From positions 320,001 to 384,000 of the forward strand of contig CM000436.1 in assembly GCA_000165345.1 (NCBI GenBank): a DNA stretch of 64,000 nt, given 5' to 3'. The translations under genes and the position numbers were made by a program. The notes under the pieces were generated by a model. That model had not been told where the DNA came from, did no database searches, and saw nothing but the letters and a program-made list of their open reading frames with translations. The number at the start of each line of letters is the position of its first letter. Within the stretch, counting starts at the first letter, position 1. This document shows, piece by piece, positions 1 through 64,000 of this stretch.

Positions 1-53
1 AACAATTATTCTCAAAAAATACAATTAATCAAATAATTCAACCCATTTTAAAT

Positions 54-3000
54 TTGGCCTTGGATTGTGCATGCAGAGACGAGACAAGTTTAAAACATGC
101 AATTAATATAATAAATTTGATGAATGATATTTATTTTCCATTAAATCAGGTACCAAATATAATATTTGAAAATATATATTTTTATAATAATATATTTACT
201 AAAAATAAGGTAACTTATTTACATAATGCATTGGATTTATGTATTGATAAATCTGATCATATTAGTAACGATAATTATAATCGTGATCATCATCAATTCA
301 TGACAAAAAGAAATCAAAGGAGGAATAGAATTAATATTTTCCATGATGATGATGATGATGATGATAATAATAATAATAGTAATAATAATATTTGTATTTT
401 AAAAAAGATGAGATTTTTCTTCTTAATTAGTGATGATAATAATGATGATGAAGATAAATTGCAAGTATTTCATAAAAGTCAAGATCATGAATTCTTGGAG
501 AAAATTTATTATAATAATTATTCAAATGATTACCATAATTTTCAACATTTTTGTGATATTATGTCAAAATCTAAACTAAAAGTATTTCATGAATTACAAA
601 ACTTGGTACTTAATTATCTTTCTTTTGATACATGTTGGGTACTTGTATTATTTTTATCCATACATAATAGAATAATATTCAATAATAATGGAAATATGAA
701 TTCTTTCTTAATTGATATAATTGAAGGAAAAGATAATATGAATATTGATAATAATGATTATTATAGTAATAATAATCATATTGGAAGACTTTTAACACTT
801 TTTGGTATTTCATTAAACCATCAACTCCAATTTTTAGATGATTATGAAATTAAGAAAAGCTTAGAAATCATATTATTAAAAAATTCAAGCTCAAATTCAA
901 ATAATTCTGATTTTAATAATGATAAACAAATAATAAGTTCCAAATTGATTCCATTTTTTAATTCCAATGAAATAATGATAATTGATAATAAAATTATATC
1001 AGGAATGAATGGATCTGAAATTTTGGATAATATTCTGGAAGATTTAAGTAAACATAAAAATTTAACCATGTTAATTAATTATGAAAATATTCAATGTATT
1101 AATAAATCCCAAAAAAATCTGTTAATAAATCCATTTTTATTAATAAACAATAGAAATCAATTAAACTATATTTCTTTATTTATTAATAATTTAACCTTCA
1201 CAATCTTGAAAATGATGATGTTTGAAATAAAAGATAAAAATACTGGAAATGAATTAAATATGATATATAGAAGTCAAAATAGTAATAGTATTAGTATCAA
1301 TAATAATAATAATCATCATCATCATCATCATCATCTTGGAAAATTGATAAATATCTCGATTTTTGGAGAATTGACAAGAAGACTTTATCAGAATTATTTA
1401 AAATTAAACCATTTCCAAATGAAATTAGATGATCCAATAATAAAAATCCCTTGGACAATTTCTGAAGCTTCCAATTTACTTAAACCTAAAGATGTATTGA
1501 TTAAACAAGCTTTACATATTGAATCACTTGGATCTTTTCCTTCAAATAATCTTGGTGAATATGGATTTAGACTTAATGATGAAGATAGAAATTTGAATAA
1601 TTTTGAAGAATATGATGATCTTTATGAAGATGATGATGATGATAATGATAATATAAGTGGTTTGACCAATAATATTAATTATAATGATAGCAATATTAAT
1701 AATAATTATAATTTTAATATTGATAATGAAAAAAGATTAGCCAGATTGGATTTATTAAGAGTATTTGATTCGACTTTAAAATATGTTTCAAATAAATCAA
1801 AATTTGAATTATTAAGACGAGTATTAAGAGAAATGCCACATTTAATAGGATTTGAGGATAGACTTCATTTCTATTATCATTATATAGCAGAATTAAGATT
1901 TAATCATTATCAACCAGAATTATTTCATGAAATTCCAAGCTTTGAAATTAGAAGAACCCATATAATAAAAGATGGATTAAATAATATTGGAAGATTGGAT
2001 CCAAATAGATTAAGAGTAGCTTTTAGAATAATATTTTTGGATGAACAAGGAGATATAGAACCAGGTATTGATGGTGGAGGACTTTTAAAAGATTTTATTA
2101 CTAGTATTTCCAAAGAGCTTTGTTCAGAAAGTTTTGGTCTCTTTAAATCTTGTAAAGATAATACAATAATACCCAGAGAATATGATAGTTTAATAGAAAT
2201 ATCCAATAAGTTTAAAGACTTATTAATTGATGAACCACTAAGTTTAAAGAAATCCAATAATATTTTATATTTATTTGAATTTTTGGGAAAAATTGTAGGT
2301 AAAGCAATTTATGAAAAGATATTATTGGAAATAGAATTCAATCCAGTATTTTTAAATTCAGTTTTTGAACAAAATAATGATTTTACTGATTTATTAAATC
2401 TTGATGAAGAATTATATAAGAGTTTAAATTATATAAAAAGCTTAGAAAATTACCAAGAAGTGAAGAATCTTTGTTTAACTTTTTCGTTAACTTTAGATTT
2501 GGGATCTTTAACAGACGTTGGTAATAATAATAAACATCTTGAGATTGATTTAATTCCAAATGGAAGAAATATTCCAGTAAATAATGAAAATAAAATTGTA
2601 TATATAAAATTATTAACACATTATAAGTTAATAACAAGTATTAAACTTCAAGCTGAAGCTTTTCTTAGAGGTCTTAGTACAGTAATTCCAAATGAATCTT
2701 TAAGATTATTTTCACCATATGAATTACAATCATTAATTTCTGGAGTATATCAAAAATTGGATGTTAATAATCTTAGATTAAATACTTGTTATACTGGTTA
2801 TACAGAAACTTCTCAACAAATTATATGGCTTTGGGATATTTTAGAGAATGAATTTTCAACGGAAGAACAAGGAGAGTTTTTGTTATTTGTAACTTCTTCC
2901 AGAAAAGCTCCTTTGCTTGGATTTCAACATCTTAATCCAAAGTTTGGTATACAAATTGTTCCAGATAATACAAGATTACCAAGTGCTTCAACATGCTTTA

Positions 3001-3095
3001 ATTTATTAAAATTACCATCTTATAATTCAAAAGAAATCCTTAAATTGAAATTAAGACAAGCAATTTTCAATTCTAAAGGATTTGATTTAAGTTAA
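54..3095 (+). CDS. HECT-domain E3 ubiquitin-protein ligase. The reading frame is open to the window start, so the gene may be 5'-truncated; the first in-frame ATG is at 120.
   Basis: The C-terminal ~350 aa show HECT hallmarks: LRVAFRIIFLDEQGDIEPGIDGGGLLKDF...; the catalytic Cys context PSASTCFNLLKLPSY; and the terminal ...AIFNSKGFDLS a few residues before the stop. The N-terminal two thirds are low-complexity and N/D-rich, with a His7 run. The ORF track begins at a TTG with no upstream in-frame stop. Confidence 0.8.
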   Translation: MALDCACRDETSLKHAINIINLMNDIYFPLNQVPNIIFENIYFYNNIFTKNKVTYLHNALDLCIDKSDHISNDNYNRDHHQFMTKRNQRRNRINIFHDDDDDDDNNNNSNNNICILKKMRFFFLISDDNNDDEDKLQVFHKSQDHEFLEKIYYNNYSNDYHNFQHFCDIMSKSKLKVFHELQNLVLNYLSFDTCWVLVLFLSIHNRIIFNNNGNMNSFLIDIIEGKDNMNIDNNDYYSNNNHIGRLLTLFGISLNHQLQFLDDYEIKKSLEIILLKNSSSNSNNSDFNNDKQIISSKLIPFFNSNEIMIIDNKIISGMNGSEILDNILEDLSKHKNLTMLINYENIQCINKSQKNLLINPFLLINNRNQLNYISLFINNLTFTILKMMMFEIKDKNTGNELNMIYRSQNSNSISINNNNNHHHHHHHLGKLINISIFGELTRRLYQNYLKLNHFQMKLDDPIIKIPWTISEASNLLKPKDVLIKQALHIESLGSFPSNNLGEYGFRLNDEDRNLNNFEEYDDLYEDDDDDNDNISGLTNNINYNDSNINNNYNFNIDNEKRLARLDLLRVFDSTLKYVSNKSKFELLRRVLREMPHLIGFEDRLHFYYHYIAELRFNHYQPELFHEIPSFEIRRTHIIKDGLNNIGRLDPNRLRVAFRIIFLDEQGDIEPGIDGGGLLKDFITSISKELCSESFGLFKSCKDNTIIPREYDSLIEISNKFKDLLIDEPLSLKKSNNILYLFEFLGKIVGKAIYEKILLEIEFNPVFLNSVFEQNNDFTDLLNLDEELYKSLNYIKSLENYQEVKNLCLTFSLTLDLGSLTDVGNNNKHLEIDLIPNGRNIPVNNENKIVYIKLLTHYKLITSIKLQAEAFLRGLSTVIPNESLRLFSPYELQSLISGVYQKLDVNNLRLNTCYTGYTETSQQIIWLWDILENEFSTEEQGEFLLFVTSSRKAPLLGFQHLNPKFGIQIVPDNTRLPSASTCFNLLKLPSYNSKEILKLKLRQAIFNSKGFDLS

Positions 3096-3126
3096 AACTT
3101 TATTTATAATAATAATGTTATAATTA

Positions 3127-4059
3127 TTATTTTTCTAAAGCTTTCTTAATTTCATCATATAATATTAGTACAAGTGCTCCACCTGTTCCTCTTAGTACAT
3201 TTGATAATGAACCTTTAAATAATGCTCCAACTCCTTCTTTTCTAATAATCTTTTTCAAACAATCATAAGCTCCAGTATATAAAACATCTTTCCCTTTCTT
3301 ACCAGCCATCATCATCATTCTTCTACGAATAGTATCAAATGGATAACATATTATACCAGCACTAGTTGTAACAGTTTGTGCAATTATCCATTTATAAAGC
3401 ATATTTTCTTGTTTCTGATTCTTAAAAAACATTTCTTTTGTTGTGTCATATAATCCAAAATAAGCTGCTCTATATACAAAAATTCCTTGTATTGATACAA
3501 AAAATCCTTGATATAAAGATCTAATACCACTTTGTTTTGAAATCTTCATAATGCAATCAAACATTCCCTTAAATTCTTTACTTCCATTCTTACCAATATC
3601 AGTAGCTAATCTTGTTCTTGCAAAATCTAATGGATAAACTATTCCAGAAGATGCAGCACCAGCCAAACCACCTGATAACATATTAACACCAAAAAATTTC
3701 CAGAAATCTGATTCTTTATTATAACGTGGCATCATATCTCTTATCATATCTTTAAATGCAAATCCAAATGCTTGTGTTGGAAAATATCTTATTACATTAG
3801 TTGTATTTCCTCTCCATAAACTTAATATTCCCTGTTCTTTTGATACTCTTCTTAAACAATCAAATATTCCAGCATATCTAGGAATTAAACCTTTAATAAT
3901 ATCTGGATTTGTATCTTGAGTTTGTAGAAGAAGTTTAACTCTTTCTATTGGTGCAACAGCTGTCTTACTAATTGTGGCAGAAATTCCACCTACAATAAAA
4001 TCTGTAAGGAAATTATTTTTTTTCTTTTTATTTTGTTTTTCTTCTTTTTTATTTTCCAT
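3127..4059 (-). CDS. AAC: Mitochondrial-carrier-family ADP/ATP translocase (AAC-like), with a Lys-rich N-terminal extension.
   Basis: Tripartite mitochondrial carrier repeats are present, including [10 protein letters not shown] and [10 protein letters not shown]. The AAC-specific signature RRRMMM occurs in [12 protein letters not shown]. The ORF track starts at a TTG at 4098; the first ATG (MENKKEE...) is at 4059 and gives about 310 aa, typical for AAC. Confidence 0.8.
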
Positions 4060-4340
4060 TTTTAAAAAAATGTTCAGATGATAATTATTTAATTTCAATT
4101 TTCTTTAAAAGTTTTATTATATTAATTTCAATATTACCATATCACACCTTAATATTTCTCAAAAGAATTAATGTTTATATGTTAAATATTATAAACACAT
4201 GTACCAATAAATGTTTATAAATTTAAATACATAAGTGCATTAACAGATATTGAATATTTGTATTTATTTGATTATTCTTATTTTTGTTATTTCTTCCTTT
4301 GAATTTGCATTGATTTAATTTTAAAGTCAAATTTAGAAAT

Positions 4341-4352
4341 TTTTGGCGGGAA
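4341..4352. promoter_or_regulatory. E2F-like site TTTTGGCGGGAA upstream of the ADP/ATP carrier gene.
   Basis: Exact match to the canonical E2F core TTTGGCGGGAA, about 280 bp upstream of the ATG at 4059. Confidence 0.5.
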
Positions 4353-4424
4353 TTCAACCGTTTTTTTTTTTAAATTATTAATTGTCAATTATTTTCAATG
4401 AATTTATAAATTAAATATAAATAT

Positions 4425-6802
4425 TTAATTAGTGCAATATATTTCTTGTGCTGGAATAAGTTCATAATTAGCTCTATATTTTAAATATGCATTTTGACGA
4501 TGACTATTCCATGTTGTTGGAGCTTCTTGTATATTATCGGAAATTATTGTTTGATTATTAGAATTATTTATTCCTGTATTATTTGAATTAATAATATTAG
4601 AAAATGCAATTCTTTGTGCAATTAATGGTAAAATTTCATTGAGAGTTTCAATGAGTGGTATAAAATAGTCTAAAGTTAGTAAATATGTTCCATTACTTAA
4701 TCTTTTAGAATCAAAATTATCAAAATCAAATGATTCATAAGCCATTTGCATTGTTCTCCAGCCTGGAATGGTGTACTTACCATCAAACCATCCAAATGGA
4801 CCCATTTTGTTTTGTTCAGTAATATACCATCTTTGATCATATTTATATGTAACATTTGGTGCAATACAATGATTCATAACTTTAGTAATATTTGAAACTC
4901 CTTTATCATAATTTTTATCTAAATATGTGCTTTTTGGTATTAATAACCTTTTATTCATTAATTTTTGTGCGTGTAAATACTGTTGCTGGTTTTGCATGTT
5001 TTTCATTGATACAGATTTTGTAGTCTTGACTGTTTTCACTGGTGATTTTGTTGTTACTATTGTCACTCTTTTTGTAGTGGTAGTAGTTATTATTATAGGT
5101 TTTTTGGTTGTTGTTACTGTAGGTTTTCTAGTTGTAGTAGTAACTATTGGTTTTCTAGTTGTGGTAGTAGCTGTAGGTTTCTTAGTTGTGGTAGTTGCAA
5201 CTATGGGTTTCTTAGTTGTGGTAGTTGCAACTGTGGGTTTCTTAGTTGTGGTAGTAGCTGTAGGTTTTCTAGTTGTGGTAGTAGCTGTAGGCTTCTTAGT
5301 TGTGTTTGTCGTTCCAATGGGTTTCTTGGTAGTAGTTGTGTTAGTTGTCATTGTGGTTTTCTTAGTTGTGGTTGTAGTTCCAATGGGTTTCTTGGTAGTA
5401 GCTGTATAAGTTGCCACTGTGGGTTTCTTAGTTGTGGTTGTCGTTCCAATAGGTTTCTTGGTAGTAGTTGTATTAGTTGCCACTGTGGGTTTCTTAGTTG
5501 TGGTTGTCGTTCCAATAGGTTTCTTGGTAGTAGTTGTATTACTTGTCACTGTGGGCTTCTTAGTTGTGGTTGCCGTTCCTATGGGTTTCTTGGTAGTAGT
5601 TGTGTTAGTTCCCACTGGCTTTCTTGTTGTTGTTGTTGTTGTTGTAACCGTAGGTTTCTTAGTAGTTGTAAAAGTTGTAGTATTTAATGGTTTTGTTTCT
5701 TTATTTATTTTATCAATAGAACTTTCTTTTTCATTCAATGTTTCATCTCTATCTTTTTTAGTTAAAGATTCCAAAAAACTATTTAACCCATCCATAATTG
5801 TTGAATCACCAGAATTTGTATCTTTATTTGATTCTTCCTGTTGCATTTCTTCCTGCTCAAGTTCTAATTCGCTACTCTCTGAATCTTCAGTATTTGTTTC
5901 CTCATTACTGGTATCTGAATTGGTAACATCTGCAGAAGAAGAAGAAGAAGAAGAAGAAGTAGAAGTAGAAGTAGAAGTAGTAGTAGTAGTCATCTTCGTC
6001 GTTGTCGTCGTTGTTGATTGATTTTTTGAAGATATTGGCCTTTTTGTATTTGTAACACTTATTTGATTTGAAATATGAACCTTTTTTTCATTGTTACTCG
6101 ACATTTTGTCAATATTGTTACTTTTCGAGCTTTCAAATTGATTGTCTATTGTATTGCTACTTACAACTAAAGGCTCTTTATCTCCAATATATCTAACGAT
6201 TGTATCGTTAAAGTTAATTGGTTGGTAGTAAAGATGATCGTTAATTATTGGATTTTTAGCATTAAACCATTTAATTCCCATATTTGTATTAAAAAAAACA
6301 ATTCCTGCAATTGGGTAACTCATTATCAATGGTATTACATATTTTTGAGTAATACTATTACTATGAGTAACTACAACAATCTTTCTTGTTTCAAATTTTA
6401 AACAATTATTTACAAGCCAAAATAAAAATGATGAACTTGAAATTGTTTCAGACTTATTTCCAATTTTCGAATTAGTTAATTTTCCAGATTTTCCATAACC
6501 TGGTGGTGATACTGCTGCTACAGTAAAACCATTCTTATAAGCTTCATCTAATACTTTTGATTTTAACCAAGTATCCGCTATTAATTTTCCAATAAACAAA
6601 ACTAAACCTTTTTCTTCACTCTGATCTTGCTTCATTAATACTATTTCAATATCTAATTCTGATGAACAAGATAAAATTTGAGTTTTTGTAGTTATTAATG
6701 ATTTTGTATTTTTTGTTATACTATTAGATGTTTGTACTTTATCATTATTTTCATAAATATTACTTTCAATAAATATATTATTTGTATCATATGATGAAAA
6801 TA
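4425..6802 (-). CDS. Secreted or membrane mucin-like glycoprotein, main exon. It has an alpha/beta-hydrolase-like N-terminal domain, about 17 tandem copies of an 11-aa Thr-rich repeat (TTTTKKPxxTx), and a Cys/Trp-containing C-terminal domain.
   Basis: This is a 796-aa ORF. The N-terminal part resembles an alpha/beta-hydrolase core: LVLFIGK...GFTVAAVSPPGYGKSG and VVVTHSNS at the nucleophile-elbow position. The centre is a Thr/Lys/Pro O-glycosylation-type repeat encoded by a 33-nt tandem DNA repeat. A probable upstream exon is joined through a 70-nt GTAAGT...TTTTAG intron (see the 6873-7272 feature). Confidence 0.6.
5090..5670. repeat. 33-nt tandem repeat, about 17 imperfect copies, encoding the Thr-rich mucin repeats.
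   Basis: The plus-strand unit is GGTTTCTTAGTTGTGGTAGTAGCTGTAGGTTTT-like and repeats head-to-tail. It explains the spurious antisense poly-Val ORFs at 4927-5409 and 5419-6021. Confidence 0.9.
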
Positions 6803-6872
6803 CTAAAATAATCATTAGTTAAATTAAAAAAAAAAAAATTTTCAATTAATTTTAATATTAAATTAAACTTAC

Positions 6873-7272
6873 CTAAAGATTGATAATAAAAATAACTAAA
6901 AATTGCTGGTACAAATATAAAAATTAATGTCAATATACCATTCAATTGTCTTAACTTTTTTCCTCTATGCGATTTTGGTTTTATACATGTTTTACCAATT
7001 ATCCAAGAAATGCCCCATGATATGATTGGAAAACCAAAAAATCCCATAAAAAATAATACTACTTGTATTCTATCTCGCTTATATTTTGTTCTCAGTAATG
7101 ATTTAGATGTTTTTCTTTGAATTATTTCCAGTATTGTTGTATTACTGTCCGTTAAATGATAATAATCATTTTTATCTCCAATATCAAAGTTCTCAAGTTT
7201 TTTATCTTCCTTATTATGCTCTATATTTAATTTTAAATTTTCAATATTATTTTTTCTATTTTCAGTGACCAT
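6873..7272 (-). CDS. Probable exon 1 of the mucin-like gene. It encodes an N-terminal segment with two hydrophobic helices (signal anchor).
   Basis: This is a 161-aa ORF on the same strand, starting with ATG at 7272. Its tail overlaps the ATG of the downstream ORF in another frame. A consensus donor CTTTAG|GTAAGT lies at 6873/6872 and a poly-T tract plus TTTTAG acceptor ends at 6803. Splicing joins ...YYQSL to VFSSYDTNN... in frame (phase 1). E2F-like and GCATGC motifs lie 180-260 bp upstream, at 7452-7526. Confidence 0.5.
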
Positions 7273-7451
7273 TTATTATTATTATTATTATTATTTTCCT
7301 TCAAGTTTTTTTAATTATTAACTTAATTTTTCTTCTTCAATTAAAAAAAAAAACAAGAATAAAAGAAAATCTTTTTTAGTTACTTAAAATATTAATGTTA
7401 TTGTATTTGTTGTCCACATAAAAAATGCATTCGTAATTTTACTTGCAATTT

Positions 7452-7526
7452 TGCATGCATGTAAAAAATGACGTAATTAGTTATTTAATAAAAGAAATTT
7501 TTGAGTGTGCCGGACCCTCCCGCCAA
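7452..7526. promoter_or_regulatory. Promoter motif cluster upstream of mucin exon 1: TGCATGCATG, TGACGTAATTAG and TCCCGCCAA (E2F-like, reverse).
   Basis: The motifs are read directly at 7452-7461, 7468-7480 and 7518-7526, 180-255 bp upstream of the ATG at 7272. Confidence 0.5.
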
Positions 7527-7656
7527 TTCCACTACCAAGTAATAAATCAAATAATAAGAAATTATAACAAATAATTAAAAAAAAAAAGAAAAATGAAAAG
7601 AAAGAAAAGATAGAATGACCCAAGAAATATATATTTAAAAAATAAAATCAAAATTT

Positions 7657-9849
7657 TCAAAAATTAGCTACATTTTGTATAAATGGATGTGAGAAAGCTT
7701 CAAAAATATTAGGCCTATTTGCAGGATCATAAGTCAAAAGCCAGTTAATATATGATTTGCACTCTGAAGAAACATGATTTTCAAATATTGCACCCTTTTC
7801 AGCCTCTAAAGGTATCAATGAAAACGCTTCAGCAATAGAATTACTTCTTAAACCAAATGGCCTTCTTAAATGAAGAATCTCAAAAAATATACAACCAATT
7901 GCCCAAATATCAACTTTGTGAGAAACTATTCTTGGATTATCTAAAGAATCTCCTGGCCTTAATAGAATTTCTGGTGGCTGATACCAAACAGTACCACCTC
8001 CAATTCTCTCAATAATAATATTCCCAGATTCCTGATCAGATTGCTTACTAAGTCCAAAATCAGCAATTTTACAACATCCTCTATGGAGAATAATATTTCC
8101 AGGCTTTAAATCATAATGAATTATTGGATTCCTATTTGGAGTTATTCTATCACCATTTTTATCCAAGTTATTTAAATAAAGAATACCTTCAAGAATTTGT
8201 CTTATCCAAATAATTGCTAATTCTTCAGGAACATTACCATTTGTTTTTATAAATGTATCTAAATCTGGACCATCACACAGTTCCATAATTGTTACAAGCC
8301 TATCATTATCTACTTCAAAACAGTGAAGCATATTGACAATATTTGGATGTTTAAGATCTCTATGTAGCTTAATCTCATTACTTACTCTTTCTACGCAAAC
8401 CATTCTTTCATGTTCTGTCATATCAGGAGTAAGTTCATGAATTTTTGCAGCTGAAATACTCCAGGTATTCATATTTAATACTTCCCAAACCTCGGCAAAT
8501 CCCCCTTTTCCTATCATATTCAATAGAGTATATGCTTGAGAATCAGATAAAGTACTCAAACTGTTGTATCTTGAATTTTGTTGATGTCTAAATAGCCTGG
8601 ATTTTTTAACATATAGACTTCTTTCAATATCCAAGTTCATTCCTGATAATTCTAGTTTTTTTGTAAAATCTAATATATAATCTTGTCTTTTATTTAATAT
8701 AGAATAAGCAGTATTCTCTAAATTAGAATCCTGTTTCTTCCCAATCATTTCAATTCCATTCAAAATTTGATATGGAGTCTGATTTAGGTATCCTTGTAGA
8801 CGATTCTTTAAATTCATTAAATTCTGAAAGTTCAACCCATCTCTATAAATTTCATCATCAATATATCCTAGATTAATATGCGAAGTATAATGATTATTCT
8901 CAGCCATGTTGTTATTATTATCATCATTATTATTATTGTTATTCTTATTATTACTATCATTATTATTATCTGGATTAGTCGAGGCTAGTGTATTATAATG
9001 AACAATTTCACTTGAAGATATCTGGCTTTCTTCAATTTCTGATTTTTGTAACTCCTTCAAAGTATAACACGAATTATTCATGGAGTTTATACTACTTCTT
9101 TTACTTAAAGCCATACTTCCGCTGATTATTGATCCTTTAATATAACTATTTGCATCAAATTCTTTGTTTTCACTCGAATGTTGGGCTCTTTCAGTTATTA
9201 TATCTTGTGATATTCTATTGGAATTATCACTTTTTTCTTGTTCTTTTAAAATGATTTGCCTCTTTTTTTTCAATATATTGGCATTTGCAGCAGGAGCAAG
9301 ACCTACTTGAGATTCTTGCCAAAATAATTGATTTCTATTTAACTCTCTTTCAATCTTCTTAAGCTGAATTACTGATGTTTTAAAGCTATTCTTAATCAGA
9401 GCAAGCTTTCTTGTGAGATTTTGCTCATTGTCCTTTAGATTCTCTTTCATCAAAGTAATCTCATTACATTTCTCCATAATTTCTTCTATACTCTTATTAT
9501 TTCTTTCCATACAATCATAATCAACACAAGCTGAAATATTTTCCTTAATTTTAATAAGTTTTTCTTTCAATTTTACAATATTATCCAATATTCTATGCCT
9601 ATTTTCAGTATTATTAGATAAAGGTATCGCAAAATTTTGATCTCCTATTGACTGTTTTTCTTCATCAAGATGAATAAAAATTCCTCTTTTTTGTTGTATT
9701 CCATTATTGGAAGGGGAATGTAATCTCCCATAAAATGATTTATATCTACTCAAATACTTTGTTGCGAGAACTTGCTCATGCGCAGAAATTCTATCAATTC
9801 GATCTGAACTCAGGTCTAAATTACTTTCATTTCTATTTTCTAAATTCAT
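7657..9849 (-). CDS. TLK: Tousled-like serine/threonine protein kinase.
   Basis: The C-terminal kinase domain contains GKGGFAEVWEV (Gly loop), the TLK-diagnostic catalytic loop IIHYDLKPGNIIL (HYD instead of HRD), KIADFGLSK (DFG) and WYQPPEIL. A long N-terminal coiled-coil region (residues ~100-200) matches TLK architecture. Confidence 0.8.
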   Translation of the reverse strand: MNLENRNESNLDLSSDRIDRISAHEQVLATKYLSRYKSFYGRLHSPSNNGIQQKRGIFIHLDEEKQSIGDQNFAIPLSNNTENRHRILDNIVKLKEKLIKIKENISACVDYDCMERNNKSIEEIMEKCNEITLMKENLKDNEQNLTRKLALIKNSFKTSVIQLKKIERELNRNQLFWQESQVGLAPAANANILKKKRQIILKEQEKSDNSNRISQDIITERAQHSSENKEFDANSYIKGSIISGSMALSKRSSINSMNNSCYTLKELQKSEIEESQISSSEIVHYNTLASTNPDNNNDSNNKNNNNNNDDNNNNMAENNHYTSHINLGYIDDEIYRDGLNFQNLMNLKNRLQGYLNQTPYQILNGIEMIGKKQDSNLENTAYSILNKRQDYILDFTKKLELSGMNLDIERSLYVKKSRLFRHQQNSRYNSLSTLSDSQAYTLLNMIGKGGFAEVWEVLNMNTWSISAAKIHELTPDMTEHERMVCVERVSNEIKLHRDLKHPNIVNMLHCFEVDNDRLVTIMELCDGPDLDTFIKTNGNVPEELAIIWIRQILEGILYLNNLDKNGDRITPNRNPIIHYDLKPGNIILHRGCCKIADFGLSKQSDQESGNIIIERIGGGTVWYQPPEILLRPGDSLDNPRIVSHKVDIWAIGCIFFEILHLRRPFGLRSNSIAEAFSLIPLEAEKGAIFENHVSSECKSYINWLLTYDPANRPNIFEAFSHPFIQNVANF

Positions 9850-10020
9850 TTTATTCTAAGCTCAAACCATCATCCAAATTTAAGAATCACTATTTACATT
9901 ACATATTATTTAATTAATTGCAAATTAATAACTTAATTTAACCAATTTTACTAAAATTTCAAATACTACCAATTTTTACCAATATTTCTTAAATTTCTAG
10001 TACTTATATATTTTACATAC

Positions 10021-10108
10021 ATACCGGCATTCTGACAGTGTGGGGAAATGCTAAAACACCGGTACTAACATTTGCAGAAATTTGGCGCCAAACACACACG
10101 TAATTATT
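10021..10108. promoter_or_regulatory. Bidirectional promoter core between TLK (minus) and POLE (plus): ACCGGCA / ACACCGGTAC, GTGTGGGGAAATG, the palindromic E2F site TTTGGCGCCAAA, and CACGTAATTA.
   Basis: The motifs lie at 10021-10030, 10056-10065, 10038-10050, 10081-10092 and 10095-10108. The segment sits between divergent ATGs at 9849 and 10306. Confidence 0.6.
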
Positions 10109-10305
10109 AGTAATAAAGAATTAAAAAATATATAGAAAACAGATTTACTTTTAATGAACTATAAGCAAATAAAACTAAGGCATTTATAGATATTAGGCCA
10201 AGTTCAGTAATGCCTTATGGCATTCTTAGGTCGAAATTAACTGAAAAGTTGGTAGATATTTGAAAGTTTGGAAATAACTAAGTTAGGAATTATAACACCA
10301 GTATA

Positions 10306-13300
10306 ATGAAGAGAAGTAAAAGCTACAGGGACAATGGTCGAAAAAAGTTTGAGAGGAAGACCACTGAAAGAAAGAAAGGTAGGTTTGAGTTAGGTGGCTC
10401 TTCCAATATTGATAAAAAGTTTGGAATCAATTTTCAAAAAATTGGAGTAAATCATAGGGAAATTGGTTATTTATACAATGTTCAAGTATCATCAGAATTA
10501 ATATCTGAATCTGGAACAGCATTTGATGGAATGGAAATTGGAACTCTAGAATCTTCATCAGAACTTATTGAATCTTATAAAGAACGTTCATGTCTTAATT
10601 TATATTTTATTAATAAACAAGGAATGACATTTAAAAGTCCATTCTTCTTTAGACCATATTTTTACTTGGAAGCACAAAAAGCTGTTGATATCCATTGGAT
10701 ATTAACCAATCTTGAACATAAATATAGAGATACTACTATAGAATTTACTAATATAATGAAAGAGGATTTAACTCTTGATAATCACTTAATTGGTGAAAAA
10801 AGAGAGGTTATTAAAGCTTCTTTTGATAATGTTAAGGAACTTGTTTCTATTAGAAATGAAATTCTTGATCATATCAAGAGAAATAAGCTTGAAAAAAAAA
10901 AGAATGAAAGTTTAAGTGCTTATTACGATCAGGATCAACAAAACAACTATGAAAATAAAACTCTTGATGTATTGGATTCTATTTCAGAAATTTACGAATA
11001 TGATGTTCAATATGAAGCACGAGTTATGATTGATAACTCCATTTCTATTGGAATGTGGTATGATTCTGTACGTTGGACTCATGAACTTTTGGAATTAAAA
11101 TGTTTAGATCATGATACTTCTGCTCCTGATTTAAGAAGTTTAGCTTGGGATATTGAAACTACTAAAGATCCTTTAAAGTTCCCTAATGTAGAGAAAGACC
11201 AAATTATGATGATTTCTTGTATGTTTGAAGGTCAAGGATACCTAATTACTAATAGAGAAATTGTTTCTGCTGATATATATGATTTTGAATACTCTCCTAA
11301 AAAGGAGTATGAATCATTCTTCAAATGTATTAATTATCCTGATGAAAAAGAACTTATTTGGGGATTTATTAAACTTATTCAGACTTTAAGACCTCATATC
11401 ATTGCTTCTTATAATGGAGATAATTTTGATTTTCCTTTTCTATATGAAAGAGCTAAAAAATATGATATCGATGTTTCCAAAGAATGGGGAATACGAATGG
11501 AAATTGATCATTCCTCTGGAGGAGGATTACAATCTTCTAATAAAACTATCTTTTCTGGAACTAATATTATTCATTTAGATTGTTTTAGATGGGTAGAAAG
11601 AGATTCATATCTTCCTTGTGGTTCTAGAGGTTTAAAAAGTGTTACTAAAGCAAAGTTAAGATATAATCCTGTTGAACTTGATCCTGAATTAATGGTTCCT
11701 TATGCAAAAACAAATCCTCAAGGTCTTGCAGAATATTCTGTTTCAGATGCAGTTGCTACTTATTTTCTTTATAAGACTTATGTTCACAGATTTATATTTG
11801 CTTTAGCTACTATAATTCCTTTATCTGGAGAAGATCTTCTTAGAAAAGGGTCTGGTACTCTTTGTGAACATTTATTAATGAAAGAAGCTTTTACTAAGAA
11901 TATTTTATTTCCAAACAAAAAAGTTCAAGAAACTATGGAATTTTATCAAAATAGACCCATCTTAAATAGTACTTATGTTGGAGGTACTGTAGAATCTTTA
12001 TGTAGTGGAGTATTTAGAGCTGATATTCCTGAAAAATTCTGTTTAAATACCGATACCCTTAAACATTTAATTAAAATATTAGATACTACTTTGAATTTTG
12101 GTATTAAAGATTCTGGTACTACAATTGATAATATTGAAAATTATGAACAAGTCAGAAATGAAATTCTTGAAAAATTGCAAAGTTTATTAGAATCTCCCAG
12201 AATTAAAATTGAGCCTTTAATATATCATCTTGATGTTGCTGCTATGTATCCTAATATTATTCTAACTAATAGATTACAACCAACAGCAGTAATAGAAGAG
12301 ACAACTTGTATGAAATGTCCATTCAATTCTGAGTCAAAACTTTGCCAAAGAAGGATGAATTGGAGATGGAAAGGAGATGTTTTTCCAATTTCCAAAGGAG
12401 AGATGGAGAGAATGATTAATCATATCCAAATTGAGACTTTTGAAAATGTTAAGAATGAAATAGGAGCAGTTAACAAGAAAAAGAAATTTGAAGATCATGA
12501 AAGTGATTCAGAAAATGATGATAAGATGGAATTTACTGGAGAAAATGTTAATATTAATAATAAAGAAAAGATTAAATGGTCATCTTTAACTCCTAGACAA
12601 CAATCCGAGATTTTAATACAAAGAATGAAAGCTTATTGTAATAAGATATATAGAAAACAAACTGAGAATATTGAAGAGACAAGATCTTCAATAGTTTGTC
12701 AAAGAGAAAATCCTTTTTATATAGATACAGTTAGACGTTTTAGAGATAGAAGATATGTTTATAAAGGTAAGAAAAAAGAAGCAGAAGAAAAGTTAAAGAG
12801 AGCTGAATTATTAGGAGATTTATTAGCAGTACAGGAAGCACAGAATGAAGAGCTTTTATATGAATCTTTACAATTAGCTCATAAATGTATTTTAAATTCT
12901 TTTTATGGCTATGTTATGAGAAAAGGGAGTAGATGGTTTTCTATGGAAATGGCTGCTATTGTTACATGGGTAGGTGGTAATGTGATTAGAGAAGCAAGAT
13001 CTTTAATGGAAGGTATCGGTAGACCTTTAGAATTAGATACCGATGGGATTTGGGCAATACTTCCAAAAGGATTTCCAGAGGAAATCACTTTTAGATTAAA
13101 GGATGGTGGTAAGAAGAAGATTCATTATATTTGTACTTTGTTAAATCAACAAGTTCACAAAAGTTGGACAAATGATCAATATTTGGAATATGATGCAGAT
13201 CTTGGGAAATATAATATTAAAGTAGAGAATTCAATATATTTTGAAGTGGATGGTCCATATAAATGTTTCTTTATTCCAGCTTCTGATAAACAGAATAAGC

Positions 13301-16300
13301 TTTTAAAGAAGAGATATGCAGTTTTTGATTTTGAAAATAGGCTTAAAGAACTTAAAGGGTTTGAATTAAAGAGAAGAGGAGAGCTTCAATTGATAAAAAT
13401 TCTTCAGGAGGAGTTATTTCCAGCATTTTTAAAAGGTAATTCAAAGAAAGAAGCATATGATCATGTAGCTGCAATATCAAAGAAATGGTTAAGTTTGATA
13501 GATACTAAAGGAAGAGGTATTTTAGATGATGAACAATTATTCTTTTTGATTTCAGAGTCAAAGAATATGTCAAAGAGTGTACAACAGATGGGGAATGCTA
13601 AGTCAATGTCAATTACAACAGCAAAGAGACTTTTTGAATTTCTTCAGAATCCTTCATATATTCAGGATAAGAATATTGTTTGTAAGTTTATTGTTTCAGA
13701 GTTCCCTAAAGGAGAAGATAAAAGTCAAAGAGCAGTTCCTCTTTCTATTTTTTCAACACCTTTAGAGACAAGAGTTTCATGGCTTTCTAAATGGCTGAGA
13801 ATAAGTAAATCTGGTGGAAGGAGAGAAAAGGATGAGTTGGTGGAGCACAGGAGGAAAGCAGATGTAGATATAACGAGTGGCAGTGGTGGTGGCAGTGGTA
13901 TTCTTAATAAAGAGAATGAGAATAACAAATGGAATGTTCGTAACATTCTGGACTGGGAGTACTATAAGAACAGGCTTACAAACACTATTTTAAAGATAGT
14001 TATAATTCCTGCAATTAACCAGGGGGTTCCAAATCCTCTTCCAGAATTAGAGGTACCGAGTTGGGTAAGATACCATTCAGAGATAGTTGGTACAAATCAA
14101 CAAAAGATTTCAGAGTACTTTAATGTTGTTAAGAAGGAGGAGAAAAAGAAGAGCAGTTTCTCTGAACTTCCTAATTATAATTCTATTATTCAAGGCCGAA
14201 GTCAAGATCATGGTCAAACTCAAGATCAGGGTCAAACTCAAGATCAGGGCCAAATTCAAGATCAGGGTGTAATTCAAGACCAGGGCCAAAATCGAAATCA
14301 AAACTTAACTTTAGGTCAAGGCCAAATTCAAGATCAGGGTCAAACTCAAGATCAGGGTCAAACTCAAGATCATGGCCAAATTCAAGATCATAGCCAAATT
14401 CAAGATCATGGCCAAACTCAAGATCAGGGTCAAACTCAAGATCAGGGTCAAATTCAAGATCAGGGTCAAATTCAAGATCATGGCCAAACTCAGGCTTGTA
14501 AAATTGTAGAAACCAGAAATAACAACAGTATTTCAAAATTGAATGGAAAACTGACAAAAAAAGAGAGGATTGAATTATTCAAGGAAAAAGGATTTAAATC
14601 CTGGTTAGAGTACCATAAGAAATTTTGGTTGGAGAATTTTCATGCATTTAATGAAAAACAGTCAGAACTTGAAAAGAAGCTAAAAAATATTGATATAGAA
14701 AAACTTGAATATTTTGGAAAAGGTAATACTGCAAAAGGTATCGAATTTTTATCTGAATATATTTTCTTAACGAAAGGAAGATTTCATATTTTAGATATAT
14801 ATCCTCTTAGTATCCAACAAAGGAATATTAAAAGAAATTATGATGAAGATCTACTGGGATTTTATAATGTTGTTATGTACTCTGAAGAAACAGGAGATTG
14901 TTTTACTGTTACATTTGAGTTCCTTAGACGTTTTTATATTGCTACAAATGTTCAAATTCAAATTATGGATAATGATGATGATGGTGAATTTATTACAAAA
15001 TCTATAGCTACAGGGAAAGAGTTACCTAGAGGGGTACCGTATAATCATTTAACAGAAGTAATAATTTCAGAGAGAAGATTTCAGAAATCAAAATCAACAT
15101 TGATTTGTGATAATAATACTGTTGGTATTTATGAGACAAATTTACCACTTGAATTTTCTATTTTAGAAAAATTTGGGAATATCATAGAAAGTAATACTCC
15201 TAATGTTGAGAAATTACTTCTTAAGAATGGAGCAATTACTGATAAATTTTGGAATTCTGCTGGTGGATTAAAAGAGAAGAATTTGAATTATGGAGATATA
15301 ATACATTGGTTATTTCTTTCAATATGTACTTTTGAAGAAAGAAAATGTTTCTCTTTAACAGATTTAAGTAAGAAAAGAATTTACTTCTTTCTTGGATTAG
15401 GACCAACTATTTCTAATAATATTCTTAAATCTGAGCTTCATAGACAAATTCAACAAGATCAAAGATTGGAAAAGATTACTGAAATTCATGTTAATTATTT
15501 TAAGACAACAAAAGATTGTTTAGAAGAATTGGATCGACTTTTGAAAGATTTAATCCAAGAATTTCCAAAAGAACCTATAGTTCTTTTAATACAATCAATG
15601 GTTAGATTAGAAGAACTTAAAACACATAATAGTGAATTAAATCTTTATAAAACTATATTAAGAGAATATATTTCTGAAATGGAACATAATAAGAAAGTTA
15701 TTGAAACTAAAATAGTAACATTATGGGAAGAAATAATAGATTTTGATTCAAGTAATTCAATATTTAGTAGATTTGATTGGCATAAAGATTCGATTAGATA
15801 TTCATTAAAAGCTTTAAAAGAAGCAATTAATAAACTTCAGCTATCATTAGAACTTTCTAAAGCTTTAAGACTTCCAGTATTATATTTACTTCAATTTAAA
15901 AAAAACTTAACAAACTTTTTATATGATATAATATATTCCAGAGAACTTCATTCTATGGGATTATTAAGCTGGGGATCTTTAAGATCCACTCCAGATCTTG
16001 GGAATCCTAAGTTAATCCAACTTTCAAAAAGTGATTGGGATCTTAGAAGACTTGGATATTTAATGCCAACAAAAGATCTTAATAACTCTAAAGGAGGAAG
16101 AGTAGGTGGAGGACATAGTAATTGTAATACTAATAGCTTAGATGAATTGGATGTATTGGAAGTAGTAAGACCAGGAATCTATAGAAACTATGGGGTTCAA
16201 TTGGATTTCAAGCAATGGCTAATAATTGAATCTGTAAGAAATTGTAGGTTACTCTCTGATAAGTACAACTTGGATGACTTTGAACAAGGAGAGAAACGTA

Positions 16301-18492
16301 TTCTTGGAGCTGATTGTAAGAAAAAGAATTCTGAAAAAGATGATAAGAATAAAGATGTTTTGATCTATAATCTAGGTAGTAGAAAGCATTTGAGTAATCC
16401 AAATAATAAACAAGGCTTATTGATTTCTCAGCCTTTATATAACCATTCATCATTATCCACAAGCTCAGCTTTTCTATGTTTAGAGAAAACTATCAATAGA
16501 ATGAGATCAGTAATTGAAAACCATGAAAAAGTGGAGTCTATCTTTAGAATATACAATGCTCAAAAAACTTGTGAGAATGAACAATTTGATCAAATGAATG
16601 ACAATATTCTTGGTAAAGAAGAAGAGAAAGGGGGGAGAGAAGATAGGAAAAGGAGGAGAGAAGAAGAGGAGAAAGGGGAGGAAGAGGAAGGGGAGGAAGA
16701 GGAGGGGGAGGAAGAGGAAGAAGAAGAAGAAACTTCAAGCTTACTTTTTGAGTTTATGGTAACTCTCCAGGAAAGATTCTACTCTTGGTTATCTTCTTCC
16801 AACTCTCTCTTGTATGACCCAGCTTTAATAGAGATGACAAAAGATTATGCTCATTGGTATTTTAAATCTCTTGAATCTGATATGAGAGAAATGGGAATCC
16901 AAGTAGTATATGGAAATATTAGAAAAATGATCTTAACATTTAATTTGGATGAATTGAAGAATAATAGTATTAGGAATAATAGTGATCTCCAAAATCAGTT
17001 TTCTAAACTTATGCAAATATTAAATAACAGAGAACTATATTCTGGTATTTCTTTAGATCCTACTGTAGAGTATAAGGCTATGATTCAAATTGACAGAACA
17101 AATTATATTAGAAGAACCTTGGGAGGAGGAGGATCTGGAAGTTTGGAAGATCCATATGAAATGAATCTAAGTTTATTGAACTACTTTCCAATAAATTCTA
17201 GAAAATACATTGTTGGCGAGATTTCTAACTTTTTGATGGAGCCTCTTAGAGAATTGAGAAACTACTTCAAGAAGAATTCCAATTTATCTCTTAAGGAATC
17301 TTTGCAAATATTGGGAGACATAGTTTTGGAACAATTTGGACCTTTTAGTGAGAATTTTCAAAACTTTTTGCAGGCTATTTCCAATCCAAATACATATATT
17401 GTAAGTAAATATGGAATTCAACAGTTTGATGATCCACTAAATGATATTGGATGGAATGATGATATAATAGGGGAAGGAGAGGAAGTGAAGGAAAAGAGGA
17501 AGATTATTGAAGAGGAGGAAGAGGAGGAGGAGGAAGAAGAAGAAGAAGAAGGAAAAAGAAGGAAGAAAAAGAATGCAAACTCAATATTAGAAGAAAACGA
17601 CGATACCCTATTACTAAAGAGGAATCTAGAAAATCTAGACATTAATAATAATAGAGATGATATTCCTTTTGCTATATACCCAAATTCAATAAAGAAAAAA
17701 GGAAATAGCCATTCATTAAGGATTGAAGCTTCAACAAAAAGAATGGAAGAAAAAGGAATAAGAAAAAGAAGAAATTTCAAAGACTTATTTGAATTCCCTC
17801 CATGTATTGGAAAAGCTTATAATGGAAATAAACCCTCATTAAGCTTGGAATTAATAAAATTATTTATTTATATTTGGGGATTGGATAAATCCTTTTCAAT
17901 AGATGAATCTAAACAGAAACAATATGAACAAATAATTTTTATGGTTTGCCAAGCTGTGGATATTTCAGAGTTTAATCCAATAGTTACAGAGAAATGGACT
18001 AGTCCTTTAATTCCTTATATAATCAAAGACTTTTCTTGTCCAAATTGTTTTGAAATAGAAGATTTTGACTTTACTGGGAATGCAATACAAGATGAAGATG
18101 ATCTTGGATTATCAAGTAATAATTACAATAATATAATTAGACCAAGGTTTACTTGGTATTGTAGTCATTGTAACTTTTCTATTGATAATGAAATTTTAGA
18201 AGAAAAGCTACTTCTTGAATTCTTTGAAAGATTGGAAGTTATTCAATCACAAGATATTCTCTGTTCAAGATGTAACTCCGTTCAAATAGGTTACATGCAA
18301 AAGCATTGCGATGAATGTATGGGAGAATTAACAACAAGACTTGGAAATCATAAAACTTTCCATAATTTCTTTACTCTATTCAACTCGGTTGCTCAATATT
18401 ATTCTGATCTAAATAATGAAGAAGATGAAAATCCACAATTCCAAGGCCTTATTGAATTTAAAAATATGTATGATAATATTTTATACATTTAA
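10306..18492 (+). CDS. POLE: DNA polymerase epsilon catalytic subunit A.
   Basis: The 2728-aa ORF has B-family exonuclease motifs LAWDIETTK and SYNGDNFDFPFLYERA; polymerase motifs HLDVAAMYPNIILTNRLQP, LNSFYGYVMRKGSRWFSMEMA and LELDTDGIW; and C-terminal CysX2Cys zinc modules CPNCFE...CSHCN and CSRCN...HCDEC. Colinear with Pol2/POLE throughout. Confidence 0.95.
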   Translation: MKRSKSYRDNGRKKFERKTTERKKGRFELGGSSNIDKKFGINFQKIGVNHREIGYLYNVQVSSELISESGTAFDGMEIGTLESSSELIESYKERSCLNLYFINKQGMTFKSPFFFRPYFYLEAQKAVDIHWILTNLEHKYRDTTIEFTNIMKEDLTLDNHLIGEKREVIKASFDNVKELVSIRNEILDHIKRNKLEKKKNESLSAYYDQDQQNNYENKTLDVLDSISEIYEYDVQYEARVMIDNSISIGMWYDSVRWTHELLELKCLDHDTSAPDLRSLAWDIETTKDPLKFPNVEKDQIMMISCMFEGQGYLITNREIVSADIYDFEYSPKKEYESFFKCINYPDEKELIWGFIKLIQTLRPHIIASYNGDNFDFPFLYERAKKYDIDVSKEWGIRMEIDHSSGGGLQSSNKTIFSGTNIIHLDCFRWVERDSYLPCGSRGLKSVTKAKLRYNPVELDPELMVPYAKTNPQGLAEYSVSDAVATYFLYKTYVHRFIFALATIIPLSGEDLLRKGSGTLCEHLLMKEAFTKNILFPNKKVQETMEFYQNRPILNSTYVGGTVESLCSGVFRADIPEKFCLNTDTLKHLIKILDTTLNFGIKDSGTTIDNIENYEQVRNEILEKLQSLLESPRIKIEPLIYHLDVAAMYPNIILTNRLQPTAVIEETTCMKCPFNSESKLCQRRMNWRWKGDVFPISKGEMERMINHIQIETFENVKNEIGAVNKKKKFEDHESDSENDDKMEFTGENVNINNKEKIKWSSLTPRQQSEILIQRMKAYCNKIYRKQTENIEETRSSIVCQRENPFYIDTVRRFRDRRYVYKGKKKEAEEKLKRAELLGDLLAVQEAQNEELLYESLQLAHKCILNSFYGYVMRKGSRWFSMEMAAIVTWVGGNVIREARSLMEGIGRPLELDTDGIWAILPKGFPEEITFRLKDGGKKKIHYICTLLNQQVHKSWTNDQYLEYDADLGKYNIKVENSIYFEVDGPYKCFFIPASDKQNKLLKKRYAVFDFENRLKELKGFELKRRGELQLIKILQEELFPAFLKGNSKKEAYDHVAAISKKWLSLIDTKGRGILDDEQLFFLISESKNMSKSVQQMGNAKSMSITTAKRLFEFLQNPSYIQDKNIVCKFIVSEFPKGEDKSQRAVPLSIFSTPLETRVSWLSKWLRISKSGGRREKDELVEHRRKADVDITSGSGGGSGILNKENENNKWNVRNILDWEYYKNRLTNTILKIVIIPAINQGVPNPLPELEVPSWVRYHSEIVGTNQQKISEYFNVVKKEEKKKSSFSELPNYNSIIQGRSQDHGQTQDQGQTQDQGQIQDQGVIQDQGQNRNQNLTLGQGQIQDQGQTQDQGQTQDHGQIQDHSQIQDHGQTQDQGQTQDQGQIQDQGQIQDHGQTQACKIVETRNNNSISKLNGKLTKKERIELFKEKGFKSWLEYHKKFWLENFHAFNEKQSELEKKLKNIDIEKLEYFGKGNTAKGIEFLSEYIFLTKGRFHILDIYPLSIQQRNIKRNYDEDLLGFYNVVMYSEETGDCFTVTFEFLRRFYIATNVQIQIMDNDDDGEFITKSIATGKELPRGVPYNHLTEVIISERRFQKSKSTLICDNNTVGIYETNLPLEFSILEKFGNIIESNTPNVEKLLLKNGAITDKFWNSAGGLKEKNLNYGDIIHWLFLSICTFEERKCFSLTDLSKKRIYFFLGLGPTISNNILKSELHRQIQQDQRLEKITEIHVNYFKTTKDCLEELDRLLKDLIQEFPKEPIVLLIQSMVRLEELKTHNSELNLYKTILREYISEMEHNKKVIETKIVTLWEEIIDFDSSNSIFSRFDWHKDSIRYSLKALKEAINKLQLSLELSKALRLPVLYLLQFKKNLTNFLYDIIYSRELHSMGLLSWGSLRSTPDLGNPKLIQLSKSDWDLRRLGYLMPTKDLNNSKGGRVGGGHSNCNTNSLDELDVLEVVRPGIYRNYGVQLDFKQWLIIESVRNCRLLSDKYNLDDFEQGEKRILGADCKKKNSEKDDKNKDVLIYNLGSRKHLSNPNNKQGLLISQPLYNHSSLSTSSAFLCLEKTINRMRSVIENHEKVESIFRIYNAQKTCENEQFDQMNDNILGKEEEKGGREDRKRRREEEEKGEEEEGEEEEGEEEEEEEETSSLLFEFMVTLQERFYSWLSSSNSLLYDPALIEMTKDYAHWYFKSLESDMREMGIQVVYGNIRKMILTFNLDELKNNSIRNNSDLQNQFSKLMQILNNRELYSGISLDPTVEYKAMIQIDRTNYIRRTLGGGGSGSLEDPYEMNLSLLNYFPINSRKYIVGEISNFLMEPLRELRNYFKKNSNLSLKESLQILGDIVLEQFGPFSENFQNFLQAISNPNTYIVSKYGIQQFDDPLNDIGWNDDIIGEGEEVKEKRKIIEEEEEEEEEEEEEEGKRRKKKNANSILEENDDTLLLKRNLENLDINNNRDDIPFAIYPNSIKKKGNSHSLRIEASTKRMEEKGIRKRRNFKDLFEFPPCIGKAYNGNKPSLSLELIKLFIYIWGLDKSFSIDESKQKQYEQIIFMVCQAVDISEFNPIVTEKWTSPLIPYIIKDFSCPNCFEIEDFDFTGNAIQDEDDLGLSSNNYNNIIRPRFTWYCSHCNFSIDNEILEEKLLLEFFERLEVIQSQDILCSRCNSVQIGYMQKHCDECMGELTTRLGNHKTFHNFFTLFNSVAQYYSDLNNEEDENPQFQGLIEFKNMYDNILYI
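14201..14495. repeat. Near-perfect 18-nt tandem repeat (CAAGATCAGGGTCAAACT)n, about 16 copies, encoding (GQTQDQ)n inside POLE.
   Basis: Direct head-to-tail copies with only a few substitutions sit in the variable linker after the conserved ILDWEYYKNRL block of Pol epsilon. The repeat generates the spurious antisense ORF at 14186-14557. Confidence 0.9.
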
Positions 18493-18650
18493 ATTATGAA
18501 TTTCATAGATAACTAGTTAAAAAAAAAGAAATAGAACGGAATTATTTGTTATATATAACTTACTATAATCTAAATCTATCCTTAAACTACCTATTCTGAC
18601 TTTGTTTTCAATTCGAAGATAAAAACAAATATATAAAAAAACAATTTAAT

Positions 18651-18714
18651 GCATGTGGGTTTGGCGGGCCATTGCGTGTATGAACCTGCATGTAGTGGCG
18701 GTAACATCTTTGCC
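18651..18714. promoter_or_regulatory. GCATG plus E2F-like TTTGGCGGGCC and GTGGCGG motifs in the convergent POLE / SEC24 3'-3' spacer.
   Basis: Read directly. Unusually, the motifs are downstream of both flanking genes. Confidence 0.35.
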
Positions 18715-18831
18715 TAACATTTTCTTTCTCCCATATGATAATAGTAACAATAATAATAATAATAATAATAATATTGATAATATAATTCTCTTTATCTACT
18801 TAGTGTTAGTCTTGTCTTGATTTTTGATAGC

Positions 18832-21800
18832 TTAGGAGTCAACAATTTTGCTTTGCACCAATTTGTGTACGTTGCATAAAAAGTCAACATAAGTAGTTTC
18901 AAATCCATATGCATCTTCAACCAACATAGCCTTGAACTTGGCTTCAATATTCTGAGAAACGGGAGAAACTATAACAACAGGCATATAACAATTCACAGAG
19001 AATCTATCGTTTCTAATTTGTTGTACCACATTTGAGATACGTTTAGAAATACCAATATTGGATTCCATTGTAGGTAAATAGTCCTCAGGTGGAAAAGAAA
19101 GTTTAGTAAAGTTTTCAAAATTGATGGAAGTGACTCCGAAAATTTCTGAAATAACTTTAGAATCAACTTGGGGTCCAAAATAAAGATAGATTTCTTTCCC
19201 ATTTTCTAGGACATAAATTCCATCAGAAAGTATTCTTTCTCCAGAACAAGCAATTGAATGATTGAGCCAATATCTAGATATAATAGGAGCATCAGATGAT
19301 TGGAAGGAGCTAGTATTAGAAGCATTCATTCCCATCATATTATTGGTATTATTTCCAGTATTGATAGATGAATCATTTTGAAAGGTAAGCTGGTAAGGAA
19401 GTCCAACAGATTCAAGCTTTTGCAACTCATTATTAGATTCGGATAAAATAAGAGAATGATGCAAAGGATAGAGTCTTGGGTAAAGAGTTGCTGTAGTGAA
19501 GCTTACTGAAGCATAAAGAAGCTCATATAAACCAACAAGCTGTTCTGATACAGTAAATTCCAAAACAGTATTTAGTGGCATTAACGAAGGATGCTTGAAT
19601 AATGATGAAACATAAATCAAAGTAAGTTTAAGAGAATCAGGAAGAATGAGCTGGCCAGTTGATGATGTATTTGCACAGTGTTCTCTATAAGAAAATAGCA
19701 TATCGATAATTGAATTCAGAGTTTCTTGCTTCCAAGCTGTGAGAATTGAGCTGGAGTTTTTGTTAGTAGAAAATGGAAGACCAGGAACTACTGATGTAGC
19801 TGCAGCTATAGCTCCTGTTGAACTTACAGAAGTAGATCCAGAAGAACCAGAAAAACCTCTTTGACCTTTTGAAACAATATGATGAGCAGCCATTCTAGCA
19901 TATATATTAATAATTGGTTCAATAGAAGCATATCTAAAAGCTGTGGTAATACTAGTAGTAACTGGAATAGATATGGTAAGCACTCTCAACAGTCTTTGTC
20001 GTTTATCTTTGCATGTATATAAGCAAGCAGCTTGTAGAAAGACATTTTTTCTTTGTTCCAAATTCTCCTCATGACGAAGTAGAAATGCTATTGCAGTATT
20101 ACTATCCAACTTGGGAATTTGAAAGGCTGAAAGGTCAGGAGTCGGACCACCAGCAGTCCATGGTGCATAAATCTTAGAAACTGCAATTCCTCTAGAGCAA
20201 CGCAGTTTAAATGTACAATCATAGGCCACATTTTGCACAAAGAATATACTATATAAAGTTTGATAAATATCTCTGTAAATCTTCTCAAAAGGAAATTCTG
20301 TAAATAAACGTAATTTACCACCAGTGTGTTGAGATAAATATGCAAATGTACTTGTAGGTACAGAGTTGGCGCCAAAAGCCGACCCCGCATTTGCATTTGG
20401 ACTAGTAAGACCTTGACCTTGCTCTCCTGTTGAATAATCTCCTTGAATAATTTTTGTTACAATAAATGTGTCAAGGGAGACATTGATTTCTCTGCAAGCT
20501 TGAACCATTGTATCTAGCTGTTGAATATTATGTACCAAATATCCAGAAACAAATCCTAATGATGGTTTCATTCCTTTAGAAGTTTTTCGAGGTGGGGACT
20601 TGGGAGCCACATTGGTTTCCTTTGTGTTAATGGCAGCAAATCCAATATTTGGTACTGAACTGACAAAGGAAAAGATAGAACCGGTCGAATTTCTTGCTTT
20701 AAAAATTTGAGTAGCAAGAGAAACTGCTGAAAAGTATGCATTATGTGGAGTTGAGTGAGGGGCTATGAGAGATGGAATACGATCAATGAGTTCATGGAGA
20801 AATTCCAATCCTTGTGCAACTGGGACACAAAGCTCAGATAAAGGACAAGGTAGGAATGGCTCCATTATGTCTGATACTACGCACATTTTGATTGGAGGTT
20901 TAGAGTTTTCATTCAAATTCTGATATGGGAATAAAAGGATTTCTCTTGAATAAAGTATAAGAGTAACATTAGATTCTGGTGAACTTTGGGCCAGTTGAGT
21001 AAAAATATGTTTAAGACAATAAAGGATAAGATTTGTAACATTTCCTTGTAATGCCATAGAAGAAGCTTCAATTACAAAGCAGTAGCAGGGTAGTTCTGGG
21101 GTAGTTGTAACACCAAGACTAGCTGGGGCAAAGTAGTCTACAACTCCATGATATATTTCAGGATAGTTATTTTGATCATCATTTGGAGATTGATAGCTTT
21201 GTGTCTTGATTTGTGATTGTAGTAATCTTAAGTAGTCCATGGGAATATCAAATGTATGCCCACAAAAGTTACAAAGACACTGACTACCATTTTGAGAAAC
21301 GCATGTAAATGGATTTGCATATGCTCTACATCTAAGACACCTGATTGGCTCTATAGTAGAGGAGGAGTTTACAATAGGTACCGGATTTTCAAAATCATTC
21401 AATAGAGGGAAAGGTTGAATAATTGCTGCACATGGAAGTTTCATAGATTGCAAAATTGAGTGTTGACTTGGAATTTGGTTTAAAGTTAACTTATAAAACT
21501 TTCCTGTTGCATTACCTCTATCTATCAACATCGAATGAGGTTCGGCCAAGGAATTTGGCGGAAGTAAATACTTGTCACTCTCATAGATACAACAATCCTT
21601 ATCAATTATGTTTCCAAACACTGGCCTTGGTATCTGGGATGGATCCACTCTAGATTGTACTGGTTTAGTTAAAGATGTTACAAGATTTGTTGAATTTTCG
21701 GCCAAATGTTGTTGTTGTTGTTGTTGTTGTTGATATTGCTGTTGTTGAGTCTGCAAATTTGTCTGATACTGACCCTGATGGAACTGTGTGGAAGAACCAG

Positions 21801-22284
21801 GATGTGGTGCCGCTATTGTACTTGTTTGCATGGGCGGGTTATTCATTTTTGCCTCATGTTTGGGCGGGAACTGGCTCCCATAGGCCGTATTGTATGAGGA
21901 GCCAGTAGTAGGAATGCTTGAATTGTTGTTAGGAGGGGGGTATGTAGTTTGTTGAACAGGTTGTGGTTGTGAATTTGTGGGATTGTTATATGTATTGTAG
22001 TTATAGCTCTGGTTTATATTTGATGTGAAATTAGTGTTACTTTGAATCTGGTGGTTATTGTTTAGTTGTTGGTTATTAGCATTTTGTAGGTAATTATTCG
22101 TCTGACCATTATTATACTTATTATTAATTACGGAGTAATTTTGGACATACTGAGGTATGTTTGGTTGTTGAGTTGCACTTTGAATTGAAGATGAATTATT
22201 TGTTTGATTAGGAATGTCGTTTACTGGTAAGCTATTTCCATTTTGTGAGTAATTTGATGTACTAAAATTTGGATAAACTCTCAT
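18832..22284 (-). CDS. SEC24: COPII coat protein Sec24.
   Basis: The Q/N/P-rich N-terminus is followed by a Sec23/24 zinc finger, CLRCRAYANPF...CNFCGH, then trunk, beta-barrel and gelsolin-like regions. At 1150 aa, size and domain order fit Sec24 rather than Sec23. Confidence 0.85.
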   Translation of the reverse strand: MRVYPNFSTSNYSQNGNSLPVNDIPNQTNNSSSIQSATQQPNIPQYVQNYSVINNKYNNGQTNNYLQNANNQQLNNNHQIQSNTNFTSNINQSYNYNTYNNPTNSQPQPVQQTTYPPPNNNSSIPTTGSSYNTAYGSQFPPKHEAKMNNPPMQTSTIAAPHPGSSTQFHQGQYQTNLQTQQQQYQQQQQQQQHLAENSTNLVTSLTKPVQSRVDPSQIPRPVFGNIIDKDCCIYESDKYLLPPNSLAEPHSMLIDRGNATGKFYKLTLNQIPSQHSILQSMKLPCAAIIQPFPLLNDFENPVPIVNSSSTIEPIRCLRCRAYANPFTCVSQNGSQCLCNFCGHTFDIPMDYLRLLQSQIKTQSYQSPNDDQNNYPEIYHGVVDYFAPASLGVTTTPELPCYCFVIEASSMALQGNVTNLILYCLKHIFTQLAQSSPESNVTLILYSREILLFPYQNLNENSKPPIKMCVVSDIMEPFLPCPLSELCVPVAQGLEFLHELIDRIPSLIAPHSTPHNAYFSAVSLATQIFKARNSTGSIFSFVSSVPNIGFAAINTKETNVAPKSPPRKTSKGMKPSLGFVSGYLVHNIQQLDTMVQACREINVSLDTFIVTKIIQGDYSTGEQGQGLTSPNANAGSAFGANSVPTSTFAYLSQHTGGKLRLFTEFPFEKIYRDIYQTLYSIFFVQNVAYDCTFKLRCSRGIAVSKIYAPWTAGGPTPDLSAFQIPKLDSNTAIAFLLRHEENLEQRKNVFLQAACLYTCKDKRQRLLRVLTISIPVTTSITTAFRYASIEPIINIYARMAAHHIVSKGQRGFSGSSGSTSVSSTGAIAAATSVVPGLPFSTNKNSSSILTAWKQETLNSIIDMLFSYREHCANTSSTGQLILPDSLKLTLIYVSSLFKHPSLMPLNTVLEFTVSEQLVGLYELLYASVSFTTATLYPRLYPLHHSLILSESNNELQKLESVGLPYQLTFQNDSSINTGNNTNNMMGMNASNTSSFQSSDAPIISRYWLNHSIACSGERILSDGIYVLENGKEIYLYFGPQVDSKVISEIFGVTSINFENFTKLSFPPEDYLPTMESNIGISKRISNVVQQIRNDRFSVNCYMPVVIVSPVSQNIEAKFKAMLVEDAYGFETTYVDFLCNVHKLVQSKIVDS

Positions 22285-22596
22285 TATTTATTTAACTTTC
22301 TGGGTATTAAGTGTTAATAACCCATACAGTAGAGGATTATCTTTGCTCCTAATAGTATTTAATTATTCTCCCCAAATAAAATAAAGAAAGAAATGTAGAG
22401 AAAATATTCTCCTTAATTAATTTAACCATACAGTTTATTAACTAGGTTGTTGCTATTATTGTTAAATTTTTTTTATTAATTAATTTTAATATTCTTTTTT
22501 GATTAATTTTCTATTTTCCCCTCTTTCTAATATGCATTTACTATTATTTCAATTATTATTATTCCCACATTAAAGTAATAAATAAATTGCCCAATA

Positions 22597-22607
22597 GGCG
22601 GGAATTC
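22597..22607. promoter_or_regulatory. E2F-like site AGGCGGGAATT upstream of SEC24.
   Basis: Shares the extended GGCGGGAATTC core with the 4341 site. It lies about 315 bp upstream of the ATG at 22284. Confidence 0.45.
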
Positions 22608-22980
22608 TTATTTAAATTATTTAGTGGGGAAAATTAATTTAAAAAAAAATGAAAAAAATGCTTTCGTTTATTCATTCTTAAATATTAAAAAAAAAATTAT
22701 AATATATATAAGTTTCTATAATGAAATTGATGGATAATTGTTCTTTGATTTTGTGATTAATAAAATCTGATAATAAATAGAAAGTATTATTGAACTTAAA
22801 TATTAAAATTTTATATTATTTTCTTTCAATGTTTTGCTGTTATAAATAGATTTGTTTCTAGTAAAATATATTTATATAAAGGAAAATTATTTACTATTAA
22901 AGAAAGATCTACCTGAATTTTTAAAATAATTTCTAATTAAAAAAAAAAATTTTTATTCACAATATTTATTGGTAGCAAAT

Positions 22981-23015
22981 ATGTGGGGAAATGTTTCTAG
23001 TGTCCTATACCGGTG
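22981..23015. promoter_or_regulatory. ATGTGGGGAAATG and ATACCGGTG motifs upstream of the 23210 gene.
   Basis: The same two motifs co-occur in the TLK/POLE promoter. Confidence 0.45.
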
Positions 23016-23209
23016 TTTGTTGGCATTGCATACGTGTATTTTTTTTTTCAATGTGGAAGGGGAACTTAGGTGTAAAGGCAATGCAAAAAAAAAATAAAAA
23101 TAATATTATAGAGTAAGCAGAGAATAGTTATAAATTTTAAGTATTTTTTTTTTTTCTAATAAATAATTAATAAGGTAATTAACAAAATAAAATTAGTAAT
23201 TAGATTAAA

Positions 23210-25363
23210 ATGCTAGATGGGAAAATCAAGAAGCCTGCTCATCAAAAATTACATGAAACAGTTGGAAAACATAACAGTTACATGAAAAATGTTGTATATG
23301 GTGACGAAAATATAACTGAATTAAATAAAATGGAATATCCAAGAAACACACTTTTGAGAAATAATGGATTACCAGAAAAACTTGAAAAGCATTTAAACAA
23401 TGAAAAAGAAAGAGAATTAGAATCATTATATGAAGAAAATCGACAATTATTAATGGAAATTTCAAAACTACGTAAAACAAATCAATTGTTAGTCAAAGAT
23501 GTAAATAAGAAAAATGAAATTATTGATAGTCTTGATTCAAGTCTTGTTGAAGTTGAAGAAAAACTGGAAAATGCAAAAAAGAAGAATTGGAATATGTATA
23601 ATGAAATTTTGAATAGAGAAAGAAAGAATCAACAACAAAATAATACCAGAGAACATAATACAGATTCAAATAATTCTGATGATGAAACTTATGAGCTTAA
23701 GGCCTCTAAAATTGGAACTTTTAATACAGTAAATATAATAAAATCTAATAATAAAAAAGATTTAACTAGCAATAGACCAAAGTCTACAAGTATCTCTACT
23801 TCAACAGAAAATACCAAATGGCTACAAGACATGATTTTAGAATCTTTAAGTGAAAAACATGTGGAAAAGAAAGCATATGATAATTTAAAATATGAAGTTG
23901 AGAAGCTTCAGAAAGAAATTTATTCAATGCAAACTGACTTATTGAAAAGTAATATACATGATGAAGTCATTCAAGAACCAATTGTTGATCATTCTAATGG
24001 AAAGTTATCAGTCTTCCATTCCACTAGCTCTTCAACCAATAATTCTTCAAGCATTATTGGAACATCTGTCAGCGGCTTTAATACCATCAATAATACTTTC
24101 CAATCTACTTCTCTCGCTCAAGAACTAAAGGAGGTCAACAATACTACAACTAATAGCTCCTTTGACTCTTCACAGAAATCTGAAGAAATTCAACAAGAAT
24201 CTGAAAAGGAAAATGAACAAGAAAATGTTGAATCTATTCCTCCAAGAAGTGTTCACATATTAATGGGTAAGACTTTCTCTAGAGACAATAACATTGACAA
24301 AAAAATCAACAAATACAAAAATGGTCCTAGATATAATATTCAGAAATCTGATAATGACAATTTTATTCATCCAACTTCTAATTATTACAGATCTGATATT
24401 CAAACATTCCAAACTCAAATTAATCAACAACCAAGTATAGCTACTAACGGAAATAACTATTATTACTACTCATACTCTAATTTGAATAATAAACATCAAA
24501 ATTACAACAACCTTGATCTAAAGAACTATTCTCATATCTATAATACTAATTACACTAATCCGTTTTTAAGTGTATCTACGAATGATAATTATAATAATAT
24601 GAATAGGCCTTTACAAGCATTCCAAAACAATAACTATTCTATTTATAACTCAATTAGAAGACCCATAAACCTTGCTGAATATAGAGCTAATTATAAAAAC
24701 CAACCGCATATGGACAACTTAGTAAATCACCATCCCCTAATGACTAACTCCATGTTAGATTCAGGCTTAAACCCTCAAAACTTAAAACAAGGATTTATAC
24801 AACATCAATACTCTAAAATTAATTTTCCAGAATCAAATTTAAACTCAATTCCAAGTTTAAATCCATTCTATACACAAACTATTAACTTAAATAATTATTC
24901 AAATTTACCATTTCCACCATTTCAAGTCAAAATTACACAAATATTCAGGAGAAATAGAAACAATTCTGTTCCTCCTCCAAGACCTAAAAATGAATTAAAT
25001 TCTGAAAAAGTTGTTAATGAAGAAAATCATCCAGTATCTAACAAAATTGATCTACCCGATTCTAATAATGATTCAGATAAAGATCTCCCACAGGGATATA
25101 TTCGTTTCAAAACTTCTATTTCTTCTCCATTGAGCCAGGATGATTTCTTTTCCCCAATCTCAGGAAATGTTAATAATATCTGTCCTTGCGATAAAGCCAT
25201 TGATTCATGCGCAGCCATATCAAAAAAGCTAATTCAAAATAACTATGAGAAGAAAAACAAGATGAGATCATCGTCAACATCTCTTCCACTCCCGATTCCT
25301 TTAATCGCAAAAAATAACCAATTTCAGGGAACATCTGGTCTACTCAAGTTTAGTAAATACTAG
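23210..25363 (+). CDS. Hypothetical protein with an N-terminal coiled coil and an Asn/Ser-rich low-complexity centre.
   Basis: This is a 717-aa ORF with an ATG start. Heptad-like charged stretches cover residues ~50-130. No recognisable catalytic motif. Promoter motifs lie 150-230 bp upstream. Confidence 0.6.
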   Translation: MLDGKIKKPAHQKLHETVGKHNSYMKNVVYGDENITELNKMEYPRNTLLRNNGLPEKLEKHLNNEKERELESLYEENRQLLMEISKLRKTNQLLVKDVNKKNEIIDSLDSSLVEVEEKLENAKKKNWNMYNEILNRERKNQQQNNTREHNTDSNNSDDETYELKASKIGTFNTVNIIKSNNKKDLTSNRPKSTSISTSTENTKWLQDMILESLSEKHVEKKAYDNLKYEVEKLQKEIYSMQTDLLKSNIHDEVIQEPIVDHSNGKLSVFHSTSSSTNNSSSIIGTSVSGFNTINNTFQSTSLAQELKEVNNTTTNSSFDSSQKSEEIQQESEKENEQENVESIPPRSVHILMGKTFSRDNNIDKKINKYKNGPRYNIQKSDNDNFIHPTSNYYRSDIQTFQTQINQQPSIATNGNNYYYYSYSNLNNKHQNYNNLDLKNYSHIYNTNYTNPFLSVSTNDNYNNMNRPLQAFQNNNYSIYNSIRRPINLAEYRANYKNQPHMDNLVNHHPLMTNSMLDSGLNPQNLKQGFIQHQYSKINFPESNLNSIPSLNPFYTQTINLNNYSNLPFPPFQVKITQIFRRNRNNSVPPPRPKNELNSEKVVNEENHPVSNKIDLPDSNNDSDKDLPQGYIRFKTSISSPLSQDDFFSPISGNVNNICPCDKAIDSCAAISKKLIQNNYEKKNKMRSSSTSLPLPIPLIAKNNQFQGTSGLLKFSKY

Positions 25364-25622
25364 ACATCTACTCTCATTGTATCCTAGCGTGACTCAACAT
25401 ACGACTCCCCTTCCCATATCCATCTTATAACTATCTATTTACTGCTAGTCAAATCTACAATCTAAAAGCAACATACAGTATAAAAACCTTAATTAATACA
25501 CAATTATTATTCGTTGTTTTTTAATATAAAATTCATACTCCTAAAAATTCTCCTGTAGAGCTCAACATGAACCCTTCTGTCCATTATACTACCTACAAAT
25601 TATTAACCGCCACATTTTCGAA

Positions 25623-25668
25623 AGCGCCAAATCGCATGCATTTTCATGTGGACAATTCAATACCGGTA
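25623..25668. promoter_or_regulatory. GCGCCAAA half-site, GCATGCAT and TACCGGTA in the convergent spacer between the 23210 gene and clathrin.
   Basis: Read directly. The cluster sits 3' of both neighbours. Confidence 0.35.
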
Positions 25669-25685
25669 TTTATTTAGCTGGTTTT

Positions 25686-28600
25686 CTAGTGAAAGATTAA
25701 TTTATTGTTTGACATTAGATGATAATTATTATTTATTGTATTGGAAGAGTTAGAATTTGAGTTATTATTACTGTTGTTATTGTTCACATGATGATGAGAT
25801 GAAATCAGACCAGGAGAAATTGAAGAATTGGGCCCCATGTCAACGCAACTTGAAATGTTTTGTGAGTTAGAAACACTTGGATGACCGCCAGAAGCCGTAG
25901 TTGCAATGTCAGTAATTTGAAGAGTTTCAAGCTTCTTTTCAAGGACATCAATTCTATTGGTCATATCTCTAAGACTTTGTATGAAAAATGGCATTGTAGC
26001 ATCCAGACAATTATGTTTCCAAGCCATTTCCATTACAGTATCTGGTCTTAAAAACTCATAGCATGTATATAAACAAGCTACAAAGTTCTCCTTCTTGTTA
26101 TTACTAAGGAGGAATTCCAAAAGTTCTTCAATAAGAGCAACATTGCCACTCTTGTAAACCACTAAGATTGCTTCATCTATTAGCATCTCTTTCTGACAAA
26201 TTGAAAGAGCTTGTTGATAATTTGAATTCTTATCTAAGATCTTCACTGCAAGTTTTCTTAAATCATTCATTGGATGCTTTTCTAATCTGGCTGAAAGTTT
26301 TGCCTGGTCATAGTTGTCGCAAGTTAAAATTAATTTCATCAGCTTTTCAACTTCCACCTTCTCTATGTATAAATTAATCAAAGCCTCATTCACAACTTGA
26401 ATGTTCTCATCACTAATAGATTCTAAGAATTCTTGAATTATTGAAATATCGTAATTAGATCCACTCTGTGTTCCACTTTCTTTCCCAACTGAAGGTCTTG
26501 GAGAAATCCCTGTAATTGGACCCACTGTATTAGAGCTTGTTGAAGAAAGTCCTTGACTAAAATACTGTTGAATAAATCTAGTAGTAATATTAGCAAGATC
26601 AAAATTGCTTCCAGATCTTCCTGTCCCTGATTGACTATGAGCTCCACTTGTTGATTTAGTGGGAGAATAGTCTGATATATCACTAGAGTTCGACTTTGGT
26701 ATCATTTCAGAACTTTTTTTAGGCTTTAAAGTTAACATTAATAAACTATTTAGCAATTCTGGATGCTCTTGTAGATAGAAAGTCATTGATTTATAGAGAA
26801 TATCCACATTTGTAACGTTTTGTAGTATACTTAGGAATTGATCATTCTTCCATGCCTCTTTTGGATGACTTATTACTGTTAAAACTGCTTGATCAAACTC
26901 TTGATATTGGAGGTAAAGGTATACCACCTCATTCCAAAGCTGTCTTTGCTCACAGATCCTAGTAAGCTTTGGGATGTTAATTCTTCCTGAGTAAGAAGAA
27001 CAATAATCCATAAGCTTTTCAGGAGTATACTTTGCATAAAGTATTCCAAGTTCTGTGAAAAGGCTACCATTAGCACGATCTGTGTTTTGAATAGCTCCTT
27101 CTAATAGAGTTAGAAGCTCAGCTGTGAGACCCTTCTTCTCATATTCAGATACCACATCCTCACAGTAATCTGGATACACTATTATGTTAAGTCCAGCTTG
27201 ATGTGCTAACTCAGATTCACCAATCTGCATACAAATCTGCAAAAGCTCCTTCCAAGTTTTAGGAGAGTTTGCCTTCTTAGCAGTTTCCAAAGCGTTATTG
27301 TACTCTCCAAGTTGAATATAGCAACTAGTAAGCCTTGAGTAATTTGGTATTGCCTGATAGAAAATGATTGAGTATCTATAATCTTGTTCATCCATAAGTC
27401 TATCTCCAATTTTTTGAAGTTGTACTGTGTTAATACCTTGTAAGAAGCTTTGGAGATCTTGCAAAAGCTCCAACTTAGACATACAGTAAGCTAATTCTGT
27501 ATCAACAATTGGGTCTTTGGATGTTCTAGAATCTTTCAATCTTCGAACCATTTGTAAATACCCCAATAGTTCTCGATAAGCTTTAACTGAGAGACAATGT
27601 TCAATAATAAGTCTATAATCTCTGGTGTTCTCAGATTTAATAAAGCAATCAACAGCGTCCTTTGTTCGAGAAATCTTTAGATATTGTTGACCAAGAACAT
27701 CCCAAACAGAGTTATCATTGCAATAGGATGCAAAATCCTGAACCTTAGATAGATCCATATTAGCCAATTTTTCAATACTAATCATAGAATCCAAGTTTTT
27801 CATAAACTCAGATCCTTGTCCATCAATTTCAATACCCTCATTCTTTAACAATTCAAGCTTTGAAATCATTAATAAGGTCTCAACAGCCTCATTATTAAAA
27901 GAGAACTTCTTATAGATCTGAAAAGCATGTGAATAAAGCCCATGATCTATTGCAACTTTGGCCACCTCCTTAGCATCATAATTATCTAATCTGAGTACGT
28001 AATCATCCAATCTTCGAACATCTATCTTAATAGAAGTTAATAAAAGAAGATTTTGAAGGTTCTTATTCTGAGAAAATTCAGTGTTATTAACATGGAAGAT
28101 AATCTTCTCCAAAACTTCTAATAATGAATTCGGTACCTCTGCATTAATAAATGCCCTAATTACACAGCTAATTTCTTCAGATTTATTATAGAACTCTGGT
28201 AATATTGAAGAAGTAACCTGATCAATAATAGCTTGTCTACACTGCTCATTAACAACAGGTTCAATAGAATTCGAAGAATTTCCCAAAACTTTATTCCAAA
28301 GATCAAGATCTTGACGTTCAACAAGGTACCTAGCTAATAAACGATATAAATCATTTTTGTAGGTAACTTGTATAATTTCATCATCGCATTGTCCCCAAGC
28401 CTTTCTATAAGCAATATATGCAAGATAAGGATCTCTATCTTCACAATAATCTCCAATAGTTTTTGCGTCATAATGAGGATTAGTCTTAAGGAAATTCTCG
28501 GAATCCTTATTCATATCAATATAAATCTTTGCCAAAGCATTATGTAAAGCTGGATCTTGGTACCCTTCTTGAACTCTTTCTTCAAGCCAAGATAACAATA

Positions 28601-31600
28601 ACTTGAGACGATTTCTGTTTTCTGCTTGTTGAATTAGCTCTCCAAAGGAGAATGAGGATCCTAAAGTCTTGATCTCTTGTAAAAGAGATTTAACTAAATC
28701 CTCAGATCCATCAAGATCTATTAAGGTACCGATAACCAAAGGAGTTTGACTTGGATTAATCTTCAAAGTATAAACCTGTATGTACTTATAAAGTGACATA
28801 TGGTACAAGTAACTAATCAATTCTTCTACACGGTGATGAAGATCACAAACCCAAATTAATGGTCTTAAATCGCTCATCTTAATGCTCTTAAAGTACTCGA
28901 TGACTTGTTCTGGTTCGTAAGATTGTGGGAAATCCCTGCAAATCCTCTCAGCCTCTTGGATCTGGCCAAGATGGACTGAAGCTTCAATATACTTGAATAC
29001 AATAAAGGTAGAAAATGATCCTGTTCCACCATTAACCGATCCTGTATTAGAAGATGGTAATCTTCCCGATCCTGCCAGAACCACTCCAGCCCCTCCTCTA
29101 TTTTGAGTACCAGAATCTCCTATTAAGCTTTCACTAGACAAATTCAAAGAATCAGTAGAACCAGATGAAGATAAGCTATTTCCAGATAAATACTGAGTCA
29201 GATTTGACCCTACAACATAGTAAATGCCTTCCCAAATTCCCTGTTGTTCAAATAAAGTAATAATATTCTCTATTCCTATATTATCCACATTCTTAATACA
29301 TACCTGAATGACACTCTGTAAAACGGTGTTATTATTACTTAATGCTATCGAATTTGATGAACTGTTTCCTATTAACCCTGCTTGTCCATTACCTGGTAAT
29401 GCTCCATTAGACGCTAATCCACCTCCCATGGAAACTAATCCACCTGCCCCACTACTATTCTTGCAAACCAACAGTAGCTCCTTCAAACAATCAAATCTTG
29501 TCCTTGGACTTAATTTAGATAAGTAATTTGCCAGCCAATCGGTATTTAAACTCCCACAAGCTACTCCTAATATTCTCCTTATATCACGCATGTCAGAGAA
29601 ATTCTCAAGAGCCCTCTCATAGAGACCCGCCTTTTCGCAAAGGGCGGCAATTGCATGCTTGTCATAATGAGTGAAAAGGTCCATTTGGAAAAGGGCTTCA
29701 GCAACTTGTGGAGCATGAAGGAGATTAACTTCAAGTAGTTTTGTTTGGAGGGCAGAATCTTCTGGTTTATTAGCTTTGAGATGGTCTAGAAGGATAGAAG
29801 TGATTTCCTTATATCTAGAATGGGATACAAAAATCTCAACGACTGAAGTTTTATCTATATTAAGATCAAGAGATTCAGCAGAGGTGGAATTGGCCAGATC
29901 TGTTTGGGATGAAGGAGCAGGAGGGAGTATAACTGTTTTAACAAACTCAACAGTAGCATCAATATTGTTAGCAATTAAAAGACTGTTGAGTAATGACCTG
30001 ATATCAGTAGTAATAGTAGGCCAGTTTGAAGCTCTCTGTTCACGAATAAATTCTGAAACATGTGAGAAATTACCAATTTCAATAAGTGTTTGTAAGATTT
30101 TGGTTGGATTTTGAGGAGTACATTTTTTAAAAATCTTAAGAGCAAGTTTCTTTTCGCCATTCTGAAGTAGTGTATCTCCAAGTTCTTCAGAGAAAGCTAA
30201 CTTTTCTTCATTTATTAGGACTTGTAAGAAAGCTAAAGGTTGTGTAATGGAGGTAAATTCTGAAATTAAACTTGTAGAATTTGGAGAAAGTAATAGTCTA
30301 CAAAACTCAGTACTTTCAAATTGGTTTAAAGTGTGAAATTTGAATACAGTTGTAAAGTACTGGAATAATAACTTATTCGAAGAATCAACCATTTTGAAGT
30401 GATTAAGAGTTGCAGGAGTTCTTAAGCTCCCATTTTTATTAAGAGAAACAACTCTACAAGCATTTTGATAGTCTTGTCTCTTAATTGATTCATTGAACAT
30501 CCTAATTGAGAATTCATCTGTTCCCTGATAACCGTACCTCTGAGTCCATCTAAGAAGATTTGAATTTAGAGATAATTCAGGATTTGATTGGATATATGTA
30601 AGAACTGATGAGCTATTTAAAGTAATATGGAGAACCAGTCCTTTTTTATTTGCCATACAAATCCCGTGAAAACGGCTTGGAGAACCTAAAAACACAGAAT
30701 CCTGGCAGACCTTATTGCAATAAAGCAAAGTATTTGATGTTGGCTCCACGATATACAGAATTCCACCTCTTGTAATAATGAATATGACTCCAAAGTAACT
30801 TGAAACATAAGTATATATTGGAAAGTCAAAGCTATGTGCACCTCCAGCTGAGCCTTCATCTACAGTTGGAAGTTCAATAACAGCTTTGAATGGTGTTGGA
30901 GGAGATAATGATGACCCGAATTCACCAGATCCTGCTCTTTGGCCTGAAATATCCATTACATGAAGTCTAGCATTTGAATGTTCTTGTTTCTTCTCGACAA
31001 AGCAGACAATTGATGCTGGAGAATGTACAAAATCATCAACAATAAGCTCTCCAAAGTTACCAGAAAACCCTTCAATAAGTTGTTGTTGACGTTTTTCTAC
31101 TGAAAATAATTGAAGCTGGCCTTTAACGGAAATTGACCCAGTTGACTCATTTGTTACTGGGCAAAGTCCCATAAGCATACACCATCTTTGGCCAGAGTCT
31201 GTCTGATATCCAACAATTTGAGTTGATTGTTCTGCTAATTTTCCAGCTCTCTCAAAAATTCGAACAGGAATTGAATTAGAATTTCCTGATTCTATTGTCC
31301 AGTGATATATACCCTTATCACCAACAATTGCTAGAATTCTTGGAGTCAACCATCTCCAAAATACTACAGATTCAGGAAATAAGAATGCTCCAAGCTTCTC
31401 TTTAGAGTCTAGATTAAAGATTTGGACTGTACAACCATTATCTTCATATCTTCCTCTGACTACTAGAATATTTTCAATGGGATGTATTAAAGCGCTTTCT
31501 GCTTTCATTGGCTTTCTATTTATTCCTTTAGATTGAGTATCAATCACAACAATCTGTGAACCGCCATCAACACTTGTTTCCTTTACACCGACATATTTAT

Positions 31601-31709
31601 CTCCTTCCAATGTCAGGCTACCAAATCGAAAACATGATGAATTGATTCCAAGTTCCTCCAAATTTGCCAATACATTGGTAGTAATAGGGATTCCTCCCTT
31701 GTTCTGCAT
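25686..31709 (-). CDS. CHC: Clathrin heavy chain.
   Basis: The 2007-aa ORF has an N-terminal beta-propeller region (PITTNVLANLEELGINSSCFRFGSLTLEGDKYVGVKE matches the start of the clathrin terminal domain), followed by long alpha-solenoid CHCR repeats to the C-terminus. Several Gly/Ser/Asn low-complexity insertions are present. Confidence 0.9.
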   Translation of the reverse strand: MQNKGGIPITTNVLANLEELGINSSCFRFGSLTLEGDKYVGVKETSVDGGSQIVVIDTQSKGINRKPMKAESALIHPIENILVVRGRYEDNGCTVQIFNLDSKEKLGAFLFPESVVFWRWLTPRILAIVGDKGIYHWTIESGNSNSIPVRIFERAGKLAEQSTQIVGYQTDSGQRWCMLMGLCPVTNESTGSISVKGQLQLFSVEKRQQQLIEGFSGNFGELIVDDFVHSPASIVCFVEKKQEHSNARLHVMDISGQRAGSGEFGSSLSPPTPFKAVIELPTVDEGSAGGAHSFDFPIYTYVSSYFGVIFIITRGGILYIVEPTSNTLLYCNKVCQDSVFLGSPSRFHGICMANKKGLVLHITLNSSSVLTYIQSNPELSLNSNLLRWTQRYGYQGTDEFSIRMFNESIKRQDYQNACRVVSLNKNGSLRTPATLNHFKMVDSSNKLLFQYFTTVFKFHTLNQFESTEFCRLLLSPNSTSLISEFTSITQPLAFLQVLINEEKLAFSEELGDTLLQNGEKKLALKIFKKCTPQNPTKILQTLIEIGNFSHVSEFIREQRASNWPTITTDIRSLLNSLLIANNIDATVEFVKTVILPPAPSSQTDLANSTSAESLDLNIDKTSVVEIFVSHSRYKEITSILLDHLKANKPEDSALQTKLLEVNLLHAPQVAEALFQMDLFTHYDKHAIAALCEKAGLYERALENFSDMRDIRRILGVACGSLNTDWLANYLSKLSPRTRFDCLKELLLVCKNSSGAGGLVSMGGGLASNGALPGNGQAGLIGNSSSNSIALSNNNTVLQSVIQVCIKNVDNIGIENIITLFEQQGIWEGIYYVVGSNLTQYLSGNSLSSSGSTDSLNLSSESLIGDSGTQNRGGAGVVLAGSGRLPSSNTGSVNGGTGSFSTFIVFKYIEASVHLGQIQEAERICRDFPQSYEPEQVIEYFKSIKMSDLRPLIWVCDLHHRVEELISYLYHMSLYKYIQVYTLKINPSQTPLVIGTLIDLDGSEDLVKSLLQEIKTLGSSFSFGELIQQAENRNRLKLLLSWLEERVQEGYQDPALHNALAKIYIDMNKDSENFLKTNPHYDAKTIGDYCEDRDPYLAYIAYRKAWGQCDDEIIQVTYKNDLYRLLARYLVERQDLDLWNKVLGNSSNSIEPVVNEQCRQAIIDQVTSSILPEFYNKSEEISCVIRAFINAEVPNSLLEVLEKIIFHVNNTEFSQNKNLQNLLLLTSIKIDVRRLDDYVLRLDNYDAKEVAKVAIDHGLYSHAFQIYKKFSFNNEAVETLLMISKLELLKNEGIEIDGQGSEFMKNLDSMISIEKLANMDLSKVQDFASYCNDNSVWDVLGQQYLKISRTKDAVDCFIKSENTRDYRLIIEHCLSVKAYRELLGYLQMVRRLKDSRTSKDPIVDTELAYCMSKLELLQDLQSFLQGINTVQLQKIGDRLMDEQDYRYSIIFYQAIPNYSRLTSCYIQLGEYNNALETAKKANSPKTWKELLQICMQIGESELAHQAGLNIIVYPDYCEDVVSEYEKKGLTAELLTLLEGAIQNTDRANGSLFTELGILYAKYTPEKLMDYCSSYSGRINIPKLTRICEQRQLWNEVVYLYLQYQEFDQAVLTVISHPKEAWKNDQFLSILQNVTNVDILYKSMTFYLQEHPELLNSLLMLTLKPKKSSEMIPKSNSSDISDYSPTKSTSGAHSQSGTGRSGSNFDLANITTRFIQQYFSQGLSSTSSNTVGPITGISPRPSVGKESGTQSGSNYDISIIQEFLESISDENIQVVNEALINLYIEKVEVEKLMKLILTCDNYDQAKLSARLEKHPMNDLRKLAVKILDKNSNYQQALSICQKEMLIDEAILVVYKSGNVALIEELLEFLLSNNKKENFVACLYTCYEFLRPDTVMEMAWKHNCLDATMPFFIQSLRDMTNRIDVLEKKLETLQITDIATTASGGHPSVSNSQNISSCVDMGPNSSISPGLISSHHHVNNNNSNNNSNSNSSNTINNNYHLMSNNKLIFH

Positions 31710-32193
31710 CTTCCTCTACAATGAAAATCTATTATTTCTGCCTTCTCTTTTTATTTCTTTAATTAATAATTAAATAAGAATTTGTATTGTTTAGCCAAGT
31801 ATTAGTAATTATTCTTTTACATATACCCAGTTTAGATTAATAGCAAAAAATGTATATATATTGTGATATAAAGGGAAAATTAAGAAATAAGTTTCAGAGA
31901 ATTTTTGTTTAAAATATCTTAAAGCTCGTACTGTTCAGGGTCTCGATTACATAAATATTGCATATATATTTATATATATACTACATATACATATATATAC
32001 ATAAATATTTACAACAGGTCTAAGTAAACTTCACAGGCTTCAAACACTTTAAAACTTGCAAATTTTCCTGCTGTTCTTTTTTTTTTTGGAAACCTAAAAA
32101 TTACCTTTCCCCCTTAATTTAATTATTTCTTTTCTCCTTACCCTATTACCGTTATTGCTCCTTTATATAAGATTTTTTTTTGAGGGGTAAAAC

Positions 32194-32281
32194 TTTGGCG
32201 CCATACGTGGCGCTTCTTGGCGCCTAAAGTTGAAATTATTATTTTGTGAGAGCATGTAAAGGAGATATAATGTGGGGAAAT
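32194..32281. promoter_or_regulatory. Bidirectional clathrin / centrin promoter: three E2F-like half-sites (TTTGGCGCCA, GTGGCGCT, CTTGGCGCCTAAA) and TGTGGGGAAAT.
   Basis: Positions are 32194-32203, 32208-32215, 32217-32229 and 32270-32281. Confidence 0.55.
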
Positions 32282-32524
32282 AGGTTGTAATTAAAATTGG
32301 AATACAAGGAAAGGAAGAATTAAATAAATTGAGACTAAATAGGCGGAAGATAGATAATAATATATATTAAATTTGGTGAATTTAGTGGAAAATTTACGGC
32401 CTATTTGAGTTTTAAAGTCTGTTAAAAAACGACGGATTATAGCATATATTGAAAGAAAGGGAATTAATTTAAATAAAATAGAGAGAGATAGTTTTCAATA
32501 TCGTTTTAAGAGTAATTTTGAACA

Positions 32525-33022
32525 ATGAAGAGAAGAACATCACCAACTAGAAAGAGAGGAAATGAGTGGCCAGGTTTGACTGATGATGAAATTGAAGAAA
32601 TAAGAAAAACCTTCAATTTATTTGATACTGATGGTTCTGGAACTATTGATCCAAAAGAAATGAAGGCAGCTATGCAAAGTTTGGGATTTGAAAGTCAGAA
32701 TCCAACAATGTATCAATTGATCGCAGATTTGGATAGAGAAGGTTCTTCAGCCATAGATTTTGAAGAATTTTTGGATGCAATAGCATCAAAGCTTGGTGAT
32801 AAGGATAGTAGAGAAGGGATTCAGAAGATATTTGCAATGTTTGATGATGATAAAACGGGAAGTATTACATTGAAGAATTTGAAAAGAGTAGCGCACGAGT
32901 TAGGAGAGACAATGACTGACGATGAACTAAGAGAGATGATTGAGAGAGCAGATAGTAATGGAGATGGTGAAATTAGCTTTGAAGATTTCTATAGTATCAT
33001 GACTAAAAAGACTTTTGTATAA
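32525..33022 (+). CDS. CEN: Centrin (caltractin), an EF-hand protein.
   Basis: 165 aa with four EF-hand loops ([48 protein letters not shown]). It also has the basic N-terminal tail typical of centrins, and is colinear with centrin-1/2. Confidence 0.9.
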
Positions 33023-33092
33023 ATTAAAACTTGAAAATAGTAATATTAGTATTGAAATTTTTGTTCAACTCTGTTTGAATTTATTTCATAAT

Positions 33093-34562
33093 TTATTTTT
33101 TTGAATTACCAGATTCTTGGTCATTTAAATATTTGTTGAGCATCTTAGGAATTTCTTCTTGTATTGAAATACTTGTATCCCATAGAAATGAAAATAGGTG
33201 TATTATTATTGAACATATAGAAATCCCAAAAAGGCTATATATAAGAACTTGATTAGGTATTAGTTTGTAATTAAGCTTTATATTTGATGCTAAGAGGAAT
33301 ATATAATAAAGATCGGATTTAAAAAGCCAAGAATTTGATAAATTTGTAATATATATAATATTAGATATTGGAATTAAGACTATACCAATAATAAAAATCA
33401 TAGAATTCATTGGAGTTTGTGATTTAACTAAAACATGTATTGGTAAACAATAGCATATTTTTTTAGCCAATAGATTCCAAGTATAACATATACATGATCC
33501 AATATATATTGGTAAAATCATTGAGAATATTATAAAAATCATATTAATTAATTGATTACCACTATAATTTGGAGGATTCTTGACAACAATATGAATGATT
33601 AATGTTGCATATATAGATATAGTTAGTAATAATGTAAAGAACATTTGTACTAATTTAATAATAATAAAGGTGATATTTTGTCCTTTAGTCCTGAATCTCT
33701 CCTCCAAATTCTCAAAATATGAGCTTAATGCAAATACCTCACTTTTATATTTATATATTTTTTGTTTAAGAGCTCTTGTTTCCTGCCAAGACTTTAAATA
33801 TTTGCTTGTGTAGAATTCTGATTCAAGTCCTTTGGAGCTTTGATCAAACTTTCTTTTCAGATTCTCTCCTTTATTTGATAGTGCTTTAGAGATTACATAG
33901 ATTTCTTTTTTCTTTTCTTGATATAAATGAATATCAATTAGTTTTGGTCTTCTAATGATTGAAATTAAGTAGTTAATTGGAATCAAAACGCTAGCAACTC
34001 CAATAAATAATACATTAAAAATATACCCAATAAATAATAATAATCCAGCTGTTGCTATGGAGAATGTTCCATTAAAAATTAAAGGATCACTTGCACAATT
34101 AGCTTCATTGATATAACCAAGTAATGTTAATCTTATGCATGTCTCTTTTGAAATGCTACCTAAGTGAATTTCTTTGAAAATTGCATAATTACCACCAATA
34201 AAGATCCAACAAAATAATGTAGATAAGAATGAAGCTAGATATGGAGTGTAAGATCTATTTAGTCCAATTTTTGTATCAAACTGGGTTTCATAATAAAATA
34301 TTGAAAAAGGAATAACCAAAGAAGTGAATAAAATATTCAAATACATCACTACCATAAACAAAGCTCTCATATTAACAGTTCTGAATTCTTGAGACCCAAT
34401 AATTGGATATTCATTAATAATATTCACTGGAACTAACATAAAGTTTATCCATATTAACTGTAATCCTAGAATTACAACTATTCTTGTTACTAAAGCTTGT
34501 GTAAAAAATCCTAAAAAAGTTTGGTGAGTCAAAGTGGGAAATAGCTGAAAAACCTTTAGCAA
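33093..34562 (-). CDS. LMBR1-like multi-pass membrane protein; the true 5' end is probably a spliced micro-exon.
   Basis: About 9 predicted TM helices with a central charged coiled-coil loop (YQEKKKEIYVISK...). The motif IPFSIFYYETQF resembles the conserved LMBR1 PFAYFFxESEG segment. The ORF track start is TTG with no in-frame ATG until residue 42. A candidate ATG micro-exon lies at 34573-34590. Confidence 0.55.
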   Translation of the reverse strand: MLKVFQLFPTLTHQTFLGFFTQALVTRIVVILGLQLIWINFMLVPVNIINEYPIIGSQEFRTVNMRALFMVVMYLNILFTSLVIPFSIFYYETQFDTKIGLNRSYTPYLASFLSTLFCWIFIGGNYAIFKEIHLGSISKETCIRLTLLGYINEANCASDPLIFNGTFSIATAGLLLFIGYIFNVLFIGVASVLIPINYLISIIRRPKLIDIHLYQEKKKEIYVISKALSNKGENLKRKFDQSSKGLESEFYTSKYLKSWQETRALKQKIYKYKSEVFALSSYFENLEERFRTKGQNITFIIIKLVQMFFTLLLTISIYATLIIHIVVKNPPNYSGNQLINMIFIIFSMILPIYIGSCICYTWNLLAKKICYCLPIHVLVKSQTPMNSMIFIIGIVLIPISNIIYITNLSNSWLFKSDLYYIFLLASNIKLNYKLIPNQVLIYSLFGISICSIIIHLFSFLWDTSISIQEEIPKMLNKYLNDQESGNSKK

Positions 34563-34800
34563 GTTTACTTACCTTTTGAATCTTCAGCATCCTCGAAAAT
34601 ATAAATTAACCTTAGATTAATAAATAAAGCGATGGAATTGTAGAATATTATAAAACAAATTAAAATGAAATCCATAAATAATAATTCATAGCCTGTTTCA
34701 AATATTCTATGTTAACTTAAATGTTTTTTCCTTTGTTATTTATTAATAAATGTGAACTTATTTTTTTTTTTTTTTGCACTTCATTTAATTCATTCGTTTA

Positions 34801-34917
34801 AATTACGTCATTTTAAATTTGGCGCCTAAATAAATTCATGAACACTGTACCGGTATTCATGCACAATTTTTTTTTTTTCAGTTAATATATTTATCCACAT
34901 AAATCACACGTAATTAA
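34801..34917. promoter_or_regulatory. Bidirectional LMBR1-like / SMC5 promoter: AATTACGTCA, TTTGGCGCC, GTACCGGTAT, CATGCAC and CACACGTAATTAA.
   Basis: Positions are 34801-34810, 34818-34826, 34848-34857, 34858-34864 and 34904-34917. Confidence 0.55.
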
Positions 34918-35096
34918 AAATAATTGCATTAATCATTTTGCTAAAGAAGGTAATTGAGAAACTTTTTGGAGTTATTTTTCCTCAATTCCATCTTTCCTTT
35001 ATGCAAATTCTAAGAAATATATTATAGTAACTGAATGAATGAGTTGATTGACAAATTTTGAGTTAATGATAATACTGATTAAAATTCATAAATTTA

Positions 35097-38000
35097 ATGA
35101 CTGTAATAAGTAAAAAAGGAAGATTAAAGAAAAATATTTGTGAAAGTGAACATGAAAATGATGATAAAGAAAAACAAGAAGTTAATAAAAGTAATCGAGA
35201 ATCTGGAAAAATCGAAAATGGTACATTAATTTCAATAGAACTAGAGAATTGGATGAATATAAAAGGGCCAACAAAGTATTGTTTTAATAATGGGGTTAAC
35301 ATCATTACAGGATTAAATGGGAGTGGTAAAAGTAGTGTGGCTTGTGGAATTGCAATTTCATTAGGATATGATACTCATATATTAGCTAGAGGTCATTACT
35401 TGTCATCATATATTCGTAATGGAAATACATCATGTAGATTATTAATAGCAATAAATAATGAAAAAGAGCATGAGAATCATTATATATCAGAAATTGAAAG
35501 AGTTATCACAATTGTAGAATCTAATAGAGCTAATAAGTCAAATTTGCAACCAGAAATTAGATCAAGTTGGAAATTAAATGGTAAGAAATGCTTAGAAAGG
35601 GATATAATAGCCTTAAGGAAAGGGTTAAACATTCAATTAGATAATATGGTTGCATTTCTAGCTCAACAAAGAGTTAGTCAGTTTGGTTCTCAAAGTCCTC
35701 AAGAAATATTTATCGATACTTTGAGAATCATTTCCAATGGAGAAAATTTAAAATCCAAAAATTCTCAAAATGAAAATATAATGATTGATACTACTATACT
35801 ATCTGAATATAAATTTAATGAAAATGATTTATTGAATGTATATTACCAATTTTTAAATATATTTAAGGACTCAAAAGATTGTAAATTAAGACTCAGAGAT
35901 CATGAAACAAGATTATCACAATTAAGTAATGAAATATCGAAATCCAAACAAAATGAAATTAAATATATACAATACTTGTTAAATAAAATGGGAATCTATT
36001 TGATCCATTTTTTTCAATCATTGAATGATATTTCAAATGATAAAGTTAGTTTATTAAATTTAGATGAGAGAAAAAAGAAAGTTATTAAAGTTATTACTGA
36101 AACAAGAAATGAACTCAAAAAATTGGAAAATGAGTCTTCAAAGATTTTTAAAGAACTTGAATTGGCTAATAAAAAGAAAGAAGACTTTTTAAGAAATTTA
36201 CAACATGATAAACTTGATACACAATTTAACTCATTAATGAATAATTTAGATCAAGTAATCAAAAAGTTACAAGAAAGTTACACAGATCCAAAGCTTTTAC
36301 TTGAAAGATATCGATTAAAAATGAAAGGAATACAAGATCAGATAATTGATATAGAAAATAAAATAAAGTATAGCATGGAACAATTTGAGAATGAATGGAA
36401 ACCAACATTGGTTAGATGCAAATTATATGAAGAAGATCTCCCTCATAAATTTGATAAAGTTACTGCTGAGAAGAAGAGAAAGCTATTAGGAGAAAGTCTG
36501 AGTGAAGTTTCTACCAAAAAAATAACATTACAAAAAAATATTAAGGAATTTGAGTTTATGCTCTCAAAACTAATTGAAAAGAAAAATTCTATTAATTCTA
36601 TTAATCCTGTAAACTTTAGAGAAAAGGTTCTGAGAGAAAAGTATCTTAAAAATATTAATCAAAAGGCCTTGTCAAGTTCCAAAAGAGAAAATATTCTTCA
36701 ATATTTTCAAAAGTTGAATGAGTATTCTGCTTTTGAAAATTATTTGCCAAAAAAAAAAGTAATAGGACCAATTGGAAGCTATATTTCTGTTAAGAGTATT
36801 AAATTTCAAACATTAGTTGAAGCATTTCTACAACAATTTCATTATTACTTTATCTCGGAAAGAGAGGACGTTAAATTGTTAACAGAAAGGTACCGTTTAA
36901 ATGTTTTAACATTGTCTAATTCAAAAACACCAATTTACCCAAAACTTGATGATGAAATGAAGAGTCTAGGAATTACAGGATTTCTACATGAACATTTGGA
37001 TTTTGAAGATGATACTATGAAAAACATACTATATCAAATTTCTGCTCAATTCTTCACATGCGTAATTATTGATAATCCAACATTATCAGTTGAAGAAATC
37101 CAAGAAGATCAAATTCTATATAAGATTTCAGATTGGTTTAAAAGAAAATACGATCAACCTGGAAACAAAATATCCAATAATATTCATCTGTTTATTACTC
37201 AACAAAATGTTGAAAATTATCTAGATTCAAAGAATGGAATTTTATTTAAACTTGTAACTTCTATATATAATCCAAATTCAAAAACTATATCGATGATCAA
37301 TCTTGGAGATAAAATGAATACAGTATTATTAAATAAAGATATAGTCAAAGAAGAAAACTTTGAAATTGAGCAAGTTAATCATCAAAAAAGTTCAGTTGAA
37401 ATTGAAATTGAACAGTTAGAATTGAAGATTAAAGAATCTTATAATACTTTTCAAGAGCTTAAGGAACAATACGATGGAGAAACTGCTCTACTTAATATGA
37501 TTACTGAGTGTATTAGTAATGTTCCTTTTTTATTTGAGAAAATATCTAGTTTGAAAAAAAGACTTGTTAATCTTGAAAAAGATATGAAAGAAAATACTCC
37601 AAATGAATCAGAAATCAAATTAAAGAATCAAAAACTCATTAAGTCTGCATTTATGGGTCAAAATCCATTGGATGATTTATCAGAGTCTATCGTTTTTAAA
37701 ACCAGTATATTTAATGAATTAAACAAAATTAATAAACTATTTCTAGAAATTTCTACTCAAGATTTTACTAAAAATAAGGAATTGAATGAAAAAGTTATTC
37801 AATTAAATACTAATTATTCATCATTTCAAAAAGAAATCATTCAAAAAAAAGAAGAAATAAGAAAATTTGAATTAGAAATGAATCAAGTTAATGAAGATTA
37901 TGATAAAATTATATCTAATTTGGATATTAAAAGAAAGGCTTCAATAGATTCTTATCTTCAATACTATTCAACTTATTGTCAATATTATAAGAGATTAAAG

Positions 38001-39023
38001 TATAATGATTTTAACAAAGGTTCTAATTCTAATCATAAATCAAATGAAAATATTTATGAATTTATTTATAATAAAATTGGTAAATGTGAAAATAATCAAT
38101 CTCAAGATCAAAATGATTGTGATAATGATAAAATCAATAGATCAAATTGGGATAATCATATTTCTGATGTTCCAGGTGTTAAATTCTTTTCATTTATAAT
38201 AAATGGAAATAAACCCTCATCAATTAATTGTGAGAAGATTCCTGATTATTGTTTAGAAATGATTAGTCAAGTATCGTCTGAGTTTGGACTTCTTAAATGT
38301 GAAAATTTACAATTTAAAGAAATAATGAATAATACATTAAAATATTCATCAAACTTGAGGAGTTACAATAATCAAATATTAAATCATGGAGAAGAAGAAA
38401 TGAAAGAGAATACTATTCTAGAAGATAATGAAGTTAAAGTAGGAAAAAGAGGTATTAAAAAGATTTCAAAAAATAATTCTTCTAATCATTTAACTCTATT
38501 TGATATTTTACTTGATAATGATGAATATAAAATAAGATATGAAAATCTATTTAATACAATAACTAGCTTAGAAGCCAAGACTCATAATACAAACTTAGAA
38601 AGAATGGCAGATTTAGAACAAGAATTTGAGATTTTAACCAAAGAAAGCCAAGATTTATCTAAAAGGATTATTATATATGAAGATTTTGTTTCTAAACATT
38701 ATAAGAAATGGATTGATCAATTAAAAATGATTGAAGATGTAGTTTCTCATTGTTTTGGAATTTTTATGAGATTTATTAATGATAAACATAATGGAAAGAT
38801 TATTATTCCTTTTATTAATAATTTTCTACTTTTTATGAATACTTCAATGGATACAGGTAATGAAGCTATATTTAATTATTTTGTTGATAATTTTGAAAAT
38901 GATTCAAAACTTAATATAATGGTTAGATTTAGTCCTGATGAAGATTTAAGATTATTTTCATCAAACTCAATTTCAGGAGGTGAACAATCTCTTTGTACTA
39001 TTCTTTTTATATTATCTTTACAG
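35097..39023 (+). CDS. SMC5: Structural maintenance of chromosomes protein 5 (SMC5), exon 1.
   Basis: The N-terminal Walker A head (ITGLNGSGKSSVACGIAISLG) is followed by about 1000 aa of coiled coil with a hinge, then the signature motif SGGEQSLCTILFILSLQ. The exon ends at the CAG|GTAAGT donor (39023/39024). Confidence 0.8.
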
Positions 39024-39076
39024 GTAAGTTTGAATGAATAAATATGGAAATATATTTATTTTTCTATCATTTATAG

Positions 39077-39379
39077 GGACTTTGTAATGGAAATTCATTC
39101 AAGTTATTTGATGAAATTAATCAAGGATTAGATAATTCACGAGAAATTAAACTAATGGAACTTTTAGATATTTTAACAAATAAAGAGAAAACCGAAAATT
39201 TATTAAAATTTAAAGAATATGAAAATAATTATGGAGAAATATATGAGAATATGAAAATTTCATCAAATTATAAAGATAATCAAATAATTATTATTACTCC
39301 ACATATCTTCCCAGGAGTAATTTTTGAGAACTTTTCAATACACTTTGTATTAAATGGTCCAGGATTTATAATAAATTAG
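39077..39379 (+). CDS. SMC5: SMC5, exon 2 (Walker B / D-loop and C-terminal tail).
   Basis: After the 53-nt intron (GTAAGT...TTTATAG, 39024-39076) the frame continues GLCNGNSFKLFDEINQGLD. This is the SMC5-type Walker B (DEINQGMD in SMC5 versus DEFDVFMD in SMC6). The exon is in phase with exon 1 and ends at TAG 39377-39379. Confidence 0.7.
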   Translation, partial: GLCNGNSFKLFDEINQGLDNSREIKLMELLDILTNKEKTENLLKFKEYENNYGEIYENMKISSNYKDNQIIIITPHIFPGVIFENFSIHFVLNGPGFIIN

Positions 39380-39392
39380 TTCAAGTGTATTT

Positions 39393-40787
39393 TTATTCGA
39401 GAAATTCTTGAAAAAATTTATACCAATTTGGATTATCTTGTATTCTTACAATAATGAATCCAATAGAGCCAAATCTCCAAATTAAATTTAAAGCAAAAGA
39501 AATTCTTCTAATTAAGCTGGCTAATTTAGGAGAATCAATATTACCATGGAAATTATTATGATTACCAATTCCAACACAAAAATAAATATCAACAAATTTT
39601 CCTTTAAATGATTTTTGTGAAAGTTCAAGTTCTTGTTGAGTAATTTTAAAATGATGAATATTTTTTGACAAGATTTCTTCCATATTAGCTTGGAATTTAT
39701 ATTTAATTATCATAATAATAGTAAATATGACTAAATTAATGGTTTCATTTCTATTAAAATTATGTAGATCAACAACAACTTGAGAATTATGATTTGATTT
39801 GGTTGAAAAGTAATCAATAAAATAATTATTTTGTGAGTTAAAAACAAGATTAAAGAGTCTTTTTTGAAGATTAAGTCTATCAATTTTAATAGAATTAATT
39901 TTATGTTTAAATTCTTGACTCTTTATTGCTTTATATTCACTTATATTAGAGTTATTTAAGATATTATTAAGTTCAGAATATTTTAATTTCAAAGACAAAT
40001 TCAAATCTTGAATTTGATTTTGTAGAATTTCTATTTCTTTCAAACTCTCTTTACTCCTAGAACTAAGTTTCATGTCTTTAATTTGTATTGAATTTGATTC
40101 ATTTCCAGGTCCTTCTGGTGGCCAATTTTTATTTTTTCCTTCTTTAACTTTGAATAATCTTGGAGAATTGAATATTTTAGTTAGAATACTACTAAATATA
40201 TTCATTTCATAATGAATTAACTCACTTTGAATCTCAAAAATATTCCATGGTTTTTTCCCCAGCTTAAGAATATCCCTTTGTATGCTATTATTATTATTAT
40301 TACTACTCTTTAAGGGATTTATCGGATTACTACTAGTTTGTTGATTTTGCGTGCACACAGACAAATATGACAATTTATTATTTTGTTTAAGAAAATCTTT
40401 CATATAAGTATCCAATTCATCATTTTGAATCTGATTAAAGTAGAAATTTAAGTTCAAATATCTATTAAAATCTATATTATTATTTAAATCCTGATATTGT
40501 TTGTCAAATTCACCGGAATTTTTAGAAGATTCTTGAAAATCGAACTGACAACAATCATTATAACCCTCTTTGATTGAAATTTCAGATAACTTCTCATATA
40601 ATTCGTTTATAATATTATTCATTTCATTTTCGTAACTATACTCTTTATCGCAGCTAGATAACTGTTTACATAGCTTAAGGTTTTCCTTAACTAAGTAATC
40701 AAAAATGTCTCCTATTATAACATCAGGGATATCACTAAAAATCTCAGACATATGCTTAACCACATTGTCACGAGTGTATGATTTCAT
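39393..40787 (-). CDS. Smr (small MutS-related) domain protein with an N-terminal CUE-like region.
   Basis: The C-terminal ~110 aa match the Smr domain pattern: VVVDLHNF...ETINLV and FCVGIGNHNNFHGN, compared with Smr LDLHG...GKGNHS. The stop is only 13 bp from the SMC5 stop on the other strand. Confidence 0.6.
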   Translation of the reverse strand: MKSYTRDNVVKHMSEIFSDIPDVIIGDIFDYLVKENLKLCKQLSSCDKEYSYENEMNNIINELYEKLSEISIKEGYNDCCQFDFQESSKNSGEFDKQYQDLNNNIDFNRYLNLNFYFNQIQNDELDTYMKDFLKQNNKLSYLSVCTQNQQTSSNPINPLKSSNNNNNSIQRDILKLGKKPWNIFEIQSELIHYEMNIFSSILTKIFNSPRLFKVKEGKNKNWPPEGPGNESNSIQIKDMKLSSRSKESLKEIEILQNQIQDLNLSLKLKYSELNNILNNSNISEYKAIKSQEFKHKINSIKIDRLNLQKRLFNLVFNSQNNYFIDYFSTKSNHNSQVVVDLHNFNRNETINLVIFTIIMIIKYKFQANMEEILSKNIHHFKITQQELELSQKSFKGKFVDIYFCVGIGNHNNFHGNIDSPKLASLIRRISFALNLIWRFGSIGFIIVRIQDNPNWYKFFQEFLE

Positions 40788-40986
40788 TATTTATTCTTAA
40801 TATTACTTTTAATTAAATTATTAAGTGAAATTTTGTCCCCAAAACAATCCAACTCAACTAGACCTCAAACACCATATAAATTACCGTTCACTATTCCATT
40901 CATCCTAATAATGGATAGCTTTTTTTTTTTTAATAAAAAATTAAAATTTATTCTAATAAATTAATTTTTTTTCCCCCGAAACCATA

Positions 40987-41293
40987 TTCCCGCTCAAAGT
41001 CACCTGGTACATGTGAAAAAGGATGTGTGCAATGGTAGAGACTGACATTTGTGACAATGGAACTCAGTAATTTAAAAAGAAAAAGAAAAGAAAATTCTTT
41101 TTAACTCAGATATTTAAACATATTTCCGTTCATTAATAATAATAATAATAAAATATAAATATATATGTTAAAAATAAATATTTATTGAAATTATTTAATT
41201 AAAAATTAAAATAATTGGATCCACATAAATTATTTTATTATAATTACGTGTATTAATAAAAAACACCGGTATATGCAAGTAAAATTTGCATGT
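40987..41293. promoter_or_regulatory. Smr / calpain divergent promoter region: TTCCCGC (E2F-like, reverse), TAATTACGTG, ACACCGGTAT and TTTGCATGT.
   Basis: Positions are 40987-40993, 41241-41250, 41263-41272 and 41285-41293. Confidence 0.45.
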
Positions 41294-41623
41294 AAAAATA
41301 GCTTACGTGGCATGATTTTTATTTTTATTTTTTTATTTTAAATTAATAATTTAAGTATAAAGAATAAATGGTAAATTAATTTTTTTAATTCAAATGAATA
41401 ATGTCAATTGGTAAAGATAAATATCTAATCGTGAATTTTTGGTACTTTTATTTCTAATATAATATAATTAAAGAAAATTGTTAGATGGAATTAATAAATT
41501 TGGATGAGTGAAAATATTTTCTGTCAAGTTAAAATAGTAAAAAGTACAAGTAAAAAGAAAAATTATGTTGATAAAAGTTAAATAATAACATTTCAAATAT
41601 AATAAATTAAAAATTTTGGAAAT

Positions 41624-44335
41624 ATGTTAATATCAAAGTTATTTAAAAGAAAAACAACAAATACATTGAATCATGTGGATAATGTAAATGTTGAGACTGA
41701 TCAACTATTTGAACTTAAAAAAATGGTTATGGAAAAATACAAAAATTTGATGAGATTAAAAAGAAATGATCAAGATCAAATAGATTATCGAATTTATATA
41801 GAATCATCATTTATCAATGATTCTTGTTTTTTGCCTCCACTTTTAATCGATAAAAAACCAGGAACAAAGCTTACAAAGTTAAATAATGATCAAGCACAAT
41901 TTTTGTTGTTAATGTTATTATATAATCAACAACTATCATTTCAAGAGAATATAATAAATCAATCAATTAATATTTGTTTGAAGGAACAATATATATTAAT
42001 AGTAGAACAAATGGTGAGAAGTTTAATGTTATCAAAGAAACAGAAAAAAATGGTAGTAAAATGGAAGAAGTTGAATAGTAATGTAGAATTATTTCCAATT
42101 AGTAATTTTGTGAATATTACTTCGAGTAATATAATACAAGGATTTATTGGAGATTGTTCATTTATTGTTGTGTTATCTTTATTGCTAGAGCATGAGAAGA
42201 AATTTGATTCAAATTTATTATCAAATCTGATAAGTCCAATAAAATTCTCAATAAAGAATCAAAATCATCAGAATCAAAATAATACTAATGGTTATCAAAA
42301 AATTCATAATTATGAAAATAATAATAATAATATTAATGAATTGGATGATGTGTTATGTCTTTATAAATGTAAATTATTAATTAATGGTATTTGGAGAAAT
42401 ATTTTTGTGGATAGTTTAATTCCTATTGATTCTGGAAATAATTGTTTGTTATCACATTTTGATTGTAATAAATATTATGGTATAACCTTAATTGAAAAAG
42501 CATATTTAAAAGTTATGGCAAATAGATATGATTCTGTTGAAAGTAATCCTTCAATAGATTTATATTATTTAACAGGATGGATACCTGAAACTATTTCTAT
42601 TAAATCACATTATGAAAAAAAAGGGAGCTATTTTCTAAATTTATGGAATCGTATAAAAAAGCCAATACAAAATGGATATTGCTTAATGGCTTTGGGTACT
42701 AATGAAATTAATTCAAATATTGATAATCATGCAAGATTAAGTCCTAGTAATTATAGAAGTTCTCGAGATAAACCACTTAATAGATTTGATAATGAAATTG
42801 ATAATAATCAGTTAGAATATAAGTTTATTTCAAAAGAAGATATTTGTAAAAAAACTGGATTAGTAACTAAACATGCATATCAAGTTTTAAGAATTGTTGA
42901 ACTAGTTAATCAAGAAAATGATTCTATTCGCAGATTAATTTTATTAAGAAATCCATGGGGAAAAATCAGTTGGAAAGGAAAATTCTCAAAATATGATAAA
43001 GAAATATGGACTAATGAACTTGTAGAATTATTAGGTAATCATTTTAATTATAAAGTTAATCAAGATAATGGAATTTTTTGGATTGAATGGAATGATATAT
43101 TGAAATGGTTTTCACATATATATTTAGCTTGGGATCCTGAAAAAGTATCCAAACATTTAAAAAAAGTACATGGTAAATGGTTACCATGCCCACATAATTC
43201 AATATTAAAAGATGATTTACATCTTTTATATTTTTATCCTCAATATAAGTTATCTATTGATACTAAGTTAATAAATAAATTAAAAATGGATCATTCAAAT
43301 TTATTGAATGAAAAAGAATTCATTAATCGAGACATTAATAAACCACAATCAAATATTAATGATTATAAAAGATTAAAGTTACATTTTGATTCAAATCAAA
43401 ATGATTATATTGAAGATTATTCAAAAAATAATCTATTTGTAAGAAAATGGAAAAAATCCGATATTATTGATTATGAAAATTATAATGTTGGTGATATTTG
43501 GATTGTATTAAATAGACATATTGATTATTTGGAAGCAAAAGAATTTGATGATAATTACAATAAGCCAGATATTAATAATATACCTTTTATGTCAATAAGT
43601 ATATTTAGAGGTAGAAGCCGAATAGTCACTCAAGAAAGGTTACCAATTATGCAAGGTGTCTATAGTAATGGTAATGTAATTACATTCAAAACAAGTATTT
43701 TTCAATTATTAAGAGAATATGAACATTTTGATTTACAAGAAAATAAAGATTTTGTATTAGTTATTACTCAATATCAAAGTAATAAAAGTTTTAATTATAC
43801 ATTAAATATATATAGTAATTTTGAAATGAGTATTAAGTTATTGGATTCTTATTTTCAAAAGATTATATATCCTATTAGTAATAATTATAGTTTTATAGAA
43901 ATTAATGGTAAAATTCTACATTATAATTATAGTGAAAGATATTATATTAGTTTAATGAGAAATTCAAAAATTAAATTGGTTCCTGCTATATCTAATAAAT
44001 ATTTTAATTTAAAAAGCGAAACAGATAAAGTAAATACTTTAAATTCATTTAAAAGTGAGTTATCTGATGAACATTTCAGAGTTTTAATATTATTAGAAAT
44101 TAAAGAAAAATGTAATAATTTCAAGTTAAGGATTTTTCCAGAAACCTTTGATGAACAAGACAAAATCACTAAATTGAGTTCCAGTAATGATTTATATAAT
44201 AATAGTAATTGTAAATTTACTACATCCATTTGCAGTTATGGTAATTACTTTATTTTGATTGATTTCAAAGAAAAACAACAAGATTTTGTAAAAGGCAACT
44301 TTTTTAAGCTTATTATTTATTATCAAAAAATTTAA
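41624..44335 (+). CDS. Calpain-like cysteine protease.
   Basis: The catalytic triad context is conserved: QGFIGDCSFIVVLSLL (Cys), TKHAYQVLRIV (His) and LILLRNPWGKISWKG (Asn). A long C-terminal non-catalytic extension follows. Confidence 0.8.
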   Translation: MLISKLFKRKTTNTLNHVDNVNVETDQLFELKKMVMEKYKNLMRLKRNDQDQIDYRIYIESSFINDSCFLPPLLIDKKPGTKLTKLNNDQAQFLLLMLLYNQQLSFQENIINQSINICLKEQYILIVEQMVRSLMLSKKQKKMVVKWKKLNSNVELFPISNFVNITSSNIIQGFIGDCSFIVVLSLLLEHEKKFDSNLLSNLISPIKFSIKNQNHQNQNNTNGYQKIHNYENNNNNINELDDVLCLYKCKLLINGIWRNIFVDSLIPIDSGNNCLLSHFDCNKYYGITLIEKAYLKVMANRYDSVESNPSIDLYYLTGWIPETISIKSHYEKKGSYFLNLWNRIKKPIQNGYCLMALGTNEINSNIDNHARLSPSNYRSSRDKPLNRFDNEIDNNQLEYKFISKEDICKKTGLVTKHAYQVLRIVELVNQENDSIRRLILLRNPWGKISWKGKFSKYDKEIWTNELVELLGNHFNYKVNQDNGIFWIEWNDILKWFSHIYLAWDPEKVSKHLKKVHGKWLPCPHNSILKDDLHLLYFYPQYKLSIDTKLINKLKMDHSNLLNEKEFINRDINKPQSNINDYKRLKLHFDSNQNDYIEDYSKNNLFVRKWKKSDIIDYENYNVGDIWIVLNRHIDYLEAKEFDDNYNKPDINNIPFMSISIFRGRSRIVTQERLPIMQGVYSNGNVITFKTSIFQLLREYEHFDLQENKDFVLVITQYQSNKSFNYTLNIYSNFEMSIKLLDSYFQKIIYPISNNYSFIEINGKILHYNYSERYYISLMRNSKIKLVPAISNKYFNLKSETDKVNTLNSFKSELSDEHFRVLILLEIKEKCNNFKLRIFPETFDEQDKITKLSSSNDLYNNSNCKFTTSICSYGNYFILIDFKEKQQDFVKGNFFKLIIYYQKI

Positions 44336-44374
44336 AAATATGTTATCACAAGATTTATTCTAAATATTTTTTTA

Positions 44375-44397
44375 CACGTCATTTTTGCATGCATGCA
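44375..44397. promoter_or_regulatory. ACACGTCATTT and TGCATGCATGCA in the convergent spacer after the calpain gene.
   Basis: Read directly. The motifs lie downstream of both flanking genes. Confidence 0.3.
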
Positions 44398-44557
44398 ATA
44401 ATAATTTATTAAAAAGGAAGTTGATGTTTAATTTTATTAAAAATTTATTTAAATAAATAAACAAATTTCTTTGTTTTTTTTCTCTTTTTTTTGGAAAATT
44501 GTGTATCTTAAATAATTTAAAATCTGGTAGTGTTATATATACTTATAGTTAAATAAG

Positions 44558-45439
44558 TTACGTAGGAATAGGCTCAGAAGCTTCAACGGAAACATTGTCA
44601 GATCTTATATCAGCAGGTGAGGATATTAAGGTTTGATATTTAGAAGCAATTTGTCTTCTTGATTCTTGACAAATAGTTTTTACGACATCATTGATAGTTG
44701 GTCCTCCTAGTATAGATGCAGATTTTCCGTAAGTATCGAAAACCACGTTACAAACTGCATTAAATTGATCATGACAAGAATTACCAGTACAAGTCTTATT
44801 ATTTATTTCCAATAATCCAGAACTTACAAGTCCAACAAAAAAAGTAACACAAACTTGAAGAAAAGTCTCCTTGTATAAAACTTCCAAGGCTGGAACTTTA
44901 AACTTTTTTTTAGAAGGAATTGATAATCCATTTTTTATTAGTTGTTCTTGAATTAAACTATTTATTGTACTTTCATCTAACCATGTATCCATAGATAACA
45001 AGAATTTAGTACATTTTTCATAATCCAAATCTCTAAATCCAAGATCTAAATATGGATTACTTGTGAATAAACATATTCCAAAACCTTTAGATGAAGATTC
45101 TTTTTGCATTATTTCCTTAATATCTTTATTCAATTGTTCTATTGATGGTTTTTTAAAAAGTTCATTCAAAAATGAACCACCAGAAGCTAAATTACCAGTA
45201 TTTTGTTGTGGATTATTTACTATAATAGTAGTAGCTTGAGTACTTGTAGAAGTTGTAGGTAAATTGGCATTATTAACCAAATTTGGAGGTAATAATCCAC
45301 TATTTGCTAATAATTGTTGAGGAACTAATTGTCCAAATACATTATTTCTTAATCCATACAACAAATTAATCTTAATAACAAACTCAATAATAATTAATAG
45401 TATTATCCATTTTCTATATCTTATAACACAATATTTCAT
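44558..45439 (-). CDS. Hypothetical secreted or membrane-anchored Cys-containing protein.
   Basis: 293-aa ORF with an ATG start. A hydrophobic N-terminal signal anchor (WIILLIIIEFVIKINLLYGL) is followed by a Cys-rich C-terminal half. A (CCTCTTT)n tract lies upstream. Confidence 0.5.
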   Translation of the reverse strand: MKYCVIRYRKWIILLIIIEFVIKINLLYGLRNNVFGQLVPQQLLANSGLLPPNLVNNANLPTTSTSTQATTIIVNNPQQNTGNLASGGSFLNELFKKPSIEQLNKDIKEIMQKESSSKGFGICLFTSNPYLDLGFRDLDYEKCTKFLLSMDTWLDESTINSLIQEQLIKNGLSIPSKKKFKVPALEVLYKETFLQVCVTFFVGLVSSGLLEINNKTCTGNSCHDQFNAVCNVVFDTYGKSASILGGPTINDVVKTICQESRRQIASKYQTLISSPADIRSDNVSVEASEPIPT

Positions 45440-45572
45440 TCTTTATATATAATAAAATGTTATATTATTATTTGTATATTTAACATTTAAGAATATATTA
45501 AATACTATTTCCAACATTTGAATTTTTCTGTGTGCAAACAAATTCACTGTATTAATATTATACCCATACCTC

Positions 45573-45612
45573 ATTCCTCTTTCCTCTTTCCTCTTTCCTC
45601 TTTCCTCTTCTC
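45573..45612. repeat. (CCTCTTT)n microsatellite (a GAGA-like element on the minus strand) in the promoter region of the 44558-45439 gene.
   Basis: About five tandem copies of TCCTCTT read directly in the sequence, 130-170 bp upstream of the ATG at 45439. Confidence 0.85.
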
Positions 45613-45789
45613 TATTTATAAATTATCAAAGAAATATCAGCATTATTCTTTCCTCTCATACCTCTATAATATAAGCAATATATATATTCAATTCTCTTTT
45701 CTTTGAAATAGAATAATTCAAGTCTAAAATTGACCATTCAAGTTTTTTTATACAATTCGGTCACCATTTATCCTTCCAGGTTAATACAA

Positions 45790-54210
<8,421 letters not shown>

Positions 54211-54305
54211 CTTCAACTAATTTGCAAACTTCTTCCTCCTTTTTCCTTTTCCTTATCCCATATAATCCTCTTACCTAAATTTTCACTGCTTGACTTTGCC
54301 AAATG

Positions 54306-54315
54306 TTGGCGCCAT
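54306..54315. promoter_or_regulatory. E2F-like TTGGCGCCAT upstream of the Med14-like gene.
   Basis: Lies about 95 bp upstream of the ATG at 54210. Confidence 0.45.
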
Positions 54316-54696
54316 TTCCCCACCAAGAAATTCTAAAAAGAAATATAATTGGGGTAAAAATCATCAGTTTTTGATGAAATTTATTTGAAACTAAGCAAAT
54401 TGAGATGGAATATAATTATTACTATTAGATTTATCTTATTTTATGAGTGAAATTCAAGAGAAGCTTTTTCAATAGTATTTCCCCTAATTTCCTAATTGAC
54501 TTTTTCAAGCTTACACAATATAATCAATACTGACATGGACAAATCTGAATATAAAGAAAATTAAAATTAATTGAAATGCAAATTAAGTTAAAATTAAATT
54601 AAACTATTAAAATATTCAAAGGTGAAGGCACTCAGCCAATTCTTTGATTTTTTCTATTCTTAAGGAGTTTGCTCACATGAGCAAAAGTTGAATTAC

Positions 54697-55779
54697 TTAC
54701 TCCGATAATTTTGATCGGATAACCTTTATTAACCACTTCTCGATATCTACAATACAGTCAATTTCGAATCTCTTTTGATCCTGCTGCATTTGCATGCAAA
54801 ATGTATTCCACTCTGATTTTGATTCTTGAGAAATCTCATTTGAACTCATTAGTCTGTTTCTGGTATTAATTATTCTCGAAATTTCATCTTGTGTAATATC
54901 AAAAACATTATATGTAGCTATTAGCTCGTTCTCTATCAACTTCGAAACAGGAGGAACTTTAATTGGCAAAAGTTTTGGGATACTAAAACTTGAATCATAC
55001 CAAGTGCCTGATTTACCTCCCATTATATACGTTGCTGCTATTGAAAGTCCAAAACAGTCGTAATCGCATAGAATCCAGAACTTTGTATCTTCTGGAAGAT
55101 CTTGACTTAGTCTGTATAGTAAAGTCCTAGTAGGTAGATCCGAAAATCCTCTAGCTGTAATTAATATACAAGAATTATCAAACTCTTTATGAAATCCAAA
55201 TTCTAAAAGTCTTTGGAAAATAGTATCCTTTTCAACAACCAAAACAAACTTGATCTTTGAATAGTAGCTAAACTTTAAACCATTCATACCCTTGAATAGA
55301 TAAGGACTTATCGAATGCCCCATACTTTCAAAAATGGACATACAATCCAATCTAACCTCTCTTCTTCTTTCACAAAATCCTATTTCGTATCCTTGAATTA
55401 TCAAAGGACCTCTTATCCTCCCTCTAGCTGTGGAAACCACGTTCAAAAGTTCTCGAGGAGTCTGTACTAGATGAGTTACTTGTGCAATATATTTGTCTGA
55501 AATACTTTGTTTTGTATATAAACTCGGATTATTATAATAAATATCTCTTAAAGTCGAATGGAAGCCTTCCTTGACATTTCTATGAAGAATATTCATAACC
55601 GAAACCAAACAAGTTGAATTGTAAATTTGACTCCTACTTCCTCCATTTATTAACTCCCTTATTATGCTACATACTGAACTTTCCAAACGACTTGTAATTC
55701 TTTTATCTTCACCTTCTAAAACAAGAAGCTTATCCTTACTTTTACCTCTCTCAATCAAATTCCTCTCTTCTTGCACCAT
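54697..55779 (-). CDS. SPO11: SPO11 / topoisomerase VI subunit A homologue (meiotic DNA double-strand-break transesterase).
   Basis: The catalytic tyrosine context STLRDIYYNNPSLY matches RDI(F/Y)Y. The Toprim region FVLVVEKDTIFQRL (acidic metal ligand), ILITARGFSDLPTRTLLYRL and ILCDYDCFGLSIA (DxD) is colinear with yeast Spo11 IVIVEKEAVF / LITGKGFPDFLTRLFL / FTDADPYGISIA. Confidence 0.8.
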   Translation of the reverse strand: MVQEERNLIERGKSKDKLLVLEGEDKRITSRLESSVCSIIRELINGGSRSQIYNSTCLVSVMNILHRNVKEGFHSTLRDIYYNNPSLYTKQSISDKYIAQVTHLVQTPRELLNVVSTARGRIRGPLIIQGYEIGFCERRREVRLDCMSIFESMGHSISPYLFKGMNGLKFSYYSKIKFVLVVEKDTIFQRLLEFGFHKEFDNSCILITARGFSDLPTRTLLYRLSQDLPEDTKFWILCDYDCFGLSIAATYIMGGKSGTWYDSSFSIPKLLPIKVPPVSKLIENELIATYNVFDITQDEISRIINTRNRLMSSNEISQESKSEWNTFCMQMQQDQKRFEIDCIVDIEKWLIKVIRSKLSE

Positions 55780-56040
55780 TACGCCATCACTTAATCACAC
55801 TTTCTTCTTCCATCCCACCTATTATTTTATCCCATTATATGACTTTTCCATAAAATCCCTTTAATTTCAAATATATTAATCCTATCAAATCGAAAAATAG
55901 CCGAAACCTTGGCTATACTTCGCTCCAGAAAAAAATTCAACAATTTAATTTCTCAGATTCTTCCTTCCCTAATATTGCCAAATACATTACAATTTTTTCA
56001 TGTCGCCTTCATTTTATATTTTTTCCCCTTTGGGCTCCTC

Positions 56041-56092
56041 TTGCATGCAAAACTCCTCATTAATAAAAATTGGTACACCAAACTTTGGCGCC
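56041..56092. promoter_or_regulatory. TTGCATGCAA and TTTGGCGCC in the divergent SPO11 / 56638-gene promoter.
   Basis: Positions are 56041-56050 and 56084-56092. Confidence 0.5.
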
Positions 56093-56637
56093 TAAATGTC
56101 ACTCGACGTTAATTACCGTCAACCTTGGCAATTTTATTGCCGGCAGCATTTAGAGGTAAAAAAATAATATAAAATTGGTACCTAGTAAAAATTTGAGAGT
56201 TTTAGGTGCTTTTCTAGCCAAATTTTTTGAATTTCGGTATACTTTTCTAGATATATAATTGGAGTTGCTGTTTGTAGGGTTACTGGATATTATTGGATAT
56301 CAATTATAAGAAAGGATTTGATAAAATTTGGTATTGAAAATCAATTTTTTGGTATTAAAAAGGTTTTTTGGATTTTTATTCAGCTTCTAAGTGCTTATTT
56401 AGCAGAATTTTTTAACAATATTCTCAAAGCAATAAATAAGTTAAGTTTCTACTTTTCTTTTGGTATTTATATATTTTTGAATGCCTTTAATTAAAATTAT
56501 TAAATCGCATTTTTTAGACCCATTGCCTCAGGATTCAAATATAAAAGAGTTTTCAAGAGATAGAATACGGAGATAGGATTAATATTCGAGATTGAATCAC
56601 AGTGATTACTATTTTTCTGTTTATTTTAAATAATCAT

Positions 56638-58515
56638 ATGTGGCATAACGTTTCAAATAATTCATTGGCAAACTCATGTCTTCACAGACTTGATGATTAT
56701 TTTCGACATGAAAGTTCATCAAGTTCATCACAACTTATTCAGAATGGTATAATTCAAAGTAATTTAGGAGGTAATCATTTAATTAAGACATGTTCCTCTC
56801 CAATAGGTAACCCCCAATATTACCCTGGAAAAGATATGGAGTGCATAAATGCTCCAAGAGACCAAGAGAGAGTACTTAATAGCTATAAAAGCTTTCTAAA
56901 TATGGATAGAGTGATGCCCTGGATGTTAAACATTGATTCTTTTAACTTACCAAATAGCAACCAACAACCTTGTTCTCCTTCTTCACCTCCTAACAGTATG
57001 AATCCTGGGCATCAATTTGGCTTAAATTCGAATCCTTGTCAGAATCCGAATATGAATTCTAGTACATATGTTAGCAATCAATACCAGAATTCTCAGCAAC
57101 AACATAGCTTGCATAACTATAATCGTATTGATGATTTAAAATACATGGAGAAGATAAATTTATTTGCGGAACGTAATCCTCAATTAGGACTGAATAATGT
57201 TTTTAGTGCATCTCCAGTCAAGAGTGATACATCTACAGCAACTCCTTCATCTATGAGGTCAATAATTAATGATGGGTTTTTCAATAATTATCAAGATGAT
57301 AGAAAGTCTAGTATTCAAAGTTACTTTTCATCCGGAACAAGCAATCATCATGGATATGGTTTAAACTTTAATGGAGGAAATAGTACAGCTAGTAGTAGTT
57401 ACAATGGGAACAATAATGTATTTACAACTGGTTTAGGAGGGACAAATTTTGGAGGAATGGAGCATTATCGTTTAGGAGATGTTCCACCTCTTAGTTTTAG
57501 TTACCTTGATAAGAATAGAAATGAAGCTTACTACACCCAAGCAAGTAACCTTTTGAAGATTCTGAGTCCATCTTGGATTCTTTGTATTGATATTGCTGCC
57601 ATTTTACTTACTAATACAGATAATAAGATGGCATTAAGCAACATTGGTCCTAAACTATCATGTTTTGCCAGAGACGCTTTAAGGCAAATTAAGCAGAAGA
57701 AACTTTCAAGATTTATTAAAGAACATAGTAATTTCTTTGATATAAGAAGACCTTCTCCTTCACACTCTGCATTGTATGTTACTTTGAAATTTCCTTTGCC
57801 AAATATTGTTCAACAATTTCTACCTTCAATAGTCCAACTAAGGAAATATGAATTAGAAAGAAATCAGATGAACAATAATATCCAAGCAATGAATGAATTT
57901 TCTGAGAATGATTTGGAACAATCTCAAAATGTAAACTCAACAGCAACAGTGGTAATGTCGGAAGAAAGGGTGAATACAACTTCAAAAGAAGGTAGTGCAT
58001 GTAAATTGTCAGAAGATACTGACAATAAAGTGGAATGTACTTCAATTTCAAATAAACAGCAGTTTGACCAAAATTTAACTCAAAAAAAGAATTTAGAAGA
58101 GAAGAATTGTGTAAATGATCAAATTCCTAGCTCTGTAAAGTCTTATCAAGCTTATGAGTGTTGGTTGTGCGTAAGGGAGTTTGCAAATGTTCTTATTCAT
58201 CAACCAACACATACAATGGAATTAAGGGAAATCGGGGTTCTAATGTCTCAAAAGGCAAAGATTCAAGCTAAAAGAAATAGTTCAAAAAAGAATTACAAAT
58301 CCTTTTTATTATCATACCCAAAATTGTTTAGGATTTTTGGTAAAGATGATAATCACTCTATTCAATGGATTGGGTCCAGCCAAGACTTCATCAAATTGAA
58401 CTCAATTAAATATCAACCATCTCAATCAGATGATGAATTATTTAATATACCAACTTTAAATCAATCACATTTACAATTTTTGTTCAATCTTAACAACTCT
58501 TCAATGTCACTTTAG
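56638..58515 (+). CDS. Hypothetical Ser/Asn-rich protein.
   Basis: The ORF track starts at a GTG at 56602, and the first ATG is at 56638. N/S/Q low complexity is present. There is no recognisable domain apart from a Cys-containing segment, YECWLCVREF. Confidence 0.5.
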   Translation: MWHNVSNNSLANSCLHRLDDYFRHESSSSSSQLIQNGIIQSNLGGNHLIKTCSSPIGNPQYYPGKDMECINAPRDQERVLNSYKSFLNMDRVMPWMLNIDSFNLPNSNQQPCSPSSPPNSMNPGHQFGLNSNPCQNPNMNSSTYVSNQYQNSQQQHSLHNYNRIDDLKYMEKINLFAERNPQLGLNNVFSASPVKSDTSTATPSSMRSIINDGFFNNYQDDRKSSIQSYFSSGTSNHHGYGLNFNGGNSTASSSYNGNNNVFTTGLGGTNFGGMEHYRLGDVPPLSFSYLDKNRNEAYYTQASNLLKILSPSWILCIDIAAILLTNTDNKMALSNIGPKLSCFARDALRQIKQKKLSRFIKEHSNFFDIRRPSPSHSALYVTLKFPLPNIVQQFLPSIVQLRKYELERNQMNNNIQAMNEFSENDLEQSQNVNSTATVVMSEERVNTTSKEGSACKLSEDTDNKVECTSISNKQQFDQNLTQKKNLEEKNCVNDQIPSSVKSYQAYECWLCVREFANVLIHQPTHTMELREIGVLMSQKAKIQAKRNSSKKNYKSFLLSYPKLFRIFGKDDNHSIQWIGSSQDFIKLNSIKYQPSQSDDELFNIPTLNQSHLQFLFNLNNSSMSL

Positions 58516-58780
58516 TGAATCATTCTTACCAAATTTCCTTGATCAAAAAGCCCAATTTAGTTTCAATAAATGAACTATTTCTGAACAAAATGTGTATAAT
58601 ACAAGTTAAGTGGATTAAAACTAACTTAAACGTTGAGGTTTAGGTTGTTTAAAAAATAAAAAAGTATCGTTTCGAAACAGTTTTCTTGAAAATTTGCGAG
58701 TGGTATTGTAGTGTGTTTTCTAAAAATTGTTATTTGATTTTTTTTCTTTTTTTTGCATTATTTTAAATTCACTGTTTACT

Positions 58781-58898
58781 TACACGTAATTAACTTGTCA
58801 GATTTTTTTTTTTTTGCTATTCAATTTTTATCTTGCATGCACTTAGACTGTAAAAATTTGCATGAATTTGGCGCCTATTTGGCTTTGCCACGTCATTG
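58781..58898. promoter_or_regulatory. Promoter of the SLC35 transporter gene: TACACGTAATTAAC, TGCATGCA, TTTGCATG, TTTGGCGCC and CACGTCATTG.
   Basis: Positions are 58781-58794, 58844-58851, 58857-58864, 58867-58875 and 58889-58898. Confidence 0.5.
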
Positions 58899-59111
58899 AA
58901 AGAATTATTTGCCAAAATTGACAAATGATGTGACAAAAGAAGTAATATCAAAAGAATCAGAAATTTAAGTGTTTATGTTTACTAATAATTTATTGATCTG
59001 CCGATGAAGAGATAATCGGATTAATTTTGAAAAAATTGCAATATTTTGACATAAAATATAAAAGAGATTTAAAGGAAGAAAAAGAAAAAAAAGCAATAAT
59101 ATGGATTAAAA

Positions 59112-60398
59112 ATGATAGAGCTTTCATTGGGAAAACCAAGTCCTGAAAGAGGAGGTGATAATTCATTGATTAGTTTTCAGAAATATTATGAATTTGAAAA
59201 AGATTTAACAATAAATAGCCACGAGAATAATAACACAGAAAATTATGATATAAGTAATAACCAATTTGTCAATGTTGGAAAATTCTTAATCATTGAAGAT
59301 GAAAATTTTCAAAACAAAAGAGAAATAGTTACAGAACCTGTTATAGAAGTTAGAGAATTAATTAATACAGAATTAAATATTAATCAGCCTTCAGATTCTT
59401 TTCAATTAATGAAGGTTGAAGAATCTATTACGAGCATTTCAATTTCCATTACCATCTATATGATTGTGAGTATTTCAATAGTATTCTTGAACTATAAAAT
59501 TTTTTCAGGAATCATTGAATTTCCAATATTTGTTTCTTGGTTTCAACAACTAGTTGGGTTGGCAATCTTTCAAATTCTAAAAATTTATAAAAATCACCTA
59601 AGATTTGAATTGACTGAATTTACTCACTTTGATCATTTTGAATGGGAAACAGGAAGACATATGATACCATTAGCATTGTGTTTTATTGGAATGGTTTCTT
59701 TGAGTAATATATGCTTAAAACATGTATTAGTTTCAACTTATCAAGTTGCAAGAAGTACAACGATTATTTTTAATCTAATTCTTTCATATAAAATATTAAA
59801 ACAGAAATCTTCAATTTTTACTGTAGCATCTTGTATTATTGTAATGATTGGGTTTACAATAAGTGCATTTGATTCAAATACATTAAATTTGAATGGAGTA
59901 ATTTATGGGGTATTTTCATCAATTATACAATCATTTTATAGTGTATTGATAAAAAAACAGCTAAATATTGTTAATAACAATCAAATTCAACTCTTATATT
60001 ATCAGTTAATTTTATCTTCAATAATGTTTATACCTATTCTGATTGTTACTGGTGAAATCAGATTTTTTTTTATATTATTTGACATTAATCAAGGAATATT
60101 CAAAATATGTTTATTATTAAATTTCTTAATAATTTCCGGTGTTTTGTCAATACTAATCAATTTCTCAACTTTTCAGCTTATTAAGAAAACAAACTCTATA
60201 ACTTTTAATATTATTGCTTTACTAAAGTCATGCATTCAAAGTATTGGCGGGATTTTATTTTTGAATGAAATAGTTACTTTTCAATCTATTTTTGGAACAG
60301 CTCTAACATTATTTGGAACGTTTATGTATAGTTTTAATTCAAATAATAGAAACTCAATAAATAGTATGGAATATCAAGATTTAGAAAATAGAAATTGA
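59112..60398 (+). CDS. Nucleotide-sugar / triose-phosphate transporter family (SLC35 / DMT) membrane protein.
   Basis: About 10 TM helices. The segment LSNICLKHVLVSTYQVARSTTIIFNLILSYKILKQKSS matches the TPT/SLC35 core (vSFyQV.K..tp.f..l.s.l.l..k.s). There is an unusual ~110-aa hydrophilic N-terminal extension. Confidence 0.55.
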   Translation: MIELSLGKPSPERGGDNSLISFQKYYEFEKDLTINSHENNNTENYDISNNQFVNVGKFLIIEDENFQNKREIVTEPVIEVRELINTELNINQPSDSFQLMKVEESITSISISITIYMIVSISIVFLNYKIFSGIIEFPIFVSWFQQLVGLAIFQILKIYKNHLRFELTEFTHFDHFEWETGRHMIPLALCFIGMVSLSNICLKHVLVSTYQVARSTTIIFNLILSYKILKQKSSIFTVASCIIVMIGFTISAFDSNTLNLNGVIYGVFSSIIQSFYSVLIKKQLNIVNNNQIQLLYYQLILSSIMFIPILIVTGEIRFFFILFDINQGIFKICLLLNFLIISGVLSILINFSTFQLIKKTNSITFNIIALLKSCIQSIGGILFLNEIVTFQSIFGTALTLFGTFMYSFNSNNRNSINSMEYQDLENRN

Positions 60399-60791
60399 GT
60401 TGAACTCAAAATAAGTGAATACTTTAAAATTTTTTTTGAAAAAATATTAATAATAATTTCTTTATACTAAATTGATTTGATTTATACAGTTAAGATTTAA
60501 TTTAACTGTTTTTTTATTAAAAGTGTATACTTGAGATTATGAAATGATATAGCCAAATATAGTTATTTTGTAAAAGATTTCAACTTGATCAATATATTTT
60601 ATTATTTTAAGAAAAAAAAAACGAAAACATATACATTAGTGAAATTTATTCTTAGAAAGTATAACTTCATTAAAGTATATGATAAAGGATTTGATTTTCA
60701 ATTTTTGGGTGAAAGCAATCTGATGATTATAATATATTTTTTGTCAAAAACTTTTTTCATTTAGTAGCCATTAAAATTATTTACACACGAA

Positions 60792-60802
60792 TTGGCGCCA
60801 AA
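60792..60802. promoter_or_regulatory. E2F-like TTGGCGCCAAA upstream of the 61120 gene.
   Basis: Lies about 320 bp upstream of the ATG at 61120. Confidence 0.45.
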
Positions 60803-61119
60803 TGATAAAGACTTTAAAAAGCCAAAATTAAAAAAGAAAATATAATTAAGTAAAAAAATAAATAAATAAATTGAAAAATAACGAGATTTGAGATAAAAAA
60901 GGAGCTTGGGTATAAAAACAAAGGATTTAAATATATAATAATCGGATTAGCGCAAATATTTGTTGAAATATTGTAACATTTATTAAGTTTCAAATAGAAA
61001 ATAATAATTGGTCTTTATTAGAGGTACTAAGTACTAGTTAATATAAATCAGTAATAACTACAATGTTAAGTAAATATTATTTCTAATAAACTAAAGGTAT
61101 TAGGAAGTAATTTAGAAAG

Positions 61120-63654
61120 ATGGTATTATGTAATGCAATTGTAGGAAATTATGATGAAAGTAACTTTAAAACTATTCCTGAAAGACTTTTAATGGAGAGG
61201 AGAATGATAATGTCTAGAAGTTCAGATTCAAATAGTATATATATACTATTTCGTGTAATACCGTCTGATAATGACTTGATCCCCAAAGAAAATCAAGGAC
61301 TAGTAATAAATTATTACTCAATGAATAAATCTGAAGAAAATAATAAGAAATATCACTATTTGGTTCCAATCTACAATGATTATAATGTTTTTTGCTATTG
61401 GATTTCAAGTAGGTATTTAAGAATTAAAAAAAAAGAGTTCTGCTTTACAATAAGTGATTTTATAAAAGAATACTGGAAGCAGCCTGTTTTTACTCCAGAA
61501 TTCTCTGAAAATACTTTGATGAGTAATAATAACATTTTATCCTTTGAGAATGTATCAAATGATTATCCGGGTTATAATAGAATAATTAATATAGAAAGGG
61601 AGGAAAATGTTCAAATGATTTGTATCAATTTGAAGTATAGAAATAAAGACTTTATAATTATAGAAAATTTAATTGAATCTGCAAAAGCTTTATTAGCTCC
61701 AAGTTCTGTATTTAATGGAAATAATACAATTAGAGACTTTATTACTGAGGAGCAAGAACAGGTGAATAAATTGGAGAATGAACAGAAACAAGAACAAGAA
61801 CAAGAACTAGAACTAGAACTAAAACAAGAACAAGAACAAGAACAAGAACAAGAACAAGAACAAGAACAAGAACAAGAACAAGAGCTAGAACAACCAGAAC
61901 AAGAACTAAAACAAGAACTGGAACAAGAAAATGAGCTTGATCAAGATCAGGATCAGAAACAAGTCCTAAATATAGAAGAAATGCGTGAAAATGAAGAATT
62001 AGGAAATGAAGTCGACATAATATCAGTTATATCATATAAGAAAGATCAAAAAGTCGCTTCGAACGAATATTCAATGAAGGAAGAAGAGGATGTTTTAAAG
62101 AATGAGATTGATTACAAATCAATGTGCATTTCAACTCAAACAAATAGTAATGAAAATTTACAATTACTTACGATTTGTTCTGAAACAAATGTGAATATTA
62201 CTCAGAATAAAAAACCAAACTCCGTAACTTCAAATTCTTTAGTTGTTAATAGAGAAGAAGTAATTATCAACCAAGTTCCTGAATATAGTATTAAGAAAAA
62301 TACTATATCAAATACTAACGAATGCCAAATTACTAATTCCCCTCTAACTTTGGATGCAGCAATTACTCCCATTACTACTCCAGTTAAAAGAAGTGCCAAA
62401 AATAAAATAAACAATCAAAATAATGAAATTCTTCCGGAAATCTACTCAAAAACCGACATAATTAAAAAAAACTGCTCAGCTATACAAAATTTTGATAATT
62501 TTTCGTCCACAAATAATTTTAATACATGCAAAACACGTAATCAAGTTAACTCATTTTTACCGCCTGACATACAAATTGACACCGGTATAGGTAATACTAA
62601 TCAAATAAATAGAGAAAAGTTAATATTAAATAGAATAGAATCAGCAAGAAAGAATGTCAATTTAAATCATAGAATACACAGTGGAGGAAATTTTTTTGGT
62701 GGATATATTCATGCAAATCGAATCAAAGTACCTAGTGAAAATGGAATTTGTGGTGGAATCAATAACTATAGTATATGTACAAATAATCACATAGGTGGAC
62801 CAATAATCAATAGTAGCAACCGAATTAATGGGAACTATAATGCCAATTTTGATAATAATATTGACATTCTATCAAAGAAATTTAATCGTGCTATTGGCAA
62901 AGCTGACTATTTATTGGAGCAACTAAGCAATAGTGGTGATTCTAATAATAAATTTCAAAGAATTAAGAATGAAGTAGATTCTTATAATGAAAATTATTCT
63001 AATAGAAAAAGTAGACCAGCAAATTCATCTTCTAGTATTATTAACAGTTTCCAAAATCATTCATTTGACTTTCAAAAAAGTGCAAATAATCAGACTTTAT
63101 TTGACAATACATTTAATATTAGAGATGAAATGCTTGAAAAAAAAGTTCAAACATTATGCAATAATCATAATAATAATGATAATAACATTGCAGAGAAAAT
63201 TATCCAAAAAAAAACAAAGAATTTTAATTATACGAGAGAAAGTAACTTATCAATAGTAAATAGTAATCAACTTGAGATAAAGAAAGTTCTTGTAGATGTT
63301 CAAATAAATACTCAGCTTGACGATTCTAACGATAAAAGTGAGAAAAATGTTGATTCTTTGGAAATATCTCAGACTAAATTAAATCATAAAGAAAACTTTA
63401 ACCAAGTAACTGACTTGGAAAAAGTCGCAAAAACTCTTGAAAAAAAAATAGAAACTATAGATTTGGATGGGAAATTGAAAGAATCTGATTCAGTTGAAGT
63501 TGAAGAAGTTGAAATTAGAAGAAGATCAATCATTGATCCAGAATTAGTTGAGGTAGATTTCTATGTAAATGGAGGAAAACTCAAGAGTTCATTTTCAATA
63601 TTAAATATATTACTTAGTAGATGGAGTGGTATTCCCATTGTATCCAAATTATGA
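61120..63654 (+). CDS. Hypothetical protein with an (EQ)n / ELEL acidic repeat.
   Basis: 844-aa ORF with an ATG start. A hexanucleotide repeat (GAACAA)n at ~61786-61920 encodes EQEQEQ. The rest is N/S-rich with no recognised domain. Confidence 0.55.
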   Translation: MVLCNAIVGNYDESNFKTIPERLLMERRMIMSRSSDSNSIYILFRVIPSDNDLIPKENQGLVINYYSMNKSEENNKKYHYLVPIYNDYNVFCYWISSRYLRIKKKEFCFTISDFIKEYWKQPVFTPEFSENTLMSNNNILSFENVSNDYPGYNRIINIEREENVQMICINLKYRNKDFIIIENLIESAKALLAPSSVFNGNNTIRDFITEEQEQVNKLENEQKQEQEQELELELKQEQEQEQEQEQEQEQEQEQELEQPEQELKQELEQENELDQDQDQKQVLNIEEMRENEELGNEVDIISVISYKKDQKVASNEYSMKEEEDVLKNEIDYKSMCISTQTNSNENLQLLTICSETNVNITQNKKPNSVTSNSLVVNREEVIINQVPEYSIKKNTISNTNECQITNSPLTLDAAITPITTPVKRSAKNKINNQNNEILPEIYSKTDIIKKNCSAIQNFDNFSSTNNFNTCKTRNQVNSFLPPDIQIDTGIGNTNQINREKLILNRIESARKNVNLNHRIHSGGNFFGGYIHANRIKVPSENGICGGINNYSICTNNHIGGPIINSSNRINGNYNANFDNNIDILSKKFNRAIGKADYLLEQLSNSGDSNNKFQRIKNEVDSYNENYSNRKSRPANSSSSIINSFQNHSFDFQKSANNQTLFDNTFNIRDEMLEKKVQTLCNNHNNNDNNIAEKIIQKKTKNFNYTRESNLSIVNSNQLEIKKVLVDVQINTQLDDSNDKSEKNVDSLEISQTKLNHKENFNQVTDLEKVAKTLEKKIETIDLDGKLKESDSVEVEEVEIRRRSIIDPELVEVDFYVNGGKLKSSFSILNILLSRWSGIPIVSKL

Positions 63655-63777
63655 TTCTATCAATACAATAGTATTACTATTATTATAATTTATTAATATA
63701 TAAAAGACGCTATATTATGTTTTTATTTAGACTATTTGGTTATATAATTTATTTTGAATAAGGTATTATTTAATATT

Positions 63778-64000
63778 TTACTTTTTTTTCTTTTTCTTGT
63801 TTAATTTATTTATAATAACTCCTAGTGTAATTAATCCAATAATATTAATAACAGTAATAATCAAAAGAATCCCGAATTCAATTATAGTAGGAAACATACC
63901 AAATTTATTGTTTTGTCTTATACATAACTGTCTTATTGATAATAAATCAGCATTTGAAAGACTTAATGGAGAAGTATTTTTTGGCAGAACCCATATATAT
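63778..64000 (-). CDS. Partial ORF running off the window end, encoding a C-terminal transmembrane helix plus a poly-Lys tail (tail-anchored-protein-like).
   Basis: The minus-strand frame is open from 64000 down to the stop at 63780-63778. The terminal translation is ...FPTIIEFGILLIITVINIIGLITLGVIINKLNKKKKKK*. Only the 3' end is visible. Confidence 0.25.
   Translation of the reverse strand, partial: YIWVLPKNTSPLSLSNADLLSIRQLCIRQNNKFGMFPTIIEFGILLIITVINIIGLITLGVIINKLNKKKKKK

Follow-up and report, generated by a model that had tools for sequence, protein, structure and literature searches.

Conserved short sequence elements in putative promoter modules of a Cryptosporidium parvum chromosome 8 segment

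On the sequence evidence, we take the short sequences that recur upstream of genes in a 64-kb window of C. parvum chromosome 8 (the whole stretch analysed, cgd8_1200 onward) to be real, evolutionarily conserved promoter elements. The sites exist, are enriched upstream of genes, cluster, and are held in orthologous intergenic regions (IGRs) while the spacer diverges. Enrichment, clustering and cross-species retention together support the promoter-element reading of a first-pass annotation, and we consider it likely that the sites are transcription-factor binding sites in compact promoter modules. Such modules would be 50-120 bp long and frequently bidirectional, with start codons some 100-500 bp downstream. 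Two separate modules, one nearer either gene, would be present in each of the two longest divergent IGRs.

The analysis covers this single stretch and its orthologues, which are evolutionary replicates and not independent loci. One window protein has identical coding on C. parvum IOWA-ATCC CP044415.1, and the Sec24 gene of the window is cgd8_1250. The Cryptosporidium assignment made in the first-pass annotation was thus correct. No Rfam families or tRNAs were found within the window.

Recurrence, upstream bias and clustering

Every 6-, 7- and 8-mer of the 13 upstream-containing IGRs (7.4 kb in total) was tested against dinucleotide-preserving shuffles at a 5% family-wise threshold. The screen returned every motif of the first-pass annotation beyond these thresholds, and all 26 listed coordinates carry the motif given for them. 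Observed counts exceeded those of the shuffles: 10 against 0.01 expected for TTGGCGCC, 5 against 0.06 for GTGGGGAA, 3 against <0.01 for CACCGGTA, 4 against 0.06 for ACACGTAA, 6 against 0.32 for ACGTAATT, and 3 against 0.02 for TGCATGCA. Within the window, the upstream bias over coding sequence was 10 vs. 3 for TTGGCGCC (P=8e-8), 7 vs. 1 for SACGTAAK (P=2e-6), 5 vs. 0 for GTGGGGAA (P=2e-5), and 4 vs. 1 for YACCGGTR (P=8e-4). The bias of GCATGC was weak (three upstream, three convergent and four coding sites).

An E2F-like site lies in 12 of the 13 upstream IGRs, and thus its proposed presence in nearly every 5' region holds. GCATGC accompanies it in only three of those 12, so describing the pair as frequent was too strong. 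Co-occurrence of the motifs is real: sites lay a median of 25 bp from their nearest neighbour, vs. 82 bp under random placement (P=0.002). Clusters with three or more motif classes in a 120-bp span numbered seven (0.02 expected), and upstream IGRs held five of these. Combinatorial regulation, drawn from this co-occurrence, may follow.

Recurrence by chance, or as a by-product of G+C-richer patches in A+T-rich spacers, has to be weighed since the motifs were chosen by eye after the sequence was seen and the G+C content of the IGRs is patchy (16 to 33%). However, the family-wise-thresholded screen, which is unbiased, finds the motifs anyway. Shuffling inside 20-bp blocks, which controls for local composition, never attained the observed counts, save for TGTGGGG in 0.05% of shuffles. 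The words also recur at matching places in the orthologous IGRs of other species, for which protein identity is 52-87%. We regard this explanation as extremely improbable overall, and it is refuted for E2F, G-box and ACCGGT.

Retention in other Cryptosporidium species

The comparison took in the orthologous regions from seven further Cryptosporidium species. In alignments A1-A5, the motifs formed conserved islands within spacers that could not otherwise be aligned, at 45-59% column identity. Across 221 kb of orthologous loci, upstream and coding counts were 12 and 1 for YACCGGTR (a 118-fold density ratio), 16 and 8 for TTGGCGC, and 20 and 12 for TGTGGGG. Retention of motif 6-mers in orthologous IGRs was scored against a GC-matched background of 0.24. 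The G-box was retained in 16/16 comparisons, C. muris and C. serpentis included, E2F in 48/76, and ACCGGT in 12/17 (P=7e-5), C. felis and C. ryanae among them. Neither ACCGGT nor TTGGCGC was found in the orthologous upstream sequence of C. muris or C. serpentis (about 2 kb per species). The individual loci are given in Table 1.

Table 1. Motif sites and modules in the window, with their retention in orthologous IGRs
Positions	Elements	Context	Other species
4341..4354	TTTTGGCGGGAATT (E2F-like; matches Motif 4 TTTGGCGGGAAV)	284 bp upstream of mitochondrial-carrier ATG (3127-4059, minus)	
7450..7530	TGCATGCATG / ATGACGTAATTA / TCCCGCCAATT	Module upstream of cgd8_1220 (4425-7272, minus)	3/3 elements in C. 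ubiquitum; C. felis retains GCATGCAAAAT only
10038..10108	GTGTGGGGAAATG, ACACCGGTAC, TTTGGCGCCAAA, CACACGTAATTA	Four-motif module, divergent kinase / DNA polymerase epsilon promoter	E2F, ACCGGT and G-box in C. ubiquitum, C. canis, C. felis; ACCGGT and G-box in C. ryanae; ACGT-core in C. ubiquitum only
22595..22632	GGCGGGAATT (E2F-like), AGTGGGGAAA (G-box)	314 bp upstream of Sec24 ATG	TCCCGC + CCCCAC pair at similar positions in C. canis
22981..23042	ATGTGGGGAAATG, ATACCGGTGT, ACACGTAT (minus)	Second module of Sec24 IGR, ~200 bp upstream of 717-aa gene	Block ACACGTATGCAATGCCAAYAAACACCGGTATAGGACAC...TTCCCC(ACA) in C. canis; ACCGGT also in C. felis, absent from C. ryanae and C. muris
25620..25670	GCGCCAA, GCATGC, TACCGGTA	Promoter-like cluster in 3'-3' IGR	GCATGC alone retained; ACCGGT in none
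32178..32284	TGAGGGGT, TTTGGCGCC, CCACGTAT (minus), TTGGCGCC, CATGTAA, ATGTGGGGAAAT	EF-hand / clathrin divergent promoter	G-box and E2F-like site at similar positions in 5/5 species compared; site sequence and orientation differ in C. felis, C. ryanae; G-box present in C. muris
34799..34920	AATTACGTCA, TTTGGCGCC, TTCATGAA, TACCGGTA, TTCATGCA, ATCCACAT, CACACGTAATTA	LMBR1-like / SMC divergent promoter	~75 bp block TGCAT-GAAYACCGGTAT-TTCATGAA-GGCGSCAA-ATGACGTAA conserved from C. parvum to C. ryanae; IGR mean column identity 49%
40985..41000	TTCCCGCTC (degenerate E2F-like)	200 bp upstream of 464-aa gene	Chipmunk genotype I: canonical GGCGGGAA, offset about equal
41239..41314	TAATTACGTGT, ACACCGGTAT, TGCATG, CTTACGTGG	E2F-less module upstream of calpain gene	Entire block in chipmunk genotype I, C. 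ubiquitum; C. felis retains CCACGTAAG only
54304..54328	TTGGCGCC adjoining TTTCCCCAC (E2F + G-box)	96 bp upstream of MED14-like ATG	
56040..56098	TGCATGCAA, TTTGGCGCC	Spo11-like / 625-aa divergent IGR	
58779..58900	TACACGTAATTAAC, TGCATGCA, TGCATG, TTTGGCGCC, GCCACGTCA	Upstream of TPT-family transporter gene	
60790..60805	TTGGCGCCAAA (E2F)	328 bp upstream of 844-aa gene	

Conserved blocks could also be transcribed sequence, namely initiator or start-site elements, signals in the 5' UTR, or small exons missing from the annotation, and one IGR of the ORF map did conceal an intron and a 5' exon belonging to the LMBR1-like gene. Against this, the blocks are islands of 8-16 bp with indel-bearing spacers between them, lie in both orientations relative to the nearest gene, and are in several cases palindromic (TTTGGCGCCAAA, TACCGGTA). 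They stand in divergent regions serving two genes, at 100-500 bp from the ATGs, and gave no RNA family match. Transcribed sequence is thus quite unlikely as the source of the blocks.

The ACCGGT and ACGT-core elements

The sequence (A/C)YACCGGTAY is a candidate site of one further factor. One of the five C. parvum ACCGGT sites, listed earlier as a promoter site at 25661, does not fit that role: it lies in a convergent IGR and is wholly unconserved. This site, and the absence of the motif from the C. muris and C. serpentis sequence compared, would agree with neutral sequence yet to diverge among species that are too close. However, C. felis and C. ryanae keep ACCGGT (4/6 in these two alone, P=0.014), against GC-matched background 6-mer retention of 29% and 9%, respectively. 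The polymerase epsilon site of C. felis has shifted and now adjoins the G-box, suggestive of turnover under selection. With the upstream vs. coding density in other species also against it, neutral persistence is very unlikely.

All four ACCGGT-bearing upstream IGRs fall within the seven of 13 with an ACGT-core site, a marginal association (hypergeometric ~0.05). ACGT-core and ACCGGTA sites occur together in 4/4 conserved ACCGGT promoters, and the two may make an E2F-less module, e.g., upstream of the 717-aa and calpain genes.

The motif CACGTAATTA/TGACGTAAT is probably an ACGT-core hybrid element; its retention is limited to closer species: 12/17 across chipmunk genotype I, C. ubiquitum and C. 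canis (P=0.0016, background 0.24). In C. felis, C. ryanae and gastric species it was 3/19 vs. a background of 0.17, not beyond chance. All sites have [CG]ACGTAA[TG] in common, and this part persists across species; SACGTAAK may be one face of the element. A candidate half-site TGAC, ACAC or CCAC would be paired with GTAA, GTAT or GTCA, and among the 12 ACGT tetramers of upstream IGRs, ten obey this grammar. Such a grammar would be typical of a bZIP-like dimer, a candidate class of binder only; C. parvum has a single annotated bZIP outside the CCAAT-binding group.

It is doubtful, though less so than the explanations above, that CACACGTAATTA belongs, as a variant, to the AP2-bound CACACA/GCACAC (AP2_2) or G-box family and does not stand as a separate element. 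Oberstaller 2013 Table S3 places CACGTA in Motif 2 with ACACAT and GCACAC, CACAC starts two of seven sites, and CACACA/GTGTGT is bound by four AP2 domains. However, what the sites share and conserve is [CG]ACGTAA[TG], TGACGTAAT and CCACGTAAG lack CACAC, and ACGT is in no reported AP2 specificity.

Comparison with known elements

E2F-like sites and GCATGC had been called established elements, rightly so according to PMC3734150 (Table 1) and PMC12246861 (Table 3). The motif list of Oberstaller 2013 already has E2F, GCATGC and the G-box TGTGGGG. Published work assigns TTTGGCGCCAAA and GGCGGGAA to the E2F/DP motif, the predominant one in open chromatin at 5' ends, and gives TGCATGCA as a target of cgd2_3490-type AP2 domains. 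Twelve window sites fit the E2F/DP consensus of Oberstaller 2013 (Motifs 3 and 4: DTTGSCGCCH, TTTGGCGGGAAV). Each promoter has about one, in line with what is reported for ATAC-seq peaks; such peaks bear E2F motifs at 5' ends, and bidirectional promoters make up more than half of them. These sites are ordinary members of the motif; its canonical form is lacking in orthologous IGRs of gastric species.

Three further motifs had been offered as perhaps undescribed. In the sources as accessible, this stood for ACCGGT only: no entry for it (or YACCGGTR) was found in any motif catalogue, and ACCGGTA is undescribed there as a motif. TGTGGGGAAAT contains the published core of the apicomplexan G-box (DTGTGGGG / G.GGGG, Motif 2), bound in protein-binding microarrays by the AP2 domains of cgd8_810 and cgd2_2990 (PMC3734150 and PMC4117751). 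The window G-box differs by a steady 3' extension, GAAA(T), on the core, as in GTGGGGAA, which has no coding occurrence. Since Table S3 already has the MEME consensus GTGGGGAAA, this extension is not new.

The third motif appears in FIRE output as the hexamer CACGTA/TACGTG (co-expression clusters 39, 42, 45 and 83, under Motif 2 in Oberstaller 2013 Table S3), a core identical in 7/10 upstream ACGT-core sites of the window. There it is classed with the G-box-like Motif 2, and it is unnamed in Table 1, the accessible text passages and the 2025 review. Within these sources, the ACGT-core motif was detected before and never recognised as a separate motif. What we add is the ACGTAAT(TA) extension, two variants (TGAC and CCAC) and data on conservation.

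By analogy, the window's ACCGGT could be likened to a Grainyhead/CP2 site, with which it has the palindromic, CCGG-centred core in common. That site is AACCGGTT, and its flanks are unlike the window's YACCGGTAY. To our knowledge, no Grainyhead/CP2-type factor is known in Apicomplexa. The ACGT-core elements of bZIP factors comprise plant G-, C- and A-box hybrids and CRE/PAR-type sites. Unlike classic bZIP sites, none of the window sites is perfectly palindromic. They appear to share the ACGT centre and the half-sites TGAC, CCAC and GTAA with these elements, and GCCACGTCA (58885) and TGACGTAAT resemble textbook bZIP hybrid sites.

Motif enrichment and proposed promoter modules

We read the recurrent words of the upstream intergenic regions (upstream IGRs, with at least one gene 5′ end) as compact promoter modules of putative transcription-factor sites, and this is the best-supported interpretation. 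The promoter lexicon proposed in the first-pass annotation is supported, although most of its content restates published C. parvum motif biology. All evidence comes from one chromosomal stretch and its orthologues.

The window has a G+C content of 28.5% and densely packed long ORFs, and its ORF map gave 13 upstream IGRs (about 7.2-7.4 kb) and five convergent, 3′-3′ IGRs (1.3 kb). Based on Pfam and the annotation of orthologous loci, the gene order is HECT ligase, mitochondrial carrier, cgd8_1220, protein kinase, DNA polymerase epsilon, Sec24, 717-aa protein, clathrin heavy chain, EF-hand protein, LMBR1-like protein, SMC-type ATPase, 464-aa protein, calpain, 293-aa protein, MED14-like giant protein, Spo11-like protein, 625-aa protein, TPT-family transporter, and 844-aa protein. 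The first gene is cgd8_1200, and the Sec24 gene is cgd8_1250. Three C. parvum chromosome records carry an identical copy of the 717-aa protein, among them IOWA-ATCC CP044415.1 (~333-339 kb). The long ORF of the LMBR1-like gene is preceded by a 5′ exon and short intron, so the true IGR start is near 34668, not 34440; its orthologues are annotated at 502-526 aa vs. 448 aa for the ORF in the window. Two ORFs that overlap in different frames together represent a single gene, cgd8_1220 (973 aa in C. felis), so that an intron or frameshift is implied at about 6790-6815.

The words read by eye were present at 26 of 26 listed coordinates. Since eye-picked motifs were not to be relied on, we counted all 6-, 7-, and 8-mers across the 13 upstream IGRs and compared the counts with 300 dinucleotide-preserving shuffles, which also supplied the family-wise threshold. 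The highest ranks were chiefly the motifs of the first-pass annotation, plus A/T runs and one CT-rich repeat, with counts far above the shuffles: TTGGCGCC was observed 10 times vs. 0.01 expected (spread over seven regions), ACGTAATT six vs. 0.32, GTGGGGAA five vs. 0.06, ACACGTAA four vs. 0.06, TGCATGCA three vs. 0.02, and CACCGGTA and ACACCGGT three vs. ≤ 0.01. When the sequence was shuffled inside 20-bp blocks, keeping the local composition, the observed counts were never reached, save for TGTGGGG in 0.05% of the shuffles.

The expected upstream bias over coding sequence was strong at window scale for the E2F, ACGT-core (SACGTAAK), G-box, and ACCGGT (YACCGGTR) words: 10 vs. 3 for TTGGCGCC (P = 8e-8), 7 vs. 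1 for SACGTAAK, 5 vs. 0 for GTGGGGAA, and 4 vs. 1 for YACCGGTR. It was not strong for GCATGC (AP2_1, BGCATGCAH), with three upstream, three convergent, and four coding occurrences (P = 0.037); inside IGRs this word strongly exceeds the shuffle counts.

An E2F-like site was expected in nearly every 5′ intergenic region and is found in 12 of the 13 upstream IGRs, where its distance to the nearest ATG is 96-330 bp. The E2F/DP motif (DTTGSCGCCH or TTTGGCGGGAAV) is matched by 12 sites, one of them degenerate. GCATGC had been described as often accompanying E2F, but the pair occurs in just three of the 12 E2F-bearing IGRs. One ACCGGT site reported as a promoter element lies in a 3′-3′ IGR. The sole upstream IGR without any of the five motifs contains a (TTCCTCT)n run, which resembles the published GAGA-like motif.

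The proposed clustering of the motifs held: the nearest-neighbor median distance was 25 bp vs. 82 bp when sites were placed at random within the same IGRs (P = 0.002). Seven clusters contained at least three motif classes within 120 bp (0.02 in the shuffles), five of them in upstream IGRs.

E2F, GCATGC, and the G-box make up the bulk of the finding and are already published. Table 1 of Oberstaller 2013 (PMC3734150) contains DTTGSCGCCH, TTTGGCGGGAAV, DTGTGGGG, and BGCATGCAH; thus, three of the five motifs were known. Of the three that the first-pass annotation could not place, the G-box is published (DTGTGGGG), the ACGT-core has a precedent as CACGTA, and ACCGGT matches nothing in the catalogue. 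In the literature, E2F/DP is the commonest C. parvum upstream motif and the main motif of ATAC-seq 5′-end peaks, over half of them bidirectional promoters; the G-box is a target of the AP2 domains cgd8_810 and cgd2_2990 (PMC3734150, PMC4117751), and several AP2 domains bind TGCAT. Binders are therefore known for the E2F, G-box, and TGCATGCA sites, and binding at the window's own sites is predicted.

Coordinates of genes, motif sites, and clusters (window positions unless a locus is named)
Feature	Position	Elements
cgd8_1220	4425-7272	ORFs 4425-6815 and 6787-7272
717-aa protein	23210-25363	
LMBR1-like 5′ exon and intron	34440-34667	GTAAGT...TAG
G-box core sites	10038, 22981, 32270, 22624, 54318	G[T/C]GGGG or DTGTGGGG
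Degenerate E2F-like site	40987	
ACCGGT in convergent IGR	25661	
ACGT-core hybrid adjoining ACCGGT	next to the ACCGGT at 23008	ACACGTAT
ACGT-core hybrid between two E2F sites	32205	CCACGTAT
ACGT-core hybrid	58885	GCCACGTCA
LMBR1-like / SMC bidirectional promoter	34799-34920	
Kinase / polymerase epsilon bidirectional promoter	10038-10108	
Promoter modules resembled by the plus-strand internal cluster	22981-23042, 41239-41314	
Cluster inside ORF 61120-63654 (plus strand)	62524-62594	SACGTAAK (62534), YACCGGTR (62580), ACATGCA, TTTTACCGCC
Cluster inside MED14-like ORF 45790-54210 (minus strand)	51719-51842	GCCCCACAT, TACATGC, TGCATGCAA, TTTTACCGCC, ACGTG, TTTGGCGCC
Convergent IGRs	25620-25670, 18650-18690	E2F-like plus (T)GCATG
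GCATGC in convergent IGR	near 25634	
Upstream IGR without the five motifs	45440-45789	CATTCCTCTTTCCTCTTTCCTCTTTCCTCTTTCCTCTTCTC
Conserved blocks not listed in the first pass	34832-34842, 32181-32188, 34890-34903, 32155-32165, 31818-31826	
Polymerase epsilon / kinase IGR, C. muris / C. serpentis	L015:21197-21410 / L013:9785-10000	ATTACCGC, then GCATGCCCCACAG, then (C/T)CGGTATAC

Conservation across Cryptosporidium

Each orthologous locus in the comparison spans about 14-23 kb; the sources were chipmunk genotype I, C. ubiquitum, C. canis (two isolates), C. felis, C. ryanae, C. serpentis, and C. muris. Gene order is the same in all of them, and the flanking proteins are from 87% to about 50% identical to C. 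parvum. The orthologous IGRs are largely unalignable (mean column identity 45-59%), and the motifs are conserved islands within them.

In the LMBR1-like / SMC IGR, the block TGCAT-GAAYACCGGTAT...TTCATGAA...GGCGSCAA...ATGACGTAA is retained from C. parvum through C. ryanae. The EF-hand / clathrin IGR keeps TTTCCCCACAT, two to three GGCGCC sites, ACCCCTCA, and other blocks well in the four closer species; in C. felis and C. ryanae the G-box, an E2F-like site, and ACCCCTCA stand at similar positions in diverged form. C. ubiquitum retains the series ACGTGTG - TTTGGCGCCAAA - GTACCGGTG - TTTCCCCACA in the kinase / polymerase epsilon IGR, and C. canis retains it minus the ACGT site; ACCGGT has shifted to adjoin an inverted G-box in C. 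felis, and C. ryanae retains ACCGGT and the G-box. The modules of the 717-aa gene (ACACGTATGCAATGCCAAYAAACACCGGTATAGG...TTTCCCCACA) and the calpain gene (CCACGTAAG...TACATGCAAT...ATACCGGTG...ACACGTAAT) are each retained in two to three species.

To quantify retention, C. parvum motif 6-mers were sought in the orthologous IGR, where background 6-mers with at least three G/C were retained at 0.24. The G-box was retained in 16 of 16 comparisons, a level that indicates functional constraint, and E2F in 48 of 76. ACCGGT was retained in 12 of 17 (P = 7e-5), including four of six in C. felis and C. ryanae alone (P = 0.014). For the ACGT-core we used a GC-matched background because A+T-rich 6-mers are uninformative (background retention 0.37); its retention was 15/36 overall (P = 0.016) and 12/17 (P = 0.0016) when restricted to the three closer species, with no excess over chance in the distant ones (3/19).

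Across all other-species loci, the upstream IGRs (19.9 kb) contain 12 YACCGGTR sites and the coding sequence (195 kb) a single one, and among the occurrences listed, all non-coding ones fall in orthologues of C. parvum IGRs that have ACCGGT. The gastric species C. muris and C. serpentis lack both ACCGGT and the canonical TTGGCGC in the orthologous IGRs, and their polymerase epsilon promoter retains GCATGCCCCACA. At 95% identity in this IGR, the two species are too close to each other for footprinting. Their polymerase epsilon / kinase IGR carries an ordered series of words of its own (Table).

Further conserved blocks were missing from the first-pass list. AAATTCATGAA and TGAGGGGT are each found in five of five species, the latter fitting G.GGGG; ATCCACAT / ATGTGGATAAAT matches a motif described for COWP class II genes, A[T/A]G[T/A]GGA.A; cross-species conservation extends to TTGCTCCTTTA and TACATATAC as well. 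Structured RNA or tRNA as the source of conserved blocks was rejected.

The ACCGGT and ACGT-core elements

The non-coding ACCGGT sites share the consensus (A/C)(C/T)ACCGGTA(T/C), frequently extended by ATAGG, and occur in both orientations relative to the nearest gene. The flanks of coding occurrences mostly differ, e.g., gaACCGGTcg and gtACCGGTca. We found no match for ACCGG / CCGGT among the 25 motifs of the Oberstaller 2013 catalogue, in its Table S3 as far as Motif 25, or in the main texts of Oberstaller 2013 and 2014, Mullapudi 2007, and Cohn 2010, and YACCGGTR is absent from the tables of a 2025 review. Literature hits for ACCGGT or ACGTAA with Cryptosporidium were limited to primers and restriction sites; the many mentions of motifs in a 2026 preprint refer to a motif that motif discovery had yielded from coding-sequence RNA rather than from promoters. 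ACCGGTAY fits none of the reported AP2 specificities (TGCAT, CACACA/GTGTGT, G-box, GCGTGCA, A-rich). Four AP2 proteins are classed in the 2025 review as lacking DNA binding. As its binders, Myb (YAACGG), ETS (ACCGGAAGT), GATA, and AP2-G (GTAC) were rejected because their sites do not fit.

The motif first read as CGTAATT is better defined by the conserved core [CG]ACGTAA[TG]. TGAC, ACAC, or CCAC is joined to GTAA, GTAT, or GTCA at the ACGT center in 10 of the 12 ACGT tetramers of upstream IGRs, which resembles a bZIP element with recognized half-sites. From this half-site grammar we infer that the element would be bound by a bZIP-like dimer, and one bZIP is recorded in C. parvum outside the CCAAT-binding group. 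However, classic bZIP elements have dyad symmetry, and all 10 sites here are hybrids, with no CACGTG, GACGTC, or TACGTA; this is a point against a simple homodimer. The AP2_2 motif (GCACAC / CACACA) is an unlikely home for CACACGTAATTA, since a CACAC(A) core is present in just two of seven SACGTAAK sites; TGACGTAAT and CCACGTAAG are without it. By eye, Motif 10 (RMGACG) and Motif 22 (HTKWYGAC) of Oberstaller 2013 did not match TGACGTAAT.

In Table S3 of that study (PMC3734150), FIRE reported CACGTA/TACGTG in clusters 39, 42, 45, and 83 (Z = 6, robustness 6/10), and the word was placed in Motif 2, the G-box family; MEME reported GGCGCCACGTC in cluster 194. The four FIRE clusters filed under Motif 2 represent a genome-wide but unrecognized precedent for the ACGT-core.

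The two elements go together: an ACGT-core site lies within about 60 bp of ACCGGT at four of four conserved ACCGGT sites. In the two longest divergent IGRs the pair forms its own module, apart from E2F and nearer the other gene. We tentatively propose, at somewhat less than even chances, that (A/C)YACCGGTAY plus SACGTAAK is a previously unrecognized composite element in promoters of the intestinal Cryptosporidium clade. Its binders would fall outside the E2F/AP2 specificities, e.g., the lone non-CCAAT bZIP and an uncharacterized protein. It could drive E2F-less promoters and, within long ORFs, might label sites of internal or antisense initiation, for example at 62524-62594.

The added value of this analysis is a conserved, highly upstream-specific candidate element, ACCGGTAY, with no description in the literature searched; the delimitation of a putative ACGT-core hybrid element as distinct from the G-box family; and the apparent pairing of both, including E2F-less modules. 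Cryptosporidium gene regulation is poorly understood, and the published list of cis-elements is short: the 2025 review gives just AP2_1, AP2_2, G-box, E2F, GAGA, and CAAT. The two elements would extend this list by two, indicate regulators besides E2F and AP2, and aid promoter prediction, internal and antisense promoters included.

Clusters outside upstream regions and known antisense promoters

The plus-strand internal cluster holds the sole coding SACGTAAK and YACCGGTR of the window, 46 bp apart, and may be an internal or antisense promoter. Its layout, ACATGCAAAACACGTAAT...TTTTACCGCC...CACCGGTATAGG, resembles two promoter modules of the window (Table). The dense promoter-like cluster in the MED14-like ORF is the sole coding one with at least three motif classes. 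TTTTACCGCC, which may represent an E2F-like variant, is common to both internal clusters and to the polymerase epsilon / kinase IGR of C. muris and C. serpentis.

Two convergent IGRs both contain E2F-like plus (T)GCATG sites, and GCATGC in one of them is retained in chipmunk genotype I, C. ubiquitum, and C. felis. Antisense lncRNA promoters with E2F and AP2_1 motifs have been published (PMC7840661), and the sites in these 3′-3′ IGRs agree with them.

Follow-up and report, generated by a model that had tools for sequence, protein, structure and literature searches.

Introduction

The closest described systems to the locus studied here belong to two groups. The mucin-like glycoproteins of Cryptosporidium (gp900, gp40/15 and CpMuc4/5) possess Thr-rich tandem repeats that are O-glycosylated and whose length is polymorphic between isolates, and they have signal peptides and are secreted, GPI-linked or type I proteins. 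The ABHD14/CIB proteins (1IMJ, 3BDI) show a S/T-x-S-x-S nucleophile-elbow pattern and a PPG.G motif, and ABHD14A has an N-terminal membrane anchor.

The locus was deposited in 2004 for Iowa II as a single-exon model of 796 aa without exon 1 (XP_627029.1 / EAK89340.1 / Q5CW90), annotated as 'uncharacterized protein with threonine repeats'. This Iowa II model is probably cgd8_1220, since the adjacent carrier is cgd8_1210/Q5CW91 (PMC7730227) and cgd8_1220 has been described as a hydrolase prone to indels (PMC7718795). No matches were found in the literature when queried by XP_627029, EAK89340, Q5CW90 and CPATCC_003927. The two-exon structure described below is already known and deposited in current annotations, and is thus a correct but ordinary result.

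Gene Structure

The window, i.e., the whole stretch of 64,000 nucleotides analysed, was compared over 8848 nt with CP029787.1 (C. parvum isolate IOWA 43IA8), with 100% identity, and corresponds to chromosome 8. The locus very probably constitutes one two-exon protein-coding gene on the minus strand of C. parvum chromosome 8 (probability about 0.93). The coordinates of its features are shown in Table 1.

Two open reading frames in different frames, overlapping by 29 nt, were found on the minus strand: ORF1 (7272..6787, 161 aa), with the two hydrophobic segments predicted for it, and the ORF of 796 aa (6815..4425). In Logan, the 161-aa read-through ORF was found only on 8.7-kb genomic contigs also carrying the neighbouring kinase gene.

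In-frame TAA codons are located immediately upstream of the exon-1 ATG. The original prediction proposed that both ORFs are joined in frame by the removal of a 70-nt intron, with a GTAAGT donor following CTTTAG and a TTTTAG acceptor ending at 6803; donor and acceptor were present on the minus strand exactly where proposed and the join is in frame. Since exon 1 comprises 400 nt, the intron is in phase 1. The spliced CDS has 2778 nt and encodes 925 aa with zero internal stops, with the junction ...YYQSL/V(G+TA)FSSYDTNN (slashes mark splice sites). The predicted poly-T tract was also found, but it has 13 nt instead of 12 and is placed 23 nt upstream of the AG rather than adjoining it.

Table 1. 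Location of the features of the two-exon gene and its upstream region in the window.
Feature	Position	Strand	Details or basis
Putative promoter block upstream of exon 1	7452..7526	-	Motif enrichment and conserved offsets
E2F-like TTGGCGGGA	7526-7518	-	Sequence
CRE-like TGACGTAATT	7469-7478	+	Sequence
Palindromic TGCATGCA	7452-7459		Sequence; within promoter block
Exon 1	6873..7272	-	400 nt; codons 1-133 and first base of codon 134
Hydrophobic segment 1, aa 69-93, IQVVLFFMGFFGFPIISWGISWIIG	6994..7068	-	Kyte-Doolittle 19-residue mean 1.5-1.9
Hydrophobic segment 2, aa 110-133	6874..6945	-	Kyte-Doolittle mean 1.5-2.0
Intron, GT-AG, phase 1	6803..6872	-	70 nt, 9% GC; donor GTAAGT 6872-6867, acceptor TTTTAG 6808-6803
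T13 run in intron	6838-6826	-	Sequence
ACTAAT, branch-site-like motif in intron	6819-6814	-	Sequence
ATG of old 796-aa single-exon model (XP_627029.1)	6813..6815	-	Intronic; overlaps branch-like ACTAAT
Exon 2	4425..6802	-	Remainder of codon 134 to stop codon at 4427-4425
Alpha/beta-hydrolase-fold domain, ABHD14/CIB type, aa 175-344	6171..6680	-	Predicted structure and profile search
Low-complexity linker, three parts	5013..6017	-	Composition
Conserved C-terminal domain, aa 764-925	4428..4913	-	Motifs C.AP, GPFGWFDGKYTIPGW, YF.PL...L, IYC

Comparison with Deposited Models

The two-exon model matched base by base the gene deposited in CP029787.1, which spans 2848 nt (window 7272..4425 exactly) and encodes 925 aa, and therefore requires a 70-nt intron. 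Its product, WKS79371.1 (43IA8, 925 aa), is identical, residue for residue, to the predicted spliced protein. QOY39873.1 (CPATCC_003927, IOWA-ATCC) and KAL5366852.1 have the same two exons, 70-nt intron and junction, and the isolates of C. parvum differ in repeat length only (925, 922 and 883 aa), with the gene structure unchanged. Beyond WKS79371.1, eight deposited models across six species splice at this junction. The gene range of the C. bovis and C. ryanae models exceeds the CDS by 81 and 68 nt, respectively; these two models, like those of C. meleagridis, C. felis and a second C. canis assembly, have the matching junction. Exon 1 is absent from the models of C. tyzzeri, C. muris (CMU_025150) and C. 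andersoni (cand_021930), and from WRK33870.1 of C. parvum, and one C. canis model treats the intron as in-frame coding sequence.

In XP_627029.1, which covers this locus as well, the 796-aa ORF matches window 6815-4428 without differences, but the start ATG is intronic and exon 1 is missing, unlike in the two-exon model. This deposited single-exon model, together with the automatic callers that split the 161-aa and downstream ORFs on Logan genomic contigs, would agree with two independent genes with separate transcripts, one for a 161-aa two-helix membrane protein (7272-6787) and another for a Thr-rich protein of 796 aa whose ATG is at 6815. Such an arrangement is highly improbable, since the overlap of 29 nt leaves no room for a promoter of the 796-aa ORF, the ATG at 6815 is replaced by ATA in C. 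tyzzeri (98% identical), and the curated RNA-seq-based annotation fuses both ORFs. Besides, the conservation of ORF1 ends right after GTAAGT, the frame and length of its tail varying between species, and homology crosses the junction in every species; in a distant homologue (P0018) a two-segment hydrophobic N-terminus directly precedes the same two domains in one chain.

Intron Signals

According to its sequence, the intron of the two-exon gene is a U2-type GT-AG spliceosomal intron. The donor G/GTAAGT at 6872-6867 is the sole full-consensus GT within ORF1. The in-frame join was rejected as stand-alone evidence, as 94 bare GT..AG pairs join the two ORF frames free of stops. The rarity of GTAAGT was likewise rejected, its 22 copies in the window, compared with 24.4 expected from shuffles, being the chance rate; two more copies are found in exon 2, both unspliced. 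The support above chance is the full consensus donor combined with the conservation among orthologues, the arithmetic alone being insufficient.

The IOWA-ATCC annotation includes the 6872..6803 intron (model QOY39873.1), and Baptista et al. stated that every intron in that annotation has RNA-seq support (PMC8744675). From this published statement of the annotators, we infer splicing in vivo.

Conservation across Cryptosporidium

The exon-1 peptide showed tblastn matches in six other Cryptosporidium species, with E values from 1e-24 to 1e-86. In all six of these species, whose DNA was examined, the peptide is followed by G/GTAAGT or G/GTATGT and by a phase 1 intron of 62-80 nt ending in AG, so that, including C. 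parvum, the intron sits at the same residue and phase in seven species. In C. tyzzeri, C. canis, C. muris and C. andersoni, the AG is preceded at 12-25 nt by an ACTAAT or ACTTAA-like motif, and the acceptor of C. bovis and C. ryanae is unusual and A-rich (...AAAAAAG). The protein alignment is unbroken across the splice junction among orthologues. For the gastric species C. muris and C. andersoni, a putative additional intron (L004, about 3618-3684, GTAAGC...TTATTAG) and more exons upstream are predicted, which would complete CMU_025150 and cand_021930.

Exon 1 shares 97.5% identity with that of C. tyzzeri, without indels and with 3, 1 and 6 substitutions at the first, second and third codon positions, respectively. 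Identity with this species is 93.0% in the intron and 97.5% and 98.4% in the flanking exons, and in three species pairs the exons are more conserved than the intron, with indels confined to the latter.

These data also bear on the start codon. Translation could be assumed to start at Met 197 (MKQDQSEEKG...), with exon 1 and some 60 codons at the beginning of exon 2 untranslated or non-functional; two deposited models begin there (P0002, 666 aa, and P0011, 694 aa), this being how the C. tyzzeri model and WRK33870.1 of C. parvum are drawn. However, the other aligned Cryptosporidium species have W or L at this position, the upstream protein, including QILSCSS.LD.E, is conserved through C. muris and in the distant homologues P0017 and P0019, and exon 1 is conserved genus-wide with a coding-type substitution pattern, which makes this start scarcely credible. 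The conserved coding sequence extends upstream of the next in-frame Met after the old ATG.

Regulated splicing, in which retention of the intron yields a 161-aa hairpin-only protein (stop at 6787) and its removal the 925-aa protein, is an unlikely alternative, less improbable than the two previous ones. Of the seven species, C. parvum included, six have an intron that breaks the frame, and the read-through tail is frame-shifted in C. tyzzeri, while in C. bovis, C. ryanae, C. muris and C. andersoni it runs into stop codons. On the other hand, the C. canis intron has 69 nt and is stop-free and in frame, the retained-intron frame of C. parvum is open for 28 codons, and the sizes of the read-through ORF variants from other isolates (161, 162 and 163 aa) are whole codons apart, a pattern that may be a selection artefact, because the variants were retrieved for clustering with the ORF.

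Hydrophobic Segments and Topology

In the 925-aa protein of the two-exon gene no signal peptide was found. Segment 1 contains many Gly, Pro and aromatic residues, is conserved in all orthologues, and may form a re-entrant hairpin. Its flanks are strongly basic on both sides (+7 on the N-flank). Segment 2 is preceded by the conserved basic loop KPKSHRGKKLRQLNG (seven positive, zero negative charges) and followed by a stretch with zero positive and three negative charges. Because both flanks of segment 1 are basic, the topology is ambiguous, and hence also the lumenal facing and glycosylation of the Thr-rich part. A lumenal position of the C-terminal part would agree with the charge distribution only for a non-spanning segment 1, and four cysteines conserved to the coccidian homologues might hint at an oxidising compartment. 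The description of the product as a membrane-anchored mucin in the original prediction is less secure than the gene structure with respect to both words: 'membrane-anchored' is based on hydrophobicity, with an ambiguous topology, and 'mucin' on composition.

Thr-Rich Linker

The linker comprises a Ser/Thr run (aa 396-423), an acidic part (aa 424-507) and Thr-rich TTTTKKPx tandem repeats (aa 508-730), the latter with 49% Thr. Tandem Repeats Finder detected periods of 27, 30, 66 and 114 nt over 5070-5666. The linker is missing in C. muris and C. andersoni (400-414 aa) and in the coccidian homologues; the Thr-rich stretch is a lineage-specific insert. The term mucin is less secure because the Thr-rich part is absent from the homologues of gastric species and coccidia.

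Alpha/Beta-Hydrolase-Fold and C-Terminal Domains

Structure prediction with a seven-row alignment restricted to Cryptosporidium (A1) gave a mean pLDDT of 32, and after adding distant homologues (A2) it was confident for the N-terminal domain only. In the AlphaFold model of the C. muris orthologue, pLDDT was 80-93 at residues 10-145, only the N-terminal half of the hydrolase fold being confidently modelled. Foldseek retrieved 240 matches in the PDB at E ≤ 1e-3; all of the 50 listed are alpha/beta hydrolases, and the highest TM-score among these was that of 3bdi (CIB-like), at 0.52 with normalisation to the target. The best match of the profile search against PDB sequences was 1imj_A (CIB/ABHD14B), with an E value of 0.0095. 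With hhalign, an approximate ABHD14B sequence was aligned at 82% probability over β3-β6 only, so that the C-terminal domain is no more than a possible remainder of the hydrolase fold.

No significant Pfam family was found in the proteins of C. parvum, C. muris, C. bovis, C. meleagridis and C. felis or in three distant homologues. Abhydrolase_1 scored 11.7-14.2 bits (E 0.035-0.2), below the cut-off of 25.8; a precomputed match to PF27509 is listed for the C. meleagridis protein, the Pfam library searched here being one without PF27509. The C-terminal domain, a conserved part that Cryptosporidium shares with Cyclospora and other distant homologues, had no Pfam family match.

The hydrolase domain contains a nucleophile-elbow-like T-H-S-N-S; in the form T/S-H/Q-S-N-S, after strand β5, it is invariant in Cryptosporidium. 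In the distant homologues the last elbow position is bulky, and the elbow Ser is replaced by Gly in P0021. A DH dipeptide between β6 and β7 is invariant, and no conserved catalytic His was found at the usual place in the aligned homologues.

These data tentatively suggest an undescribed apicomplexan family (Cryptosporidium, Cyclospora and distant relatives) that would combine a membrane-anchored ABHD14-like fold, possibly a His-less pseudo-enzyme, with a Cys-containing C-terminal domain. A mucin-like Thr-repeat stalk, inserted between the conserved parts in the intestinal species, might have made a polymorphic surface glycoprotein of an old housekeeping membrane protein; this reading as a whole is possible, but rather doubtful. 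The stalk may even split the hydrolase fold itself, as the YF.PL...L..FL helix resembles the final β8-αF element.

Putative Promoter Block and Proposed Expression

The promoter motifs predicted upstream of 7272 were found there. In the window, GGCGGGA was present in 6 copies (0.2 expected) and TGCATGC in 18 (2.9 expected). The offsets of GGCGGG and ACGTCA from the exon-1 ATG (-252 and -202 in C. parvum) are kept in C. tyzzeri and C. canis; for the exact GCATGC (-186) this holds in C. tyzzeri, while C. canis has only a degenerate ACATGCAA. A promoter function of the block 7452..7526 is consistent with these data, and the argument that the original prediction drew from the motifs upstream of exon 1 stands.

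Transcription would start downstream of this putative promoter block (~7450-7530). Exon 1 would encode a basic, conserved N-terminal tail and the two hydrophobic segments and, once the AT-rich intron is removed, exon 2 would carry on the frame. The 925-aa product would be composed of a membrane-embedded hydrophobic hairpin, the ABHD14/CIB-like domain, the variable linker, which may have grown into Thr-rich mucin-like repeats in intestinal Cryptosporidium, and the Cys-containing C-terminal domain. Its membrane topology, O-glycosylation and any enzymatic activity are putative.

Significance and Comparison with Known Systems

The main value of these results is as a quality control, since a reading made without tools reached the base-exact structure of a curated RNA-seq-based annotation. 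Their practical value is modest and concerns the models that lack the membrane-anchor exon: those of Iowa II (in wide use; probably cgd8_1220) and C. tyzzeri, WRK33870.1, CMU_025150 and cand_021930. Models without exon 1, or reading through the intron, would mislead the prediction of localisation, the design of tags and knock-outs, and counts of "secreted mucins". The family is uncharacterised, and its combination of hairpin anchor, ABHD14-like domain and C-terminal domain, with a mucin insert in intestinal species only, could merit a small experimental look.

With respect to ABHD14/CIB proteins, the elbow pattern and the PPG.G motif are common to both. In contrast to them, the protein studied here has an additional conserved C-terminal domain and a long linker, its Abhydrolase_1 score is sub-threshold, no catalytic His was found and the elbow Ser is Gly in one distant homologue. 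With gp900, gp40/15 and CpMuc4/5 it shares the Thr-rich tandem repeats, for which O-glycosylation is here putative, and the polymorphism of repeat length between isolates. It differs from those glycoproteins in its N-terminal hydrophobic hairpin, in its conserved globular domains, and in having gastric-species orthologues without repeats.

Gene structure and genomic context

The two-exon interpretation of the minus-strand gene, proposed from sequence alone, was supported, and the sequence observation on which it was built was confirmed: the open reading frames, donor, acceptor and junction were all found on the minus strand as placed in the original prediction. Coordinates are detailed in the table. 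Exon 1 was 400 nt long and the intron was therefore of phase 1; the spliced coding sequence comprised 925 open codons with the junction YYQSL/V/FSSYDTNN, and in-frame TAA codons were located directly before the ATG at 7272. The T run, given originally as 12 nt long and beside the acceptor, consisted of 13 nt (6838-6826) and was not adjacent to TTTTAG.

Coordinates of the features of the two-exon gene, its anchor region in gastric species, and the palindrome sites of the window
Feature	Position	Strand	Remarks
ORF1, 161 aa	7272-6787	minus	hydrophobic segments at aa 69-93 (segment 1) and aa 110-133 (segment 2)
796-aa ORF	6815-4425	minus	frame differs from ORF1; 29-nt overlap
Donor CTTTAG/GTAAGT	GT = 6872-6871	minus
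Acceptor TTTTAG	ends 6803	minus
Intron, 70 nt		minus	9% GC
Membrane-anchor region, C. muris	about 3300-3945 of locus L004
Membrane-anchor region, C. andersoni	about 3350-4000 of locus L005
Palindrome TGCATGCA	68-75; 7452-7459; 44386-44397 (double); 51763-51770; 54791-54798; 56042-56049; 58834-58841

The window was AT-rich (28% GC), and the best matches of its encoded proteins were to Cryptosporidium. The local order was HECT ligase, mitosomal ADP/ATP carrier, two-exon gene, protein kinase and DNA polymerase epsilon, and these five genes were syntenic in C. tyzzeri, C. muris and C. andersoni. The contigs of C. canis, C. bovis and C. ryanae stop just downstream of the two-exon gene, leaving three upstream genes comparable; the order of the two-exon gene, kinase and DNA polymerase epsilon was also kept there. 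Elsewhere in the window, a minus-strand ORF of 2808 aa (45790-54216) carried, close to its C-terminus, very long low-complexity tracts rich in Gln and His, which account for the anomalous composition at 46-48 kb (GC 0.36, AT skew -0.34).

Conservation of the intron

The joining of the two frames was rejected as proof by itself, since 94 GT..AG pairs joined both without stops and GTAAGT was not above chance in the window (22 copies vs 24.4 expected from shuffles); two unspliced copies were present within exon 2 (6164-6159 and 4780-4775). It is the comparative evidence that discriminates a real intron from chance. Orthologous DNA of C. bovis, C. ryanae, C. canis, C. muris, C. andersoni and C. 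tyzzeri was compared. The exon-1 peptide was matched by tblastn in all six species (E 1e-24 to 1e-86), upstream of the exon-2 homology and mostly in a different frame. Homology stopped at G/GTAAGT, or at G/GTATGT in both gastric species (C. muris and C. andersoni), and restarted in 6/6 species immediately after an AG. The orthologous introns were of phase 1, 62-80 nt long (71 nt in C. tyzzeri) and more AT-rich than exon 1. The frame was broken by the intron in 5/6 species; that of C. canis (locus L003, 4440-4508) had 69 nt, in frame and without stops, and for this reason one C. canis model (P0001) retains it as 23 additional residues while the model from another assembly (P0027) removes it.

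Exons were more conserved than the intron in three species pairs, and indels were restricted to the intron. Identities of the two exons and the intron were 97.5%, 98.4% and 93.0% for C. parvum vs C. tyzzeri, 97.5%, 97.0% and 90.5% for C. muris vs C. andersoni, and 77%, 67% and 60% for C. parvum vs C. canis. The ATG at 6815-6813, where the old single-exon model starts, reads ATA in C. tyzzeri and overlaps a branch-site-like ACTAAT kept in C. parvum, C. tyzzeri and C. canis.

The introns of C. bovis (locus L001, 4455-4534) and C. ryanae (locus L002, 4446-4513) had an A-rich acceptor, ...ACAAAAAAAAG, without a pyrimidine tract; in the five remaining species the acceptor was T-rich. Read-through ORFs from other sequencing runs (P0013 and P0014, 162 and 163 aa) indicated that intron length is polymorphic near the T run (6838-6826) and the next bases.

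Putative promoter motifs

The claim that promoter motifs lie upstream of 7272 and not upstream of 6815 held, with offsets kept in C. tyzzeri and mostly in C. canis. In C. parvum, GGCGGG, ACGTCA and GCATGC, which we take to be E2F-like and AP2-type Cryptosporidium promoter elements, were located at -252, -202 and -186 relative to the exon-1 ATG. C. tyzzeri had the whole set at nearly the same offsets, and in C. canis GGCGGG and ACGTCA were near them, with GCATGC present only in a degenerate form (ACATGCAA). No comparable motif block can fit upstream of 6815, because this position falls within the intron. The motif TGACGTAATT was present as predicted, although on the plus strand (7469-7478). In the window, GGCGGGA (6 vs 0.2 expected) and the palindrome TGCATGCA (TGCATGC, 18 vs 2.9 expected) were strongly over-represented.

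A second E2F-like site, GGCGGGA (4345-4351, within TTTTGGCGGGAA), was located in the 326-nt spacer that separates the stop codon (4425) from the ADP/ATP carrier gene (start at about 4098), and presumably belongs to the carrier promoter. This spacer must contain both the carrier promoter and the 3' end of the two-exon gene.

Deposited annotations

The two-exon model is already known and has no novelty, since its exact structure is in GenBank, and it is common to the annotations of at least six species. The predicted 925-aa product was identical to WKS79371.1 of isolate 43IA8 by exact-sequence look-up, and two further models had the same junction: KAL5366852.1, of 922 aa, and QOY39873.1 (CPATCC_003927, 883 aa), which comes from the manually curated IOWA-ATCC reannotation. 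According to PMC8744675, every intron of that reannotation has RNA-seq support. Record CP029787.1 (chromosome 8, "Cryptosporidium sp. 43IA8", named C. parvum IIa-IOWA 43IA8 in PMC12092579) was 100% identical over 8,848 nt around the gene, and its deposited gene of 2848 nt for 925 codons, including an intron of 70 nt, corresponds exactly to 7272..4425. In the Iowa II annotation of 2004, the model XP_627029.1/Q5CW90 consists of the 796-aa ORF and is probably cgd8_1220, as judged from the adjacent carrier, cgd8_1210/Q5CW91 (PMC7730227), and from the description of cgd8_1220 as a "hydrolase" prone to indels (PMC7718795).

CMU_025150 (C. muris) and cand_021930 (C. andersoni) are annotated without the membrane-anchor region and look truncated, since this region exists upstream. 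It was interrupted there by at least one extra intron of phase 2 and about 66 nt (SQDK-I/QLVF..., GTAAGC...TTATTAG), and one or two small 5' exons probably precede it (...KKKER/GTAAGT...TAATAG/). The remaining use of the result is in annotation hygiene for older or truncated models and in a conserved yet uncharacterised protein family.

Thr-rich repeats and topology

Residues 508-730 were 49% Thr, with TTTTKKPx tandem repeats. This stretch was missing in distant homologues and in the 400-414-aa proteins of C. muris and C. andersoni, and its length was variable among C. parvum isolates; on the sequence comparison, it is a lineage-specific insert within an older protein. With the length of the Ser/Thr plus Thr-repeat region (5013-6017; C. 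parvum proteins P0008-P0011), the size of the whole protein varied from 925 aa in 43IA8 and Iowa II to 922 aa for KAL5366852.1 and 883 aa for IOWA-ATCC, in agreement with the indels reported for cgd8_1220 (PMC7718795). Part of this difference could be repeat collapse in assembly.

Counts of positive/negative charges were 7/1 in the 15 residues ahead of segment 1, 7/0 in the inter-segment loop and 0/3 in the 20 residues past segment 2. Our best guess is that the N-terminal tail and loop would be cytosolic, that segment 1, of Gly-, Pro- and aromatic-rich composition, would be re-entrant, and that segment 2 would act as a type II signal-anchor, leaving the hydrolase-like domain, repeats and C-terminal domain outside. 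Four cysteines were conserved as far as coccidia, which would fit an oxidising compartment. Given the charge pattern, this topology and these cysteines, the putative "membrane-anchored mucin" product is plausible.

Protein family and fold

No Pfam family was above threshold. With the C. muris orthologue, which is free of the repeats, as query, an exhaustive HMMER search recovered 16 representatives at E<=1e-3, among them distant homologues of higher GC. All homologues had a variable linker between two conserved parts: an N-terminal domain (G.V.F.GK, ISPPG.G, TV.VSHSN, G.VLFNT.MG..W, DH..Y.P) and a C-terminal domain (C.A.P, LGPF.FF.GKYK.PGW, EYF.PL...L.EFL, IYC). The N-terminus of distant homologue P0018 had two hydrophobic segments and a basic loop; thus, the anchor-plus-domains architecture predates the genus. 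Distant homologue P0025 of Cyclospora cayetanensis, a clear member of the family, is labelled "tubulin delta" by its source, probably a misnomer or fusion; it carries internal deletions in comparison with its relatives P0020 and P0022, and the gene is probably both mis-named and mis-modelled.

The AlphaFold model, from an alignment including distant homologues, was confident in the N-terminal domain only (pLDDT 80-93, C. muris residues 10-145). Foldseek against PDB gave 240 matches at E<=1e-3; all of the best 50 of these 240 were alpha/beta hydrolases, among which CIB-like 3bdi had the top target-normalised TM-score (0.52). Enzymatic activity is uncertain, since no catalytic His was found in the hydrolase-like domain, in homologue alignment or model, and the elbow Ser was not in every homologue. 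The top PDB sequence match of the profile was 1imj_A (CIB/ABHD14B, E=0.0095), with alignment of the PPG.G motif and of the elbow of S-x-S-x-S type; hhalign against an ABHD14B sequence gave 82% probability.

Follow-up and report, generated by a model that had tools for sequence, protein, structure and literature searches.

The window analysed here, a 64,000-nucleotide stretch of contig CM000436.1 (GCA_000165345.1, positions 320,001 to 384,000 of the forward strand), carries on its minus strand a two-exon Cryptosporidium gene, probably cgd8_1220 judging by gene order. A sequence-only reading of this DNA had worked from a single open reading frame of 796 aa (4425-6815, minus strand). An in-frame splice adds an upstream exon to this frame, giving a 925-aa protein that matches GenBank WKS79371.1 at 100% and correcting the older single-exon model EAK89340 (796 aa). 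The splice junction is common to the gene models of C. meleagridis, C. felis, C. bovis and C. ryanae. A translation check located all of the motifs quoted in that reading on the minus strand, and residues are numbered here along the spliced 925-aa protein. Read in the direction of the gene, with positions given along the window, the features are:

7452-7526, minus strand: upstream intergenic region with candidate promoter elements
7518-7526, minus strand: E2F-like TTGGCGGGA, candidate promoter element
7452-7459, minus strand: TGCATGCA palindrome, candidate promoter element
7272-6873, minus strand: exon 1 (aa 1-133 plus base 1 of codon 134), encoding a basic/acidic N-terminal tail and then two hydrophobic helices (Kyte-Doolittle peaks >1.6)
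7062-6994, minus strand: first hydrophobic helix, TM1 (aa 71-93)
Between TM1 and TM2, minus strand: basic loop KTCIKPKSHRGKKLRQLNG
6936-6874, minus strand: second hydrophobic helix, TM2 (aa 113-133)
6872-6803, minus strand: intron of 70 nt, GT..AG, phase 1
6802-4425, minus strand: exon 2 (aa 134-925 plus stop codon)
6680-6171, minus strand: alpha/beta-hydrolase-fold domain (aa 175-344, ~170 aa; strands b1-b7, lid absent)
6605-6585, minus strand: LVLFIGK (aa 200-206)
6518-6483, minus strand: AAVSPPGYGKSG, loop after strand 4 (aa 229-240)
6377-6354, minus strand: VVVTHSNS (aa 276-283)
6368-6354, minus strand: nucleophile-elbow motif T279-H-S281-N-S283, with Ser281 central
6242-6219, minus strand: NDHLYYQP, beginning with N321-D322-H323, in the strand-6/7 loop
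6170-5688, minus strand: Ser/Thr-rich acidic spacer (aa 345-505)
5687-5001, minus strand: Thr-Lys-Pro tandem repeats, mucin-like stalk (aa 506-734)
4925-4428, minus strand: conserved C-terminal domain (aa ~760-925)

Judged from sequence, the TGCATGCA palindrome, which occurs 8 times within the window against 0.5 expected, and the E2F-like TTGGCGGGA may act as promoter elements of cgd8_1220. We do not regard the plus-strand open reading frames 4927-5409 and 5419-6021 as genes: their Val/Gly/Phe-rich translations mirror the Thr repeats. Literature searches found no experimental data on cgd8_1220 and nothing on its Neospora homolog NCLIV_055600.

The added exon alters the layout of the protein, as the hydrolase-like region, previously described as an N-terminal domain, is in fact preceded by a membrane hairpin. 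The Neospora, Rhytidocystis and GHVT homologs have this two-helix hairpin too, and the basic loop between the helices is kept in distant homologs, in which the N-terminal flank is acidic. No cleavable signal peptide is apparent in the spliced protein sequence. Following the positive-inside rule, the hairpin loop would lie in the cytosol, which would put the hydrolase-like domain, the stalk and the C-terminal domain in a lumen or outside the cell, a placement that is predicted to leave the Thr repeats accessible to O-glycosylation. Four conserved cysteines were found in the alignments.

The sequence-only reading had proposed a hydrolase-like fold upstream of the Thr-rich repeats, spanning 5700-6700. 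Both the fold and its place relative to the repeats held up, and its extent did so in part: the folded domain accounts for 6680-6171, and the rest of that interval (6170-5688) is the Ser/Thr/acidic spacer. Besides the motifs listed above, the domain contains SPPGYGKS and RYIGDKEP, and its AAVSPPGYGKSG loop is the counterpart of the D-x-P-G-x-G-x-S loop of alpha/beta hydrolases (AIDLPGLGHS in ABHD14B). Taken as a single sequence, the protein gave a sub-threshold match to Pfam Abhydrolase_1 (PF00561; E 0.16-0.018). Scores were 12-15 bits against a gathering threshold of 25.8 bits, with E values of 0.16-0.0012 overall and HMM positions 16-77 only. No Pfam match to COesterase (type-B carboxylesterase) was obtained at E<=1, and the domain has ~170 aa, as opposed to ~550 aa. 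A single-sequence phmmer search of the PDB returned only a RAD17 P-loop-like match, which we judged spurious, and a Cryptosporidium-only profile (A1) returned only the GT-B rhamnosyltransferase WsaF (E 0.12), which we took as chance because the deeper profile and structure searches returned alpha/beta hydrolases. The deeper family profile (A5) matched human ABHD14B/CIB (1IMJ) in the PDB at E 0.004, with six further alpha/beta hydrolases aligning over the same segment, and hhalign of A5 against ABHD14B gave P 2.4e-6 and a probability of 89% over 90 columns.

Structure prediction agreed with the profile searches. A first AF2 run on the N-domain of the window protein, with 6 sequences, was unreliable (pLDDT 45). 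The protein modelled with 23 sequences was the mucin-less C. muris ortholog, 56% identical to the window protein, and this model reached pLDDT >90 over residues 10-145, which span the domain. Foldseek with the C. muris model gave 297 matches at E<1e-3, the best 50 of which were all alpha/beta hydrolases, and the order b3-aA-b4-aB-b5-aC-b6, with a mostly parallel central sheet, is that typical of the superfamily. Together, these profile matches and the model of the ortholog support an ABHD14/CIB-like alpha/beta-hydrolase fold for the domain. The fold assignment is not new, as the label "Alpha/Beta hydrolase fold containing" is already attached to the protein in GenBank and CryptoDB.

The same reading had held that T-H-S-N-S replaces the canonical GxSxG, and the motif sits at the predicted nucleophile elbow. 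In the C. muris model (DSSP), a strand (111-116) leads into Ser117 and a helix (118-131), which places the residue corresponding to Ser281 at the strand-to-helix turn. The local Pfam match stops exactly at this serine, and the pattern h-h-h-h-T-H-S corresponds to the canonical h-h-h-h-G-H-S; hhalign offsets the elbow by two residues, pairing Ser283 with Ser111 of ABHD14B. The elbow serine is found in 19 of the 20 homologs, and Asn282 (20/20), Asp322, His323, a Gly and a Trp are invariant. The GHVT homolog reads A-H-G-N-V in two isoforms, with Gly at the nucleophile position. Across the family, the flanking "small" positions of the elbow are occupied by T/S/V/A/C (first) and S/W/D/I/F/V (second).

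We assessed the remainder of the triad in alignments A2, A4, A5 and A6. Aligned by eye, Asp341 and Glu343 of R-Y-I-G-D-K-E-P fall against G-D-Q-D162-P of ABHD14B. Conservation of the post-strand-7 acid is lacking: the acid positions of G-D-K-E-P vary within Cryptosporidium, Glu343 changing to K and T, and give way to G-x-R-R elsewhere, Asp341 being replaced outside the genus (G-E-R, G-G-R, G-T-R, G-K-R, D-G-A). The strand-8 histidine is absent, the chain running after strand 7 into a low-complexity linker, and no His of the C-terminal domain is invariant in the family alignment. The sole invariant His of the family is His323, paired with Asp322 in the strand-6/7 loop, which was modelled at low confidence in the C. 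muris ortholog (pLDDT <50-67). A canonical Ser-Asp-His arrangement was not found in the sequence in any of these alignments. The sequence-only reading had offered either a divergent esterase or lipase or a pseudo-enzyme, to be abandoned if neither a fold match nor a triad could be found. A significant fold match is present and the canonical triad is absent from the sequence, a combination that makes the pseudo-enzyme the more likely of its two options.

Downstream of the spacer, the repeats comprise 48% Thr, 18% Lys and 8% Pro over aa 520-735, a Ser/Thr/Pro-rich tandem-repeat composition characteristic of mucin-type glycoproteins, and TRF identified arrays with a period of 27-114 nt. The repeat length of the stalk differs among isolates and species. 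The spacer is missing from gastric Cryptosporidium orthologs, those of C. muris and C. andersoni having 400 and 414 aa and a linker of ~65 aa, and the Thr repeats are also missing from coccidian and gregarine-like homologs. Family members occur in Cryptosporidium, coccidia (Neospora, Eimeria), Siedleckia and Rhytidocystis; gastric Cryptosporidium and the other apicomplexans keep both domains without the mucin part, and among the homologs compared the Thr-rich stalk is restricted to intestinal Cryptosporidium. By these comparisons, the family extends across apicomplexans, and what defines it is not the mucin stalk, a linker expansion specific to one lineage. Conserved features of the C-terminal domain include a pair of invariant Cys, GPFGWFDGKYTIPGW, the DYFIPLIETLNEILPLIAQRIAF helix and IYCTN at its end. 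Searches showed no similarity of this domain to Pfam, any PDB chain or ABHD14B, and it was poorly modelled in the C. muris ortholog save for one helix.

We consider it reasonably probable that cgd8_1220 encodes a degenerate ABHD14/CIB-like hydrolase-fold domain, probably a pseudo-hydrolase or non-canonical binding module, on a hairpin-anchored, linker-expanded protein. From the N terminus, the protein would consist of a tail, the membrane hairpin with its basic loop, the lid-less hydrolase-fold domain as the membrane-proximal part, the variable linker and the orphan C-terminal domain. Despite its kept active-site Ser, the domain is, on the sequence, probably not a conventional enzyme: the non-conserved acid, the missing strand 8 with its His, and a lineage with Gly for Ser argue against a classical Ser-Asp-His hydrolase. 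Most likely, the conserved pocket (SPPG loop, H-S-N, M-G-x-x-W, N-D-H-x-Y-Y) would bind a ligand or partner. In intestinal species, the expanded stalk might project the C-terminal domain off the membrane or form a large glycosylated loop.

Speaking against a pseudo-hydrolase, no part of the protein is better conserved than the putative active-site residues, as would also be expected for a working unconventional catalytic site. An active hydrolase with relocated machinery would use Ser281 as nucleophile, with His323 and Asp322 or another acid from the post-strand-6 loop replacing the strand-8 His, and would make the protein an esterase, lipase or deacetylase anchored in a membrane and facing a lumen or the cell surface. 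The near-universal Ser and the invariant Asn282, Asp322 and His323 are consistent with this, as is the position of the His323 loop after strand 6: in alpha/beta hydrolases, lids arise from the post-strand-6 loop and lie above the active site. In addition, the closest relative, ABHD14B, is enzymatically active and has an S-x-S-x-S elbow resembling T-H-S-N-S and S-Q-S-N-S. However, we know of no precedent in the fold for a catalytic His from the strand-6/7 loop, and neighboring Asp and His residues cannot adopt the usual Asp-His hydrogen-bond geometry. Moreover, homologs from outside Cryptosporidium have bulky residues (W, F, I, V, D) at Nu+2, I, V, L or M stands in place of the H-G oxyanion His, and the GHVT lineage retains the Asn and the Asp-His pair yet has Gly for Ser. 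We regard relocated catalysis as possible but on the unlikely side.

More doubtful is a split fold, in which the missing strand 8 and helix F would be supplied by the C-terminal strand and long helix (TYLLTL-DYFIPLIETLNEILPLIAQRIAF), leaving the spacer and mucin repeats as an insertion of ~400 aa within a single globular hydrolase-like unit. The N- and C-terminal domains always co-occur across linkers of ~60 to ~480 aa, and in the C. muris model a helix (319-341) with pLDDT ~91 amid the poorly predicted domain suggests packing on the core; the consensus YF-x-PL-x3-L-x-EFL also appears similar to the usual C-terminal helix of the fold. Against this, hhalign of the C-terminal domain profile with ABHD14B gave a probability of 0.03%, the domain is without PDB similarity, and the candidate strand has no His after it. 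We think it improbable that both accounts apply at once, such that a rewired Ser281-His323/Asp322 site in a fold completed by the C-terminal strand and helix around an O-glycosylated mucin of ~400 aa would form a new class of active, apicomplexan-specific, membrane-anchored surface or lumenal esterase/lipase. Finally, the idea that the resemblance reflects chance or a generic Rossmann-like beta-alpha-beta pattern unrelated to alpha/beta hydrolases, for which the sub-threshold single-sequence Pfam scores, the 6-sequence AF2 run and the weak WsaF match might speak, is largely refuted, and in our judgment very improbable, given the confident 23-sequence model, its uniformly alpha/beta-hydrolase top structural matches and the hhalign P value against ABHD14B.

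If the pseudo-hydrolase or binding-module reading is correct, cgd8_1220 is best seen as a member of an uncharacterized apicomplexan family and not primarily as a mucin, combining the hairpin, a degenerate ABHD14-like domain and an orphan C-terminal domain, with a linker that became a polymorphic Thr-rich stalk in intestinal Cryptosporidium. The fold label by itself is poor ground for listing cgd8_1220 as an active serine hydrolase or drug target. Ser281, Asn282, Asp322 and His323 are candidates for mutagenesis, and the repeat region is flagged as a length-polymorphic marker. These practical consequences are modest, and no long-standing question is opened.

Among known proteins, ABHD14B/CIB (1IMJ) and the CIB-like Ta0194 (3BDI) are likewise small, lid-less alpha/beta-hydrolase folds. 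Strand 3 is followed in each by x-G-x4-[ED]-T-W, strand 4 by the P-G-x-G-x-S loop and strand 7 by Y-G-D-x-[DE]-P, and the elbow is rich in Ser (S-P-S-L-S versus T-H-S-N-S here). ABHD14A, the paralog of ABHD14B, has an N-terminal membrane anchor. ABHD14B, whose sequence we checked against 1imj_A, has strand 8, helix F and a complete triad, Ser111-Asp162-His188; the cgd8_1220 family lacks a conserved acid, and where strand 8 with its His would follow, it has a variable linker that leads to an unrelated C-terminal domain. Identity to ABHD14B is only ~14%, with scores below the Pfam threshold.

In the non-catalytic surface proteins neuroligins, gliotactin and neurotactin, an alpha/beta-hydrolase fold whose triad is disabled serves for binding outside the cell and is joined to a Ser/Thr-rich stalk bearing O-glycans and to a membrane anchor, a comparable layout. 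Their cholinesterase-like domains are ~550 aa long, lack the Ser and are anchored C-terminally, whereas cgd8_1220 has a minimal fold of ~170 aa, a kept Ser, an N-terminal anchor and a stalk leading outward to a second domain; homology between the two is at the superfamily level only. Carboxyl ester lipase (CEL, or bile-salt-stimulated lipase) has an alpha/beta-hydrolase domain followed by an O-glycosylated, length-polymorphic, mucin-like VNTR region, and resembles cgd8_1220 in this succession of hydrolase-fold domain and polymorphic repeats. It differs in being secreted and fully active, with a canonical G-x-S-x-G and triad, and in ending in Pro-rich repeats with no domain beyond them.

Within Cryptosporidium, gastric species have lost or lack the mucins gp900, CpClec, CpMuc4/5 and gp40/15 (PMC6532270). 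These likewise combine poly-Thr tracts with globular or anchoring modules and vary in repeat length between species and isolates. Unlike in these mucins, the core of cgd8_1220 is older than its mucin part and common to coccidia and gregarine-like lineages, and its Thr repeats were inserted into the linker between two domains instead of being ancestral.

The domain described by the sequence-only reading, together with its Thr-rich repeats, falls within a single minus-strand ORF (4425-6815, 796 codons) in this AT-rich window (GC 21-38%). Upstream of the ORF is a T-rich, 70-nt intron of textbook type: exon 1 ends in CAATCTTTAG, the intron runs from GTAAGT to TTTTAG, and exon 2 begins with TATTTTCA. 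Joining 7272-6873 to 6802-4425 (-) keeps the frame and yields a 925-aa protein identical to GenBank record WKS79371.1 (Cryptosporidium sp. 43IA8); repeat length is all that distinguishes it from C. parvum KAL5366852.1 (922 aa) and QOY39873.1 / CPATCC_003927 (883 aa). Exon 1 is present in these three newer records. The older Iowa II model (EAK89340 / XP_627029, 796 aa) corresponds to the ORF without splicing; as its start ATG (6815-6813, -) sits across the intron/exon-2 boundary, it misses exon 1 and the two hydrophobic helices encoded there (6803-7272, -). The sequence-only reading evidently worked from this unspliced 796-aa ORF. One C. canis model (P0001) also reads through the intron. All three motifs that had been quoted were recovered on the minus strand with the repeats downstream, but the "N-terminal" label did not hold: because exon 1 adds a membrane hairpin, the hydrolase-like domain is the first domain after it.

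Layout of the spliced protein (minus strand)
aa 71-93 and aa 113-133, minus strand: two hydrophobic helices, exon 1, with the basic loop KTCIKPKSHRGKKLRQLNG between them
aa 200-206, 6605-6585, minus strand: LVLFIGK, hydrolase-like domain
aa 229-240, 6518-6483, minus strand: AAVSPPGYGKSG, hydrolase-like domain
aa 276-283, 6377-6354, minus strand: VVVTHSNS, hydrolase-like domain
aa 345-505, minus strand: Ser/Thr/acidic spacer after the hydrolase-like domain
aa 506-734, minus strand: Thr-Lys-Pro repeats, 48% Thr, TRF periods 27-114 nt
aa ~760-925, minus strand: conserved C-terminal domain after the repeats

Gene order (HECT ligase, mitochondrial carrier, this gene, kinase, Sec24-like, calpain, Spo11, 428-aa TPT transporter) places the locus on chromosome 8, and the 428-aa TPT transporter matches cgd8_1370 as given in PMC9713705. 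From this order, we infer that the gene is cgd8_1220. The sole paper that we found mentioning cgd8_1220 gives it the CryptoDB name "hydrolase" and lists it among genes that carry indels in C. parvum, C. hominis and C. meleagridis (PMC7718795); a literature search found no experimental work on the gene. The neighbors are all ordinary housekeeping genes, with no mucin or hydrolase gene cluster seen among them.

Neighboring genes and repeated motifs
54-3095: HECT ubiquitin ligase
3127-4098: mitochondrial ADP/ATP-type carrier
7657-9849: protein kinase
18832-22284: Sec23/24-like
41624-44335: calpain
54697-55779: Spo11/Top6A
59112-60398: TPT-family sugar-nucleotide transporter
7452-7459; also 68, 44386, 44390, 51763, 54791, 56042, 58834: copies of TGCATGCA
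7518-7526 (-), 4343-4351 (+), 60244-60252 (+): exact copies of E2F-like TTGGCGGGA

The palindrome TGCATGCA occurs eight times in the window (0.5 expected), several copies being intergenic and one lying ~180 nt upstream of the start codon of the inferred cgd8_1220; it is similar to a motif of GCATGCA type reported from the upstream regions of apicomplexan genes. With one-mismatch variants, TTGGCGGGA has 10 matches versus 2.2 expected, and its exact copies include one upstream of the gene and one in the spacer that separates its stop codon from the divergent-looking mitochondrial carrier gene. The two long plus-strand ORFs facing the repeats (4927-5409, 5419-6021) are not genes; their translations, of low complexity and rich in Val/Gly/Phe, mirror the ACN/AAR/CCN repeat codons. 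A 2808-codon ORF at 45790-54216 (-) was rejected as a second Thr-rich mucin; the very long tracts in its C-terminal third are poly-Gln / Gln-His and account for a local rise in GC and a dip in AT skew at 46-48 kb.

The hydrolase-like fold itself was borne out. Single sequences reached 12-15 bits against Pfam Abhydrolase_1, below the 25.8 cut-off, and a family profile of 11 sequences (A5) searched against PDB matched human CIB/ABHD14B best (1IMJ, E 0.004), with six other alpha/beta hydrolases (4MEA, 4MEB, 3BDI, BphD, HsaD) aligning on the same strand-3-to-strand-4 segment. Aligned by hhalign to ABHD14B (its sequence checked against 1imj_A), the profile gave 89% probability (P 2.4e-6) over 90 columns from strand 3 to strand 6. 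AlphaFold with 6 sequences gave pLDDT 45; with 23 sequences on the C. muris ortholog, which naturally lacks the mucin and has 56% identity over the domain, pLDDT exceeded 90 for residues 10-145. Foldseek returned 297 PDB matches to this model at E<1e-3, the best 50 all alpha/beta hydrolases. Sequence and structure searches independently agree on one small, lid-less alpha/beta-hydrolase subfamily.

The elbow is non-canonical, as had been proposed. In the C. muris model, a strand (111-116, TVIVSQ) leads through Ser117 into a helix (118-131); as modeled, this is nucleophile-elbow geometry, and the predicted window equivalent is Ser281, in the middle of T-H-S-N-S. In agreement with this, the pattern h-h-h-h-T-H-S resembles canonical h-h-h-h-G-H-S, the Pfam Abhydrolase_1 local alignment ends precisely at Ser281, and the ABHD14B elbow is also Ser-rich (S109-P-S111-L-S113). 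Although hhalign shifts the elbow by two residues, we prefer the structural assignment because conservation falls on Ser281 rather than on Ser283. The motif reads [TSVAC]-[HQ]-S-N-x over 20 homologs, with Asn in 20 and Ser in 19; two isoforms of the lineage sampled by the GHVT transcriptome (GHVT being its TSA prefix) have A-H-G-N-V.

A canonical Asp/His triad around this Ser was not found in the alignment. R-Y-I-G-D-K-E-P resembles Y-G-D-Q-D162-P of ABHD14B, but its Glu varies among Cryptosporidium and its Asp is lost outside the genus. The chain enters the linker directly after strand 7, which leaves neither a strand 8 nor a His beyond it; the homolog alignment shows no invariant His in the C-terminal domain, and the H-G oxyanion motif has I, V, L or M where its His would stand. 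The sole invariant His, His323, stands beside invariant Asp322 in the strand-6/7 loop, N-D-H-x-[YF]-Y, which was modeled with low confidence. A rewired active site using the invariant Asp-His pair seems rather unlikely; what speaks for it is that no residues of the protein are better conserved than those of the pocket. Of the two alternatives originally offered, divergent esterase/lipase or pseudo-enzyme, the absence of the canonical acid and His, together with the Ser-to-Gly lineage, favors the second: the domain is probably a pseudo-enzyme, or at least has a non-classical site.

Orthologs occur in every Cryptosporidium species sampled, and the title "Alpha/Beta hydrolase fold containing protein" is already used for the C. 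tyzzeri record and for two from C. parvum. In gastric C. muris and C. andersoni, the orthologs (400 and 414 aa) have no Thr repeats, and a linker of ~65 aa connects the hydrolase-like domain to the C-terminal domain. When 1.84 billion representative proteins were searched exhaustively with the profile, only 15 reached E<=0.001; beyond Cryptosporidium, they come from Siedleckia nematoides, Rhytidocystis pertsovi, Neospora caninum (NCLIV_055600), Eimeria necatrix and the GHVT transcriptome. Those that are full-length have in common the hairpin, the hydrolase-like domain and a C-terminal domain of pattern GP-x3-F-x-G-K-x4-G-W ... Y-F-x2-L ... Y-C end. From this distribution and domain sharing, the conserved unit is apicomplexan; the mucin stalk is a linker expansion seen in intestinal Cryptosporidium only. 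A weak profile match to a 523-aa protein of ~8 identical tandem units (P0021, E 3e-4 via "PPGGYG") is regarded as spurious and repeat-driven. The C. meleagridis ortholog (P0022) carries a precomputed Pfam match, PF27509.1, in the protein database.

The repeats (5001-5990, -) are polymorphic in length: C. parvum-type records of 883, 922 and 925 aa differ solely in Thr-Lys-Pro unit number and one Ser-Thr run, and the C. meleagridis and C. felis proteins, of 960 and 973 aa, diverge further. The cgd8_1220 repeat region could serve as a typing marker.

Two Cys are invariant in the C-terminal domain, which also contains GPFGWFDGKYTIPGW and a long amphipathic helix; it showed no similarity to Pfam, to PDB or to the C-terminal portion of ABHD14B. 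AlphaFold modeled it poorly except for the helix (pLDDT ~91), and this helix may pack on the hydrolase-like core. The positive-inside rule, applied to a basic hairpin loop conserved in distant homologs, would put the hydrolase-like domain, the stalk and the C-terminal domain on the lumenal or extracellular side, a placement that fits the conserved cysteines and predicted O-glycosylation of the Thr repeats.

The alpha/beta-hydrolase label was already known from GenBank and CryptoDB. Added here are the degenerate triad, the ABHD14-like affinity, a two-domain family that spans apicomplexans and has a membrane hairpin, and the recognition that the mucin is an expansion of the linker specific to one lineage. 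Such refinements are useful for annotation, neither surprising nor field-changing. ABHD14B/CIB is the nearest relative by sequence and structure; it has the fold in common with the domain but not the triad, and the sequence match is of borderline significance, so membership in that family is not established. In function, the closest parallels are non-catalytic alpha/beta-fold modules of neuroligin type borne on glycosylated stalks, and carboxyl ester lipase with its mucin-like VNTR.

What the first reader, a model, noticed from the sequence alone, without database searches (positions are those of the whole stretch)
9850..10305. E2F sites sit in front of replication and chromosome-maintenance genes (POLE-TLK divergent pair, SMC5, centrin).
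The palindromic full site TTTGGCGCCAAA lies in the 456-bp spacer shared by divergently transcribed TLK (an S-phase chromatin-assembly kinase) and POLE. E2F-like sites also precede SMC5 (34818) and the centrin/clathrin pair (32194-32229). This fits E2F/DP control of S-phase genes. The shared bidirectional promoter implies co-regulation of TLK and POLE.
Basis: inference. Interest (0 to 1): 0.5.

Follow-up and report, generated by a model that had tools for sequence, protein, structure and literature searches.

The report
Common Cryptosporidium E2F promoter motif
The palindrome is a real, evolutionarily conserved E2F-type promoter element between a tousled-like kinase gene and the DNA polymerase epsilon gene of Cryptosporidium parvum, but this already-published motif sits in front of most genes here, so it does not mark S-phase genes.

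Summary
The window is Cryptosporidium parvum chromosome 8. TTTGGCGCCAAA occurs once, at 10081-10092, in the middle of the 456-bp spacer between a divergent TLK-like kinase gene (cgd8_1230) and POLE (cgd8_1240). The sites before SMC5 and centrin are also real.

These sites are far beyond chance: TTTSGCGC has 10 hits against 0.18 expected. They are also under constraint. TGGCGCCAAA is invariant in five Cryptosporidium species and is among the most conserved 12-mers of the spacer.

The S-phase reading is weakly supported. E2F-like sites lie in 10 of 12 promoter-bearing spacers of the window. These spacers include those of a mitochondrial carrier, Sec24, clathrin, Med14 and a GDP-fucose transporter.

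Published work already calls this the most over-represented upstream motif in C. parvum (161 of 200 expression clusters). It is also the top motif in open-chromatin peaks, more than half of which are bidirectional promoters.

The perfect 12-bp palindrome is itself not conserved. The site is one part of a conserved composite core: G-box, TACCGGTA, E2F, CACACGTAAT. Binding by E2F/DP and TLK-POLE co-expression remain untested.

Verdict: a real feature of an already known kind. The only possibly new item is the TACCGGTA element.

The parts
9850..10305 (.). 456-bp divergent spacer (putative bidirectional promoter) between the TLK-like kinase gene and POLE
   Evidence: ORF map and Pfam. The spacer has no ORF above 28 aa apart from one that overlaps the kinase start. 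There is no Rfam or tRNA hit. The divergent arrangement is kept in 8 Cryptosporidium species, with spacers of 216-686 bp.
10081..10092 (.). E2F-type site TTTGGCGCCAAA (core TGGCGCCA). It matches the consensus TTTSGCGC on both strands.
   Evidence: A single copy, against 0 in shuffles. TGGCGCCAAA is invariant in C. parvum, chipmunk genotype I, C. ubiquitum, C. canis and C. felis. The 12-mer ranks 8th of 445 for conservation. In each ~7-kb orthologous locus of the four other species the spacer holds exactly one E2F-type site, at this position; the only other hit is one site inside the C. felis TLK coding sequence.
10039..10045 (+). G-box TGTGGGG (published motif 2, DTGTGGGG; a type bound by ApiAP2 domains)
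   Evidence: Conserved in 7 of 8 species in alignment A2; C. felis differs. The motif class comes from PMC3734150 Table 1. It is not enriched window-wide: 4 hits against 1.8 expected.
10058..10065 (.). ACCGGTAC element (TACCGGTA family). CACCGGTACTAACATTTGCA is the most deeply conserved block of the spacer.
   Evidence: It gives the top conservation windows in the 8-species alignment. ACCGGTA has 8 hits against 0.61 expected in the window. In the orthologous loci it occurs almost only at the orthologous spacer positions.
10093..10104 (+). CACACACGTAAT block directly next to the E2F site (CACACA is a published ApiAP2-bound motif; CACGTAAT recurs)
   Evidence: The windows overlapping GCCAAACACACA are the most conserved in the 5-species alignment. 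CACGTAAT has 5 hits against 0.40 expected, 4 of them in promoter spacers. CACACA binding by AP2 domains is reported in PMC4117751.
7657..9849 (-). Tousled-like kinase candidate (cgd8_1230), 730 aa
   Evidence: Pkinase domain. The best PDB match is TLK2 5o0y at 167.6 bits, against PLK1 at 90.6, and the alignment extends upstream of the kinase domain. It is an exact match to C. parvum EAK89341.1. The kinome paper left it unclassified among other kinases.
10306..18492 (+). DNA polymerase epsilon catalytic subunit (cgd8_1240), 2728 aa
   Evidence: Pfam POL2_thumb, DNA_pol_B_exo1, DUF1744 and zf-DPOE. [quoted passage not shown]
32194..32228 (.). Cluster of three E2F-like sites in the clathrin heavy chain | centrin divergent spacer
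   Evidence: Coordinates. Two or three GCGCC-type sites are kept at the same place in 8 species. They are preceded by a G-box, TTGAGGGGT (32180-32188), that is invariant in those species.
34818..34830 (.). E2F-like site TTTGGCGCCTAAA in the LMBR1-like | SMC5 divergent spacer (34676-35096)
   Evidence: Kept in all 8 species as TTTGGCGCC, TTTGCCGCC (C. felis) or CTTGCCGCT (C. ryanae), about 256-293 bp from the SMC5 ATG in the seven species where the scan scored it. Conservation rank 11-13 of 410. Exon 1 of the LMBR1-like gene ends at its ATG, 34675.
34848..34855 (.). TACCGGTA palindrome next to the SMC5 E2F site
   Evidence: TACCGGTATTCATGCA is the most conserved block of this spacer; ACCGGT is invariant in all 8 species.
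56084..56096 (.). E2F-like site TTTGGCGCCTAAA in the Spo11 | unknown-637 divergent spacer
58867..58877 (.). E2F-like site TTTGGCGCCTA, 243 bp upstream of the GDP-fucose transporter gene (not a replication gene)
   Evidence: Gene name.
60792..60803 (.). E2F-like site TTGGCGCCAAAT upstream of an unknown 844-aa ORF
54305..54316 (.). E2F-like site GTTGGCGCCATT upstream of the Med14-domain gene
   Evidence: Med14 domain.
4342..4352 (+). E2F-like site of the published motif-4 type, TTTGGCGGGAA, upstream of the mitochondrial carrier gene
   Evidence: Motif 4 is TTTGGCGGGAAV in PMC3734150.

Best explanation
The 12-mer is a genuine, selectively constrained cis-element of the E2F class. It sits at the centre of a compact composite promoter shared by C. 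parvum cgd8_1230 (TLK-like kinase) and cgd8_1240 (POLE).

Most likely mechanism (inferred): an E2F/DP heterodimer, encoded elsewhere in the genome, binds the GC core TGGCGCCA in a nucleosome-free stretch. It acts together with factors that bind the adjacent G-box, TACCGGTA and CACACGTAAT elements. Together they open chromatin and support transcription in both directions.

In Cryptosporidium this motif is the general-purpose, most common promoter element. It is not a selective S-phase switch. Its presence therefore says 'active promoter of the E2F class', not 'cell-cycle regulon'.

Shown here: sequence match, enrichment, position in promoter spacers and conservation. Inferred: E2F/DP binding, bidirectional action and any timing of expression.
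For: - Match and rarity.
- Promoter bias: 1.66 sites per kb in promoter spacers against 0.18 per kb in coding sequence, p = 1.2e-6, with 10 of 12 promoter spacers occupied against 0.58 expected.
- Constraint: TGGCGCCAAA is invariant in 5 species, ranks 8th of 445, and is the only E2F-type site in the spacer in each ~7-kb orthologous locus.
- C. xiaoi carries a canonical E2F half-site, GCGGGAAA, at the same place.
- The SMC5 and centrin sites are kept in 8 species.
- Flanking conserved elements.
- The divergent gene pair is conserved in 8 species.
- Literature, motif frequency: the E2F motif (TGGCGCCA; DTTGSCGCCH) is the most over-represented upstream motif in C. parvum (PMC3734150), found in 161 of 200 clusters (PMC4117751).
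- Literature, open chromatin: E2F is the top motif in sporozoite ATAC-seq regulatory peaks, and more than half of those peaks are bidirectional promoters (bioRxiv 10.1101/2025.01.17.633476).
- Literature, factors: two E2F and two DP genes are annotated (PMC12246861).
Against: - No binding, chromatin or transcript data could be examined for this locus. [quoted passage not shown]
- The site is missing in C. serpentis and degenerate in C. ryanae (ACGGGAAA), while the TACCGGTA block persists. The E2F element is therefore not indispensable for this promoter across the genus.
- Transcription start sites are unknown, so whether one site serves both genes is not shown.
- E2F-like sites also occur in two convergent spacers and in coding sequence, so not every copy is a gene promoter.
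Confidence: 0.72

Rival explanations
1. One reading: the sites define an E2F/DP S-phase regulon. They would selectively switch on replication and chromosome-maintenance genes (TLK, POLE, SMC5, centrin) during DNA synthesis in merogony.
For: - All four spacers next to DNA or chromosome genes carry a strict TTTGGCGC site, against 2 of 8 others (one-sided p = 0.03).
- The literature notes E2F-like motifs upstream of DNA replication genes.
- E2F and DP transcripts peak in early asexual stages.
- From general knowledge, E2F controls G1/S genes in animals and plants.
Against: - The test is post hoc, on 12 spacers. It counts meiotic Spo11 and centrosomal centrin as 'chromosome' genes.
- With any E2F-like site the contrast vanishes (p = 0.42).
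- Sites also precede a mitochondrial carrier, Sec24, clathrin, Med14 and a GDP-fucose transporter.
- Genome-wide, the motif is upstream of 161 of 200 clusters peaking at any time point, including ribosomal protein and oocyst wall genes.
- No Rb orthologue is known in apicomplexans.
Confidence: 0.2
2. The GGCGCC motif is functional but is read by a factor other than E2F/DP, for example a zinc-finger or other unassigned DNA-binding protein. Alternatively it acts mainly as a GC-rich nucleosome-excluding element in AT-rich DNA.
For: - No experimental E2F binding exists for Cryptosporidium.
- The motif is far more frequent than expected for a two-gene transcription factor family.
- The authors themselves warn that motif presence does not prove binding.
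Against: - The sequence fits the E2F/DP consensus, including the T/A flanks.
- Variants seen in other species (TTTGCCGCC, GCGGGAAA) stay inside the E2F consensus TTTSSCGC rather than drifting freely.
- Protein-binding arrays of AP2 domains did not return this motif.
- Among studied apicomplexans, E2F/DP genes are reported only in Cryptosporidium, the genus where this motif is over-represented.
Confidence: 0.12
3. The element serves only one of the two genes (most likely POLE). The kinase gene uses separate elements, so the spacer is two back-to-back promoters and not one shared bidirectional promoter.
For: - The distance from the site to the POLE ATG is steadier (168-221 bp) than to the kinase ATG (194-300 bp) across five species.
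- The strictly conserved half, TTTGGCGCCA, is read on one strand only.
- The kinase-side half of the spacer is poorly conserved.
Against: - All conserved elements sit in one ~70-bp block at the centre of the spacer.
- No second conserved block lies on the kinase side.
Confidence: 0.2
4. Chance occurrence of a GC-rich 12-mer with no function.
For: None beyond the fact that single motif matches can arise by chance.
Against: - None of 100 shuffles contain it.
- Related 8-mers show about 55-fold enrichment.
- The core is invariant across five species in an otherwise 59%-identical spacer.
Confidence: 0.01

Closest known systems
Cryptosporidium parvum E2F-like upstream motifs (Oberstaller et al. 2013: motif 3 DTTGSCGCCH, motif 4 TTTGGCGGGAAV; abstract consensus TGGCGCCA)
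   Same: The sequence is identical in form: TTTGGCGCCA fits DTTGSCGCCH. It has the same upstream location and is in the same organism. The window also holds motif-4-type sites at 4342 and 22596. The genome-wide analysis behind that paper will have covered these upstream regions.
   Different: That work did not single out this gene pair, as far as the held text shows. It did not use cross-species footprinting or report the flanking TACCGGTA block.
Animal and plant E2F/DP binding sites (consensus TTTSSCGC), including overlapping inverted sites such as the one I recall at the mammalian DHFR promoter (TTTCGCGCCAAA; from memory, not checked)
   Same: A GC core with T/A flanks, palindromic potential, and a position in promoters of replication genes.
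   Different: In animals and plants the sites mark a restricted G1/S regulon controlled through Rb-family pocket proteins. In Cryptosporidium no Rb orthologue is known and the motif precedes most genes. No CHR element (TTYGAA) lies next to the site; the nearest is at 10259.
Bidirectional promoters in open chromatin of C. parvum (Xiao et al. 2025 preprint)
   Same: A short divergent spacer with a single central E2F motif. That paper reports E2F as the top motif of regulatory ATAC peaks and says more than half of those peaks are bidirectional.
   Different: Whether this particular spacer has an ATAC peak could not be checked, because no supplementary files are held.

Membership tests
E2F/DP binding site | Match to consensus TTTSSCGC (GC core with a T-rich flank) | tested here: met
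   TTTGGCGC is present on both strands at 10081-10092. The sites at 34818, 32194, 56084, 58867 and 60795 also match.
E2F/DP binding site | Located in a promoter, close to the transcription start | tested here: inconclusive
   The site is central in a divergent spacer, 223 and 234 bp from the two ATGs, and sites are 9-fold denser in promoter spacers than in coding sequence. Transcription start sites are not available here.
E2F/DP binding site | Cognate E2F and DP proteins encoded by the organism | not tested
   From the literature only: two E2F genes (cgd1_1560, cgd6_1430) and two DP genes (cgd7_3650, cgd8_1850). None lies in this window.
E2F/DP binding site | Physical occupancy by E2F/DP (EMSA, ChIP, CUT&RUN) | not testable with these tools
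   The 2025 review states that very few putative Cryptosporidium regulatory components have experimental confirmation and cites no E2F-binding data.
E2F/DP binding site | Purifying selection on the site relative to neighbouring non-coding DNA | tested here: met
   TGGCGCCAAA is invariant in 5 species and ranks 8th of 445. The SMC5 site ranks 11-13 of 410 and is kept within the consensus in 8 species. The TLK|POLE site is lost in C. serpentis and degenerate in C. ryanae.
E2F-controlled S-phase regulon | Motif selectively associated with replication or cell-cycle genes | tested here: not met
   10 of 12 promoter spacers carry E2F-like sites, including those of transport, trafficking and Mediator genes. 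The contrast is 4/4 against 6/8, p = 0.42. The strict form gives p = 0.03, post hoc. The literature finds the motif in 161 of 200 clusters.
E2F-controlled S-phase regulon | Target transcripts periodic and co-expressed in S phase | not testable with these tools
   Only cgd8_1230 was found, in expression cluster 69, in the held supplement. cgd8_1240 was not in the stored part.
E2F-controlled S-phase regulon | Pocket-protein (Rb) or DREAM-type control, with a CDE/CHR partner element | tested here: not met
   No TTYGAA lies next to the site; the only copy in the spacer is at 10259-10264, 167 bp away. The literature finds no Rb orthologue in apicomplexans.
Bidirectional promoter | Divergent genes less than 1 kb apart, arrangement conserved, one shared conserved core | tested here: met
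   The spacer is 456 bp. The arrangement is kept in 8 species. There is a single conserved ~70-bp block at 10039-10104.
Bidirectional promoter | Both transcripts start at the shared core and depend on it | not testable with these tools
   No transcript or reporter data are available.
Tousled-like kinase (identity of ORF 7657-9849) | Kinase domain closest to TLK rather than to other kinase families, with similarity extending into the pre-kinase region | tested here: met
   TLK2 5o0y scores 167.6 bits over query residues 405-723, starting 35 residues before the kinase domain. The next family (PLK1) scores 90.6 bits.
Tousled-like kinase (identity of ORF 7657-9849) | N-terminal coiled-coil region and a reciprocal best match to TLKs of other eukaryotes | not tested
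   The homology search returned only Cryptosporidium orthologues and unnamed sequences. The kinome paper left cgd8_1230 unclassified.

The most novel reading that the evidence does not exclude
The E2F site may not be the key element of these promoters. The neighbouring palindrome TACCGGTA (10058-10065, 34848-34855, and also 23008, 25661 and 41265) is enriched about 13-fold. It is found almost only in intergenic spacers. It is conserved more deeply than the E2F site: ACCGGT is invariant in all 8 species at SMC5, and at TLK|POLE the block persists in C. xiaoi and C. ryanae where the GGCGCC-type site is replaced by a half-site or degenerate, and more loosely in C. serpentis where the site is lost. 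It is absent from the 25 published over-represented C. parvum motifs. It could be an undescribed core promoter element, or the binding site of an unassigned transcription factor that partners with E2F in Cryptosporidium bidirectional promoters.
Probability: 0.3. Interest if true: 0.45.

Novelty: already known. Interest (0 to 1): 0.2.

Why it matters
Among studied apicomplexans, E2F/DP factors are reported only in Cryptosporidium, and how they are used there is an open question with no binding data. This locus adds no new principle, but it is a clean test case:
- a short spacer conserved across the genus;
- a single central E2F site;
- a divergent TLK/POLE pair;
- natural variants of the site (a full palindrome in C. 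parvum, a half-site in C. xiaoi, loss in C. serpentis).

Such a case suits reporter or CUT&RUN work. The practical lesson for the scan is that E2F-like sites in this genome cannot be used to infer cell-cycle function, because they precede most genes.

Tried and rejected
- Rfam and tRNA scans of the whole window found nothing. The conserved block is therefore not a known RNA gene. The spacer holds no ORF above 28 aa other than one overlapping the kinase start.
- Co-expression of cgd8_1230 and cgd8_1240 could not be checked. The stored part of the Oberstaller supplement shows only cgd8_1230, in cluster 69. No supplement is held for the 2025 ATAC-seq preprint. Bankier et al. 2003 is not held.
- The G-box TGTGGGG is conserved locally but not enriched window-wide, at 4 hits against 1.8 expected. 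TCCACATAAAT is not enriched either.
- A CHR partner element (TTYGAA) next to the E2F site, as in animal cell-cycle promoters, is absent.
- No consistent orientation of the half-palindromic sites relative to the downstream gene was seen among the nine canonical sites.
- My first regular expression for the site missed the C. felis and C. ryanae SMC5 variants and the C. xiaoi half-site. These were recovered from the alignments.
- A literature search for ACCGGT as a Cryptosporidium cis-element returned only primer and cloning-site hits.

Full report
**Where the window comes from.** Proteins encoded in the window are exact matches to Cryptosporidium parvum entries: EAK89341.1 protein kinase, SMC5, centrin, Spo11 and the GDP-fucose transporter, with locus tags cpbgf_80012xx. 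The kinase gene lies at about 316 kb on 1.33-1.38 Mb chromosome records of four C. parvum assemblies. The kinase is cgd8_1230 and the polymerase is cgd8_1240. The window has 21-38% G+C, and about 86% of it is long ORFs.

**Checking the observation.**
- TTTGGCGCCAAA occurs once, at 10081-10092. It appears in none of 100 dinucleotide-preserving shuffles.
- It sits in the 456-bp spacer 9850-10305. On one side is a minus-strand kinase ORF (7657-9849). On the other is a plus-strand 2728-aa ORF with the domain set of the DNA polymerase epsilon catalytic subunit.
- The site is 234 bp from the kinase ATG and 223 bp from the POLE ATG.
- The kinase is best matched among solved structures by human TLK2, at 167.6 bits against 90.6 for PLK1. 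The alignment runs into the region before the kinase domain. The TLK call is reasonable, although the published kinome left the gene unclassified.
- The other cited sites are real: TTTGGCGCCTAAA at 34818-34830, and three sites at 32194-32228.
- One detail needs correcting. The gene to the left of SMC5 is an LMBR1-like membrane protein with an intron, and its ATG is at 34675. That spacer is therefore 421 bp, and the site is 145 bp from that gene and 277 bp from SMC5.

**More than chance.**
- TTTSGCGC has 10 hits against 0.18 expected. GGCGCC has 12 against 0.20.
- I used a gene map with corrected starts. E2F-like sites are [GC]GCGC[GC], GGCGGG or TGGCGC. They occur at 1.66 per kb in the 12 promoter-bearing spacers and 0.18 per kb in coding sequence. 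This holds even though the spacers have lower G+C (Fisher p = 1.2e-6).
- Ten of the 12 promoter spacers have at least one site, against 0.58 expected from Markov resampling. Six have the strict TTTGGCGC form, against 0.06 expected.

**Conservation.** I fetched the orthologous TLK-POLE region from C. ubiquitum, chipmunk genotype I, C. canis, C. felis, C. xiaoi, C. ryanae and C. serpentis.
- The divergent gene pair is kept in all of them, with spacers of 216-686 bp.
- In the five species closest to C. parvum, the spacer averages 59% column identity, yet TGGCGCCAAA is invariant. The 12-mer ranks 8th of 445 windows, and the top-ranked windows all overlap it and the adjacent CACACAC.
- In each ~7-kb locus of those species, the spacer holds exactly one E2F-type site, at the orthologous position. 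The only other E2F-type hit is one site inside the C. felis TLK coding sequence.
- The left T-tract is not conserved (TTT, CTT, AAT). The perfect 12-bp palindrome is therefore limited to C. parvum and chipmunk genotype I and is not what selection keeps.
- At the same place, C. xiaoi has GCGGGAAA, the reverse complement of the canonical TTTCCCGC. C. ryanae has ACGGGAAA, one mismatch away. C. serpentis has no site. This looks like ordinary binding-site turnover.
- The SMC5 site is kept in all eight species examined, always within the E2F consensus: TTTGGCGCC, TTTGCCGCC in C. felis and CTTGCCGCT in C. ryanae. It lies about 256-293 bp from the SMC5 ATG in the seven species where the scan scored it, and ranks 11-13 of 410.
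- The centrin cluster is kept as two or three GCGCC sites in all eight.

**What surrounds the site.** The E2F element is one part of a conserved block of about 70 bp, 10039-10104. Its parts, in order, are:
- G-box TGTGGGG;
- ACCGGTAC;
- TTTGCA;
- the E2F site;
- CACACACGTAAT.

G-box and CACACA motifs are bound by C. parvum AP2 domains on protein-binding arrays. The ACCGGTA element stands out:
- it has 8 hits at 6 loci against 0.61 expected, and 5 of the 6 loci are in spacers;
- it is the most conserved block, across all eight species examined, of both the TLK|POLE and the LMBR1|SMC5 spacers;
- in the 26 fetched loci it occurs almost only at those orthologous positions;
- it is not among the 25 published over-represented motifs.

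CACGTAAT is also enriched, at 5 hits against 0.40 expected. The SMC5 spacer also has a conserved CRE-like element, TTACGTCAT.

**How it most likely works.** The best reading is a composite bidirectional promoter core. An E2F/DP dimer would bind the GC core in an open-chromatin stretch, alongside factors for the neighbouring elements. The sequence match, promoter bias and conservation are shown here. Binding, bidirectional action and timing are inferred. The literature supports the general picture:
- The E2F motif (TGGCGCCA) is the most over-represented upstream motif in C. parvum.
- It is found upstream of 161 of 200 expression clusters.
- It is the top motif in sporozoite ATAC-seq regulatory peaks, more than half of which are bidirectional promoters.
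- Two E2F and two DP genes are annotated, with peak expression early in asexual growth.
- The 2025 review also states that very few of these putative regulatory components have experimental confirmation.

**Why the S-phase reading is weak.**
- In this window, E2F-like sites also precede a mitochondrial carrier, an unknown ~920-aa gene, Sec24, clathrin, Med14, a GDP-fucose transporter and two further unknown genes. Only the unk464|calpain and unk293 spacers lack one.
- With any E2F-like site, spacers next to chromosome-biology genes (4/4) do not differ from the others (6/8; p = 0.42).
- With the strict TTTGGCGC form the contrast is 4/4 against 2/8 (p = 0.03). The grouping is post hoc, uses 12 spacers, and includes meiotic Spo11.
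- Published clusters with the motif peak at every time point and include ribosomal protein and oocyst-wall genes. No Rb orthologue is known.
- No CHR element lies next to the site.
- I therefore rate the selective-regulon reading at about 0.2. It is worth a genome-wide test but is not supported here.

**Other rivals.**
- A non-E2F reader of the motif cannot be excluded without binding data. However, the variants seen in other species stay within the E2F consensus.
- The site may serve only POLE. Its distance to the POLE ATG is steadier than its distance to the kinase ATG. Against this, there is only one conserved block in the spacer.
- Chance is excluded.

**Comparison with what is known, and verdict.** The element fits the published C. 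parvum E2F-like motif 3 (DTTGSCGCCH) exactly, in the organism where that motif was described genome-wide. The kind of feature is already known, and this copy is an ordinary instance. It differs from animal and plant E2F sites in how widely it is used, not in sequence. Interest is low (0.2). The only item that may be new is the TACCGGTA element, which is conserved more deeply than the E2F site itself.

Noticed in passing
window 10058-10065, 23008-23014, 25661-25668, 34848-34855, 41265-41271, 62581-62587: The ACCGGTA / TACCGGTA palindrome has 8 hits (6 loci) against 0.61 expected, and 5 of the 6 loci are in intergenic spacers. It is the most deeply conserved block in two promoter spacers. It is absent from the 25 published C. 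parvum upstream motifs. The factor that reads it is unknown.
   Followed up: partly
window 10097-10104, 34907-34914, 41243-41250 (-), 58783-58790, 62534-62541; also 34803-34811: CACGTAAT recurs, with 5 hits against 0.40 expected, 4 of them in promoter spacers. In front of both POLE and SMC5 it lies about 190-210 bp from the ATG. The SMC5 spacer also has a CRE-like TTACGTCAT, conserved in 7 of 8 species.
   Followed up: partly
window 18660-18670 and 25624-25668: E2F-like sites lie in two unusually long convergent (3'-3') spacers. TTTGGCGGGCC lies between POLE and Sec24. GCGCCAAAT, together with GCATGCA and TACCGGTA, lies between the unknown-717 gene and clathrin. They look like promoters with no annotated gene, and may belong to the antisense lncRNAs reported to carry upstream E2F motifs (PMC7840661).
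   Followed up: no
window 20366-20377 (Sec24 CDS), 46088-46108 and 51832-51843 (Med14-domain CDS): Near-perfect E2F palindromes lie inside coding sequence, for example GTTGGCGCCAAAA in Sec24. GGCGCC occurs 4 times in coding sequence, although about 0.2 is expected for the whole window. This could reflect Gly-Ala codons or internal or antisense promoters.
   Followed up: no
window 62534-62587, inside ORF 61120-63654: A promoter-like group of motifs (CACGTAAT, CCGCC, ACCGGTA) sits inside the 844-aa unknown ORF. The exact ORF translation is not in the protein collection. The gene model here may be split or may hold an internal promoter.
   Followed up: no
window 33093-34675 and 35097-39379: Gene models differ between assemblies. 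The LMBR1-like gene has a 5' exon at 34571-34675, giving 506 aa against the 489-aa ORF. SMC5 has a 3' exon at about 39056-39376, giving 1409 aa against 1314 aa. That exon leaves only about 13 bp before the next convergent gene.
   Followed up: partly
window 4425-7272 (-): Two overlapping minus-strand ORFs (4425-6815 and 6787-7272) are annotated as one gene of 883-925 aa, with different lengths in different C. parvum assemblies. This suggests an intron, a frameshift or a length-variable repeat. There are no Pfam hits.
   Followed up: no
L011 2223-2241, L012, L013 (TLK|POLE spacers of C. xiaoi, C. ryanae, C. serpentis): The E2F site turns over within the genus. The GGCGCC palindrome becomes the half-site TTTCCCGC in C. 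xiaoi, a one-mismatch version in C. ryanae, and a T-run in C. serpentis. The flanking G-box, ACCGGTAC-like and TTTGCA elements persist.
   Followed up: yes
window 7657-9849 (-): cgd8_1230 is left unclassified among 'other' kinases in the C. parvum kinome paper and named only 'protein kinase' by public sources. Its best solved-structure match is clearly TLK2.
   Followed up: partly

Follow-up and report, generated by a model that had tools for sequence, protein, structure and literature searches.

Three spacers between the 3' ends of convergently transcribed genes on Cryptosporidium parvum chromosome 8 contain compact modules of promoter-type motifs. Judged from their sequence and its conservation, these modules are real, conserved cis-regulatory elements, and they lie in a place where no mRNA starts. 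The three modules fit the known class of C. parvum promoters for antisense and long noncoding RNAs (lncRNAs), and we give an approximately even chance to the explanation that they are stand-alone promoters between gene tails, launching antisense or noncoding transcription.

RESULTS

Gene context of the convergent spacers

The window (the whole stretch of 64,000 nucleotides analyzed here) covers the region of C. parvum chromosome 8 around cgd8_1240 to cgd8_1330. Its three long convergent spacers were delimited by open reading frames (ORFs) and Pfam matches. Spacer 1 (339 bp, 18493-18831) extends from the stop codon of the DNA polymerase epsilon gene (POLE, 10306-18492, plus strand) to that of SEC24 (18832-22284, minus strand). 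Spacer 2 (322 bp, 25364-25685) lies between the stop codons of cgd8_1260 (23210-25363, plus strand) and the clathrin heavy chain gene (25686-31709, minus strand), and spacer 3 (222 bp, 44336-44557) lies between those of the calpain gene (41624-44335, plus strand) and a 293-aa gene (44558-45439, minus strand). Pfam matches confirmed POLE, SEC24, clathrin heavy chain, and calpain. An earlier note on this DNA had stated that both flanking genes terminate at each of these places, and the ORF and Pfam evidence bears this out: all three are true 3'-3' gaps. On CpBGF chromosome 8 (CP141125.1), spacer 2 maps to about 337,452-337,513, with spacer 1 some 6.96 kb ahead of it and spacer 3 some 18.8 kb beyond. 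The SEC24 ORF encodes 1150 aa, and its product agrees fully with the SEC24C-like protein annotated in C. parvum Iowa II; the product is also 1150 aa in one other C. parvum assembly, and a 1156-aa product is annotated in two further assemblies. The ORF at 23210-25363 is cgd8_1260 (cpbgf_8001260, CPATCC_0001310), and its protein is uncharacterized.

The true convergent spacers of the window measure 13, 31, 70, 222, 322, and 339 bp, and motif clusters occur in only the three longest. The interval 39042-39392 (351 bp) had been considered as a motif-free convergent control spacer and was dropped because it is the last exon of the SMC gene. That gene (35097-39041, plus strand) runs past the end of its ORF through a short intron, with GTAAGT at 39024 and an acceptor that ends at 39076, into a last exon that ends at 39379 (TAG at 39377-39379) and encodes the Walker B region (..LFDEINQGLD..). 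The interval is made up of sequence of this intron and of the last SMC exon, which leaves just 13 bp as the actual convergent spacer between SMC and its neighbor.

Convergent synteny as in spacer 1 was found in seven further Cryptosporidium loci. The SEC24/POLE and clathrin/cgd8_1260 pairs are both convergent in C. meleagridis, chipmunk genotype I, C. canis, C. ryanae, C. bovis, and C. muris. A Logan-assembled Cryptosporidium species (hereafter the Logan species) has the SEC24/POLE pair on a contig that stops before clathrin.

Motif content of the three spacers

The upstream motif families described for C. parvum include the E2F-like motifs DTTGSCGCCH and TTTGGCGGGAAV, the AP2_1-like motif BGCATGCAH, which is bound in vitro by the ApiAP2 protein cgd2_3490, and the G-box-like motif DTGTGGGG, which is bound by the ApiAP2 protein cgd8_810 (Oberstaller 2013, PMC3734150). 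The E2F/DP consensus (DTTGSCGCCH, TTTGGCGGGAAV, or TTSSCGCCWAA) was matched in spacers 1 and 2, and a search for consensus matches to an E2F site in spacer 3 found none. The AP2_1 palindrome BGCATGCAH is present as the exact match CGCATGCAT in spacer 2 and as the double site TGCATGCATGCA in spacer 3.

The motifs quoted from spacer 1 in the earlier note (TGCATG, TTTGGCGGGCC, and GTGGCGG) are all located where it had placed them. On the plus strand at 18650-18659, a TGCATG AP2_1 half-site (18650-18655) overlaps ATGTGGG, a G-box-like site of the DTGTGGGG family. The C. parvum sequence of this site, ATGTGGGT, matches 7/8 of DTGTGGGG; chipmunk genotype I, C. canis, and the Logan species have an exact TGTGGGG here. 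The E2F-like site TTTGGCGGGCC (18660-18670, plus strand) corresponds to Oberstaller motif 4 (TTTGGCGGGAAV); it contains the E2F consensus match TTTGGCGGG at 18660-18668, and its TGGCGGG is invariant in five species. The motif scan also placed a second TGCATG (18687-18692) and a second GGCGG site, GTGGCGG (18695-18701), on the plus strand at 18687-18701. The second TGCATG is a complete GCATGCA in chipmunk genotype I and C. canis, whereas C. parvum has half-sites only, and the second GGCGG site is inverted to CCCGCC in C. canis. These elements lie in a 60-bp island of up to 60% GC at about 18643-18712, with the rest of spacer 1 at 3 to 30% GC. An AT-rich block (..TAACTTACTATAATCTAAATCTA) at 18551-18578, 59 to 86 nt past the POLE stop codon, occurs as a single copy in the window, and 24 of its 28 columns are invariant in five species. 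The longest stretch of spacer 1 that is identical between C. parvum and chipmunk genotype I is 36 nt. An (AAT)n microsatellite at about 18739-18768 interrupts the sole sizeable ORF of spacer 1 and is absent from C. meleagridis, chipmunk genotype I, and C. canis.

In spacer 2, the motifs noted previously are likewise in place (GCGCCAAA at 25624-25631, GCATGCAT at 25634-25641, and TACCGGTA at 25661-25668). The motif scan located the G-box/GGCGG-like ATGTGGCGG on the minus strand at 25607-25615, pointing at cgd8_1260. By motif scan and alignment, the E2F-like TTTGGCGC (25624-25631, minus strand) adjoins the AP2_1 site CGCATGCAT within 25624-25640, followed on the plus strand by CATGTGGACAA and then ATACCGGTAT (25645-25668). 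The CATGTGGACAA site (25645-25655) is the exact reverse complement of TTGTCCACATK, motif 5 of the lncRNA-upstream motifs of Li et al., and the adjacent ATACCGGTAT resembles examples of their motif 4. G-box variants are present as ATGTGGAC and ATGTGGCG. The ACCGGT motif has seven copies in the window, four of them within divergent promoters. Two AT-rich blocks, TTAATTAATACAC and ATATAAAATTCATACT (25489-25539, 126 to 176 nt after the cgd8_1260 stop codon), are conserved in the alignment of four species and not repeated in the window. Spacers 1 and 2 have in common the unit AATGCATG-N3/4-TTTGGCG, in opposite orientation, which gave a local alignment score of 21 against a shuffle 95th percentile of 17. 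Because this unit is all that the two spacers share, and because the AT-rich blocks are unique in the window, an origin from a repeat or mobile element was rejected. Position 25618, which falls between motif sites, is T in the window and G in four other C. parvum assemblies, and it is the sole spacer 2 difference among these assemblies.

The motif reported in spacer 3, TGCATGCATGCA, was recovered at 44386-44397. It is part of the minus-strand composite TGCATGCATGC-AAAA-ATGACGTG (44375-44397), which combines a double AP2_1 site with a TGACGT-type site and was defined by motif scan and interspecies comparison. Only two copies of ATGACGTG are present in the window, and the second is in a genuine promoter at 58889. 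C. ubiquitum and C. canis have the composite (TGCATGCAT..ATGACGTG) in plus-strand orientation (comparison loci L013, ~5832-5859, and L014, ~3436-3459). The C. parvum copy is on the minus strand and, once reverse complemented, nearly identical to theirs over about 18 nt, so that a regulatory element has undergone a small inversion between species. The composite was not found in chipmunk genotype I.

Shared vocabulary with genuine promoters

The description of these clusters as promoter-like is supported by published motif families, by cross-species footprints, and by the vocabulary and spacing of genuine promoters in the window. The POLE/kinase promoter contains the conserved footprints TGTGGGG - ACCGGTAC - TTTGGCGCCAAAC, and the cgd8_1260 promoter contains the conserved footprints ATGTGGGGAAAT..CCTATACCGGTGT. 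The promoters at 58834-58896 and 34805-34900 bear ACGTCAT, TTTGGCGCC, TACCGGTAT, CATGCA, and CCACAT. The genuine promoters also have conserved AT-rich blocks beside their GC motifs.

Several other regions of the window were also recorded. A block of about 100 nt at 22975-23075, located 135 to 235 nt upstream of cgd8_1260, is near-invariant in five species and is a good example of a composite G-box/ACCGGT promoter (ATGTGGGGAAAT..CCTATACCGGTGT..ATTGCATACGTGT..ATGTGGAAGGGGA). Directly upstream of the SEC24 start, about 170 to 200 nt (22285-22480) are almost invariant in five Cryptosporidium species and far more conserved than the remainder of the 925-bp divergent spacer. On the minus strand, this region contains CTGTATGG(T/G)TTA twice, each copy followed by an AT-rich TTAA-type stretch, and an Rfam scan of it at an E value of ≤1 gave no match. 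It could be a conserved 5' untranslated region (UTR) or upstream ORF, an intron, or an intermediate-size noncoding RNA (ncRNA). Within the 2808-aa ORF at 45790-54216 (minus strand), a promoter-like cluster at 51723-51833 (CCACAT, TGCATGCA, TGCATG, and TTTGGCGC) is a candidate internal or antisense promoter or a candidate sign of a split gene model; C. ubiquitum has two genes annotated where C. parvum has this ORF. The SEC24 coding sequence contains ATGTGG/TGCATG/GGCGGG at 21802-21863, near its 5' end, and the palindromic TTGGCGCCAA at 20366-20375.

Enrichment of the motif clusters

The motif TTGGCGS occurs 19 times in the window compared to about 2 occurrences expected from base composition, and 13 of the 19 copies are within the intergenic 13% of the window. 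The E2F-like element is both enriched in regulatory DNA and evolutionarily conserved. With literature-defined motifs only, E2F and GCATG-type motifs co-occurred within 60 bp in 7 bins, compared to 0.045 expected and a maximum of 1 in 200 Markov simulations, and spacers 1 and 2 account for two of these bins. A wider promoter vocabulary gave 11 clusters compared to 0.1 expected: six in true 5' regions, three in the convergent spacers named above, and two inside coding sequence. The extended vocabulary (ATGTGG, ACCGGT, and TGACGT) was partly picked after the three spacers had been viewed, so that the count of 11 clusters is somewhat circular, whereas the literature-defined test is not. The scan and the cluster statistics confirmed the earlier claim that clusters similar to that of spacer 1 occur in two more convergent spacers, at 25623-25668 and 44375-44397.

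Conservation across Cryptosporidium

The five-species alignment of spacer 1 contains three islands, namely, the AT-rich block at 18551-18578, ATGTGGG(G)TTTGGCGGG, and CTGCATG(CA). In these islands, 60 to 86% of the columns are invariant, compared to 11% in the other 285 positions. In spacer 2, CATGCA....CATGTGGA and the two AT-rich blocks are conserved in four species, with CATGTGGA itself invariant in all four. The clusters of spacers 1 and 2 are kept in C. meleagridis, chipmunk genotype I, and C. canis, and the Logan species keeps that of spacer 1 only; the spacer 3 element is kept in C. ubiquitum and C. canis. In the distant species C. ryanae, C. bovis, and C. muris, none of the motifs was found in spacers 1 and 2, and the POLE/SEC24 spacer of C. 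ryanae and C. bovis is only 138 to 190 bp. This pattern identifies the clusters as phylogenetic footprints. The conservation of elements despite their inversion argues for recognition of double-stranded DNA by proteins and not for an RNA-level signal.

Transcript and chromatin evidence

A total of 396 lncRNAs have been catalogued in C. parvum, of which 92% are antisense, with a bias to gene 3' ends (Li et al. 2021, PMC7840661). In that study, the 100 bp ahead of the antisense lncRNAs contained the E2F/DP1 motif TTSSCGCCWAA, the ApiAP2 motif ANTTGCATGYA, motif 5 (TTGTCCACATK), and a motif 4 that contains ATACC[A/G]G (PMC7840661). The table of Li et al. 2021, in gene-ID order, goes directly from CPATCC_0000903 to CPATCC_0001453. 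This gap spans the whole window, indicating that none of the 396 lncRNAs is in the window. Four diagnostic 12- to 14-mers of the putative antisense regions were absent from the part of the Li et al. lncRNA FASTA that was covered, and queries of published lncRNA lists by cgd IDs, CPATCC IDs, motif instances, and k-mers returned none in the window. A full-text literature search with the cpbgf_80012xx and cpbgf_80013xx IDs found no mention, and a public-assembly look-up for cgd8_1260 transcript ends returned genomic contigs only. The data set of Li et al. contains no intracellular stages before 24 h (PMC7840661), and the expression maxima of E2F/DP are at 2 h and 12 h, so it is plausible that the catalogue missed such transcripts. 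The CpBGF annotation contains 766 lncRNAs.

ATAC-seq of C. parvum identified 984 peaks, 888 of which are upstream-regulatory, and many inter-gene regions that contain E2F motifs are inaccessible in sporozoites (Xiao et al. 2025 preprint). The presence of a motif is therefore no guarantee of an active promoter.

DISCUSSION

Proposed stand-alone promoters between gene tails

Under the proposed explanation, each long convergent spacer holds a compact 25- to 65-bp module of predicted double-stranded-DNA binding sites for the main promoter factors. The predicted sites are those of E2F/DP (TTTGGCGG/C), the GCATGCA ApiAP2 protein, and the G-box ApiAP2 protein (TGTGGGG/ATGTGG), together with ACCGGT and TGACGT-type sites. 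In spacers 1 and 2, an invariant AT-rich block flanks the module about 75 to 100 bp away on the side of the plus-strand gene. Binding of these factors would open a nucleosome-free promoter between the two 3' ends. From there, RNA polymerase II would start noncoding transcripts that run outward, into the 3' UTR and coding sequence of either or both of the convergent genes. The products would be natural antisense RNAs like those in the existing C. parvum catalogue. That the factors bind, that the chromatin is open, and that transcription starts at the modules and in which direction is what we infer.

The orientation of the motifs hints at the direction of transcription. ATGTGG-type sites in the genuine 5' regions are usually on the coding strand of the nearer gene, a bias seen over few orientations. 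For spacer 1, this bias would suggest that transcription starts on the plus strand, antisense to SEC24. In spacer 2, ATGTGG sites on both strands flank the E2F/GCATGCA core, which hints at bidirectional (divergent) initiation. The AT-rich blocks of these two spacers are among the most conserved noncoding sequences there. A core-promoter or TATA-like role is plausible for them, and they may instead have roles in 3'-end processing or as splice signals; for the block at 18551-18578 in spacer 1, a TATA-like or core-promoter function and a 3'-end function are both possible. A splice reading, based on a minus-strand GTAAGT in spacer 1 and a branch point with YAG on the plus strand of spacer 2, is not supported by our reading of the alignments, in which these signals are inconsistently conserved: the Logan species is without the GTAAGT of spacer 1, and the putative downstream exon is not conserved.

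Alternative explanations

Because the motifs are short, and ATGTGG and TGCATG are among those that also occur in coding sequence, the clusters might be a chance or compositional coincidence in AT-rich DNA. However, they exceed the Markov expectation about 100-fold, and the motif islands have been kept across species while their surroundings diverged; such a coincidence is extremely improbable, and the simulation statistics effectively refute a chance origin. In yeast, general regulatory factors are known to terminate transcription by acting as roadblocks, and the same factors that bind promoters could act here on non-promoter 3' elements, either a downstream enhancer or silencer for the flanking genes or a roadblock or nucleosome-free insulator against the collision of convergent polymerases. 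The position of the clusters of spacers 1 and 2, near the middle of the spacer between both 3' ends, would suit such a function, as would the lack of a catalogued lncRNA in the window (Li et al. table), and conservation with tolerance of inversion would suit any protein-binding role at the DNA level. In addition, the G-box and E2F module of spacer 1 is of the type found in POLE's own promoter, which is compatible with coregulation from the 3' side. However, a 3' element of this kind is without precedent for Cryptosporidium in the literature examined, a simple roadblock would not need the complete promoter grammar with its neighboring conserved AT-rich blocks, and C. ryanae and C. bovis have the same convergent pairs without any such cluster. 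We consider a non-promoter 3' element rather unlikely, although the most probable of the alternatives.

Elements that act at the RNA level, in the 3' UTRs of POLE, cgd8_1260, or calpain, would make the likeness to promoters incidental, with the conserved sequences serving in mRNA stability, localization, or 3'-end processing. The location of the spacer 3 element, 40 to 62 nt past the calpain stop codon and upstream of the first AATAAA at 44452, indicates that it is probably within the calpain 3' UTR, and the AT-rich blocks of spacers 1 and 2 are likewise at short distances after the plus-strand stop codons. In contrast, the inversion of the spacer 3 composite between species and of the E2F half-site in C. 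canis means that the mRNA would carry the complement, and the motifs are exactly the DNA motifs that are enriched in the 5' regions of the window. On the plus strand of spacer 1, RNAalifold found no supported structure, with 0 compensatory pairs and a positive covariation term. These observations make an RNA-level role improbable. The clusters are very unlikely to be promoters or parts of an unannotated small gene, whether for a protein or for a structured RNA (snoRNA, snRNA, or intermediate-size ncRNA). The strikingly invariant AT-rich blocks could be so interpreted, and C. parvum has 43 novel intergenic intermediate-size ncRNAs, with 15 C. parvum ncRNAs conserved in close relatives only. However, the ORFs are crossed by indels of lengths not divisible by three and by an (AAT)n tract that is species specific. 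Inspection by eye showed no conserved box C/D pattern, the CTGA of spacer 1 being TTGA in C. meleagridis. Scans for tRNAs and Rfam families, of the whole window and of the spacers alone at an E value of ≤1, gave no match. For spacer 1, RNAalifold (plus strand, this spacer only) gave a consensus of -7.3 kcal/mol with 0 compensatory pairs and no covariation, and a structured RNA gene was rejected there, the weak hairpin arising from the GCATG half-palindromes. The suggestion in the earlier note that the clusters serve unannotated small genes did not hold up, as the ORFs reach at most 55 aa and lie where the sequence is unconserved and rich in indels, and none of the species examined has a gene called in the spacers.

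Comparison with related systems

Nucleosome-depleted regions at yeast gene 3' ends either fire antisense ncRNAs or hold roadblocks made by general regulatory factors. As in the C. parvum spacers, factor sites are found there between convergent genes of a compact genome, and the modules and the yeast regions are alike candidate antisense sources or read-through barriers. The factors differ, with Reb1, Abf1, and Rap1 in yeast and, as predicted from the motifs, E2F/DP and ApiAP2 proteins here.

The stand-alone promoter explanation has its closest parallel within C. parvum. The antisense lncRNA promoters of Li et al. 2021 are similar to the spacer modules in their location at gene 3' ends and in their E2F, ApiAP2, motif 5, and motif 4 elements, although no lncRNA of that catalogue maps to the window. 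Among the 363 antisense RNAs of the catalogue, 309 have a neighboring mRNA in head-to-head arrangement (PMC7840661) and can therefore share its bidirectional promoter. Unlike these, the three modules are located where no mRNA starts and would be stand-alone ncRNA promoters. The upstream elements of C. parvum mRNAs (PMC3734150; ATAC-seq E2F peaks, Xiao et al. 2025) have the same consensus motifs in the same combinations; in contrast to them, the spacer modules are downstream of both neighbors and upstream of no annotated gene.

Implications

A broader model can be proposed for the intestinal Cryptosporidium clade, which we regard as speculative and unlikely to be correct in full. Convergent pairs would normally be within about 10 to 70 bp of each other and would be spaced apart only where selection keeps a stand-alone, orientation-tolerant promoter module. 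The POLE/SEC24 module, a "DNA-replication-type" G-box and E2F module of the same type as POLE's own promoter, would drive antisense RNA, coupled to the cell cycle, into one of the two genes or both, or would act as an insulator between them. It would constitute an E2F-timed sense/antisense switch, missed by the existing catalogues because the early (2- to 12-h) stages were unsampled.

Little is understood about how Cryptosporidium regulates its genes, of which about 10% or more have antisense RNAs of unknown function. The phenomenon of antisense and long noncoding RNAs has already been published for C. parvum, so the gain from these loci is incremental. The modules have persisted throughout the divergence of the intestinal clade, and some were not lost even when inverted. 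Because both neighbors end there, the modules belong to no mRNA, and the three loci would be clean test cases for whether E2F and ApiAP2 sites alone are enough to start transcription. They would also be suited to the question of whether antisense transcription from the 3' end controls essential genes, such as those of DNA polymerase epsilon, SEC24, and clathrin.
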